Positions 1 to 35,388 of a stretch of DNA of 35,388 bases are shown here, piece by piece. Source of the DNA: an uncultured Saprospiraceae bacterium (lineage in GTDB: Bacteria > Bacteroidota > Bacteroidia > Chitinophagales > Saprospiraceae); contig CAZHLB010000001.1 in NCBI GenBank assembly GCA_964533005.1, positions 1 to 35,388 on the forward strand, in the 5' to 3' direction. Within the stretch, counting starts at the first letter, position 1, and every line of letters begins with the position of its first letter. The notes under the pieces were generated by a model. That model was not told where the DNA came from. It made no database searches and saw only the letters and a program-made list of their open reading frames with translations. Both the position numbers and the translations under genes were made by a program.

Positions 1-89
1 CCATCCGCCATTCCATCAACAATCATGTAATCATGTAATCATCAATCATTTAATCCTCGTGGTGCGCCCCAAACTCACGTTTTTAGAAC

Positions 90-97
90 TAAATTTG
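90..97 (+). promoter_or_regulatory. Candidate Bacteroidota -7 promoter box (TAAATTTG) for P1
   Basis: TAAATTTG fits the TAnnTTTG -7 consensus of Bacteroidota sigma-A promoters and ends 29 nt before the ATG at 127. A similar box and a similar leader (tctaaatttcaaa) precede P8. I found no clear -33 element. Confidence 0.35.
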
Positions 98-126
98 AAA
101 ATCCGTTCATTTCTAAATTTCAAACC

Positions 127-2265
127 ATGAAATCAATCTACCTCCTTCCGTTGCTGGCTTGCCTTTTTGCAAGCGCCCTTTTTTCCCAATCCAACATCAA
201 TCAAAGCCTCAGCGTGAACAGCACCGGCGCAGCCGCCAATGCCAGTGCCCAACTCGACGTCAGCGCAACCGACAAAGGAATGCTCGTGCCTCGCATGACC
301 TCGGCGCAGCGCACGGGCATTGCCTCGCCCGCCACCGGCTTGCTCGTTTTCGATACGACGACCGGTAGTTTTTGGTTTTACAACGGCACGGCATGGACGA
401 ATCTGGCTGCGCAAAATTCATTGGCAGACAGCGACAACGACACGAAAATCCAGGTGGAAGAAATCCCTGACGAAGACATTATCCGCTTCGACCTCGGCGG
501 CACGGAAAACATGGTGCTAGTCAAAAACCCAAATGGAGACGCCCGGCTGGAATTACCGAATGTTTCCGCCAACACATTTGTCGGTTTTACGGCAGGCTTT
601 TCTAATGCAGGCGGCATTCAAAACACCGCAAATGGTTACGAGGCGCTTTATTCCAATACCCTGGGTTTTTACAACACGGCTTCCGGCGTGGGTGCGCTTT
701 TTTCCAATTCAATTGGCAATAGCAACAACGCCTACGGCAGATACGCCCTCTTCTCCAATACGACCGGCTCAAACAACGTGGCTGACGGCGTGGAGGCGCT
801 TTTTACCAACAACACCGGCAATTCCAACGTGGCAATCGGCGGTTTTGCCTTGCAAAAAAACACCGACCGTTCCAACCTCGTCGCCGTCGGTGATTCGGCG
901 CTGTACAACAATGGGATGGGGGTTACCCTTCCCATTGACGCAACAGGAAACACAGCGCTTGGCTCGAAAGCCTTGTTTGCCAACACGATAGGTTTTAACA
1001 ACACGGCGAGTGGGAACGCAGCTTTGTTTTCCAACACGATAGGCTATGACAATACGGCAATCGGTCACTCTGCTTTGTTCGGCAATACGACGGGCTTTGG
1101 CAATACGGCGACAGGACGCCAGGCGCTGTTTTCCAATACGGATGGTACTTCCAACACGGCAACAGGTTCAAGAGCCTTGCAAAACAACACAACGGGGCAA
1201 TCCAACACGGCGACCGGCGCTTCTGCTTTGCAATCCAACACGACGGGTCTTTACAATACGGCGGTGGGCGTCGGTGCTTTATTTGCCAATACGTCCGGCA
1301 GGTTCAACACCGCCCAGGGAAGGGATGCGCTCTCGTTAAACACGACAGGCGAGTACAACACAGCGTCCGGCTTCGAAGCATTATATGCCAACACGACCGG
1401 CAATTTGAATACAGCAATGGGGGTTAGTGCCCTTCGTTTCAACACAACCGGCGACCAAAACACCGCTACCGGTCGTGAGGCGCTTTATTCCAACTTCAGC
1501 GGCTTCAACAACTCGGCGCATGGAGAAGCTGCGCTTCGTGCCAATACCTCCGGCAGTCATAATACCGCCGCTGGCACGGCAGCGATGAGATTAAACTCGA
1601 CAGGGGTGAGCAACACCGGCGTCGGGTCGGGTGCGCTAAACGACAATACCACTGGTCATTTCAATACCGCCCTTGGTGCGGCTTCCTTTTTCACCTTGAG
1701 CAATCTTAGCAATACGGTTTGTATCGGTTACCTGTCAGGCGGCATCAGCAACGTCAGCAACCGGATGGAAATCGGAAATAACAGTGTCAGTTTTATTGGC
1801 GGGCAGGTGAGCTGGTCAACTTACAGCGACGCCCGCATCAAGACTCAGGTGCAGGAAAACGTGCCCGGCTTGGATTTCATCACCCGGCTGCGCCCGGTGA
1901 CTTATCACCTGGATATTCATAAGCAAAACGAAATGTGCTTCCTGGGAAAGAAAGACTTGGGCGAGTGGGATGGTAAATATGATATCGAGCAAAAGCAATT
2001 CACCGGCTTCATTGCACAGGAAGTGGAGCAGGCGGCGAAGGCGGTGGGCTACGATTTCAGCGGCGTGGAAAAGGCTGCCGACGAGGTGGGAATGTACAGC
2101 GTTCGCTATTCGGATTTTGTCATGCCGCTGGTGAAGGCAGTGCAGGAACAACAAATAGAAATTGAGCAATTGAAAACGGAAAATGAGCGGTTGAAAAAAA
2201 TAGAAGCACAACTCGACAAAATCACTGCCGCACTGCATAGCGAAGGCTTCACCGTAGAAAAATGA
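127..2265 (+). CDS. P1: secreted fibre-like repeat protein with a C-terminal S74-type (tail-fibre/endosialidase) intramolecular chaperone domain
   Basis: 712-aa ORF with signal peptide MKSIYLLPLLACLFASALFSQ. It has the conserved N-domain SVNSTGAAANASAQLDVSATDKGMLVPRMTSAQRTGIASPATGLLVFDTTTGSFWFYNG and the DNDTKIQVEE..DEDIIRFDLGG segment. About nt 571-1717 encode ~17-residue NTAxGxxALxSNTxGxx repeats. The C-terminal module reads GGQVSWSTYSDARIKTQVQENVPGLDFITRLRPVTYHLD..FTGFIAQEVEQAAK..YSVRYSDFVMPLVKAVQEQQ, followed by a coiled coil ending KITAALHSEGFTVEK. Confidence 0.85.
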   Translation: MKSIYLLPLLACLFASALFSQSNINQSLSVNSTGAAANASAQLDVSATDKGMLVPRMTSAQRTGIASPATGLLVFDTTTGSFWFYNGTAWTNLAAQNSLADSDNDTKIQVEEIPDEDIIRFDLGGTENMVLVKNPNGDARLELPNVSANTFVGFTAGFSNAGGIQNTANGYEALYSNTLGFYNTASGVGALFSNSIGNSNNAYGRYALFSNTTGSNNVADGVEALFTNNTGNSNVAIGGFALQKNTDRSNLVAVGDSALYNNGMGVTLPIDATGNTALGSKALFANTIGFNNTASGNAALFSNTIGYDNTAIGHSALFGNTTGFGNTATGRQALFSNTDGTSNTATGSRALQNNTTGQSNTATGASALQSNTTGLYNTAVGVGALFANTSGRFNTAQGRDALSLNTTGEYNTASGFEALYANTTGNLNTAMGVSALRFNTTGDQNTATGREALYSNFSGFNNSAHGEAALRANTSGSHNTAAGTAAMRLNSTGVSNTGVGSGALNDNTTGHFNTALGAASFFTLSNLSNTVCIGYLSGGISNVSNRMEIGNNSVSFIGGQVSWSTYSDARIKTQVQENVPGLDFITRLRPVTYHLDIHKQNEMCFLGKKDLGEWDGKYDIEQKQFTGFIAQEVEQAAKAVGYDFSGVEKAADEVGMYSVRYSDFVMPLVKAVQEQQIEIEQLKTENERLKKIEAQLDKITAALHSEGFTVEK

Positions 2266-2324
2266 CCAATTAGCAAGCCATTCCCCGCCGTACCATCCAG
2301 AAAGCTCATCTTATCTTCGCCCCG

Positions 2325-5300
2325 ATGAAACATGACCAAGAACTATTGCCTTGCTTTGTGCATGGGCTGTTTTTGTCCAAAAGTCTTTTAATTGTTCTTC
2401 TCCTACTGGCGTCAGGCGTCGCTCTTTTTTCCCAACCCAACCCGCATTCCATTCAATTCGAGCGCATCGGCGGCAGGCAAAGCATGTCGCAACGCATGGT
2501 GCAGGCGCTCTTGCGTGTACGGTTTTTGCAATCAAAGCTGCTTCCAACCATCCGCTTTTTCCTGCTCGCCCTGCTCCCGTTTTCTTCCGCATTCGCTCAA
2601 ACTGCGCTCCCTTCCGCCCGCCTGTTCAACGCCCGCGACGGCCTTCCCGATAACAAAGTAGCCCAATTGCTCGAAACCCAAAAAAGCCCCTTCCGTTGGG
2701 CAATCACCACGAACGAGCTCTGTCGTTTTGATGGCTACCGTTTCCAGACGGTTTGGGAAAAACTGCCCGAAATCAGCGGCTTTGCCGAAAACTCGCGGGG
2801 CGAAATCGTCATCTGGCATTACCCCGGCGAGCAGGCGCTGTCTGTTTTCGACCCAAATTCCGGGGCAAAAACGACCCGAAAAACTGCCGAAATCCCCAAC
2901 CTGAAAGGGCGGCTCGTCAACGCCTGGGCGCAGGACACCATGATTTTTCTCTGCCTCGAAACTGCGCCTGACGAGGTGTTCGAGGTCTGGCGATTTTTCC
3001 CCAATTTCAGCACGCAACTGCTTTATCGCCTTCGCACCGACCCGGCAATGCTTCGCCGCCTGCCCAACCCTCGCCCCAAACCGGCAGGGCATTTCGACCA
3101 GAAAACCGGGCGGCTTTGGTTCTCCGCAAACATGTTCGGCAAAAGCAACCAAATCCTGCGCGTAGACCTCAAAACCGCTCGTTGCGACACCCTTTTGCTC
3201 CTTGACCAAACTCTGCCCAGCAGCACCAATGTCCAGATGAGCGCCGCCCCGGAGATGCCTTTGCGCGTTTTTCTCGGTTCCTCCGGCACGGTTTGCACCT
3301 GGAATGAAACGCGGCAGACCTTTGAAAAAGACACACGTTACCCTGGTGCGCAACCCGGACTGGTTTCGATTGGCGAGGACAAAAAAGGCGCGGTCATTTT
3401 CCTGAAAAGCGACCAGGGCATTGTCAATTTTTGGCTGCGCCGCCCCGATGGCTCGTGGCTCGACTTGCAGCCGCTTTTGCCCAAACTGAATTTCAAAAGC
3501 TGCACGGGAAGCGATTTTTCAAGGCAAATCCACCTCGCCACTTCCGAGGGCGTCCTGCGCGTCAATTTTGAAAAGCCGCTTTTTCAACAGTTCATCCCCC
3601 AAAAAACGGCGCAAATGGAATTCCTGAACCCCGCCTTTCGGGGCATCGTCGCAGACCGGGCGGGCAACGTCTGGCTGGCGAGCGAAATGACAGGACTGTT
3701 TCGGATGCGCCCCGATGGCTCGGTGGAACGCACGGTACAGGTCGAAAAAAACGCCGGGGCGGCAGTCGGAACAGACAACGCCGTCAACCTGCAAACCGAC
3801 GCGGCAGGCAACATTTGGTCGGCGCGGAACAGCAGCACGGGCGCTCCCAATCTCTTTCGTTTTGACCCAAAAACCGGGCTTGCCGACCCGTTTTTTCTCG
3901 AAAAACACGCCATCCCGACTTTTTTAGTGTTGAAAAACGGGCAGGTTCTGCTCGCTGCCAGCGACGGAAAAACCGCCAAAATCATCCTGCTTGACCCCGA
4001 AGCCCGCCGTTTTCAAACCCTGGCGAAGGCGGGCGAAAGCGAAAAACTCAAAACGGCGCCCCTATTTTTCCTTGAAAACGAAGCCGGGCAGGTTTGGGTA
4101 GCGGGCAACGAGGGGCTGGCTTTGTTCGACCCCGGCGCCCGGCGGTTCCTCGATTTTCCGGGGGATAGCCCGACGGCGCACGAGTTCCCGATGGCGGTTT
4201 TGTTTTTGGAAAAGGAAAGCCTGTGGTGCGGCACGCTTGGCGGCGGGCTTCGACGGCTCGACGTGAAAACGGGCGCTTGGCAGGTTTTCACCATGCGGAA
4301 CGGTTTGCCCGCCAACAAAATCGCCGGAATTCTGCCCGACGGAAACGGCAACCTTTGGATTTCTACCTGGGACGGGTTGAGTTTTTTTCAGCCGCAAGTC
4401 AGCCTGTTCACCAATTTTTTTACGGCTAATAGCTTGGTGCACAACGAGTTTAACCGTTTTTCTTTTTTCAAAAATTCGGACGGAACCCTGTTCTTCGGTG
4501 GACTGAAAGGCGTCAGTTTTTTCAAACCGGGCGAACTGCTTACCTCCTTTTCGCAGGGCAGCGACTCGCTGCTGATTTCTCAAATCTCGTGGTTCGCTCC
4601 CGACGGCAGGACGAGGCAAGAGCAGATTTTTGGCTTCGACCGGCTCCAAAAAATTACGTTGCCGCCCGGCAACCGATTTTGCAGCATCCGCCTCGCTCTC
4701 GCCAACTACCTGCTGCCCGAAGCCAACCGCTTTTCGTGGAAACTCGAAGGCTACGACGACGACTGGCACCTCAACGGCACGAACAACGAAATCACCTTCC
4801 ACTACCTACCCTCCGGGACGTACCGCCTCATCGTCCGCGCTGCCAACCCGACGGGCGTCTGGGGCAAAAACGAGCGCGTGCTGCAAATCGAGGTGCGCGA
4901 GTTTTGGTATAAAACTGCCTGGTTTTTTGGCTTGCTGGCGGCTGCGACGGGCGGTTTGTTCTACTTTTTTTATCGAAGCCGCGTCCGCCGGAAACTCGAC
5001 CTTGCCGAAAGCCGCCGCATCCATGAGATTGACCACCTGCGCGCCCGGCTCTACACCAACCTGACCCACGAATTTCGCACTCCGCTGACGGTTATTTTGG
5101 GCATGGCGCAGCAAATCCGCAACAGCCCCGCCCAGTTTTTGGAGGAAGGCACTCGCATGATTGAGCGCAACGGCAAAAGCCTCTTGCAACTCATCAACCA
5201 ACTCCTCGACCTCTCCAAACTCGAAAACAATGCCCTCCGCCTGCAATTGGTGCAGCAAGACATCGTGCCGTATCTGCGCTACGTGACCGAAGCATTTCAG

Positions 5301-6686
5301 ACCTACGCCAACAGCAAAAACCTGTCACTGCGCTTTTTCACCACCTTCGAAACGCTGGTCATGGACTTCGACCCGGAGCAAATCAAGCAGGTGTTGACCA
5401 ACCTGATTTCCAATGCGGTGAAATTCACGCCTTCCGGCGGCGAGGTAGCCGTGCGGCTGAACTCCAGTTCAGCCGACTCCGCCGAACTGGAGTTCGGCGG
5501 CACTTTAAACATCGTCGTTTCAGACACTGGCATCGGCATTGCCGAAAAGGACTTGCCGCATATTTTCGACCGTTTTTACCAGGCAGACAGCTCCACCACC
5601 CGTGAGCGGGAAGGCACGGGCATTGGGCTGGCGCACACGCTGGAATTGGTGAAATTGATGGGCGGGAGCGTTTCGGTGGAAAGCGAGTTGGGCAAAGGGA
5701 CGAGCTTCACGGTAAGACTGCCGGTGACAAATCAGGCAGCCCTCCCGACGCCACCCCTGACCCCTAAAGGGGAACCAAATCAGCTACATTCTGCGATAGA
5801 TTTTAATGAAAATACCGCTTCCGACTTTAGCGATTTTGGTTCCCCTTTAGGGGTCAGGGGTGGCGTCGTGGGTGGCATTGAAAAACCCCTTGTCCTCCTC
5901 ATCGAAGACAACGCCGACGTGGTAAATTACCTGCAAACCTGCCTCGCCCCAACCTACCAAACCCAAGTCGCCCGCAACGGTAAAATCGGCGTCGAGCTTG
6001 CCCTCGAGCACATTCCCGACCTCATCATCACCGACGTAATGATGCCCGAAAAAGACGGCTACCAAGTCTGCGACCTGTTGAAAAATGACGAGCGCACCAG
6101 CCATATCCCCATCCTGATTTTGACGGCAAAAGCCGACGCCGCCTCTCGCATGACAGGGCTGCGGCGAGGGGCTGACGCATATTTGGCGAAGCCTTTCGAC
6201 GTGGAAGAAATGCTCGTTCAACTGGAAAGACTGCTGGCAAACCAACAGCGGATTGCGGCTCATTTTTCCAAAATAATGCAAATCGGGGAGGCTGCCCAAC
6301 CGCAAATTTCCGCCGGTGAAATACAGGCAAGCGGGCTGCCAGGGCAGGCTTTGCAGGAAGCCGTGCAGGTGGAAGACGCCTTTTTGCAAAAAGTCAAAAG
6401 CATCGTCGAAGCCAATTATTCCAAAGAAGACTTTGCGCTGCCGCAACTCTGCCGCAGCCTCGGCATGAGCCGCTCGCAGTTGTTCCGAAAAATGAAGGCG
6501 GTGGCAGACACTTCGCCCGCAGACCTCATCCGCTCGCACCGGCTGCACAAAGCCAAATCGCTGCTCGAAAACTCCTCCCTGACCGTCTCCGAAGTCGCTT
6601 GGCAGGTAGGCTTCAAAGACCTCTCGCATTTTTCGAGGGCTTACCAGGAAGCCTTCGGAACGACGCCGAGCGGGACTCGCAAATAA
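2325..6686 (+). CDS. Hybrid two-component sensor histidine kinase / response regulator with AraC-type HTH (HTCS-like)
   Basis: 1453-aa ORF. Periplasmic propeller-type repeats are present (GNVWLASEMTGLF, GQVWVAGNEGLALFD, GNLWISTWDGLSFF). A Y_Y_Y-like segment follows (FSWKLEGYDDDWH..GTYRLIVRAANPTGVWG), then a TM helix (WFFGLLAAATGGLFYFFY). The kinase has an H-box (LTHEFRTPLTVILG) and HATPase G-boxes (DTGIGI, GTGIGLA). A receiver (LLIEDNADV..ITDVMMPEKDG..ILILTAK) and an AraC HTH (..SHFSRAYQEAFGTTPS) complete it. The start is uncertain: ATGs at 2484 and 2496 precede the second hydrophobic segment. Confidence 0.9.
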   Translation: MKHDQELLPCFVHGLFLSKSLLIVLLLLASGVALFSQPNPHSIQFERIGGRQSMSQRMVQALLRVRFLQSKLLPTIRFFLLALLPFSSAFAQTALPSARLFNARDGLPDNKVAQLLETQKSPFRWAITTNELCRFDGYRFQTVWEKLPEISGFAENSRGEIVIWHYPGEQALSVFDPNSGAKTTRKTAEIPNLKGRLVNAWAQDTMIFLCLETAPDEVFEVWRFFPNFSTQLLYRLRTDPAMLRRLPNPRPKPAGHFDQKTGRLWFSANMFGKSNQILRVDLKTARCDTLLLLDQTLPSSTNVQMSAAPEMPLRVFLGSSGTVCTWNETRQTFEKDTRYPGAQPGLVSIGEDKKGAVIFLKSDQGIVNFWLRRPDGSWLDLQPLLPKLNFKSCTGSDFSRQIHLATSEGVLRVNFEKPLFQQFIPQKTAQMEFLNPAFRGIVADRAGNVWLASEMTGLFRMRPDGSVERTVQVEKNAGAAVGTDNAVNLQTDAAGNIWSARNSSTGAPNLFRFDPKTGLADPFFLEKHAIPTFLVLKNGQVLLAASDGKTAKIILLDPEARRFQTLAKAGESEKLKTAPLFFLENEAGQVWVAGNEGLALFDPGARRFLDFPGDSPTAHEFPMAVLFLEKESLWCGTLGGGLRRLDVKTGAWQVFTMRNGLPANKIAGILPDGNGNLWISTWDGLSFFQPQVSLFTNFFTANSLVHNEFNRFSFFKNSDGTLFFGGLKGVSFFKPGELLTSFSQGSDSLLISQISWFAPDGRTRQEQIFGFDRLQKITLPPGNRFCSIRLALANYLLPEANRFSWKLEGYDDDWHLNGTNNEITFHYLPSGTYRLIVRAANPTGVWGKNERVLQIEVREFWYKTAWFFGLLAAATGGLFYFFYRSRVRRKLDLAESRRIHEIDHLRARLYTNLTHEFRTPLTVILGMAQQIRNSPAQFLEEGTRMIERNGKSLLQLINQLLDLSKLENNALRLQLVQQDIVPYLRYVTEAFQTYANSKNLSLRFFTTFETLVMDFDPEQIKQVLTNLISNAVKFTPSGGEVAVRLNSSSADSAELEFGGTLNIVVSDTGIGIAEKDLPHIFDRFYQADSSTTREREGTGIGLAHTLELVKLMGGSVSVESELGKGTSFTVRLPVTNQAALPTPPLTPKGEPNQLHSAIDFNENTASDFSDFGSPLGVRGGVVGGIEKPLVLLIEDNADVVNYLQTCLAPTYQTQVARNGKIGVELALEHIPDLIITDVMMPEKDGYQVCDLLKNDERTSHIPILILTAKADAASRMTGLRRGADAYLAKPFDVEEMLVQLERLLANQQRIAAHFSKIMQIGEAAQPQISAGEIQASGLPGQALQEAVQVEDAFLQKVKSIVEANYSKEDFALPQLCRSLGMSRSQLFRKMKAVADTSPADLIRSHRLHKAKSLLENSSLTVSEVAWQVGFKDLSHFSRAYQEAFGTTPSGTRK
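5744..5872. repeat. 129-nt palindromic (MITE/REP-like) element in frame within the HTCS linker
   Basis: The left arm (5744-5781, cccgacgccacccctgacccctaaaggggaaccaaatc) is the reverse complement of the right arm (5832-5872) apart from two 1-nt indels. The spacer is 50 nt. The total of 129 nt equals 43 codons with no stop, and it lies between the HATPase and receiver domains. Confidence 0.8.
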
Positions 6687-6911
6687 TTCTCTTTCAACAA
6701 GTTGGGCAATCCCCCGCTTCGTGCCATGCAACGAATCGGCAAATCTTTTTTGCCGCTTTGGGACGCAATGCACAATCGTTGGGACGATGCGGCAAGGCGT
6801 CTGGCGGGTGCTGACTGCACCTTTGTTTCGTAAAGCATTTATCTCTGTAACCCTCAAAAACCAAACCCCAAAAGCCAAATGAAAACAATCACATCTCTTC
6901 AATCTATCAAC

Positions 6912-7544
6912 ATGAAAAGCAGATTTCAAATCCTCCTCATCTCCCTGTTCGCAATGCTTGCTTTCGCAAGCTGCCAGCAGCCAACCCAGTCTTCCGCACC
7001 CGAAGCCGCCGACGCCGCCGTGCCGGAAGCCACCCAACCTGCCGCCTCGGAAACTGCCGCCATGCCCGACGTCCCGAACATCCTCAAAGTCTCGGCAAAT
7101 GAAAAATTGGTCTTCACGGCGAAGGCAAAAGGCGTCCAGATTTATGAATGCAAAAAGACGGACAAAGGCAATTTAGAGTGGGTTTTCAAAGCTCCCGAAG
7201 CCACTTTGATGGACGAGTCGGGCGCTAAAATCGGAACCCACTACAAAAACACCGACCCGGCGGCGACGGGCCCCGCTTGGGAATTGCCGGACGGCAGCAA
7301 AGTGGTCGGCAGCAAATTGCAGGAATTGCCCTCCCCGGCAGCCGATGCCATTCCCTGGCTCCTGCTCGAAGTCAAATGGAACAAAGGAGCGGGCGCTTTC
7401 GCCAATGTCACCAAAATTCAGCGGGTGGAAACGGCGGGCGGCAAAGCCCCGGCGGGCGGCTGCGATGAAAAATCCATAGGCACGGAAATGCGGGTGGATT
7501 ACACGGCGACTTATTATTTCTATGCCATTAATGCGAGTAAGTAG
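6912..7544 (+). CDS. DUF3455-like secreted/lipoprotein
   Basis: The ORF opens at 6879, but the ATG at 6912 gives the signal peptide MKSRFQILLISLFAMLAFASC. The body (GVQIYECK..WVFKAPEATL.DESG..IGTHY..GPAWELPDGSKVVG..IPWLLLEV..RVETAGGKAP..C..VDYTATYYFY) matches my recollection of the DUF3455 family pattern. Confidence 0.7.
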   Translation: MKSRFQILLISLFAMLAFASCQQPTQSSAPEAADAAVPEATQPAASETAAMPDVPNILKVSANEKLVFTAKAKGVQIYECKKTDKGNLEWVFKAPEATLMDESGAKIGTHYKNTDPAATGPAWELPDGSKVVGSKLQELPSPAADAIPWLLLEVKWNKGAGAFANVTKIQRVETAGGKAPAGGCDEKSIGTEMRVDYTATYYFYAINASK

Positions 7545-7566
7545 TCAGTAAATTAAACGCCGCATA

Positions 7567-7651
7567 TTTTTTAAACACATAGTCACATAGATAACATAGA
7601 ACGCTGATTTTCAAAAAGCTATGTGAACTATGTGACTATGTGTTTAAAAAA
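7567..7651. repeat. Long perfect inverted repeat (24-bp arms), possible terminator or REP-like element
   Basis: ttttttaaacacatagtcacatag (7567-7590) is the exact reverse complement of ctatgtgactatgtgtttaaaaaa (7628-7651). The 37-nt spacer contains further CATAG/CTATG motifs. The repeat starts 23 nt after the stop at 7544. Confidence 0.75.
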
Positions 7652-7738
7652 TAAAGCGTTGATATTTCGCCCATTTCTTCCCATATCTGACACCTGTTAT
7701 TCACGCATACAATCACTTTTCACTTAAATCATTTAGCA

Positions 7739-8641
7739 ATGAAAAACAATCTCCTGCGGCTGCTTGCAGTCGCCCTGTTGCTCCTTTGTTTGGGCGCAAC
7801 CGCCAACATCATGGCTCAAAACACGGGCAACGACCTTGCCTCCGTCGAGCCAATTACCGACCCGCACGACCTGAATTTCGGTGAGCCGGTGCTTTCCACG
7901 GAAACATCGGAGCCGCCTGCGGCAACCTTTTACGCTGTTGTCGAGCGCATGAAAGTGCTGCCCGGCATGTGGGACAAGTACCTCGAAGCGGAGAAGGTCT
8001 GGAAGAAAATCCATCAGCAGAGCAAAGCCAAAGGCGAAATCATGGACTGGTTCCTGTTTCAATGCCTCTACCCCGGCGGCACGGATGCGCCCTACGAGTT
8101 CATCACCGTCACCTACTACAAGAGTGGCAAGGAACTCGGCGCCCCTTTTGTTTGGGCCGAGAAGACCAAAGGGCTGACCCCGGCGGAAGTAGAAATCGCC
8201 GACGGCGCAGAGAAGACCCGCAACCTGATTGACCGCCACCTCTATTCCTTCTTCAATGGCTGCGACCAGGCGACCTGCAAGCCCGGCAAATACCTCCAGC
8301 TTTTTGCAAACAAAGCGAAGCCCGGCAAGACCTCCGGCTACGAAAAATTCCTCGAAGACGGCACAGCCATGCGCCTGGAAGCCATCAAATCCGGCAAAAT
8401 ACAAGGCTGGTCAATCTGGAAACGAGTCTATCCCGGCTCGCCGGATTTGGAAACACACACGGCGGTTTATGCTTACGAAAGCCTCGACGCTTTGCTCAAA
8501 AACTCAGCGCCGGTGGACTTTTCCGCTGAAATGAAGAAGGTGAAGCCGGGGCAGACCTGGGAGGATTTTATGAAGCAGATGAATGAGTTGCGGGATTTCG
8601 CAGGCTCTGAAATGTGGGAGCAGGTGGATAGTACGCAGTGA
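7739..8641 (+). CDS. Secreted hypothetical protein with an internal two-fold repeat
   Basis: 300-aa ORF with signal peptide MKNNLLRLLAVALLLLCLGATANIMAQ. Two halves share the pattern PG...Y......G.I..W......YPG. I recognise no family. Confidence 0.7.
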   Translation: MKNNLLRLLAVALLLLCLGATANIMAQNTGNDLASVEPITDPHDLNFGEPVLSTETSEPPAATFYAVVERMKVLPGMWDKYLEAEKVWKKIHQQSKAKGEIMDWFLFQCLYPGGTDAPYEFITVTYYKSGKELGAPFVWAEKTKGLTPAEVEIADGAEKTRNLIDRHLYSFFNGCDQATCKPGKYLQLFANKAKPGKTSGYEKFLEDGTAMRLEAIKSGKIQGWSIWKRVYPGSPDLETHTAVYAYESLDALLKNSAPVDFSAEMKKVKPGQTWEDFMKQMNELRDFAGSEMWEQVDSTQ

Positions 8642-8662
8642 TTTTTTTAAGTAGTCAGGCTG

Positions 8663-8816
8663 ATTTATTCGACACTTTGCTGCCGCCGGTTTGCAACCGG
8701 CGCTTCTCAACGGTTGCTGAATAGCAGTAACTTTTTGGCTTGAAAAGGTGTCGCTTTGAATAAGATTCCTGCAAGCGCCGGTTGCAAAACCGGCGGCAGC
8801 AAAGTGTCGAATAAAT
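8663..8816. repeat. MITE-like element: 42/43-bp terminal inverted repeats around a 69-bp core
   Basis: The reverse complement of the left arm (8663-8704, atttattcgacactttgctgccgccggtttgcaaccggcgct) matches the right arm (8774-8816) except for one extra A. Each arm also contains its own small hairpin (gccggtt tgc aaccggc). The element lies between the 7739-8641 gene and P2. Confidence 0.8.
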
Positions 8817-8867
8817 CCACCGCTCTCTTGCTTTGAATTGGATTTTAAAACAGCAGAAATAATCAAC

Positions 8868-10769
8868 ATGAAGAAGCTCCTTCCCTTCCTCGCCTGCCTC
8901 CTGGCGGGCATCTCCCTTTTCTCCCAAACCACCTCCAACATCCAGCAGCCCCTCAGCGTGAACAGCACTGGCACCGCCGCCGACCCCAGCGCCCAGCTTG
9001 ACGTCAGCGCCAACAACAAGGGCATGCTCGTGCCCCGCATGACGACGATGCAGCGCACCGCCATCACCGCCGCCAACGCCCTGCTGGTGTTCGATTCGGA
9101 TACGAAATCTTTTTGGTTTTTCGACAGCGCAGCGGCTGCCTGGCGGGAAATCAGGGCAGGCAACATCGCCACTTTGCAGGATGCCGACGGCAACACCAAA
9201 GTGCAGGTAGAGAAAAACCCCAACGAGGACATCATCCGCTTCGACCTCGGCGGCACGGAGAACATGGTGCTGCGCAAAAACGCAGGCGGCTCGCCCCGGC
9301 TGGAGCTGACCAATGCGCAGTTCAACACCTTTGTCGGCGAGTTTGCGGGCAACGCCAACACCAGCGGCTTCTCCAACACCGCCAATGGAAGGGTTGCGCT
9401 TTATTTCAACACGACCGGCGGAGGCAACACCGCCAATGGATTGGCTGCGCTTATATTAAACACCAGCGGCAGCTTTAACAGTGCCAATGGGTTTGAGTCG
9501 CTTCGTTCCAACACAACGGGTGGCTTCAATACCGCCAGCGGAACGTATTCGCTTTATTCCAACACCACTGGCTCGAACAACACGGCACTGGGCCACTTTG
9601 CCGACGTCTTGTCAGGCAACCTCACCAACGCCACCGCCATCGGCTACAATGCCAAAGTGGGGGCGAGCAACAGCCTCGTGCTGGGTGGCACGGGCACTGA
9701 GGCGGTGAACGTCGGCATCGGCAAAACCAGCCCTGAAGTCCGGCTCCATGCCCATTCGGCAGACCCATCGGGCACGAACGGCATCGTCGGGTATTTCCAA
9801 AGGGCAGGAGCGGGCGACGTGGGCATCTCCTTTTCGCAGGAAGGCGTGATAGCTTACGGCATCATGCACCCCGTTGGCGGAGGCTTGGAATTTTACAGGG
9901 ACAGGTGGCCCGGCGGGGCAGGCACCTTGCAAATGAAAATCGCAGATTCGGGCAACGTCGGCATCGGCACTCCCACCCCTACCAGCAAATTGGACGTGGA
10001 AGGTGGCCTGTCCATCGGCGCAACATACTCCGGCACGTCAGCTGCACCGACCAATGGAGCCATCATCGAGGGCAATGTCGGCATCGGCACCCCCACCCCT
10101 TCTGCGACCCTCGACGTAAAGTCGGCAACACCTTCCATTGTAGTGGGGACTGCCGGTGGAGGTGACGGCGCCCTTTATTTTGGGAACACCGCCCATGGCG
10201 TAAAAAGAAACTATATCAATGGCAATGACGTGGCATTGTTTACGACAGCCGGGGACATTATATTAGAGTCAATAGGCACCGGCATTGCTTTTATGGTTTT
10301 GGGAAACAACGGCAACGTCGGCATCGGTCGCTTCTCTGCCACCAACAAGCTGGAAGTGGAAGGCGCCGCCTCCAAATCCTCCGCCGGCGACTGGCTCGCC
10401 AACTCCGACGCCCGCCTGAAAAAGAACATCCAACCCCTCAACTCGCAACTGATGCTGCAAAGCCTGCTCGCCCTGCGTGGCGTCACTTACGAGTGGAACG
10501 ACGACAAGACCGGCTCAAAACGTCCCGAAGGCATCCAGTACGGTTTTACGGCGCAGAATATCCGGGAGGTGTTCCCCACCCTGGTGGAGGAGGATAAATT
10601 GGGCTATTTGCAAACGGCTTATGGGACGTATGATGCGATGACGGTGGAGGCGATACGGGCGCTGAATGAGGAAAATCAGGCGTTGAAAGCGCAGGTGGAA
10701 ACCTTGACTTCTCAACTCGACAAAATCACCGCCGCCCTCGCCGGGGCTGGCATTGCGGTGGAAAAATAG
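8868..10769 (+). CDS. P2: secreted fibre-like protein, class B S74-type C-terminal module
   Basis: The ORF opens at a TTG at 8838, but the ATG at 8868 gives signal peptide MKKLLPFLACLLAGISLFSQ. The N-domain is the P8 type (..AITAANALLVFDSDTKSFWFFDSAAAAWREIRAGNIATL). Only about five 17-residue repeats are present (~9321-9591), followed by GNVGIGTPTP..KLDV-type segments. The C-terminal module reads DWLANSDARLKKNIQPLNSQ..LRGVTYEWND..GIQYGFTAQNIREVFPTLV, with tail QLDKITAALAGAGIAVEK. Confidence 0.85.
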   Translation: MKKLLPFLACLLAGISLFSQTTSNIQQPLSVNSTGTAADPSAQLDVSANNKGMLVPRMTTMQRTAITAANALLVFDSDTKSFWFFDSAAAAWREIRAGNIATLQDADGNTKVQVEKNPNEDIIRFDLGGTENMVLRKNAGGSPRLELTNAQFNTFVGEFAGNANTSGFSNTANGRVALYFNTTGGGNTANGLAALILNTSGSFNSANGFESLRSNTTGGFNTASGTYSLYSNTTGSNNTALGHFADVLSGNLTNATAIGYNAKVGASNSLVLGGTGTEAVNVGIGKTSPEVRLHAHSADPSGTNGIVGYFQRAGAGDVGISFSQEGVIAYGIMHPVGGGLEFYRDRWPGGAGTLQMKIADSGNVGIGTPTPTSKLDVEGGLSIGATYSGTSAAPTNGAIIEGNVGIGTPTPSATLDVKSATPSIVVGTAGGGDGALYFGNTAHGVKRNYINGNDVALFTTAGDIILESIGTGIAFMVLGNNGNVGIGRFSATNKLEVEGAASKSSAGDWLANSDARLKKNIQPLNSQLMLQSLLALRGVTYEWNDDKTGSKRPEGIQYGFTAQNIREVFPTLVEEDKLGYLQTAYGTYDAMTVEAIRALNEENQALKAQVETLTSQLDKITAALAGAGIAVEK

Positions 10770-10778
10770 ACCGGCAAC

Positions 10779-10809
10779 AGGTCGGCGACGTTGCGAACGC
10801 CGGCGACCT
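10779..10809 (+). terminator. Imperfect GC-rich hairpin between P2 and P3, homologous to the hairpin at 23862-23898
   Basis: aggtcggcgacgtt gcg aacgccggcgacct has several stem mismatches and no T-run. The sequence and its flanks are homologous to the P5-P6 junction. Confidence 0.4.
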
Positions 10810-10867
10810 TCAAACGTTCTCATTCGTAGCCGCTTTTGAGAAACCCTTTCACATAAATCGCAACCTG

Positions 10868-13690
10868 ATGAAAGCAATCCTTACCTCCGTTTGTTGCGTC
10901 CTCGCAACCTCCCTTTTCTCCCAATCCAACATCAATCAAAGCCTCAGCGTCAACAGCACCGGCGCAGCCGCCGACGCCAGCGCCCAGCTCGATGTGAGCG
11001 CCACCGACAAGGGCATACTCGTGCCCCGCATGACTTCGGCTCAGCGAACCGCAATCGCCTCGCCCGCTACCGGCTTGCTCGTGTTCGATACGGACACCGA
11101 AAGCTTTTTCTTTTTCAACGGGGAAGCATGGGTGGACATGTCCACGTCCAAAATGCTTGCAGACGCTGACGGCGACACAAAAATTCAGGTGGAAGAAAGC
11201 GCAGACGAAGACATCATCCGCATGGATTTGGCAGGTTCGGAGCGGCTGGTTTTGAAGCAAAACGCAGGCGGCGAAACACAGGTGGAATTGCCGAACAACA
11301 GCGACAACGTTTTCATCGGACTGGCGGCAGGGGCTGCAAATACAACCGGGATTCAAAATGCCTTTTTCGGCTCCGGCGCTGGTTTCTCCAACACCACCGG
11401 CGCCAATAACTCATTTTTTGGCTTCAACAGCGGCTGGTTGAACAGCAGTGGCAATCAAAATGCCTTCTTCGGCGCAAGGGCAGGCGAAGCCAACACCTCC
11501 GGTACGCAAAACACCTTCCTCGGAGCTGGCGCAGGCGGTTCGAGCAACACGGAAAGTGCGAACACCTTTGTCGGCTATCAAGCTGGGACGAACAACACCA
11601 CCGGCAGCCAGAATGTGTTCGTGGGCGCATCGGCAGGCGGCGGCAACACCACCGGCGACTTTAATACCTTCGTCGGGGAGCGGGCTGGCATTGTCAACTC
11701 ATCCGGTTTGAGGAATACCTTCGTGGGGCAAGGCAGCGGCGACTCCAACACCACCGGCAACGACAACTGCTTTTTTGGTCACAGCACCGGCGGCGCCAAC
11801 ACGATTGGCGCCCGAAACGCTTTCTTCGGAAGTTTTGCAGGCAGTGTCAACACCGCCAGCGACAATTCTTTTTTTGGTCACAACAGCGGCGCCGCCACCA
11901 CGACCGGCAATCAAAACTCCTTCTTCGGCAGCTTTTCAGGAGACGCCAACACGGACGGCGACGGCAACTCATTTTTTGGCTACAACAGCGGCACGGAAAA
12001 CACGATTGGGCTAAGAAATTCCTTCTTCGGCAGCCAGGCGGGCGACGCCAATTCCGATGGTGACGACAACTCTTTTTTTGGCTTCAACAGTGGCGGAGCG
12101 ACCACGACCGGCAACGACAATTCCTTTTTTGGCGCATTCGCAGGCGACATCAACGTTGATGGCAACGACAATGCTTTTTTTGGCGAAAACAGCGGTAGCG
12201 CCAACATCTCCGGCGACCAAAACGCCTTCTTCGGTGCAAACGCAGGCAGCGCCAACACCGCCAACAACAACTCCTTTTTTGGTTTCAGCAGCGGCGCAAG
12301 CAACACGGTTTCCGTCCAAAATTCCTTCTTCGGCGCTTTCGCCGGAACCGCCAACACCGCCAACAACAACTCCTTTTTTGGTTTCAATTGCGGACTCGCC
12401 AACACGACCGGCGTGCAAAATTCCTTCTTCGGCAGCCAGGCAGGAGACGCGAACACCAGCGCCCAGAACAACTCTTTTTTTGGCTACGACAGCGGCGGCG
12501 CAAACTCGACCGGCGCCAACAACACCTTCTTCGGCAGTCTCTCCGGCGCAGCCAACACCGTCGCCCACAACAACACTTTTTTTGGCTTCAGTAGCGGAAC
12601 CTCAAACATCATGGGCACTCAAAACGCCTTCTTCGGCAGTTTCTCCGGCGTTACCAACACCGTCAGCAACAACGCTTTTTTTGGCTACGGCACCGGTCTC
12701 GTAAACTCGACAGGCTCTCGAAACACTTTCGTCGGCAGCCTGTCGGGCGACGCCAATACCACTGCCAACGACAACTCCTTTTTGGGCTACGACTGCGGCG
12801 GCGCAAACACGACCGGCGCCCGAAACACTTTCGTTGGCAGCACGTCGGGCGACGTCAACTCCGATGCCGACGACAACTCCTTCTTCGGCTACGACAGCGG
12901 CGGCTCAAACACGACCGGCATCCGAAATACTTTCGTCGGCGCCAACGCCGGGGACAGCAACACCGACGGCAACAACAACGCCTTTTTTGGCTACGACAGC
13001 GGCGGCGCCAATTCCACCGGCGACAACAACGCTTTCATCGGCAATTACGCAGGCAATGCAAACACCACCGGCTCGAACAACACCATCCTGGGTGTTAGCG
13101 CGGATGTTTCTTCCGGCGCATTGACCAACGCCACTGCCATCGGCAATGGCGCTCCCGTCAACGCCAGCAACAAAATCCGGGTCGGCAACGCTTCGGTCAC
13201 GGTCATCGAAGGACAGGTGGACTGGACTTTTCCCTCCGACGCCCGCTTTAAGTTCAACATCCGGAACGACGTGCCGGGGCTTGCTTTTATCAACAAACTC
13301 AAGCCCGTCACCTACCAATTTGATACTCGCAAGTTCGAGGAGCACCTGATGCAAAATATGCCTGACAGCGTTCAACAGCGCCGCATGGCGGGGCAGGATT
13401 ATTCCGAAAGCAGCGCACGGGCGCAAACTGGTTTTTTGGCGCAGGAGGTGGAGCAGGTGTGCAAAGACCTGGGCTTTGAGTTCGGCGGGCTGCACGTGCC
13501 GGCGAGCGAGGTGGATAATTATGGTTTGGCGTATGGAAGTTTTGTGCCGCTGCTAGTGAAGGGGATGCAGGAGCAGCAGGCGGAAATTGAGCAATTGAAA
13601 ATGGAGAATGAACGGCTGAAAAAGGTGGAAGCGCAATTGGAAAAAATCACCGCCGCCCTGCAAGGGGCAGGCATAGCCGTCGAAAAATAG
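10868..13690 (+). CDS. P3: secreted fibre-like protein with the N(S/A)FFG-type repeat variant and an S74-type C-terminal module
   Basis: 940-aa ORF. The signal peptide MKAILTSVCCVLATSLFSQ is nearly the same as in P6, and the N-domain is nearly identical to P1. About nt 11306-13082 encode ~17-residue repeats of the form NSFFGxxSGxANTxGxx. The C-terminal module reads GQVDWTFPSDARFKFNIRNDVPGLAFINKLKPVTYQFD..GFLAQEVEQV..YGLAYGSFVPLLVKGMQEQQ, with tail QLEKITAALQGAGIAVEK. Confidence 0.85.
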   Translation: MKAILTSVCCVLATSLFSQSNINQSLSVNSTGAAADASAQLDVSATDKGILVPRMTSAQRTAIASPATGLLVFDTDTESFFFFNGEAWVDMSTSKMLADADGDTKIQVEESADEDIIRMDLAGSERLVLKQNAGGETQVELPNNSDNVFIGLAAGAANTTGIQNAFFGSGAGFSNTTGANNSFFGFNSGWLNSSGNQNAFFGARAGEANTSGTQNTFLGAGAGGSSNTESANTFVGYQAGTNNTTGSQNVFVGASAGGGNTTGDFNTFVGERAGIVNSSGLRNTFVGQGSGDSNTTGNDNCFFGHSTGGANTIGARNAFFGSFAGSVNTASDNSFFGHNSGAATTTGNQNSFFGSFSGDANTDGDGNSFFGYNSGTENTIGLRNSFFGSQAGDANSDGDDNSFFGFNSGGATTTGNDNSFFGAFAGDINVDGNDNAFFGENSGSANISGDQNAFFGANAGSANTANNNSFFGFSSGASNTVSVQNSFFGAFAGTANTANNNSFFGFNCGLANTTGVQNSFFGSQAGDANTSAQNNSFFGYDSGGANSTGANNTFFGSLSGAANTVAHNNTFFGFSSGTSNIMGTQNAFFGSFSGVTNTVSNNAFFGYGTGLVNSTGSRNTFVGSLSGDANTTANDNSFLGYDCGGANTTGARNTFVGSTSGDVNSDADDNSFFGYDSGGSNTTGIRNTFVGANAGDSNTDGNNNAFFGYDSGGANSTGDNNAFIGNYAGNANTTGSNNTILGVSADVSSGALTNATAIGNGAPVNASNKIRVGNASVTVIEGQVDWTFPSDARFKFNIRNDVPGLAFINKLKPVTYQFDTRKFEEHLMQNMPDSVQQRRMAGQDYSESSARAQTGFLAQEVEQVCKDLGFEFGGLHVPASEVDNYGLAYGSFVPLLVKGMQEQQAEIEQLKMENERLKKVEAQLEKITAALQGAGIAVEK

Positions 13691-13748
13691 GCAAGAACAC
13701 AAGGTCGGCGAAGTTCGCTACCTCGCCGGCATACCGATTTTGCCGCCT

Positions 13749-15266
13749 TCAAAAATCCTTCTTCTCGTCGTAAGTAACCAGGTAAACGCTGACCTCCACG
13801 CCCTTCACGGTGAGACGGTCTTCCTTCACTTCTTCCGGATATTTGAGGTGATTGGGCGTGAAGACGAGATAGACGGCTTTCTTCAAACCCAGGCTGCGGG
13901 CGTAATAGGCGATTTGGCTTTTACCCCGGGTGAATTCCGTCAGCCCGGAGTATTTTTTGGTTTCGAAGAGCAATTCTTTTCCACGGGTATTCACGACCAG
14001 GTCGCTTTTGCCCAAGGCAGAATTGGCTTCCCGGTAGGTAAGACCCCCGGCTTGTTGCAGAAACGCCGCCAGGAAGGTCTCGAAGCTGTAAATCAAACCC
14101 GCCTCTTTTATCGTGGTGAATTTGCCGTCTTTGTCTTTTTCCCGGAACACGCCGAAGCCCCGGCGGGCGGCGTAGGCTTTGTACTCGCCGATGAGCTTGT
14201 CTAAGTTCAGTTCTCCTTTTGCGTCGAAAAAAAGAGCGGCATGTATCCCGGCGCTGATTTCCGCCTGTTCGCCATTGGTGTAGGGGTAAAAGGCTTTGAG
14301 CAAGCGTTTTTTGTAAAAAGGCACCCAAAACTCGACCATGTTCTTTTCATCCGGGCGGATGATGCCGTTGGTGTGCAGCGCCTTGATTGCCTCCCGGTCA
14401 ATGTCGAAAGGAATGGAGGTTTCGGTGAACAGCAGGGTTTCCAAAAACGCCCGGTGCTCCCGTGCTTTGTTGAGGATGTTGGCGAAGTTTTTATCAATTG
14501 CCTCGTACAAGTACCAGTGCTCGACCTTCAGGTAGTTTTTGTAAGTAATTTTAGGCTTGCCGGGGTGTCTGTTCGTCAATTGCCAGGCGAAACCGTTGAC
14601 CAAGCCGGGCTGCCCGGCGGTGATTTCGTAGAGTTTTTTGACCACTTTCCGCTCGAAAAGCTGCCCTGTTTCCGTCTCGTGCTGGTGCAGGAGCTCGGTG
14701 GTTTCTTCCTCCGTAAAATAAGGCACGTGCAGGTTGTCGGCGATATTGAAAGGGCTGGCGTTGTCCTGCACAACTCCCACGATGTTGGTCACGCCGACGA
14801 GGATGACGCTTTTCAGGCAATGTTCTTCCCGGTTATGGTAGAGATTGCGAATGGTGTGGAGGAATTGACCGAACAGATCAGGATTGAGTCCTGCTATTTC
14901 GTCAACTATCAGCACCAAATTTTTCCCCGAACAATTTTTCATTTCGTTGAAAAAGTCGGCAAAGTTGGTACCCGCCAAAGTCAAGCCCCATTGTTTTTGG
15001 GCACCATCCCGAATATAAGTCATCAAAGAGGCAAGACTTGCTTCCTTGAAATTTTCGAGGTTGATGTGCATCACCTTGTATTCTATTTTTTCCAACTCAT
15101 CTTTCAGCAAGCGGAAATACGTGCTTTTCCCCGTCTGCCGGGGCGCCCAAATGGTGAAGTAGCGGCTTCGCCTCACCAAATCCATGCCCGTCGCCACGAG
15201 GGCGGGGCGCATCAGCGTGTAATGCTCGGCGGGTATGTTCGGTCCGGAAGAATTGAAATATCTCAT
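13749..15266 (-). CDS. AAA-ATPase-like ATP-binding protein, probably with a C-terminal PD-(D/E)XK-type domain
   Basis: 505-aa ORF. The N-terminus MRYFNSSGPNIPAEHYTLMR is characteristic of the predicted AAA-ATPase family. Walker A is APRQTGKST and Walker B-like is LVLIVDEI. The C-terminal region (..GKSDLVV..LLFETKKY..) is compatible with a nuclease-like fold. Assignment is by motif recall only. Confidence 0.7.
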   Translation of the reverse strand: MRYFNSSGPNIPAEHYTLMRPALVATGMDLVRRSRYFTIWAPRQTGKSTYFRLLKDELEKIEYKVMHINLENFKEASLASLMTYIRDGAQKQWGLTLAGTNFADFFNEMKNCSGKNLVLIVDEIAGLNPDLFGQFLHTIRNLYHNREEHCLKSVILVGVTNIVGVVQDNASPFNIADNLHVPYFTEEETTELLHQHETETGQLFERKVVKKLYEITAGQPGLVNGFAWQLTNRHPGKPKITYKNYLKVEHWYLYEAIDKNFANILNKAREHRAFLETLLFTETSIPFDIDREAIKALHTNGIIRPDEKNMVEFWVPFYKKRLLKAFYPYTNGEQAEISAGIHAALFFDAKGELNLDKLIGEYKAYAARRGFGVFREKDKDGKFTTIKEAGLIYSFETFLAAFLQQAGGLTYREANSALGKSDLVVNTRGKELLFETKKYSGLTEFTRGKSQIAYYARSLGLKKAVYLVFTPNHLKYPEEVKEDRLTVKGVEVSVYLVTYDEKKDF

Positions 15267-15359
15267 CGTATCGAATTCTTTTTCAAAGGTTTAAATGACG
15301 TCAAAGCTATGGTTTTTCACAAAGGGCGCAGCATATCGCCTGTTTCGGAGCCGAACCTC

Positions 15360-15656
15360 TCACCCGCCTTCCACTATCCGCACTTCTTCTTCCGTCAAGC
15401 CATATAATTCATACACCAGCGCATCTATCTCCCGCTCCTGGGCGCTCGTGTCGGCTTGCGGGGTGGATTGTTTTTGGGCGAGGATTTGGGTGACGAGGGA
15501 GGTGAATGGTATATGTTGTTCTTCGTTGAGCTGTTTTATTGGGAGCTTTTCAACCTTACTATTTATCCATTCATTTGTGCCCATTCCAGTGCTTGTTGCA
15601 ATCTGTTTAAAATACCATTCGCTCACTTTTGAATTAAGAATTGCAAGCAAATGCTT
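15360..15656 (-). pseudogene. C-terminal fragment of a type IIG/Eco57I-like DNA methyltransferase (TaqI_C-like specificity domain)
   Basis: The last ~98 codons of ORF 15360-16262 read KHLLAILNSKVSEWYFKQIATSTG..VEKLPIKQLNEEQ..LVTQILAQK..EREIDALVYELYGLTEEEVRIVEGG. This is the typical C-terminus of that family. The upstream part of the ORF is Arg-rich read-through in alternative frames of other remnants. Confidence 0.6.
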
Positions 15657-15761
15657 CGGGCAGAGAATGCTACGCTTAAAACCCAACTCGAAAATCAGGC
15701 AATCCGACTGGACAAAATCACCGCTGCCTTGCAAGGCGCAGGCATCGTGGTGGAGAAATAA
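15654..15761 (+). pseudogene. Orphan 3' remnant of a fibre paralog (coiled-coil tail only)
   Basis: The + frame reads LRAENATLKTQLENQAIRLDKITAALQGAGIVVEK followed by a stop at 15759-15761. This matches the conserved paralog tail, with GAGIVVEK as in P6. An in-frame TGA lies at 15630-15632, and there is no upstream fibre sequence. Confidence 0.75.
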
Positions 15762-15771
15762 GCAGCGGTTC

Positions 15772-15804
15772 AGACTTTCCAGGTTTTCAAAACCTGGAAA
15801 GTCT
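15772..15804. terminator. Perfect hairpin after the fibre remnant and the convergent Type ISP fragment
   Basis: agactttccaggtt ttcaa aacctggaaagtct forms a 14-16 bp perfect stem. It lies between the + stop at 15761 and the - stop at 15806. Confidence 0.6.
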
Positions 15805-15805
15805 A

Positions 15806-16454
15806 TTAGCCTGCCTTCCTCTTCATCCGATCCTCCCCCTCCACCGTCCCCAAGCTCACCGCACAAACCCGCCCCAGCAATTTTATCACCTCCTCCTTGT
15901 AATCCGCAAAACGGTACGTGTTGAATTTCTCCGCAATGGTCGGGTCGCCCGGCTTTTTCTCTTTGTATTGGTCGAGCACCCATTCCAGGGCGGAGCGGTT
16001 GCCGAGCTTGTATTCCCAGGCTTCGGGCGGGATGCCGCTCAGGGTGGTCGCTTCGTCTATTTCTATTTTGCCTTCTTCCTTGTTGGCTTTGAGCTTGACT
16101 TTGAGACGGGCGGCTTTGGCTTTGACCTCGGAAGCGCCGAACAAGTCCGTCTCTTTTATTTCCGGCGCAGGGATTTTGAGGTCGGTTCTTTTGAGCGGAA
16201 ACGGCTCGGCGCTTTCGTAGCCGATGTGCAAATCCATGAGCTGCTTGCCCCAGGCTGCCCATTGCCAGAAGTCCTTGTAAAATGGCAGCCTCGGAAACTC
16301 CCGCTTCAGGTTCAGTTCGTATTTGCTGCGATAGGCGGGGTCGTGCAGCACGGCGTAGGTGTAGTTGAAAATGTCTTCCTTTTCGATTGGGCGGGGGCGA
16401 TAATCGGGTCGCAGTTCGGGTTTTCGGCGTAGCAGAGCTGAAAGTTGATTTATT
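15806..16454 (-). pseudogene. C-terminal fragment of a Type ISP-like restriction/modification enzyme
   Basis: The fragment reads ..EDIFNYTYAVLHDPAYRSKYELNLKREFPRLPFYKDFWQWAAWGKQLMDLHIGYE..LSGIPPEAWEYKLGNRSALEWVLDQYK.. This fits the conserved C-terminal (Type_ISP_C-like) region as I recall it. The frame stays open upstream of the listed start, into the vsr stop region, with no plausible start codon. The expected methylase and helicase portions are absent. Confidence 0.65.
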
Positions 16455-16850
16455 TCAGTAATTGTTCCAGCTTATCCACATAAATCCTTTCTGGATTTCA
16501 CATTCCCATAGTCGAACAACCTTCCAGCCTTTGCTCAACAAAAGGGCATTAATTTCTTCATCTCGTTTCATATTTCTTAGCCGCTTTTTTAGCCAATATT
16601 CTTCATTTTGCTTGGGACGAGTATTGCGACAATCATGTCCATGCCAAAAACAACCGTCAGCAAAAATTGCAATTTTAAGCTTGGGAAAAACGAAGTCAGG
16701 CTTGCCGGGCAATGAGTAATTTCTACGCCAGCCTTTAATTCCATGCGAACGAAAGAATTTGATGAGTTTTAATTCAGTAGATTTATTCTTGTTCGATTTG
16801 ACCCGGCGCATGATTTGACTGCGTTGTTCCGGGGAAAAAACATCAGCCAT
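16455..16850 (-). CDS. vsr: Very short patch repair endonuclease
   Basis: 131-aa ORF reading SPEQRSQIMRRVKSNKNKSTELKL..LPGKPDFVFPKLKIAIFADGCFWHGHDC. This is the typical Vsr signature, and the gene lies downstream of a C5-methyltransferase gene. Confidence 0.9.
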   Translation of the reverse strand: MADVFSPEQRSQIMRRVKSNKNKSTELKLIKFFRSHGIKGWRRNYSLPGKPDFVFPKLKIAIFADGCFWHGHDCRNTRPKQNEEYWLKKRLRNMKRDEEINALLLSKGWKVVRLWECEIQKGFMWISWNNY

Positions 16851-17813
16851 TTTCGAATTCTAAATTGGAAGGTAATTCAATCATCAATGATTTGTCAATC
16901 TCAACTGCATCAACTCGCTGATTGTAAGTTTTGATGAGGCTCACAATGCTGTTTTTCAGAACCCGGCTGTTGAAGTTGCTTATTTCTTCGATATTTTGAG
17001 AAACAAAGGATTCGAGCGATTCCACCGCAATATGTCCATTGCAAAATTCTTCTGCCATTTGGCGAGAACCTACCAATTTCGAGTCAGGCACGAGTAAATA
17101 GACCTTCAAACCTTCAGCAAGATTGTGTTGGCATTTCTCGAAAACAGCTTGCATTGGCGCTACGGTAACATGAAAAACAGTATCCCCGATGATAAAATCG
17201 CCTTGACGATTGGTGGGTCTGTCGGCAGTGCTTGCTGATTATTGGAAACGGGGATTTCAGGAAATCTTATCTGGAGTTTTGCGCCGACTAAATGTTGAGC
17301 AACAAAGCCAGCTTTTCCTTCATTTTTTGCATCTTCTAGCAAGTTCTTGATTGTGACCCAAGTTGAAAGTTTTGGGTCGAAAATGAGTTTGATTTTTTGC
17401 CTGTTGTGATAGTCTCTAACCTTGTCAACAAGATAACTTTGAAGATTTGTCAAAATCAAATTCCTTTCTTCTGCGGGAATAGTATTCAATTCCAAGCCAG
17501 ATAAGGCTTTGAATAATGGTCTGATGTCGCCTTGACCGCCTCTGTTTGTGCGTCCGCCTTCTTTGGCAAAGGGGCGTGTTTCTCCAAAGGATTTGAGAAT
17601 TGCAGCGACTTTGGCACCACTTGCTCCTTTGATTTGTGCGCCTCCGTCAGCAATATGTGCATCAAAATTTAAGTCGAAATTTGTCTTTAGGCGCTCAAGC
17701 AAAACAAGCGTAGCTGCTATTGTTCCAGTTGCAGGGCCCTGGTTAGATTTGACAACTTTTAAAGACTTAAACCATAAGTCAAACAAAAGAAGGGCTTGTT
17801 GATTCTTGTCCAT
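16843..17813 (-). pseudogene. Putative Type II restriction endonuclease partner of Dcm, split by a frameshift near 17234-17242
   Basis: ORF 17160-17813 ends ..HLVGAKLQIRFPEIPVSNN, then runs into out-of-frame residues and a stop. In the shifted frame the sequence continues SASTADRPTNRQGDFIIGDTVFHVTVAPMQAVFEKC.., running directly into ORF 16843-17154. The gene is packed between dcm (35-nt overlap) and vsr (8-nt overlap). It resembles uncharacterised endonuclease candidates found next to Dcm (DUF4928-like, from memory, unverified). Confidence 0.6.
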
Positions 17814-18972
17814 TTTGAATTATTTCATCAATGAAAGGTAGATTGATTTCTTCCAAAACTGGATTCAGGTAATTCTCTGCAATCCATTTCACGACCGGCA
17901 CACAAACAGCATCGCCAAATCCAAAAAGCGATTCATTGAAACTGCCTGAAATGATAAAATTGTCTGCGCCCATTAGCCGAGCGCATTCCCGTGGAGATAA
18001 AAAGCGGATTCTAATTTCACCCTTGCCAACACGCAGCAAGATTTGGCGGGCGCTTCCACCTTTTGGCGTTCTCAAACATCCTGCAATTCCATCCGAACGA
18101 ATTTCTGCCATTGAACGCCCGTTGCGTATCCTTCTAAATGCTGTAAAATATGAGTATTCCGGTTGGTCTTTTGCTATATCAATCACGGCACGATGCCGGT
18201 CAAAAGTCTGATTTAGCAAGTATTCGACCCTTTCTTCACTCCACCAGTCTTTGGATTTTTCATCAATATGCTCAATTATATTTTCGAGCGAATTAGACCT
18301 TTTTGGGAGCTTGGGCAAGTTTCTAATGTTCCAGTTGATTTCTTGGTGGTCAAAAATAAAGTCGGCAAGTTTTGATGTTCGAATTTCGCTCTGATAAAAG
18401 CGTAAAGTCTTTTCATTCCAGCCATAAAATTGCTTCACTGCTTGTCTTCCGATAATAAATAATCGAACTCTGCTTTGAGGAACAAATCTTGCGGCATCAA
18501 TAACAAAAGCATCAACTTCATAGCCTAATTCATTCAAGGCTAATAATGCTTCTTGAAAATCCTTCCCATTGTGTGAAGTCAGAAAACCTTCCACGTTTTC
18601 CAGCAAAATCAAGGGCGGGCGGCGGTTTTCCATATCTCGAAGTAGCTTGATAAATCCCCAAAAAGCAGAAGATTGACTGCCAGATAAACCGACTCTACGA
18701 CCGGCAAGAGATAAATCAGTACATGGAAATGAAGCAGTAGCTAAAGTAACGGTAGGAACATCATTGCTTGAAAGTTTATGAATATCGCCAAAATAAAAAT
18801 GATTTGGCGTGTCCTGGAAATGATTGTTGTAAATTTTTTCTTTTAGCGGGTCAATATCATTGGCAAACTTTATTTCCCAACCTGCTTGTTCCAAGCCCAT
18901 TCTCATAAGCCCTATGCCGGAAAAAAACTCGGCAAATGTTTTTGGAAAAAAATGGAAGCCATTATTACTCAT
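17779..18972 (-). CDS. dcm: DNA (cytosine-5)-methyltransferase
   Basis: 397-aa ORF with the canonical C5-MTase motifs: I (FAEFFSGIGLM), IV (SFPCTDLSLAG), VI (LLENVEGF), VIII (QSRVRLFIIG) and X (GDAVCVPV). Confidence 0.92.
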   Translation of the reverse strand: MSNNGFHFFPKTFAEFFSGIGLMRMGLEQAGWEIKFANDIDPLKEKIYNNHFQDTPNHFYFGDIHKLSSNDVPTVTLATASFPCTDLSLAGRRVGLSGSQSSAFWGFIKLLRDMENRRPPLILLENVEGFLTSHNGKDFQEALLALNELGYEVDAFVIDAARFVPQSRVRLFIIGRQAVKQFYGWNEKTLRFYQSEIRTSKLADFIFDHQEINWNIRNLPKLPKRSNSLENIIEHIDEKSKDWWSEERVEYLLNQTFDRHRAVIDIAKDQPEYSYFTAFRRIRNGRSMAEIRSDGIAGCLRTPKGGSARQILLRVGKGEIRIRFLSPRECARLMGADNFIISGSFNESLFGFGDAVCVPVVKWIAENYLNPVLEEINLPFIDEIIQNGQESTSPSFV

Positions 18973-19358
18973 ATGACAAAATGGTTTAGGCGCAAAAATA
19001 GACTTTGTTTCGAGAATAAAAACATTTTGTGTGTTTTCTCTGCCGCTCCTCTTCTCAACGGGTAGTCCTTCCTTATCTTCTTCTGAATCTCCTCGTTGAT
19101 GTCGTCGCTTTCATCCTTGCTTTCCCAATAGCCGAAGTCGAGGCGCAGTGCATTTTTAAGAATGCCGTCGGGATAAACGGCTTTGCCGAGCGTGCCTTTC
19201 ACTGCTAATTCGGTGATAAGATAGAGGTTGCGTTTCTGCGCATATTCATTGATAAGATTGACAAAAGCGGTGCGAATGCTGGTCTCGTTGCGGCTGCCGC
19301 CATATTGGATGGTTTTGTCGAGCGCCGTGTAATATTGCTGGATTAGGAGTTTAGACAT
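18969..19358 (-). pseudogene. N-terminal fragment of a Type ISP-like restriction/modification enzyme
   Basis: The first ~100 aa read MSKLLIQQYYTALDKTIQYGGSRNETSIRTAFVNLINEYA..YPDGILKNALRLDFGYWESKDESDDINEEIQKKIRKDYP. This matches the N-terminal pattern of large Type ISP/N6-methylase enzymes as I recall it. The sequence then diverges and stops after 129 aa, overlapping the dcm start by 4 nt (ATGA). Confidence 0.55.
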
Positions 19359-19397
19359 GAGCGATTGTGTTTGAATGGTGGACGCAGGTTTGGATTT

Positions 19398-19430
19398 ACG
19401 TTTACTAAACTTTCAAAGTTTAGCAAACGT
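19398..19430. repeat. REP-like hairpin (ACGTTTACnAAACTT..AAGTTTnGnAAACGT), related to 28546-28576
   Basis: acgtttactaaactt tca aagtttagcaaacgt has one stem mismatch. Nearly the same arms occur at 28546-28576. Confidence 0.6.
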
Positions 19431-19503
19431 GGGCTGCAAGGTAAAAAGCGGGGTTAAAAAGAATATCTTGATTTCACGAGTGGGACTACTTCGCACCAAA
19501 CCC

Positions 19504-19511
19504 TACCTTTG
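19504..19511 (+). promoter_or_regulatory. Candidate -7 promoter box (TACCTTTG) for P4
   Basis: The box fits TAnnTTTG. The whole ~75-nt segment from this box to the ATG is duplicated upstream of P5, where the box reads TAACTTTG at 21841. Confidence 0.45.
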
Positions 19512-19574
19512 GCTACTCGATTCCTGGCTTTCCGGCTATTTGGCTTTTTTCCTTTTCCAATTAAATCTTCAACC

Positions 19575-21731
19575 ATGATGAAAACAGTCACTTGCTATGT
19601 CTTGTGTTTCCTCGCCGCATTTCAACTCGCCGCCCAGGTCGAGTTCAACCCGGCAGGCACTTCCACCAACGCTTCCGCCATTTTTGAACTGACCGCCACC
19701 GACAAGGGTATGCTCGTGCCTCGCATGACCACTGCTCAACGAACCGCCATTGCCTCGCCTGCCACCGGCTTGCTCGTTTTCGACACCACGACAGGCAGTT
19801 TTTGGTTCTACAACGGGGCATCCTGGATTAATTTATCCGTTCCGAAGGTGCTCGCCGATGCCGACGGCAACACCAAAATACAAGTGGAAGAAAATCCCAA
19901 TGAAGACATCATCCGCTTCGACGTCAGCGGAACAGAGGAAATGGTGCTTCGCAAAAATGGCAACGGAGAATCCCGGCTGGAATTTCCGGGGACGAATGTC
20001 TTTGTCGGGGAAGGCGCCGGGCAAGCGAATTCGAACCTCGGCAACAACAACGTTGGCGTTGGAACGCAGGCACTTTTTTCCAACAACACCGGCGACCAGA
20101 ACACTGCCGCTGGCTTCCATGCGCTTCAATCCAACAACAGCGGCAGCAACAACACCGCCACCGGTTTTCAGGCGCTTCAGGAGAACACCTCCGGTGGCAG
20201 CAACAACGCCAATGGCGTGAATGCGCTTCGGGACAACACCACCGGCGGCAGCAACACCGCCACTGGCGTGAATGCGCTGCTTTCCAACACCACCGGCAGC
20301 GACAACACTGCCACTGGCGTGGCTGCGCTTTCCTCCAACACCAACGGCACCCAAAACACGGCTCATGGAGCGCAGGCGCTTTTTTCCAATACCACCGGCG
20401 ACTACAATACCGCCACCGGAAAGAGTGCGCTTTATTCCAACACCAGCGGCAACTACAACACTGCCAATGGCACAAATGCGCTTTTTTCCAACACCACAGG
20501 CAATTACAACACCTCAACCGGGTATGAATCGCTCGCTTTCAGCACCGGCTCTTTCAATTTGGCGAGCGGCTATCAAGCCATGTACGAAAACACTACCGGC
20601 TTTTCCAACACGGCGAGCGGCTACACTTCGCTCTATTCCAACACCACCGGCTTTCAAAACACGGCGGACGGGCACCAGGCTTTGCATGGCAATACCACCG
20701 GCGCTTTTAACATGGCGGCAGGCTACCGGGCTGCCTACGTCAACACCACCGGCTCTGCCAACGTGGCAATTGGGATTCGGGCTTTGTACCTGAATACCGA
20801 CCGCTCTTTCCTGGTAGCGGTGGGCGATTCGGCGCTTTACAATAATGGCGTGGGCGCTTCCCTGAGCACTCATTCGACCGAAAATACGGCGCTTGGCTCC
20901 AAGGCTTTGTTTGCCAACACCACTGGCGACTCCAACACCGGAGCAGGTTTTCAAGCCATGTTTGCCAACACGACCGGCGGAAACAACACGGCAGTCGGCT
21001 TTGAAGCTTTTGACCTGAACCTGACCGGCAACAATAGCACGACAATGGGTTACAGAGCTGGCGACGAGGGAAGCGACAATACCAATTGCACGTCCATTGG
21101 CGCTGATTCGGACGTGGGCACTGCGGGCACGAGCTACACCAATGCCACCGCCCTCGGCTACAATGCCAACACCGCCGCCGACAATTACGTCCGCATCGGA
21201 AACACCAGCGTTTCCAGCATCGGCGGGCAGGTCGGGTGGAGCACTTATTCCGACGGGCGGTTCAAGCGAAATGTGCAGGAAAACGTGGCGGGTTTGGATT
21301 TCATCATCCGCCTGCGTCCGGTGACTTATCAGTGGGACATTCATGCGCTGAACGATTTCATCCCAACCGCCAACGACGACTCGACGGAGTGGCGAGGCAA
21401 GTATGACATTGAAACAATGCGCTTCACTGGCTTCGTTGCGCAAGAAGTGGAACAGGCGGCGACGGAGGCGGGCTTTGATTTTAGCGGGGTGGACAAGCCG
21501 AAAAATGAGCACACGCCGTATGCTTTGCGCTACGCCGAGTTCGTCGTGCCACTGGTGAAGGCGGTGCAGGAGCAGCAAGCGGAAATTGGAAATTGGAAAT
21601 TGGAAATTCAGGAGCAGCAAGCCAGGATTGAAAAGGTAGAAAGACTTGAATCTGAAAATGCGGCATTGAAATCCCACCTCGAAAAAATCACCGCCGCCCT
21701 GCAAGGCGCAGGCATTGCTGTCGAAAAGTAA
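19575..21731 (+). CDS. P4: secreted fibre-like repeat protein with an S74-type C-terminal module
   Basis: The ORF opens at a TTG at 19509, but ATGs at 19575 and 19578 give signal peptide M(M)KTVTCYVLCFLAAFQLAAQ, as in P5. The N-domain is FELTATDKGMLVPRMTTAQRTAIASPATGLLVFDTTTGSFWFYNG. The 17-residue repeats span about 19995-21135. The C-terminal module reads GGQVGWSTYSDGRFKRNVQENVAGLDFIIRLRPVTYQWD..FTGFVAQEVEQAA..YALRYAEFVVPLVKAVQEQQ, with tail ..VERLESENAALKSHLEKITAALQGAGIAVEK. Confidence 0.85.
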   Translation: MMKTVTCYVLCFLAAFQLAAQVEFNPAGTSTNASAIFELTATDKGMLVPRMTTAQRTAIASPATGLLVFDTTTGSFWFYNGASWINLSVPKVLADADGNTKIQVEENPNEDIIRFDVSGTEEMVLRKNGNGESRLEFPGTNVFVGEGAGQANSNLGNNNVGVGTQALFSNNTGDQNTAAGFHALQSNNSGSNNTATGFQALQENTSGGSNNANGVNALRDNTTGGSNTATGVNALLSNTTGSDNTATGVAALSSNTNGTQNTAHGAQALFSNTTGDYNTATGKSALYSNTSGNYNTANGTNALFSNTTGNYNTSTGYESLAFSTGSFNLASGYQAMYENTTGFSNTASGYTSLYSNTTGFQNTADGHQALHGNTTGAFNMAAGYRAAYVNTTGSANVAIGIRALYLNTDRSFLVAVGDSALYNNGVGASLSTHSTENTALGSKALFANTTGDSNTGAGFQAMFANTTGGNNTAVGFEAFDLNLTGNNSTTMGYRAGDEGSDNTNCTSIGADSDVGTAGTSYTNATALGYNANTAADNYVRIGNTSVSSIGGQVGWSTYSDGRFKRNVQENVAGLDFIIRLRPVTYQWDIHALNDFIPTANDDSTEWRGKYDIETMRFTGFVAQEVEQAATEAGFDFSGVDKPKNEHTPYALRYAEFVVPLVKAVQEQQAEIGNWKLEIQEQQARIEKVERLESENAALKSHLEKITAALQGAGIAVEK

Positions 21732-21741
21732 TAGACTGAAC

Positions 21742-21774
21742 AGCGATACGATTGCTTCAAGCAATCGTATCGCT
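21742..21774 (+). terminator. Perfect hairpin terminator after P4
   Basis: agcgatacgattgc ttcaa gcaatcgtatcgct starts 11 nt after the stop. The stem base AGCGATACGAT is shared with the hairpin after P6, with one compensatory base-pair change. No T-run follows. Confidence 0.6.
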
Positions 21775-21840
21775 CCTTCCCGAGACCTCGGAGCGGAAAT
21801 TAGAGGCATCGAGCCAGTTTCAATTTGCCGAGCCAAACCC

Positions 21841-21848
21841 TAACTTTG
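21841..21848 (+). promoter_or_regulatory. Candidate -7 promoter box (TAACTTTG) for P5
   Basis: The box fits TAnnTTTG and lies within the duplicated P4/P5 upstream segment (ggctactcga.tcctggctttcc..atttggcttttttccttttccaattaaatctt). Confidence 0.45.
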
Positions 21849-21914
21849 GCTACTCGAATCCTGGCTTTCCGAGCATTTGGCTTTTTTCCTTTTCCAATTA
21901 AATCTTGAACCAAG

Positions 21915-23858
21915 ATGAAAACAGTCACTTGCTACGCCTTGTGTTTTCTCGCCGCATTTCAACTCGCCGCACAGGTCGAGTTCAACCCGGCGGGCACTTC
22001 CACCAACGCTTCCGCTATTTTTGAACTGACAGCTAACGACAAGGGAATGCTCGTGCCTCGCATGACTTCAGCGCAGCGAATAGGCATTGCCTCGCCCGCC
22101 ACCGGCTTGCTCGTTTTCGACACCACGACAGGCAGTTTTTGGTTTTACAATGGCACGGTGTGGGTGGATTTGGCTTCGCCAAAATTGCTTGCCGACACCG
22201 ACAACGACACCAAAATTCAAGTGGAAAAAAATCCTGATGAGGATAAAGTCAGGGTGGATTTGGCAGGTTCGGAGCGGCTCGTTTTGCAACGAAATGCCGC
22301 AGGCAACACCCAAATTTTGCTGCCCAACAACAGCCAGAATACCTTCATCGGCAACGCCGCAGGCAACGCCAACACGACCGGCTCGACGAACACCGCCGTT
22401 GGCGACAATGCTTTGATTGCCAACACCGATGGGCTTTCCAACACCGCCATCGGCGTGAATGCACTGGAAAACAACGTCTCCGGCATCTCGAACACGGCGA
22501 GCGGCGTGAATGCCTTGAATGCCAATTCCAACGGCTCGAACAATTCGGCACATGGGCAAGAAGCGCTGTTTTCCAACACCGACGGCAGTTCCAACGTGGC
22601 AATCGGCGCATCCGCTTTGCACGAGAATACCGACCGCTCCTTCCTGGTCGCCGTCGGCGACTCGGCTATGTACAACAATGGGACGGGCGTCGTGGAAACT
22701 TATCATGCCGCCGGAAACGTGGCGGTGGGCAGCAAGGCGCTTTTTGGCAACACCATTGGCTACGCCAACACCGGCGTCGGCGACAATGCGCTGTCTGCCA
22801 ACACAGACGGCAACAACAACACAACTTGCGGGCATTTTTCGCTGGCGGGGAACACCACCGGCATCTACAACACTGCCCTTGGCAGCCGTGCCTTGCGCAA
22901 CAACACGACCGGCTCCAACAACACGGCGAGCGGCTTTTTTGCTTTGTATTCTAACACCACTGGCTTCTCCAACACTGCCGTCGGCAATAATGCACTGTAT
23001 CTCAATACCAACCGCTCCAACCTCGTGGCAGTGGGCGACTCGGCTTTGTACAACAATGGGACGGGGGCGACGATTTATTATGAAGCCGTGCGCAACACGG
23101 CGCTCGGCAGCAAAGCGCTTTTTTCCAACACCGTTGGCTTTGAAAATACTGCCACTGGTTTTAACGCACTGAATAGTAATGTTGCCGGATTTGGTAATAC
23201 AGGCGTTGGTTATAGCACAGGTTCCATCTCCGCAGGCAACGTGTATTCTACCTTCATAGGATATGATGCGGACGTGCCGGCAGGTTCTCCCAATGTTTTT
23301 TTTAGCACTGCTCTCGGATACAATTCCCGCGTAAGTGGAGATTTCGAAGTGCGCATAGGATACTCCGGCACACTATCCATCGGCGGTTATCAAAATTGGA
23401 CAAACTACTCCGATGGGCGCTTCAAAAACCAGGTTCGGGAAGATGTGCCTGGCTTGGATTTTTTGCTCCGGCTGCGCCCGGTGACTTACCAATTGGATGT
23501 GGAAGGATTGAGCGCCCATTTGAAAGAAAGCAAGCCGGAGGGCAACATTTCCCGCTTGCCCCGGGGAGACCAAATCCGTCGCACGGGTTTCATCGCCCAG
23601 GAAGTGGAGGCGGCAGCGAAGCAAGCCGGGTTTGATTTCAGCGGGGTGGATGCGCCCAAAAATGAGAACGACTTGTACGGCTTGCGCTACGCCGAGTTCG
23701 TTGTGCCGTTGGTGAAGGCGGTGCAGGAAATGGATGCGAACGAGCAAAACCAAAACGAGAAGATAGCGGCTTTGCAAGCCGAGAACGCAGCCCTGAAAGC
23801 GCAGCTTGAAAAAATCGCCGCCGCCCTGCAAGGCGTTGGCATTACCGTTGAAAAATAG
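21915..23858 (+). CDS. P5: secreted fibre-like repeat protein with an S74-type C-terminal module
   Basis: 647-aa ORF. The signal peptide and N-domain are nearly identical to P4. The 17-residue repeats span about 22338-23208. The C-terminal module reads GGYQNWTNYSDGRFKNQVREDVPGLDFLLRLRPVTYQLD..TGFIAQEVEAAAKQAGFDFSGVDAPKNENDLYGLRYAEFVVPLVKAVQE, with tail LEKIAAALQGVGITVEK. Confidence 0.85.
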   Translation: MKTVTCYALCFLAAFQLAAQVEFNPAGTSTNASAIFELTANDKGMLVPRMTSAQRIGIASPATGLLVFDTTTGSFWFYNGTVWVDLASPKLLADTDNDTKIQVEKNPDEDKVRVDLAGSERLVLQRNAAGNTQILLPNNSQNTFIGNAAGNANTTGSTNTAVGDNALIANTDGLSNTAIGVNALENNVSGISNTASGVNALNANSNGSNNSAHGQEALFSNTDGSSNVAIGASALHENTDRSFLVAVGDSAMYNNGTGVVETYHAAGNVAVGSKALFGNTIGYANTGVGDNALSANTDGNNNTTCGHFSLAGNTTGIYNTALGSRALRNNTTGSNNTASGFFALYSNTTGFSNTAVGNNALYLNTNRSNLVAVGDSALYNNGTGATIYYEAVRNTALGSKALFSNTVGFENTATGFNALNSNVAGFGNTGVGYSTGSISAGNVYSTFIGYDADVPAGSPNVFFSTALGYNSRVSGDFEVRIGYSGTLSIGGYQNWTNYSDGRFKNQVREDVPGLDFLLRLRPVTYQLDVEGLSAHLKESKPEGNISRLPRGDQIRRTGFIAQEVEAAAKQAGFDFSGVDAPKNENDLYGLRYAEFVVPLVKAVQEMDANEQNQNEKIAALQAENAALKAQLEKIAAALQGVGITVEK

Positions 23859-23861
23859 GCA

Positions 23862-23898
23862 TGAAGGTCGGCGGCGTTGCGAACGCCGCCGACCTTCA
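23862..23898 (+). terminator. Perfect GC-rich hairpin between P5 and P6
   Basis: tgaaggtcggcggcgtt gcg aacgccgccgaccttca forms a 17-bp stem starting 4 nt after the P5 stop. It is homologous to the imperfect hairpin at 10779-10809. No T-run follows, so it could act as an attenuator or RNA-stability element rather than a full terminator. Confidence 0.55.
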
Positions 23899-23953
23899 AT
23901 CGTTCCCATTCGAAGCCGCTTTTAGGCACTCCTTTCAATTAAATCGTAGCCGA

Positions 23954-26900
23954 ATGAAAGCATTCCTTACCTCCGTTTGTTGCTTCCTCGCAACCTTCCT
24001 TTTCTCCCAATCCAACATCCAGCAATCCGTCAGCGTCAACGCCGACGGCTCGGCTGCCCACGCCAGCGCCCAACTCGACGTGAGCGCCACGAACAAAGGC
24101 GTCCTCGTGCCTCGCATGACCACCGCCCAGCGAACTGCCATTGCTTCGCCAGCGACGGGCTTGCTCGTTTTCGACACGGACACGGGCGGGTTTTGGTTTT
24201 ACAACGGTGCGACGTGGACAGCCATCGCCACAGGCGGCGGCGGCGGTTCTTTCATTGCCGATGCCGACAACGACACTAAAATTCAGGTGGAAGAAAGCCC
24301 GAATGAGGACATCATCCGAATGGATTTGGCAGGCTCGGAGCGGCTCGTACTCAAGCGAAATGCCGCCGGGAACACGCAGCTTTCCCTACCCAACAACAGC
24401 GACAATTTTTTTGCCGGGGAAAATGCAGGCGACGGCAACACGACCGGGTCTTTGAACATTGCCATCGGCAAGGCTGCCCTTTTTGCAAATACCGACCGCC
24501 CCAACCTCGTGGCAGTGGGCGACTCGGCGCTGTACAACAACGGGACAGGGGCGACCCTTTCTTTTCACGCCACCGGTAATACTGCGCTCGGTAGCAAGGC
24601 GCTTTTTTCCACCACGACCGGGTACTGGAACACGGCGAATGGCTTCCAGACTTTGTATTCCAATACGAGCGGCAGCGAAAATACGGCAAGCGGCTACCGG
24701 GCTTTGTATTCCAACACCTACGGTCTCGGGAATATTGCCACAGGAACAGGTGCGCTATATTCCAACACCACCGGCATTTACAATACTGCCAATGGATGGG
24801 GGGCGCTTTATTGGAACACCACCGGCATTGCCAATACGGCAACCGGCGCAGCTTCGCTTTTTAACAACACCACTGGCAATTACAATTCTGCCAATGGAGT
24901 ATATGCCCTTTTTAGCAACACCACCGGCTATGAAAATACTGCCGACGGAAACGAGGCGCTATATTCCAACTCCACCGGCTATTACAATACTGCCAACGGA
25001 AGGCGGGCGCTTTATTGGAACACGACCGGTGTTGGTAATACGGCAACGGGCGCCGCTTCGCTTTTTTTCAACACCACCGGCTTTAATAATACTGCCAATG
25101 GATTATATGCCCTTTATTCCAACACCACCGGCTCCAGCAATACTGCCATTGGATTAAATGCGCTTTATTCTAACACCACCGGCTTTTACAATACGGCAAC
25201 TGGGCTTTCTGCGCTTTATTCCAATACTACTGGCAATAGCAATACGGCAAATGGATTACAGGCGCTAAATTTCAACACCACTGGCTCTTTCAATACTGCC
25301 ACAGGCACATTTTCACTTTATGCCAACACCAGCGGCGCCAGCAATACTGCCAATGGATACGCTGCGCTTACTTACAACACCAGCGGCTCCGGCAATACTG
25401 CCAATGGAGCATATGCCCTTAATACTAACACCACCGGCGCTGATAATACGGCTAATGGATTTTATGCCCTTAATGCCAATACCACCGGCTATGAAAATAC
25501 TGCCGATGGAAACGAGGCGCTTAAATCCAACACCACCGGCTATTATAATACCGCCAATGGAAGGAGGGCGCTTCATTGGAACACCACCGGCGTTGGTAAT
25601 TCGGCAACGGGCGCTGCGTCGCTTTTTTTCAATACGACCGGCAATTACAATACTGCCGATGGGTTATATGCGCTGTTTTCCAACACCACAGGTAGTTCAA
25701 ACGTCGCCATAGGCAAGGATGCCTTGTACCTGAATACCGACCGCTCCAACCTCGTCGCCGTCGGCGATTCGGCGCTGTACAACAACGGGACAGGCGCATC
25801 GGCATCTTTTCACAGCCTGGCTAACGTGGCGGTAGGCAGCAAGTCGCTGTTCGGCAACACGACCGGGTACGCAAACACTGCCCTCGGCAGCGAAGCTCTG
25901 CGCAACAATTCGACCGGGAGTTACAACACGGCAAGCGGCAACGCTGCTTTGCTTTCCAACACCACCGGCTATTCCAACACGGCAACCGGCAACTGGGCTT
26001 TGCTTTCCAACACTACCGGCATCGAAAACACGGCAAGCGGCAACGGGGCATTGTATTCGAATGATACCGGCAACTCCAACACGGCGAGCGGCTTCAACGC
26101 ATTGTATTCCAACACGATGGGCTTGGACAATACGGCATTCGGCTCCAGTGCACTTTACACCAATTCGACGGGCTGGAGCAATGTGGCTATTGGCACTGAA
26201 GCATTGTATTTAAATCAGACGGGTTTACAAAACACGGCTCAAGGCACTGCCGCTTTATATGCCAACACCACCGGCAGCGAAAACACGGCTTGCGGCTACC
26301 TGGCTTTGGAGGACAATACGACCGGCATCGAAAACACCGCCCTGGGCAAATCTGCTTTGAATGTGAACACGACCGGCTCTTACAACTTGGCGCTTGGCAA
26401 GAACGCCTACTTTTCTGCTAATAATTTGGACAACACCGCCTGCCTCGGCTACAACTCCGGCGGACAAAGCAACGTCAGCGACCGCATCGAAATCGGCAAC
26501 ACCAGTGTCTCGTGGATTGGCGGTCAGGTGGGCTGGTTAACTTACAGCGATGCCCGCATCAAGACGCAGGTGCAGGAAAATGTGCCCGGCTTGGACTTCA
26601 TCACCCGCCTGCGCCCTGTCACCTATCATTTGGACATTCACAAGCAAAACGAGCTTTGTTTTCGTGGCAAAAAGGAAATAGGCGAGTGGGAGAGCAAGTA
26701 CGACATCGAGAAAAGGCAGTTCACCGGCTTCATCGCCCAGGAGGTGGAGCAGGCAGCGAAGGCGGTCGGCTACGATTTCAGCGGCGTGGAAAAGGCTGCC
26801 GACGAGGTGGGCATGTACAGCGTTCGCTACTCTGACTTTGTGATGCCGCTGGTGAAGGCAGTGCAGGAGCAACAAGTGGAGATTGAATCTTTGAGAAGTG

Positions 26901-26977
26901 AAAACATTGCCCTTAAATTTCAACTCGAGAAAATCACTGCTGCCTTACAAGGCGCAGGGATTGTCGTCGAAAAGTAA
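23954..26977 (+). CDS. P6: largest secreted fibre-like repeat protein with an S74-type C-terminal module
   Basis: The ORF opens at 23861 across the hairpin, but the ATG at 23954 gives signal peptide MKAFLTSVCCFLATFLFSQ, as in P3. The 17-residue repeats span about 24404-26468 and include an internal segmental duplication. The C-terminal module is nearly identical to P1 (YSDARIKTQVQENVPGLDFITRLRPVTYHLDIHKQNE..GYDFSGVEKAADEVGMYSVRYSDFVMPLVKAVQEQQ), with tail LEKITAALQGAGIVVEK. Confidence 0.85.
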   Translation: MKAFLTSVCCFLATFLFSQSNIQQSVSVNADGSAAHASAQLDVSATNKGVLVPRMTTAQRTAIASPATGLLVFDTDTGGFWFYNGATWTAIATGGGGGSFIADADNDTKIQVEESPNEDIIRMDLAGSERLVLKRNAAGNTQLSLPNNSDNFFAGENAGDGNTTGSLNIAIGKAALFANTDRPNLVAVGDSALYNNGTGATLSFHATGNTALGSKALFSTTTGYWNTANGFQTLYSNTSGSENTASGYRALYSNTYGLGNIATGTGALYSNTTGIYNTANGWGALYWNTTGIANTATGAASLFNNTTGNYNSANGVYALFSNTTGYENTADGNEALYSNSTGYYNTANGRRALYWNTTGVGNTATGAASLFFNTTGFNNTANGLYALYSNTTGSSNTAIGLNALYSNTTGFYNTATGLSALYSNTTGNSNTANGLQALNFNTTGSFNTATGTFSLYANTSGASNTANGYAALTYNTSGSGNTANGAYALNTNTTGADNTANGFYALNANTTGYENTADGNEALKSNTTGYYNTANGRRALHWNTTGVGNSATGAASLFFNTTGNYNTADGLYALFSNTTGSSNVAIGKDALYLNTDRSNLVAVGDSALYNNGTGASASFHSLANVAVGSKSLFGNTTGYANTALGSEALRNNSTGSYNTASGNAALLSNTTGYSNTATGNWALLSNTTGIENTASGNGALYSNDTGNSNTASGFNALYSNTMGLDNTAFGSSALYTNSTGWSNVAIGTEALYLNQTGLQNTAQGTAALYANTTGSENTACGYLALEDNTTGIENTALGKSALNVNTTGSYNLALGKNAYFSANNLDNTACLGYNSGGQSNVSDRIEIGNTSVSWIGGQVGWLTYSDARIKTQVQENVPGLDFITRLRPVTYHLDIHKQNELCFRGKKEIGEWESKYDIEKRQFTGFIAQEVEQAAKAVGYDFSGVEKAADEVGMYSVRYSDFVMPLVKAVQEQQVEIESLRSENIALKFQLEKITAALQGAGIVVEK

Positions 26978-26990
26978 TTCAACAAGTACC

Positions 26991-27025
26991 AAGCGATACG
27001 ATGGCTCGAAGCCATCGTATCGCTT
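26991..27025 (+). terminator. Rho-independent-type terminator after P6
   Basis: aagcgatacgatggc tcgaa gccatcgtatcgctt is followed by tttat. It is related to the P4 hairpin. Confidence 0.7.
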
Positions 27026-27096
27026 TTTATCCATAATTTTAGCAATCAAAATGTCGAAGGACATCCTTCGCTTCCTCCTAATCAAATCACGCCAAT

Positions 27097-28020
27097 ATGA
27101 AAAAAAAGTGCACACTTCCGTTCCTCGCGTTCATCGCATCAACCAGCCTTGTCGTCCTTCACGGACAAACCACGCATGAAATCATCACGATTGGAAACAC
27201 CTTTAGCCCCAGCACCCTGACCATCCAGGCAGGCGATTCGGTGCGCTGGGTGAACAGCGGCAGGTGGGCGCTGTACCCGAACACGTCGCTCTCCAACAAC
27301 GCCGCCTTTGGCTTCTCGGCAGGCGACCAGTACCTCTCCGACAACTCGACCTACTTGGGCGTCGAGGCATATCCTTCCGCCGCCGGTTTTACCAATTGCA
27401 TGGGCTTGGGCAGGAGCGCACGCCCCACCGGTTCCAACCGGGTGCATATCGGCAACGCCAGCATTACTGCCATTTGCGGGCAGGTGGGCTTCACCACTTG
27501 TTCCGATGGGCGTTTCAAAAAGAACGTGAGCGAAAAAGTAGGCGGCTTGGACTTCATTCTGCGCCTGCGCCCCGTCACCTACAACATGGACGTTCAAGGC
27601 ATCGCCGCAGCCCTCAAGGAAGACTGGGGCAGGAACGAACAAGGCAACATCGTCCAAAAATCGCCGGACGAGGCGACTCGCCGCAGCCGGGAAGAAAAAT
27701 CGCAAATCCGCTACACAGGCTTCATCGCCCAGGAAGTGGAAGCGGCGGCGAAGCAGGTGGGTTTTGACTTTAGCGGCGTGGATGCGCCGCAAAATGAAAC
27801 CGGCTTGTATGGTCTTCGCTATTCCGAGTTTGTCGTGCCGTTGGTGAAAGGGATGCAAGAGCAGCAAGTGGAGATTGGAAATTTGAAATTGGAAATTGAG
27901 GCGCAGCAAGTCAGGATTGAAAAAGTGGAAAGACTTGAATCAGAAAATGCAGCCTTAAAATCCCAACTCGACAAAATCACCGCCGCCCTCACAGGCGCAG
28001 GCATTGCGGTAGAAAAATAA
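27097..28020 (+). CDS. P7: short chimeric protein, a cupredoxin-like N-terminal fragment fused to an S74-type module
   Basis: 307-aa ORF with signal peptide MKKKCTLPFLAFIASTSLVVLHGQ. The segment TTHEIITIGNTFSPSTLTIQAGDSVRWVNSG resembles the first strands of plastocyanin/cupredoxin-like domains but stops before the His ligands, at about nt 27261. It lacks the family N-domain and has almost no repeats. The rest reads IGNASITAICGQVGFTTCSDGRFKKNVSEKVGGLDFILRLRPVTYNMD..GFDFSGVDAPQNETGLYGLRYSEFVVPLVKGMQEQQ, and the tail is nearly identical to P4. Confidence 0.7.
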   Translation: MKKKCTLPFLAFIASTSLVVLHGQTTHEIITIGNTFSPSTLTIQAGDSVRWVNSGRWALYPNTSLSNNAAFGFSAGDQYLSDNSTYLGVEAYPSAAGFTNCMGLGRSARPTGSNRVHIGNASITAICGQVGFTTCSDGRFKKNVSEKVGGLDFILRLRPVTYNMDVQGIAAALKEDWGRNEQGNIVQKSPDEATRRSREEKSQIRYTGFIAQEVEAAAKQVGFDFSGVDAPQNETGLYGLRYSEFVVPLVKGMQEQQVEIGNLKLEIEAQQVRIEKVERLESENAALKSQLDKITAALTGAGIAVEK

Positions 28021-28088
28021 CCTCGCATCGAGTCGGTGACCAAGCCCTCTGGAAAGCCCCGCCCGACCAGCCCGAACTGGCGGCTAAA

Positions 28089-28511
28089 GTGCTGGAACCA
28101 AGCCTGTTCGGCGGAACCTACGCACTGACGACCGACGAGCAAATCTGGGTCGCCGCCGGAACCTATCTCCCCACCAAAGACATCATCGGCAATGCCGCTC
28201 CCGCCGACCCTCGCGACAAAACCTTTTTCCTCGACGAAGACCTGCTGTTCTACGGCGGCTTCAACGGCACGGAGACCCTGCTTTCCCAGCGAAATTTCAT
28301 CACCAACGTCACCATTTTGAGCGGCGACCTCGGCTCACCGGGCGATTTGGACAACGCCTTCCACGTCCTGTACTTTGACCACCGCTCGGCGGCGATGCTG
28401 CTCGACGGCTTCACCGTCCGGGACGGCAACGCCGAACCGCTGAACGGCGGCGGGAACCGGAGGTGGGCGTTTTGCCAAAAAATCCGGTGGAGCGATTGGA
28501 AGGACAAGTAG
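28089..28511 (+). pseudogene. Internal fragment of a beta-helix surface protein/adhesin
   Basis: IWVAAGTYLPTKD..RDKTFFLDEDLLFYGGFNGTETLLSQRNFITNVTILSGDLG..DNAFHVLYF..LLDGFTVRDGNA..GGG is the recurring N-terminal pattern of large right-handed beta-helix proteins of Bacteroidota. There is no signal peptide or credible start, since the frame is open upstream into the P7 3' end. It ends after 140 codons. Confidence 0.55.
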
Positions 28512-28545
28512 CCGGGTAGCCGGCGGCGGTTTTTGATTAGGCTCA

Positions 28546-28576
28546 CGTTTACGAAACTTTTGAAGTTTCGTAAACG
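28546..28576. repeat. REP-like perfect hairpin (CGTTTACGAAACTT ttg AAGTTTCGTAAACG), related to 19398-19430
   Basis: A 14-bp perfect stem with a 3-nt loop. The arms differ from the 19398 copy at one or two positions. Confidence 0.65.
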
Positions 28577-28796
28577 GAAATCGCCTCAGTCCCGTCAACC
28601 CTTCTGACGCACTACCGTTTAAACTTCAAAAACTTCACATCAACAATCTCTTGATTGGCAATCCTCTCGAACCTCATCGAAACCCATTCAAAAGCATCAT
28701 TCTTTTTTAACCATCACCAAATGACGGCGGGAACAGGCGCACCCCTTTCGAGCTTTCGCCATTCTCTGCCGCTGTTCGGAGCAATCATTTTTTATC

Positions 28797-30029
28797 ATGA
28801 AAAACATCCAGGTTTTACTCCCCGCGCTGGCGCTTGCCTTCCTGCTCGCTTCCTGCGCCAAGGAACAACTCAGCACCCCCGAAGCTGCGCTTGCCGCAGA
28901 AACGGGCGACCTGCAAATTGACCCCGCCGAAGGCTTGCTCGACGAGGAGGCGCTGTACAAAGTCCTCGCCGGAGAGGAGGAACTGTCGTCCAGGACAAGC
29001 CCCCAATCCGCCGTTTACACCCTCGGCAATGAGGTGGCGGGCAACGAGGTCATCGCTTTTTATCGCAACGACGACGGCTCGCTTTACGAGGCGGGCAGAT
29101 ACGGCACGGGCGGCACAGGTTCGGGCGGCGGACTTGGCAACCAGGCTGCACTGGCGATGAGCAGCGGCGGCAAATTTTTGTACGCCGTCAATCCCGGCAG
29201 CAATGAAATCAGCCATTTTCTCATTCGGAACGACGGCAGCTTGGAATTGAAAAACAGAATCGCATCGGGTGGCGTGCTGCCCGTGAGCATCGCCGTTCAC
29301 AACGGGCTGGTTTACGTGCTCAACGCAGGCGGCACGGGCAACATCACCGGGTTCGCCTTCAACCAGCAGGGGCAAATTTTCCAGTTGTCCAATTCCACCC
29401 GCGCCTTGAGCAGCCCAAGCGCAGGCGCTGCGCAAATCGCCTTCAGCCCGGACGGCAAGGTGCTGGTCGTCACCGAAAAAGCGACGAACACGATTTCGAG
29501 CTACCCCGTGCTGTCCAGCGGGCGCACTGGCGCAATCCGCACGTTTCCCTCGGCAAACGCCACGCCTTTTGGTTTCGCTTTTGGCAGAAACGGCAACTTC
29601 CACGTCTCCGAAGCCGCAGGCGGCGCTGCCGGGGCAAGCACGATTTCAACCTACCACGTGAACATCATCGGGCAGGTTTCGCTGGTGGACGGTCCTTTTG
29701 CGCTCAACCAGTCCGCCGCCTGCTGGGTCGCCCTTGCCAAAAACAACTCGTTGTTGTTCTCGACCAACACCGGCTCGAATACCATTTCGACGCTCGACGT
29801 CTCCTTCTCCGGCGTCTTGAGCGCACCCGCCAGCGGCGGCACGGCAACCGCCATGTCGCAGCCGCTCGATGCGGCGGTGGACAAGGATTCCGACCACCTG
29901 TACGTGCTGGCGACGGGCAACAACGCTATTATCAGCTACACTTTCGACAGCAATGGGAAATTGACTCAAATTGACGTGGACGACGAAAACCTGCCCGACC
30001 GGATGAGCGGGCTGGTGGTGAGGGGATAA
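28797..30029 (+). CDS. Lactonase-type 7-bladed beta-propeller family lipoprotein
   Basis: 410-aa ORF with lipoprotein signal MKNIQVLLPALALAFLLASC. Repeated blade-like segments are present (GGKFLYAVNPGSNEISHF, NGLVYVLNAGGTGNITGF, DGKVLVVTEKATNTISSY, NSLLFSTNTGSNTISTL, SDHLYVLATGNNAIISY). Confidence 0.7.
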   Translation: MKNIQVLLPALALAFLLASCAKEQLSTPEAALAAETGDLQIDPAEGLLDEEALYKVLAGEEELSSRTSPQSAVYTLGNEVAGNEVIAFYRNDDGSLYEAGRYGTGGTGSGGGLGNQAALAMSSGGKFLYAVNPGSNEISHFLIRNDGSLELKNRIASGGVLPVSIAVHNGLVYVLNAGGTGNITGFAFNQQGQIFQLSNSTRALSSPSAGAAQIAFSPDGKVLVVTEKATNTISSYPVLSSGRTGAIRTFPSANATPFGFAFGRNGNFHVSEAAGGAAGASTISTYHVNIIGQVSLVDGPFALNQSAACWVALAKNNSLLFSTNTGSNTISTLDVSFSGVLSAPASGGTATAMSQPLDAAVDKDSDHLYVLATGNNAIISYTFDSNGKLTQIDVDDENLPDRMSGLVVRG

Positions 30030-30072
30030 TCATTGGTACTGGAATGTTGGCAAAAGCGAGTATCAAGAATTC

Positions 30073-30105
30073 AACGCCGGCAGGATTCAAAACTCTGCCG
30101 GCGTT
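30073..30105 (+). terminator. Hairpin after the lactonase-like gene
   Basis: aacgccggcag (30073-30083) pairs with ctgccggcgtt (30095-30105), giving an 11-bp perfect stem and an 11-nt loop. No T-run follows. Confidence 0.4.
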
Positions 30106-30221
30106 ATCCGCCTGCGCCAACCCTTCTAACCCACTGCCAAAAATTTCTTCCATCGCCGTTTTGCAAAATGGCCTTCCAGAAAGAAGCGGAAACAAGTAGT
30201 TGCAAACCGAAAACTGAAATT

Positions 30222-30229
30222 TAGATTTG
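30222..30229 (+). promoter_or_regulatory. Candidate -7 promoter box (TAGATTTG) for P8
   Basis: The box fits TAnnTTTG and ends 25 nt before the ATG at 30255. It overlaps an inverted repeat, tgaaatttaga..tctaaatttca, that spans the leader. The leader resembles that of P1. Confidence 0.4.
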
Positions 30230-30254
30230 ACCTCCATTCACCTCTAAATTTCAA

Positions 30255-32675
30255 ATGATGATGAAACAATCCAACTTCTTTCCGCTTCTTTTTTGCCTTT
30301 TGGCAACCTCCCTTTTCTCCCAGACCAACATCACTCAAATCCTCAGTGTCAACAGCAGCGGCGCAGCCGCCGATGCCAGCGCACAGCTCGACGTGAGCGC
30401 CACCGACAAGGGCGTGCTCGTGCCCCGCATGACCTCGGCGCAGCGAACCGCCATCACCGCCGCCAACGCCCTGCTCGTGTTCGACTCCGACACCAAATCC
30501 TTCTGGTTTTTCGACAGCGCAGCGGCTGCATGGCGGGAAATCAGGGCAGGCAACATCGCCACCCTCGCAGATGCCGACGGCAACACCAAAGTGCAGGTGG
30601 AGAAAAACCCGAACGAAAACATCATCCGCTTCGACCTCGACGGAGCGGAGCGCATGGTGCTGCGCAGAAACGCAGAGGGCTTCCCACAGTTGGAGTTTCT
30701 CAATTCGCTGAACAATATCTTCATTGGTCAAGGCGCCGGCTTTTCCAACACCGCCGCCGGTTTCAGCCACACGGCTGTCGGGACGTCCGCTCTTTTTTCC
30801 AACAACACCGGCGTCGGCAACACCGCATTCGGGTATCAGACGCTGCGCTCCACCACCAGCGGCAACAACAACACCGCCGTCGGCGTACTTGCACTTTATG
30901 CCAACACCACCGGCTTTTCCAACGTCGCCATCGGCGACGAAGCGCTTTATTTCAACACCGACCGCTCCAACCTCGTGGCGGTGGGCGACTCGGCGCTGTA
31001 CAACAATGGAGTAGGGGCGAGCGGTAGCTTTGAGGCGAAATTCAACACGGCGCTCGGCAGCAAAGCCCTTTTCGCCAACACCACCGGCAACGCCAACACC
31101 GCCGTTGGAAGGAAGGCGCTGGTTTCCAACACCTCTGGCACCAACAACAGCGCTACCGGAGAGTCAGCACTTCGCGCCAACACCACCGGCAGCCTAAACA
31201 CCGCCAATGGACAGACTGCGCTTTTTTTGAACACCACCGGCAGCCTAAACACCGCCAATGGACAGGCTGCGCTTTTTTTGAACACCACCGGCAGCTACAA
31301 CACCGCCAATGGCGTGCAGGCGCTGCGCTCCAACACCACCGGCTACTCTAACGTCGCCATTGGCAAAGACGCCCTGTACCAGAACTCCACCCGCTCCAAC
31401 CTCGTGGCGGTGGGCGATTCGGCGCTGTTCAACAACGGAGTGGGGGCAACTTTTGCCTTTCATGGCGCCGGCAATACTGCACTGGGGAGCAAGTCGCTTT
31501 TTACCAATACGATTGGCAACAACAATACGGCGAGCGGCTACCGGGCTTTATTTTCCAACACCACCGGCTTTGCGAACACTGCGCACGGAACGTTTTCGCT
31601 GCAAAACAACACCACCGGCAATGCCAATACTGCCCTGGGAACGAATACGCTCCCTGTCAACACCACCGGCTCCAGCAACACCGCCGCCGGCAACCTGGCG
31701 CTGTTTACCAACACCACCGGCAATGCCAACTCCGGCTTCGGGATAGAAGCCTTGAAGTTCAACACGACCGGCAGCAACAACACTGCCGCCGGGGTGGATG
31801 CGTTGGTCAGCAACACCACCGGCAGCAACAACACCGCCCTCGGCTACGATGCCGACGTGACCGCCAACAACCTCACCAACGCCACCGCCATCGGCTACAA
31901 TGCCAAAGTGAGCGCCAGCAACAGCCTCGTGCTGGGAGGCACGGGCGCTGATGCAGTAAATGTCGGCATCGGCACAACGACCCCGACCAGCGCCAAATTG
32001 GTCATCAGCACCAGCGCCGGATTCAACGGCATTGACCTCTCCACTGCCGACGCCTACGCTGAAATGCGGGTCATCCGCAACACGCTCAATGCCGGTGACA
32101 AAGACCTCTACCTCGGCTTCGGCAGCCCCTCTGGAAGCGCCACGTATATCTATTCCGACGGCGTGGAAACCATTGTGGCAAAAGACCAACGGGCAGGCGT
32201 TGGTCGCTTTCCGCTCACCAATAACCTCGAAGTGGAAGGCGACGCCTCCAAATCCTCCGCCGGCGACTGGCTCGCCAACTCCGACGCCCGCCTGAAAAAG
32301 AACATCCAGCCTTTGAACAGCCAGGAAATGCTGCAAAAACTACTCTCGCTGCAAGGCATCACCTACGAATGGAACGACGACCAGACCGGCTCGAAGCGAC
32401 CGGAAGGCATTCAATACGGCTTTACGGCGCAGAACATTCAAACAGTATTTCCGACGCTGGTGGAGAAGGATAAATTGGGCTACCTGCAAACGGCTTACGG
32501 CACGTATGATGCGATGACGGTGGAGGCGATACGGGCGCTGAACGAGGAAATTGGAAATTTGAAAATGGAAAATGCGGCGCAAGCGGCAGAGATTGAGCGG
32601 CTGAAAAAAGTAGAAACCCAACTCGACAAAATCACCGCCGCCCTCACCGGGGCAGGTATCGCAGTCGAAAAATAA
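30255..32675 (+). CDS. P8: secreted fibre-like repeat protein, class B S74-type C-terminal module
   Basis: 806-aa ORF with signal peptide MMMKQSNFFPLLFCLLATSLFSQ. The N-domain is nearly identical to P2. The 17-residue repeats span about 30711-31850, followed by a P2-like region (NATAIGYNAKVSASNSLVLGGTGADAVNVGIGTTTP). The C-terminal module reads DWLANSDARLKKNIQPLNSQEMLQKLLSLQGITYEWND..GIQYGFTAQNIQTVFPTLV, with tail QLDKITAALTGAGIAVEK. Confidence 0.85.
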   Translation: MMMKQSNFFPLLFCLLATSLFSQTNITQILSVNSSGAAADASAQLDVSATDKGVLVPRMTSAQRTAITAANALLVFDSDTKSFWFFDSAAAAWREIRAGNIATLADADGNTKVQVEKNPNENIIRFDLDGAERMVLRRNAEGFPQLEFLNSLNNIFIGQGAGFSNTAAGFSHTAVGTSALFSNNTGVGNTAFGYQTLRSTTSGNNNTAVGVLALYANTTGFSNVAIGDEALYFNTDRSNLVAVGDSALYNNGVGASGSFEAKFNTALGSKALFANTTGNANTAVGRKALVSNTSGTNNSATGESALRANTTGSLNTANGQTALFLNTTGSLNTANGQAALFLNTTGSYNTANGVQALRSNTTGYSNVAIGKDALYQNSTRSNLVAVGDSALFNNGVGATFAFHGAGNTALGSKSLFTNTIGNNNTASGYRALFSNTTGFANTAHGTFSLQNNTTGNANTALGTNTLPVNTTGSSNTAAGNLALFTNTTGNANSGFGIEALKFNTTGSNNTAAGVDALVSNTTGSNNTALGYDADVTANNLTNATAIGYNAKVSASNSLVLGGTGADAVNVGIGTTTPTSAKLVISTSAGFNGIDLSTADAYAEMRVIRNTLNAGDKDLYLGFGSPSGSATYIYSDGVETIVAKDQRAGVGRFPLTNNLEVEGDASKSSAGDWLANSDARLKKNIQPLNSQEMLQKLLSLQGITYEWNDDQTGSKRPEGIQYGFTAQNIQTVFPTLVEKDKLGYLQTAYGTYDAMTVEAIRALNEEIGNLKMENAAQAAEIERLKKVETQLDKITAALTGAGIAVEK
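31181..31282 (+). repeat. Tandem 2 x 51-nt duplication (one 17-residue repeat unit) inside P8
   Basis: caccaccggcagcctaaacaccgccaatggacag[a/g]ctgcgctttttttgaa occurs twice back to back, at 31181-31231 and 31232-31282, with a single mismatch. It encodes TTGSLNTANGQ[T/A]ALFLN. Confidence 0.85.
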
Positions 32676-32767
32676 CCCGGTCGTGCCAAGCGCCAATCAA
32701 GTCTTGAAGGTCATTTATTTATTAAGCTGTAAAAGCCATCCTCCAAAATATGGCGCCATCACTTTTA

Positions 32768-33163
32768 TTAACCTGCCTTTTTCTCTCCCGTACCGGTGAC
32801 TGGCTTCGCAGGAGTTCTTTTTGCCGCTTTGCGGACAATGGTCTTTGCCGCTTTGGGAGCGGCAGTTTTTGCTGCCTTTACAGCGACAGGTCTTACCGCT
32901 TTGGCGGGTGCTTTTTTTAATTCCACTTTTTTCTCCACCGTTTTTTTAGCGGCAGCCATGGGAGCGGCTTTCGGCGCTTTTTCGGCGGCTTTCAGTTCTT
33001 TTTTGAAAGCTTTTTTGGCGCTTTTCAAGTCATCCTTGAGCGCCTTGCGCCGGGTTTTCAAATCTGCCAGCGCCTTCTCTTTCAATCGAACGTCAGTAAA
33101 AAGTGTAACCAACGTCGGATGGTTTGTAAAGAGCTGCTTGTCAACTTTTTGTAGCTTACTCAT
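32768..33163 (-). CDS. Lys/Ala-rich histone H1-like (nucleoid-associated) protein
   Basis: 131-aa ORF whose C-terminal two-thirds is an AKK/PKA-rich low-complexity region (..KAAPKAAKTIVRKAAKRTPAKP..). The antisense ORF (32796-33179) is A/F-rich and less plausible. Confidence 0.6.
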   Translation of the reverse strand: MSKLQKVDKQLFTNHPTLVTLFTDVRLKEKALADLKTRRKALKDDLKSAKKAFKKELKAAEKAPKAAPMAAAKKTVEKKVELKKAPAKAVRPVAVKAAKTAAPKAAKTIVRKAAKRTPAKPVTGTGEKKAG

Positions 33164-33229
33164 TTCAATGAAATTTTAGTTGTGCGAAGAATTTTGGGGT
33201 GACAAAAGTAAGCGGCTTAACACGGACTT

Positions 33230-33267
33230 AATGTTAAGTTTTTACCGGGAGGTAAAAACTTAACATT
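33230..33267. repeat. Perfect 17-bp hairpin upstream of the histone-like gene
   Basis: aatgttaagtttttacc ggga ggtaaaaacttaacatt lies between the T9SS gene terminator and the start of the 32768-33163 gene. Confidence 0.6.
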
Positions 33268-33316
33268 GGCAGGGTCTGGAGCATGGTTTTATATTCCTTG
33301 CCCGTCTTCTTGTAAA

Positions 33317-33359
33317 CAAAAATCCCCGCCTCAGCCGAAGCCGGGGCAGGGATTTTTTT
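33317..33359 (-). terminator. Rho-independent terminator of the T9SS-substrate gene, with bidirectional shape
   Basis: aaaaatccccgcc..ggggcagggattttttt is a GC-rich stem flanked by an A-run and a T-run. It lies 20 nt after the minus-strand stop at 33379. Confidence 0.7.
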
Positions 33360-33378
33360 CATCAAAACCAGTGGATGT

Positions 33379-35388
33379 TTATTGCACTGCCACCCTCCCT
33401 GTCAACACGCCCTTTTCCGAAGCAATCCGAACCAGATAAGTCCCTTTTGCCACGTTGTACAGGTCGAGTTTGGAAGTCTGGGCGGTAGCCTGCATCTCCA
33501 TTTTTTCCGTCAAAATCATCCTGCCGGTCACGTCGGAGACGCTGATGGTGTACGTCCCTGCCTCGAACTTGCTGAATGCGAGATTGACCCAGCCCGATGT
33601 TGGGTTCGGGAACAAGTTCAGTTCGCCTGCGAGCTGCGCTTCGTGTGTCGCATTCGGCAGAATGTTCACCGTGATTTCGTCCGAGCCTTCGCAGCCGTTT
33701 CCGTCGGTCACGGTCACGCTGAACGTGCCGGTTTCGGTCACGGTCAAAGTTTGACCTGTCGAGCCGTCGCTCCACAAATAGAACAAGCCGAAACCTGCGC
33801 CTGCATCCAAAACGTAGCTGCTAACGGGCAGGAAAATCGTGGTGTCGTTGCCCAGATTTATTTCCGGGGCAGGGTTGACGAAGACGGTGGCGGCATCCAA
33901 ATCCGTGCAGCCGAAGCTGTTGCTCGCAATCACCGAGTAAGTGCCGGTGGTCGTCACGTTGATGGTCGGCGAAGTTGCGCCGGTTGACCAGGTGTAGCTC
34001 GTGAAACCTGCGCCTGCATTCAGCGTGGCAGTTTCGCCTTCGCAAATGGTTTGGTTGGCGCCCAAATCCACGTTTGGCGTGGGATTCACCGTCAGCGCCA
34101 GGGCGTCGCTGTTCGTGCAACCGTTTGAGGCAGTGATAGTTACCGTGTAATTTCCAGCGGTGGTTGCCTGGACGGTTTGAGCGGTTGCGCCGTTGCTCCA
34201 TGCGTAGGCGGTGAAACCTGCGCCTGCGTCGAGGGTGGCAAATGCGCCTGCGCAGATAGCCTGGTCAGCGCCAAGCTCGACATCCGGGACGGGTAGGCTG
34301 CTGATTTGCACGGCATCGGAAAGGGTGCAGCCGAAGACGTTGGTCACGGTCACGGCGTAGCTGCCTGCCGAGTTGACGGAGATGGTCGGCGTGGTTTCGC
34401 CGTTGCTCCAAACGAAGGTGCTGCCGCCGATGAAATCGCCAGCCGTGAGCGTCGCCGGGAACTCATTTTGGCAGACCGGGAACGGGTCGCCCAGCTCCGT
34501 TTGCGGCAACGGATTGACAATCAAACCCGTAGCGTCACTACTCATGCAGCCGTTGGTGTCGGTCACGGTGACGGAAATTGCTCCCGACGCCGAAGCCGTC
34601 AGTATTTGACTGGTCGTGCCGTCGTTCCACAAATAGCTCGTGAAGCCTGCGCCTGCGTCGAAAGTCCAAGTCTCGCCAGCGCAAACGGACTGCGGGTTGA
34701 CGAGGTCAATTACCGGCAGCGAATTAACCGCCACCGCCACGCTATCCGCTGATTTACAACCAACTGCGTTCGTCACCGTCACCTGATACGTTCCGGCGTC
34801 GGCGGCGGAAATGCTCTGCGTCGTCGAGCCATCGCTCCACGAGTAGGCAGCGAAACCAGCGCCTGCATCCAGCGTCGCCGCCGAGCCTGCGCACGTGCTG
34901 ACCGTAGCCTGCGGAAAATCATACGTGCAGTAGGGCGACACGTAGCCGAGCGGCTGCGGCAAACCGTAGATGTAGAGCCGGGTCGTTTTTCCGGTGAAAA
35001 CAATCGAGCCGTCCGCCGCCGGGCTGTTGATGCCGAAGTCGTTGTCGTTCACGATGCCAATCGTGTGGTCGTCAATGATGGTCAAGCCTTCCGGCTTGTC
35101 GTGCGACCTGTCCCAACCGGCTTCGAGCAGGTCGAGGACGAAGGTTTTTTCAACCACGTTTACGCCGAAAGCGGCGATGCCAGCCGCTGTTCCGACTTGT
35201 TCCATCGTCATGCCGCCGTAGTCTTCGGTAGTCAGCGGGGTGGCGTTGGCGATGTTGATTTTGTAGATATTCTTCACGTTCCAGCCGTTGCGTTCGGCGT
35301 GCTCGACCAGCAAAAACTCGGTGTTGTTCACTGAAACGAGGTCGCCGATTTTCCAGTCACGGGTGCGGATTTGACCAATCACCGGCTG
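33379..35388 (-). CDS. T9SS-secreted protein (5' end outside the window): phytase-like esterase domain, six Ig-like repeats and a Por C-terminal sorting domain
   Basis: The frame is open to the window edge. The N-terminal part (..NIYKINIANATPL..HDKPEGLTIIDDHTIGIVNDNDFG) resembles the phytase-like esterase family. Six ~70-aa repeats follow, with the pattern C.G....LDAGAGFT.Y.WS.G.T.Q.I......G.Y.V.V....GC...D. The C-terminus LNLFPNPTSGWVNLAFS..GTYTISVSDVTGRMIL..GTYLVRIASEKGVLTGRVAVQ is a typical T9SS CTD. Confidence 0.8.
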   Translation of the reverse strand, partial: QPVIGQIRTRDWKIGDLVSVNNTEFLLVEHAERNGWNVKNIYKINIANATPLTTEDYGGMTMEQVGTAAGIAAFGVNVVEKTFVLDLLEAGWDRSHDKPEGLTIIDDHTIGIVNDNDFGINSPAADGSIVFTGKTTRLYIYGLPQPLGYVSPYCTYDFPQATVSTCAGSAATLDAGAGFAAYSWSDGSTTQSISAADAGTYQVTVTNAVGCKSADSVAVAVNSLPVIDLVNPQSVCAGETWTFDAGAGFTSYLWNDGTTSQILTASASGAISVTVTDTNGCMSSDATGLIVNPLPQTELGDPFPVCQNEFPATLTAGDFIGGSTFVWSNGETTPTISVNSAGSYAVTVTNVFGCTLSDAVQISSLPVPDVELGADQAICAGAFATLDAGAGFTAYAWSNGATAQTVQATTAGNYTVTITASNGCTNSDALALTVNPTPNVDLGANQTICEGETATLNAGAGFTSYTWSTGATSPTINVTTTGTYSVIASNSFGCTDLDAATVFVNPAPEINLGNDTTIFLPVSSYVLDAGAGFGLFYLWSDGSTGQTLTVTETGTFSVTVTDGNGCEGSDEITVNILPNATHEAQLAGELNLFPNPTSGWVNLAFSKFEAGTYTISVSDVTGRMILTEKMEMQATAQTSKLDLYNVAKGTYLVRIASEKGVLTGRVAVQ

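Follow-up and report, generated by a model that had tools for sequence, protein, structure and literature searches.

Tandem paralogues of phage-like fibre proteins with Sec-type leaders and C-terminal S74 modules in an uncultured Saprospiraceae bacterium

The closest described cellular counterpart of the proteins considered here is the mosaic adhesive trimer (MAT) family of Bdellovibrio bacteriovorus, in particular its S74 subgroup of 13 paralogues, of which Bd3182 is an example (Caulton et al., 2024; PMC10769870). These proteins combine a signal peptide, a conserved beta-rich N-terminal domain of about 130 residues, and a trimeric fibre with an S74 domain bearing an SDxxxK motif, and self-cleavage at S782 has been demonstrated (PMC10769870). 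MAT fibres were shown on the surface of the predator, MAT proteins were found deposited in a vesicle, and the authors count FCB-group proteins from Saprospiraceae, Dokdonia, Kordia, and Salinivirga among the MATs (PMC10769870). C-terminal chaperones with the same S74 domain and motif are carried by phage fibres such as K1F endosialidase, T5 pb1, the GA-1 neck appendage, and SPO1 gp2.52, which have a virion-attachment N-terminus, lack a signal peptide, and are encoded in tail modules. [quoted passage not shown] No dedicated paper on PF26696 (PTL_trimer), a Pfam family discussed below, or on S74 fibres of Bacteroidota was found in literature searches.

Here, a locus encoding such proteins was analysed in a stretch of 35,388 nucleotides (hereafter, the window) from an uncultured Saprospiraceae bacterium. 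An earlier note on this DNA had listed eight plus-strand open reading frames (ORFs) and a 3' remnant of a ninth; all eight (A to H) were confirmed at the coordinates below, and the remnant proved to be real, matching the tails of the paralogues by tblastn. No second remnant was detected elsewhere in the window. In the following list, bit scores given for S74 refer to Pfam PF13884 (Peptidase_S74), and Ser denotes the predicted catalytic residue.

127..2265, plus strand: fibre gene A, 712 aa; signal peptide, PTL_trimer N-domain, DNDTKIQVEE segment, about 24 repeats of 17 aa, S74 (34.1 bits; Ser567, codon 1825-1827), coiled coil, and a tail ending ...KITAALHSEGFTVEK; promoter-like motif TAAATTTG 37 nt upstream.
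8868..10769, plus strand: fibre gene B, 633 aa; N-terminal plan as in A, short repeat array, non-repeat beta region of about 250 aa with three MAT-type capping-loop motifs (VGIGxxxPxxxL), divergent S74 subtype (60.8 bits; Ser513, codon 10404-10406).
10868..13690, plus strand: fibre gene C, 940 aa; N-domain, long NSFFG-type array of 17-aa repeats (TRF period 102 nt, 12.9 copies), S74 (38.5 bits; Ser790, codon 13235-13237).
15654..15761, plus strand: 3' remnant of a ninth fibre gene; last 35 codons and stop, ...LRAENATLKTQLENQAIRLDKITAALQGAGIVVEK*; tblastn E 2.5e-6 against paralogue F; flanked by fragments of restriction-modification genes.
19575..21731, plus strand: fibre gene D, 718 aa; full architecture, S74 (37.6 bits; Ser559, codon 21249-21251); TACCTTTG 71 nt upstream.
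21915..23858, plus strand: fibre gene E, 647 aa; full architecture, S74 (33.9 bits; Ser499, codon 23409-23411).
23862-23898: hairpin 3' of E, with a 17-bp stem.
23954..26977, plus strand: fibre gene F, 1007 aa; longest repeat array, S74 (35.7 bits; Ser865, codon 26546-26548) with a core 90% identical to that of A; followed by a hairpin at 26991-27025.
27097..28020, plus strand: gene G, 307 aa; a paralogue that is truncated or chimeric; own signal peptide, cupredoxin-like scrap at the N-terminus, no PTL_trimer domain, about 80 aa of degenerate repeat, intact S74 (38.4 bits; Ser136, codon 27502-27504), and D-type coiled coil and tail.
30255..32675, plus strand: fibre gene H, 806 aa; long repeat array, one capping-loop motif, S74 (61.1 bits; Ser676, codon 32280-32282); 82% (N-domain) and 90% (S74 core) identical to B; TAGATTTG 33 nt upstream.
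33379-35382, minus strand: neighbouring type IX secretion system (T9SS) cargo protein; C-terminal sorting domain, 56 bits.

A single architecture had been claimed for all eight ORFs. This holds for seven; the full plan is absent from G, which retains only the leader, the cupredoxin-like scrap, the degenerate repeat, and S74, and which lacks the N-domain, the DGDTK segment, and most repeats. The copies are interspersed with cellular genes that include a hybrid two-component sensor, a DUF3455 protein, a lactonase-like protein, a restriction-modification island, and the T9SS cargo protein listed above; no tRNA gene was found in the window. Exact-sequence look-ups of A and of the lactonase-like protein returned no match, and for the gene at 7739-8641 the sole match was a 1.2-kb contig from Hainich groundwater. 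The sensor was considered as a dedicated regulator of the fibre genes and rejected, since a comparable sensor is found less than 10 kb from a fibre gene in about 6 of 61 related loci, roughly the chance expectation for Bacteroidota.

Architecturally, these proteins equal Bacteroidota proteins that combine PF26696 with PF13884, carry the NCBI name "tail fiber domain-containing protein", and are encoded by Saprospiraceae, Lewinellaceae, Chitinophagaceae, and other members of the phylum, with identities of 40-60%. At least 7,900 homologues exist, and the relatives detected in a scan of species-representative genomes are at most 60% identical. Culturable species with homologues include Lacibacter sediminis, Limnovirga soli, Ferruginibacter paludis, Flavisolibacter longurius, and Chitinophaga pinensis. 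Tandem arrays of three to six paralogues beside ordinary cellular genes are common in Saprospiraceae and Lewinellaceae, and no difference in kind separates such non-phage arrays from the one in the window. The locus adds a further example to a very large family that is already annotated and whose kind is known from Bdellovibrio, and the earlier note overstated its novelty in view of thousands of annotated homologues and the published MAT proteins.

The C-terminal module is assigned most directly. All eight ORFs match PF13884 above its curated gathering score of 22 bits, with about 61 bits for B and H and 33.9-38.5 bits for the remaining six, and the SD[AG]R[IFL]K hallmark that had been read from the sequence is intact in every copy, its Ser lying 121-172 residues from the C-terminus. 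Six copies (A, C, D, E, F, and G) also contain the other hallmark strings noted earlier (LRPVTY, TGF.AQEVE, and PLVKA.QE), and the S74 modules of B and H form a divergent subtype, 25-33% identical to those of the other six. In an AF2 monomer model of the last 250 residues of E (pLDDT 88.4), every 17 residues contribute one strand, S74 takes an alpha/beta form, and a helix of 49 residues is present. The best PDB matches of this model in a fold search were the intramolecular chaperone domains of MyRF (7dc3), GA-1 (3gud), and K1F (3gw6); these matches are weak (E 1e-3 to 0.3), the best being 7dc3 (E 1e-3, TMt 0.61). Searches of the fibre proteins by sequence against the PDB, and against NCBIfam, returned no match. 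Together, the Pfam matches, the catalytic motif, the fold search, and the non-phage contexts here and in relatives support the earlier reading of fibre proteins encoded on the chromosome, each with a signal peptide and an S74 chaperone and autoprotease end, that do not belong to a prophage. By analogy with characterised S74 proteins, trimerisation-dependent self-cleavage at the S74 Ser is predicted.

The proposal that a phage chaperone had been placed on a cellular repeat fibre did not stand, because phage counterparts exist for each part, N-domain and repeats as well as S74. It is the whole fibre that is phage-like and not the S74 module alone. Repeats and S74 match phrog_23837, phrog_4636, and phrog_6002 with up to 295 bits, as well as tail fibres or spikes of Methylophilales phage Venkman, Pelagibacter phage HTVC111P, Roseobacter phage CRP-1, P-SSM2, and SPO1 (gp2.52), and the 17-residue repeat shaft of phage fibres is alike at 30-44% identity over about 500 residues. 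A search of viral contigs with the single protein D as query identified a lambda-like IMG/VR locus (L068). Its tail module comprises a tape measure, minor tail proteins, a tail assembly protein, and a J-like fibre, after which comes a side fibre of 840 aa with a PTL-like domain (E 8e-7), repeats of the type found in the window, and S74, but no signal peptide. The PTL-like domain is likewise shared with BFVD proteins. The proteins in the window are set apart from the phage versions by a Sec leader that immediately precedes the PTL domain and by the cellular genes around them.

Sec-type leaders, assigned by reading the sequence alone, are present in all eight copies, as had been claimed. Each has a Gln at residue 19-24, the predicted +1 position, which fits the Q-rule for cleavage by signal peptidase I in Bacteroidetes (PMC5837995, PMC10653852). 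The leader is followed, in the seven full-length copies, by an all-beta domain of about 65 residues and then by a DxDxDTKIQVEE..DEDIIRFD segment of about 55 residues. The domain had been considered to belong to no named family; annotation of its homologues points instead to PF26696, "PTL_trimer". Precomputed PF26696 matches are found on homologues 56-81% identical to the N-domain of the window, including fragments of 80-120 aa that hold this domain only, and a homologue without the N-domain also lacks the match; the N-domain is assigned to PTL_trimer through these homologues. With the N-domain as query, a search of a set of 5.8 billion proteins yielded short fragments only, which served to trace PF26696. 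A search against a Pfam release older than PF26696 returned only noise, even at E<=10. A model of the N-region (pLDDT 88) had no significant match in the PDB and 26 matches to viral proteins at E<=1e-3. In giant relatives, the PTL_trimer domain recurs internally up to 20 times, and it is therefore not obviously an anchor.

The 17-residue periodicity described earlier is borne out by autocorrelation peaks at lags 17 and 34 and by TRF periods of 51 and 102 nt. The repeat unit of the beta-roll shaft, NTAxGxxALxSNTTGxx, occurs from 5 to about 40 times per protein, and paralogues differ mainly in the length and sequence of the shaft. B and H have an additional non-repeat beta region between the repeats and S74. 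Identities between copies, taken from MAFFT-based tables, range from 25% to 90% depending on the module, and the N-domain, the S74 core, and the tail each have different closest partners, a pattern indicating at the sequence level that modules have been exchanged between paralogues. An origin of the conserved ends in recent gene conversion was rejected, given this range of identities and the synonymous differences among tail codons.

Viewed against the MAT family, the proteins in the window are likewise a chromosomal, multi-paralogue set of mosaic proteins with a signal peptide, a long fibrous shaft, and a C-terminal S74 domain with SDxxxK. The leader and the beta-rich region of about 128 residues that follows it in seven of the eight proteins can be likened, by description only, to the MAT N-domain, neither having a PDB homologue. 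The MAT capping-loop motif, VG[IG][GN]xxxPxxxL, is present in B (three times) and H (once), whereas A and C to G lack capping loops and carry the other S74 subtype. The two families also differ in that the window belongs to a member of the Bacteroidota with no known predatory lifestyle, its genes are in tandem and not scattered, its shaft is a regular 17-residue repeat unlike that of MATs, and all its copies end in S74 with no alternative tip domain, whereas MATs end in S74 or another tip.

Taken together, it is probable that the locus encodes a tandem chromosomal family of exported fibres that represent phage tail fibres turned to cellular use, most likely as adhesive fibres at the surface or outside the cell. 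Export, trimerisation, cleavage, surface location, and a role in adhesion are all inferred, and the structural models are of monomers. The leader would direct Sec export, with cleavage by signal peptidase I before the Gln. On the model of K1F endosialidase, T5 pb1, and Bd3182 of Bdellovibrio, three exported chains would associate through the C-terminal S74 and coiled-coil module, and this module would nucleate folding of the shaft from the C-terminus. By cutting the chain, the Ser-Lys dyad of S-D-x-R-x-K would then free the last 121-172 aa; what remains would be a stable trimeric fibre, with its newly formed C-terminus as the distal tip. In six copies, the segment just before the predicted cleavage site is conserved and not variable, and such a conserved predicted tip is unexpected for a repertoire diversified towards receptors.

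How such fibres might leave the cell can be approached through their extreme C-termini, at which subfamilies differ: some have only the coiled coil, some (including the copies in the window) a KITAAL..GAGI.VEK tail, and some a T9SS sorting domain. In agreement with the earlier note, no T9SS C-terminal domain (Por_Secre_tail or a related family), beta-barrel, or clear lipobox was recognised in the eight proteins; nor was a YadA anchor or a lipobox with an export signal behind it. By contrast, a T9SS domain follows S74 in four relatives (P0054, P0094, P0109, and P0113; 23.7-26.9 bits), which also appear in the precomputed PF18962 list. The tail of the window copies, QL[DE]KITAALxGAGIxVEK (KITAALQGAGIAVEK), occupies the position of this sorting domain. 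It is kept in all eight copies and in the remnant, even where S74 cores are only about 25-30% identical, and is common to about a quarter of the closest homologues; the synonymous differences among its codons from copy to copy point to selection acting at the protein level. It could be speculated that this tail is a new short export or sorting signal, borne on the part later cut off by S74, and we regard this as doubtful. If it were true, the family would show the logic of a disposable export tag, and the tail would provide a handle on how Sec-exported trimeric fibres cross the outer membrane of Bacteroidota, a question shared by the MAT fibres of Bdellovibrio.

The lack of a recognised anchor or outer-membrane secretion signal also bears on the alternative that the proteins are exported without being anchored at the surface, and instead are periplasmic, released, or carried in outer-membrane vesicles, examples of possible roles being those of soluble adhesins, matrix fibres, or antagonistic factors. 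Proteome tables of Tannerella forsythia outer-membrane vesicles include a "tail fiber domain-containing protein", and the vesicle deposition of MAT proteins mentioned above is in keeping with this alternative. A T9SS sorting domain normally leads to surface attachment or secretion. Its presence in relatives, like the location of MAT fibres on the predator surface, argues against unanchored proteins, but indirectly, as both concern proteins other than these eight. Overall, we consider this alternative unlikely.

In a second alternative, which is very improbable, these proteins would be tail fibres serving a prophage, a tailocin, or an extracellular contractile injection system whose genes lie beyond the window. 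Every module has phage homologues and, according to the literature, S74-ended fibres also occur on contractile injection systems; however, the window is free of capsid, portal, terminase, tape-measure, baseplate, and integrase genes, as had been observed earlier, and no structural or lysis gene of such an element is found in its 35 kb. Fibres of phages, tailocins, and extracellular contractile injection systems assemble in the cytoplasm. All eight copies have Sec-type leaders, whereas the true phage homologue in L068 has none, and the dispersal of the copies among cellular genes is matched by the arrays of relatives in non-phage contexts.

It is still harder to accept that the array is decaying, with genes that were left by old phage insertions and have lost expression or function. 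Only 35 codons of one copy are left, G is truncated and chimeric, and some relatives have frame-shifted copies (e.g., L008). However, in spite of the repetitive DNA, seven ORFs of 633-1007 codons are unbroken, no copy has lost the catalytic motif, the divergence between modules is accompanied by synonymous variation in the conserved tail, and TAnnTTTG motifs, of the Bacteroidota promoter type, lie upstream of A, D, E, and H, accounting for four of only eight such motifs on the plus strand of the window. Least credible of all, membership in the trimeric autotransporter adhesins (type Vc secretion), suggested by the JGI names of several homologues, by a weak resemblance of the shaft to YadA-like heads (CbpF, EibD, SadA, BoaA, and YadA; E 7e-3 to 2), and by a YadA_head match of 18.2 bits that is confined to H and falls below the 25-bit cut-off, is refuted by the absence of the YadA anchor (PF03895) and of a C-terminal beta-barrel from all eight proteins, which end in S74 and a coiled coil.

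The preferred reading, of phage tail fibres turned to cellular use, makes the window an example in which entire phage side tail fibres, beyond the chaperone, would have been taken over by cells, and its array illustrates the expansion of captured fibres into tandem mosaic arrays. The varied ends that follow the chaperone across the family (nothing, a short tail, or a T9SS domain) offer a concrete way to ask how the fibres leave the cell. For environmental bacteria resembling Saprospiraceae, adhesion to particles, algae, or prey is a plausible role of the fibres.

The eight forward-strand ORFs claimed in the earlier note, designated fibre genes A to H, were all present in the window, as was the 3' remnant of a ninth copy, which was matched by tblastn to the tails of its paralogues (E down to 2.5e-6). 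No fibre-gene remnants beyond 15654-15761 were found in the window by tblastn.

Fibre genes and remnant (coordinates, strand, feature)
127-2265, +, fibre gene A, ORF confirmed
8868-10769, +, fibre gene B, ORF confirmed
10868-13690, +, fibre gene C, ORF confirmed
15654-15761, ninth-copy remnant encoding the last 35 residues
19575-21731, +, fibre gene D, ORF confirmed
21915-23858, +, fibre gene E, ORF confirmed
23954-26977, +, fibre gene F, ORF confirmed
27097-28020, +, gene G, ORF confirmed
30255-32675, +, fibre gene H, ORF confirmed

The C-terminal modules had been claimed to be S74 chaperones, and all eight scored above the 22-bit gathering score of Peptidase_S74 (PF13884; Pfam description 'chaperone of endosialidase'), with 33.9-38.5 bits for A, C, D, E, F, and G and approximately 61 bits for B and H. 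The catalytic motif S-D-[AG]-R-x-K is kept in every copy, its Ser lying 121-172 residues before the C-terminus. The best PDB matches of a C-terminal model, MyRF (7dc3; E 1e-3, TMt 0.61), GA-1 (3gud), and K1F (3gw6), represent three kinds of solved ICA/S74 domains, and the model includes a helix of approximately 49 residues after S74. The proposal of a single architecture for all eight proteins held for A to F and H but not for G, which lacks the N-domain and the DGDTK segment. G comprises a signal peptide, a cupredoxin-like scrap, approximately 80 residues of degenerate repeat, and an intact S74 module. The stretch at its start (window 27097-27500; TTHEIITIGNTFSPSTLTIQAGDSVRWVNSG) resembles a cupredoxin/plastocyanin N-terminus, albeit not significantly (Pfam Cupredoxin_1, E 0.2), and is fused to a fibre-gene end; its form suggests an origin by deletion or fusion, with the S74 motif left intact. 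In B and H, an extra non-repeat beta region precedes a divergent S74 subtype.

Read by eye, all eight leaders consist of one to three Lys and then a hydrophobic stretch of 13-17 residues, with a Gln at residue 19-24 after the leader (FS-Q, AA-Q, or HG-Q). They are predicted to be of the Sec/SPI type and to obey the Bacteroidetes Q-rule for SPI leaders (PMC5837995; PMC10653852). A lipoprotein is unlikely because the Cys residues in the leaders are each followed by hydrophobic residues. The N-domain, which had not been recognised as any named family, most probably corresponds to PTL_trimer: the precomputed annotation of homologues carries this name, and the accession PF26696 is on nearly all close ones. 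PF26696 is also assigned to fragments of 80-120 aa that hold this domain alone, and it is absent from a homologue with a different N-terminus (P0020). A model of residues 26-153 of A (pLDDT 88) is all-beta and had no significant match in the PDB (best E 0.03, a weak local similarity to CBA120 tailspikes); against predicted viral structures it had 26 matches at E<=1e-3. Viral matches to the N-region include uncultured Caudovirales proteins (40-52% identity over approximately 60 residues), cyanophage virion proteins, and a viral 'Peptidase S74 domain-containing protein'. The N-region profile matched 65,832 cluster representatives at E<=1e-3, 42,931 of them at E<=1e-10, counts that are somewhat inflated because the profile takes in the leader and first repeats. 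One homologue (P0052) has three internal copies of the N-domain, and single giant proteins of 2,000-4,700 aa (representatives P0241-P0253 and others) have up to 20. Since the domain often occurs many times per giant protein, it would be a common, repeatable fibre module that is not confined to the N-terminus, rather than a dedicated N-terminal anchor. The 17-residue repeat claimed for the shaft was evident as autocorrelation peaks at lags 17 and 34 in seven proteins and as Tandem Repeats Finder periods of 51 and 102 nt in the fibre genes; the shaft model has one short strand per 17 residues, and a fold search indicated a weak resemblance to YadA-like heads.

A C-terminal tail, QL[DE]KITAALxGAGIxVEK, is encoded by the last 17 codons (e.g., 2212-2265, 10716-10769, 21678-21731, and 15708-15761 in the remnant). 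All eight copies keep the tail, as does the remnant, with synonymous codon differences, even across S74 subtypes of approximately 25-30% identity, such that it is better conserved between subtypes than the S74 core. It occurs in about a quarter of homologues (22 of the 120 closest by regular expression, and more with near variants). The tail may have an important function, whether prior to cleavage or following it; that it serves in sorting is a guess, and a rather improbable one. In approximately 17 of the 120 closest homologues (e.g., P0054, P0094, P0109, P0113, P0042, and P0045), S74 and the coiled coil are followed by a T9SS sorting domain (Por_Secre_tail), an arrangement that would put an export signal on the fragment that self-cleavage would remove. 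In the eight fibre proteins, a Pfam search and reading of the leaders found no T9SS CTD, YadA anchor, or lipoprotein signal, in agreement with the claim that a T9SS CTD and a lipobox are absent.

Established examples of S74 biology include K1F endosialidase, T5 pb1, and Bd3182, a protein of the mosaic adhesive trimer (MAT) fibre family of Bdellovibrio bacteriovorus. On this model, Sec would export the fibre protein and SPI would remove the leader, as the leaders suggest; three chains would join via the S74/coiled-coil module, templating shaft folding; the Ser-Lys dyad, the motif of which is present, would cut the chain and free a fragment of 121-172 aa; and the mature fibre, judging from MAT and phage fibres, would be an adhesin. 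Alternatively, the proteins could be exported but unanchored, as periplasmic, released, or vesicle cargo, which is unlikely though worth bearing in mind; a 'tail fiber domain-containing protein' is listed in outer-membrane-vesicle proteome tables of Tannerella forsythia.

With regard to cellular surface fibres, the preferred reading, the gene content of the window is that of a Bacteroidota chromosome. As had been claimed, no phage structural gene and no integrase were found in the 35-kb window, and no tRNA was found there.

Other features of the window (coordinates, strand where assigned, feature)
2325-6686, hybrid two-component sensor with Y_Y_Y, HisKA, HATPase, receiver, and AraC domains
6879-7544, DUF3455 protein
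7739-8641, secreted protein of no assigned family
13749-15266, -, AAA_35 ATPase, low-GC island
about 15360-15650, -, TaqI-like specificity-domain fragment, low-GC island
15806-16351, -, Type ISP C-terminal fragment, low-GC island
16455-16850, -, Vsr, low-GC island
16843-17154 and 17160-17813, -, split DUF4928, low-GC island
17779-18972, -, C5 cytosine methylase, low-GC island
18969-19358, -, Type ISP-like N-terminal fragment, low-GC island
28797-30029, lactonase-like beta-propeller
33379-35382, -, T9SS cargo protein with Por_Secre_tail

The island (13700-19560; GC 0.41-0.50 versus about 0.55 elsewhere) carries defence and restriction-modification genes. The remnant lies between two island fragments, which suggests that the island displaced the bulk of the ninth fibre gene in at least two steps. 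In a Saprospiraceae MAG (L013, 3753-6350), a 45%-identical counterpart of the hybrid sensor precedes a fibre gene in a similar arrangement, and in a Lewinellaceae MAG (L009, 5719-9734), a fibre gene has two 28-29%-identical copies of the 7739-8641 protein immediately before it. These likenesses may be plain synteny, since similar sensors occur near fibre genes at about the chance rate. The 7739-8641 protein is also the only window protein with an exact match in public collections, in a 1,198-bp groundwater contig (L004; Hainich, H51 well, 0.2 um fraction, ERZ1292639); exact look-ups of A and the lactonase-like protein gave no match. The window may therefore derive from a groundwater Bacteroidota that has no representative in the GTDB species genomes.

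A search with D yielded at least 7,924 matches below 1e-10 (8,000 candidates scored), named 'tail fiber domain-containing protein' by NCBI and often 'trimeric autotransporter adhesin' by JGI. Their hosts include Saprospiraceae, Lewinellaceae, Chitinophagaceae, Ferruginibacter, Flavobacteriales, Bacteroidales, and Cytophagales, with a few S74-repeat relatives in Verrucomicrobia, Acidobacteriota, and WOR-3; in the closest species-representative genomes (Lewinellaceae and Saprospiraceae MAGs), identity is at most 60%. The comparison of copy number among relatives that the earlier note had proposed showed that tandem arrays of 3-6 copies are common (L001, L002, L006, L008, L038, and L039). Their neighbours are ordinary cellular genes, including those for peptidase M23, an AraC regulator, SnoaL proteins, glycosidases, and T9SS cargo.

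The claim that a phage S74 module had been placed on a cellular fibre stands for the S74 part but not as a borrowing of the chaperone alone, since the rest of the fibre is, by sequence similarity, also phage-like. In PHROG, the repeats plus S74 hit families labelled virion structural or tail spike (up to 295 bits), and short N-domain matches were found to phrog_6002 and phrog_20787. By tblastn, residues approximately 165-690 are 30-44% identical to fibres of Methylophilales phage Venkman, Pelagibacter phages, Roseobacter phages, and P-SSM2, and to SPO1 gp2.52. In a phage tail module from IMG/VR (L068), genes for a tape measure, minor tail protein, tail assembly protein, and J-like central fibre are followed by that for an 840-aa fibre with an N-terminus of roughly 90 aa, a PTL-like domain (own HMM, E 8e-7), NTAxG repeats as in the window, and S74 (34.3 bits). 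This side fibre, the clearest of the phage matches, has no signal peptide. By these comparisons, the window proteins resemble phage side tail fibres whose virion-attachment N-terminus has given way to a predicted Sec leader. That the array encodes fibres of a phage, tailocin, or contractile injection system is very unlikely given the predicted Sec leaders, the cellular gene context within the 35-kb window, and the arrays in relatives. The S74 matches, leaders, non-phage window content, and arrays in relatives instead support the core interpretation of the earlier note, namely cellular, secreted fibres with an S74 chaperone.

The closest partner of a copy differs by module, which points to past exchange between copies.

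Identity between copies by module
S74 core: closest A with F (90%) and B with H (90%); other pairs 25-66%
Leader and N-domain: closest D with E (87%) and B with H (82%); other pairs 40-73%
Coiled coil and tail: closest D with G (85%) and C with H (85%); other pairs 53-77%

The copies have diverged too far for recent gene conversion. Capping-loop motifs of the MAT type number three in B and one in H, with none in the rest of the array. Duplication of the 5' ends took in the upstream regions, which are recognisably homologous between A and H and between D and E. Of the eight + strand occurrences of the Bacteroidota -7 motif TAnnTTTG in the window, four fall 33-74 nt upstream of the genes A, D, E, and H. 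Long perfect hairpins lie 3' of E and F, with related ones 3' of B, C, and D. The B-C (10770-10867) and E-F (23859-23953) spacers are homologous, with a long GC-rich hairpin (GAAGGTCGGCGnCGTTGCGAACGCCGnCGACCTTCA) and its 3' flank in common, and a second hairpin type (AGCGATACGATnGCT...AGCnATCGTATCGCT) lies 3' of D (about 21742-21774) and F (26991-27025). These look like terminator or REP-like elements duplicated with the genes. That the genes are decaying relics is highly improbable, as the ORFs are long and intact, the motifs are intact, and promoter-like motifs lie upstream, and a trimeric autotransporter, the defining anchor of which is absent, is scarcely credible.

The design of these cellular fibres has already been described for MAT fibres: in B. 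bacteriovorus, 21 paralogues are encoded on the chromosome, each combining a signal peptide, an N-domain of approximately 130 aa that is conserved and beta-rich, and a long trimeric fibre, and 13 of these paralogues bear a C-terminal S74 with SDxxxK (Caulton et al., 2024; PMC10769870). Bd3182 self-cleaves at Ser782, which S782A abolishes, and MAT proteins are located on the surface and in a vesicle (PMC10769870). The window proteins other than G are likewise predicted to combine a signal peptide, beta-rich N-domain, fibre shaft, and S74 with an SDxxxK-type motif, and FCB-group MATs from a Saprospiraceae bacterium, Dokdonia (S74-like), Kordia, and Salinivirga have been listed (Supplementary Table S3, PMC10769870). 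No paper devoted to PF26696 or to the Bacteroidota arrays came up in a literature search. The array is best placed in a family that is very large and has been annotated before (PF26696 plus PF13884, 'tail fiber domain-containing protein'). What is worth keeping is the evidence of cellular takeover of entire phage side fibres, the three alternative C-terminal endings in the family, and the questions that the family poses as to how such fibres get exported and anchored.

Follow-up and report, generated by a model that had tools for sequence, protein, structure and literature searches.

We found that eight neighbouring paralogs for phage-tailspike-like fibre proteins, all on the plus strand of a groundwater Bacteroidota genome, are mosaics in which leader, signal peptide, N-domain, S74 core and coiled-coil tail are shared in discordant combinations. 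We consider it likely that the array consists of old recombinants, in which interchangeable export, anchoring and folding modules were reassorted by occasional exchange, and that it is not a dedicated generator of surface diversity. The general layout comprises a signal peptide, an N-domain of ~110 aa (PF26696), a variable beta-repeat shaft and a C-terminal ICA/Peptidase_S74 unit, and a signal-peptide-like sequence stands at the start of every copy. Within the window, i.e. the whole stretch of 35,388 nucleotides that was analysed, the array is accompanied by genes for a hybrid sensor kinase, a DUF3455 protein, a lactonase (28797-30029) and a T9SS-CTD protein (33379-35382), and by a restriction-modification island. 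Long-range inverted repeats occur in this window at chance level only; the region upstream of the second copy, P2, contains a perfect 31-nt inverted repeat (8662-8817). All of the eight copies counted originally are present, but that count overlooked a ninth, tail-only relic at 15648-15761 (plus strand), an orphan coiled-coil tail (QMLRAENATLKTQLENQAIRLDKITAALQGAGIVVEK, ending in a stop codon) that lacks an S74 core, has a further stop codon immediately before it and adjoins the restriction-modification island.

Every similarity quoted in the original prediction was recovered by sequence comparison. P1 (127-2265, 712 aa) combines a signal peptide similar to those of P2 and P8, an N1 segment similar to P3 and P8 and an N2 segment similar to P5 with the S74 core of P6 (88-93% nucleotide identity, and 100% amino-acid identity in S74b) and the tail of P3 (78% nucleotide identity). 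Its KGMLVPRMT motif lies at 274-300, its ICA/S74 unit starts with SDARIK at 1825-1842, its tail extends from the PLVKAVQE block at 2128-2148 to the stop codon, and its shaft is built of NTAxG repeats. P2 (8868-10769, 633 aa; the ORF also opens at TTG 8838) carries a class-B S74 unit (SDARLK, 10404-10421) and is the counterpart of P8 (30261-32675, 804 aa) in N2, N3, part of the shaft and S74 (81-89% nucleotide identity for N2, N3 and the S74 class), whereas signal peptide/N1 and tail differ between the two. The signal peptide and N1 of P8 resemble P3 and P1 instead, and its tail is itself composite, with a P7-like start (EIGNLK) that gives way to P1/P3-type sequence at ERLKKVE (triplet Max-Chi², p=2e-4). 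P3 (10868-13690, 940 aa) shares its signal peptide with P6 (95% nucleotide identity), N1 with P1 and P8, N3 with P5 and P6, and its tail with P1; the protein closest to its S74 core is encoded outside the window, and its shaft is of a distinct, NSFFG type.

In P4 (19575-21731, 718 aa; ORF opening at 19509), leader, signal peptide and N1 match P5 at 92-93% of nucleotides (86% over positions -78 to +332), the best match of the S74 core is an external protein, and, beyond a core/tail junction at PLVKAVQEQQ (21552-21572), the long coiled-coil tail matches P7 (87% nucleotide identity; 82% over the last 315 nt). P5 (21915-23858, 647 aa), the copy chosen for the 3D model, has a three-way N module, which is P4-like up to KGMLVPRMT (22041-22067), then P1-like in N2 and finally P6/P3-like in N3, and its S74b segment resembles that of P7 (78% nucleotide identity). 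P6 (23954-26977, 1007 aa; ORF opening at 23861, at the 3' end of P5) joins the upstream spacer and signal peptide of P3 to the S74 core of P1, and its distal tail becomes P4-like from column 259 of the C-module alignment. The short copy P7 (27097-28020, 307 aa) is without an N-domain and consists of an orphan 97-aa N-terminus, the last shaft turns and an ICA unit with P5-like S74b and P4-like tail. For this N-terminus, neither Pfam nor a full homologue search returned a homologue, and its reading as a cupredoxin fragment was dropped.

The mosaic continues into non-coding DNA. The last ~78 nt of the P5 leader (21837-21914) are ~90% identical to the P4 leader (19497-19574), compared with a background identity of 46-49% among unrelated leaders, and the P2-P3 intergenic spacer (10770-10867), which holds a terminator-like hairpin, is over its entire length a homologue of the P5-P6 spacer (23859-23953; 77% identity). 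The P3 and P6 leaders begin inside the conserved 3' end of the preceding paralog. Sequence painting confines the mosaic tracts to ~400 nt at the 5' end and ~550 nt at the 3' end of the genes; shaft sequence is mostly particular to one gene. Internal 'LVAVGDSALYNNG' shaft modules have 62-73% nucleotide identity whether they are compared inside one gene or across genes, and have not been exchanged recently. As the shafts are hard to align, older or shorter exchanges inside them may have escaped detection.

Recombination tests confirmed that this mosaic is real. Segment trees were incongruent, with well-supported conflicting splits in neighbour-joining bootstraps: at the 5' end, P4+P5 (100%, signal peptide/N1) conflicts with P5+P6 (97%, N3), and at the 3' end, P1+P6 (100%, S74 core) conflicts with P1+P3 (83%) and P4+P7 (89%) in the tail. 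The PHI permutation test gave p=5e-4 for the N module and for N and C modules together, also when third codon positions only were used; in the C module alone the signal was weaker (p=0.0075) and third positions were not significant. Triplet Max-Chi² tests mostly reached p=2e-4 and revealed long unbroken runs of one parent's states, and the mosaic is visible in synonymous divergence as well. For another genome's array (L046), with paralogs too divergent for this purpose (47-62% nucleotide identity), PHI was marginal (p=0.046), and further arrays considered as PHI replicates lacked the N-domain motif. The suggested placement of breakpoints in blocks shared by all copies was borne out in part: about half of the junctions fall at KGxLVPRMT or PLVKAVQEQQ, which lie in the 84th-98th percentile of local conservation, while the others, at the end of the signal peptide, at N-module column 115 and at C-module columns 207 and 259, show average conservation. 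Junction positions are inherently harder to pin down within conserved blocks.

Judged by the divergence of the shared sequences, the exchanges are old. The longest exact run common to any two copies measures 14-66 nt, and synonymous divergence (dS) of shared tracts is mostly 0.26-1.0, the sole near-zero case being the 20-codon signal peptide of P3 and P6 (dS=0). The same gene pairs reach dS of 0-0.4 in their most similar tracts and 0.8 to saturation elsewhere. Since dN/dS is 0.06-0.39 throughout, all segments are under purifying selection. Given shared exact runs of at most 66 nt and this level of dS, no active switching system is indicated. A search of genome and metagenome contig collections, with the single-copy lactonase as anchor, found no orthologous locus in a sister strain or species, so the exchanges cannot be dated against speciation, and some shuffling within populations may still occur. 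Of the claim of repeated gene conversion or recombination among the copies, recombination itself thus stands, but neither its being ongoing nor its confinement to the copies in the window does.

We propose that homologous exchange has repeatedly re-paired a 5' module (leader, signal peptide and N-domain sub-segments) with a 3' module (S74 core and tail). Likely routes would be gene conversion, unequal crossing-over of tandem copies and partial duplications that take in intergenic spacers, with short near-identical DNA blocks, such as those that encode KGxLVPRMT and PLVKAVQEQQ, at some of the junctions. The module lineages come from a pool common to related genomes. Both the recombination mechanism and the cellular location of the fibres are ones that we infer. 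Whether such exchange serves to diversify surface fibres, as had been suggested, appears doubtful: exchange has moved signal peptides, conserved N-domains and ICA chaperone units, and each gene mostly has its own repeat shaft, likely the exposed part.

An apparent mosaic could also arise with no recombination at all, through unequal constraint, convergence on interchangeable modules, alignment error or chimeric metagenome assembly, and the short segments (20-130 codons), the conserved blocks that inflate similarity and the metagenome source speak for such effects. This explanation is hardly credible, however, and is effectively refuted by the third-position PHI result, the mosaic in dS and its continuation into non-coding leaders; conflicting splits at 97-100% bootstrap weigh against it too, and misassembly would not yield two diverged copies of one tract. 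Moreover, the ENA contigs L001, L085 and L086 match window positions 21659-23879 and 24948-28801 at 99.9-100% identity, and because these contigs are independent, the structures of P5 and of P6/P7, including the P6-P7 junction, which is reproduced exactly, are not assembly artefacts. In an exact-protein look-up, P5 and P7 were recorded solely on short contigs of the groundwater well that the window itself comes from (Hainich well H51), and P1 and P3 had no record. Alternatively, the genes may have been shuffled in other genomes or phages and have arrived, or been inherited, as ready-made mosaics, without recombination among the copies here. Many segments are indeed closer to external proteins: the S74 core is 85% identical to an external protein versus 48% to the best in-window paralog for P3, 86% versus 65% for P4 and 72% versus 59% for P7, the external identities being lower bounds drawn from about 220 proteins picked by similarity. 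In addition, among 33 proteins of the family, drawn from many genomes, the distances in one module hardly predict those in another (Mantel r 0.00-0.32), and phage tail-spike profiles fit shaft and C-module. We nevertheless regard this history as unlikely. The leader, signal peptide and N1 tract of the adjacent P4 and P5 is 94-96% identical in amino acids between the two, versus 55% to the best external protein; the spacer shared by P3 and P6 and their signal peptides without synonymous change point in the same direction; and the P1/P6 S74 core, P2/P8 and the P4/P7 tail have their nearest relatives in the window. Several tracts are thus closest within the window and run on into non-coding DNA, which points to duplication or conversion within this lineage.

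Active, programmed diversification, in which expressed genes are frequently converted by partial cassettes as in pilE/pilS of Neisseria or vlsE of Borrelia, is very improbable. It would fit the clustered multi-copy family, the conserved blocks that flank variable segments, and the perfect inverted repeat upstream of P2, and both the truncated P7, which has its own start codon, and the orphan tail could in principle act as donors. Yet the near-identical donor tracts and the signature of frequent conversion seen in such systems are not found in this array, given its short exact runs and dS values mostly of 0.26 or more, and these values speak against cassette-type antigenic variation. Purifying selection acts on all segments, and conserved modules were exchanged instead of the variable shaft. 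Neither a recombinase, invertase or reverse transcriptase nor phage genes were found within the window; the search for dedicated machinery yielded only a Dcm-Vsr-DUF4928 island and the chance-level inverted repeats. The same structures recur in the three independent contigs from replicate samples, and a related locus with three paralogs is 99.98% identical between two samples (L083 and L084) without reshuffling, its single discordant end falling in an unrelated gene. Old, occasional reassortment of modules accounts for these observations more readily.

The C-terminal module can be assigned with some detail. All eight copies match Pfam PF13884 (Peptidase_S74) above the gathering score (33.9-61.1 bits, cutoff 22), and all eight carry a Ser-x4-Lys dyad (SD[AG]RxK, in the forms SDARIK, SDARLK, SDARFK or SDGRFK) at the start of the Pfam match. 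A catalytic Ser-Lys dyad five residues apart is known from endoNF (S911/K916) and MyRF (S587/K592), and the roles of the ICA dyad and coiled coil have been described (PMC8326128). In the AF2 monomer model of P5, an alpha/beta core is followed by a terminal helix of ~50 residues (592-640); Foldseek matched this model to the MyRF ICA domain 7dc3 with probability 1.00 (TM 0.6 on the target), to 3gud with 0.97 and also to 3gw6, at E-values of only 0.04-1, and a sequence-profile search of the PDB returned no match. On this model, the S74 core and the coiled-coil tail form one ICA-type unit, with the tail as its last helix. As the self-cleavage dyad is kept in every copy, and in view of the release known for endosialidase and MyRF (PMC8326128), the unit is probably cut off the mature fibre after trimerisation. 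That the fibres cleave themselves, form trimers and are exposed at the surface is predicted from homology. PF13884, the dyad and the core-plus-helix architecture are shared with the ICA/CIMCD domains of endosialidase, the GA-1 neck appendage and MyRF (PMC8326128, PMC3742443), from which the present units differ in a longer terminal helix that ends in a clade-specific L(D/E)KITAALxGAGIxVEK, in the occurrence of two divergent S74 classes in one array, and in that cleavage is here predicted only.

For the N-terminal part, PF26696 (PTL_trimer) appears in the precomputed annotation of P5 and most homologues, but not of P7, which has no N-domain. The N-domain model (pLDDT 87) has only local matches to the N-terminal or neck regions of phage tailspikes (probability 0.84-0.99, E about 0.4), and none of the PHROG profiles covers it. 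The P5 shaft and C-module, on the other hand, match the tail-spike family phrog_4636 (8.7e-72) and other tail-fibre PHROGs, and a BFVD fold search gave 44 matches at E<=1e-3, with phage ICA-domain fibres as neighbours. A role as phage virion component was rejected, as no phage or prophage module surrounds the genes and the copies start with signal-peptide-like sequences. We also rejected a trimeric autotransporter adhesin, there being no C-terminal YadA anchor and a YadA_head match in P8 only (18.2 bits, cutoff 25), and a T9SS cargo, Por_Secre_tail being missing from all eight copies. Some sources label relatives as 'trimeric autotransporter adhesin', and, beyond the eight copies, Por_Secre_tail occurs in certain distant relatives and in an unrelated gene next to the array (33379-35382). 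NCBIfam holds no family name for any of the eight copies, and our literature search found nothing on PF26696/PTL_trimer or on this cellular fibre family, which comprises more than 7,900 database matches and arrays that reach eight or nine copies per locus. A cultivable relative, Flavobacterium fontis DSM 25660, also has members of this family (locus L080).

The mosaic pattern itself is already well known from phage fibres and reveals no new mechanism; modular fibre evolution is part of the classical T-even and P2 fibre literature. Phage tail fibres and tailspikes evolve as modular mosaics (PMC10684548). Phage receptor-binding proteins are trimeric, as is predicted for the present proteins, and share with them a beta structure, swappable N-terminal attachment, shaft and C-terminal modules and junctions at conserved linkers. 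The array described here, in contrast, is chromosomal, tandemly amplified and Sec-exported by a signal peptide, its N-domain has no phage profile, and old events exchanged mainly the conserved end modules and not receptor-binding parts. Trimeric autotransporter adhesins such as YadA, BadA and Vomp also form paralog arrays with domain shuffling, and the NTAxG shaft repeats recall YadA-head repeats, but the C-terminus here is an ICA domain and not the YadA membrane-anchor barrel. Concerted evolution and partial gene conversion among bacterial paralogs (PMC6053082), as in multigene families of surface proteins, likewise produce patchy homogenisation that includes tandem neighbours and flanking non-coding DNA. 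Homogenisation in the present array, however, is old and incomplete, and many module lineages, common to several genomes, are still distinct, so that modules have on balance been reassorted and not homogenised.

Trimerisation is expected to be driven by the terminal helix, and P7 and P4 carry the same long tail. This gives rise to the idea, which we rate as rather improbable, that the ICA core and tail might act as an assembly 'barcode', whose variants would block mixed trimers or allow defined hetero-trimers, e.g. of P7 with P4. If this were true, recombination that pairs barcodes with other shafts, in which P7 and the orphan tail would be remnants or donors, would set which fibres co-assemble in a cell; cells would then be using the phage ICA module in a way not described before.

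Our results extend the LEGO-like exchange of modules in phage receptor-binding proteins to cellular proteins of Bacteroidota that resemble tailspikes, are exported by Sec and belong to a very large family not yet characterised. They also correct the reading of what is exchanged, which is mainly an export/anchoring module and a probably disposable folding module, and not the exposed shaft. For annotation and phylogeny of the family this means that whole-gene trees are meaningless and that the modules need separate treatment. The array furthermore raises testable questions about how one cell can correctly assemble many trimeric fibres that resemble each other.

The closest paralog of each tailspike-like fibre gene shifts from one segment of the gene to the next, and the resulting mosaic structure is real and statistically robust. 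According to per-segment identity matrices, P3 and P6 share 95% nucleotide identity in the signal peptide (SP) vs 57-60% in S74, P1 and P6 88-93% in S74 vs 63% in the tail, and P4 and P5 92-93% in the SP and first N-domain sub-segment (N1) vs 59% in the third (N3), while the tails of P4 and P7 are 87% identical. Every discordant similarity quoted in the original prediction, which described the paralogs as mosaics, was recovered. The neighbour-joining segment trees are incongruent: the P4+P5 split of SP/N1 (100% bootstrap) is incompatible with the N3 tree (P3+P5+P6 100%, P5+P6 97%), as is the P1+P6 split of the S74 sub-segment S74b (100%) with the tail tree (P1+P3 83%, P4+P7 89%). By our own implementation of the PHI test, the N module (SP and N-domain; seven genes) and its combination with the C module (S74 core and tail; five genes) each have a permutation p=5e-4, a result that holds at third codon positions alone; the C module by itself gave a weaker signal (p=0.0075) that was not significant at third positions. 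Triplet Max-Chi² tests of the individual claims reached p=2e-4 in most triplets, the minimum attainable with 5000 permutations, and the discriminating sites form a long clean run of one parent and then of the other. Window-by-window painting restricts the mosaic to the 5' ~400 nt and the 3' ~550 nt of each gene; the shafts in between are for the most part private to one copy or show only weak similarity.

The plus-strand copies P1 (127-2265), P2 (8868-10769), P3 (10868-13690), P4 (19575-21731), P5 (21915-23858), P6 (23954-26977), P7 (27097-28020) and P8 (30261-32675) lie on a Bacteroidota chromosome, together with a hybrid Y_Y_Y/AraC sensor kinase, a T9SS-CTD protein, DUF3455 and a lactonase. 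They share an SP, an N-domain with conserved motifs (…LDVSATDKGMLVPRMT…FWFYNG…DTKIQVE…EDIIRFDL…), a long shaft of NTAxG-type repeats, a Peptidase_S74 region opening with SD[AG]RxK and a helical tail terminating in L(D/E)KITAALxGAGIxVEK; the S74 of P2 and P8 belongs to a second, divergent class. Only P7 lacks the N-domain, and its residues 1-97 (27097-27390) stand in that place; a homologue search of 5.8 billion proteins and of Pfam detected nothing for them, and P7 may have arisen by fusion or truncation. A ninth copy is a tail-only relic (15648-15761, plus strand), an orphan coiled-coil tail (QMLRAENATLKTQLENQAIRLDKITAALQGAGIVVEK*) that lacks an upstream S74 core and whose type best resembles the external protein P0018 (77%). 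It adjoins an opposite-strand TaqI_C fragment, which is part of a neighbouring Dcm-Vsr-DUF4928 island. This low-GC (41-50%) stretch interrupts the array at 13700-19400, and its minus-strand genes encode an AAA_35 ATPase (13749-15266), Vsr (16455-16850), DUF4928 in two ORFs (17160-17813 and 16843-17154), likely split by a frameshift, and a C5 DNA methylase (17779-18972); most likely this is a restriction-modification or defence island in decay.

Unequal constraint or convergence could make segments differ in similarity, but the mosaic is also seen at synonymous sites, which excludes both: within a given gene pair, the best shared tracts have a dS of 0-0.4 and the other segments one of 0.8 to saturation. 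It also reaches non-coding DNA, with 77% identity across the whole P3/P6 spacer and ~90% between the final ~78 nt of the P4 and P5 leaders, vs 46-49% between unrelated leaders. An assembly artefact is likewise excluded, because a misjoin cannot yield two diverged copies of one tract; moreover, P5 and the P6-P7 region recur at 99.9-100% identity on three independent contigs. The spacers 10770-10867 (P2-P3) and 23859-23953 (P5-P6) have in common a GC-rich terminator-like hairpin, GGTCGGCG[A/G]CG-TTGCGAA-CGCC[G/C]CCGACC, whose stem is perfect in the latter and has two mismatches in the former.

Recombination thus accounts for the pattern, and its junctions fall at the KGxLVPRMT block (N-module alignment columns 50-72), at PLVKAVQEQQ (C-module columns 226-236), at the SP end, at N columns 115-131 and at C columns 207 and 259. 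The two named blocks are ~15-20 nt of near-identity in every copy. The expectation that breakpoints sit at universally conserved blocks was partly right, since about half of the junctions lie within the top fifth of local nucleotide conservation, where they are inherently harder to localise, and the remainder do not.

The proposal of repeated recombination among the copies holds for recombination itself, but not for ongoing exchange confined to these copies. No two copies share an identical run longer than 66 nt, shared-tract dS is mostly 0.26-1.0 and nears zero only in the 20-codon P3/P6 SP, and dN/dS is 0.06-0.39 in all segments; an active conversion system would leave a different signature, and no dedicated recombination machinery is present in the window. 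When each segment was compared with ~220 relatives from other genomes, many module variants had a closer match among these external proteins than among the in-window paralogs (S74 of P3, 85% vs 48%; of P4, 86% vs 65%; of P7, 72% vs 59%). The reverse applies to P4/P5 SP+N1 (94-96% in-window vs 55% external), and the P1/P6 S74 core, P2/P8 and the P4/P7 tail also have their nearest relative in the window. In a set of 33 family members that share this tail type, the distance matrix of one module hardly correlates with that of another (Mantel r 0.00-0.32). Module lineages therefore predate these genomes and were re-assorted throughout the family, and some exchanges or partial duplications, spacers included, occurred within this lineage.

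A lactonase-anchored search of genome and metagenome contigs found no orthologous locus; short contigs identical to parts of the window come from Hainich groundwater well H51, and the nearest family locus found belongs to a Saprospiraceae MAG. A related locus with three paralogs was covered by two contigs from different samples, L083 and L084, which are 99.98% identical (3 mismatches in 14.1 kb) and show no rearrangement outside their first 801 nt. Within positions 1-801 the two diverge completely; the junction lies in a gene that does not belong to the family, and either a structural variant or an assembly chimera would explain it.

Three inverted repeats were also noted. A perfect 31-nt repeat (8662-8692/8787-8817; ~42 nt with one bulge) surrounds 94 nt, is unique in the window, ends ~50 nt ahead of the P2 start codon and has a terminator-like hairpin at its centre; a large terminator structure and an invertible element are both conceivable, and no clear Bacteroidota -7 motif was seen within it. 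A 46-nt imperfect palindrome (5746-5791/5823-5868, 89% complementary) in the hybrid sensor kinase CDS, at the linker that joins HATPase and receiver domains, looks like an in-frame palindromic insertion. Directly downstream of the DUF3455 gene lies a CATAG/CTATG-rich 35-nt repeat (7565-7599/7619-7653, 94% complementary, 19-nt loop).

This very large family, with >7,900 matches, extends over Saprospiraceae, Chitinophagales, Flavobacteriales and Bacteroidales; the labels on its members vary and include 'tail fiber domain-containing protein' and 'trimeric autotransporter adhesin'. In the AF2 model of P5 (pLDDT 75), the beta-rich N-domain is followed by a long shaft of beta repeats, the alpha/beta S74 region and, at the C-terminus, a helix of 50 residues. 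The model's confident PDB fold matches are exclusively intramolecular chaperone auto-processing (ICA) domains (MyRF 7dc3, phage GA-1 chaperone 3gud, endosialidase 3gw6), and its viral fold neighbours are ICA-domain fibres of phages and giant viruses. PHROG tail-spike profiles span the shaft and C module, not the N-domain, whose model (pLDDT 87) has only local matches, to tailspike N-terminal or neck regions. ICA domains use a Ser-Lys dyad five residues apart and cut directly before the Ser, and their C-terminal helices come together in a triple coiled coil, which drives trimer formation and without which cleavage does not occur (PMC8326128). The S-x4-K spacing is kept in 8/8 copies. Together, the fold matches, the coiled-coil role and the kept dyad suggest that S74 core and coiled-coil tail make up a single folding and trimerisation unit, each contributing one half, and that the mature fibre would probably shed this unit.

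Among known phenomena, phage tail fibres and tailspikes with their modular mosaicism (PMC10684548) come nearest; the present family differs in being cellular, Sec-exported and tandemly amplified. A further, unlikely reading is that ICA and coiled-coil variants serve as trimerisation barcodes among co-expressed paralogs. In seven homologues (P0011, P0016, P0024, P0030, P0033, P0040 and P0043), a T9SS Por_Secre_tail follows the ICA domain; self-cleavage would part these fibres from their secretion signal, which puts the order of secretion and cleavage in question. The original interpretation is partly supported: recombination is real, but it is old, extends over the family rather than these copies alone, and affects conserved end modules on which purifying selection acts. 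The idea that shuffling diversifies surface fibres is weakened, since the swapped core and tail are probably released and shuffling them would be less likely to diversify the exposed surface.
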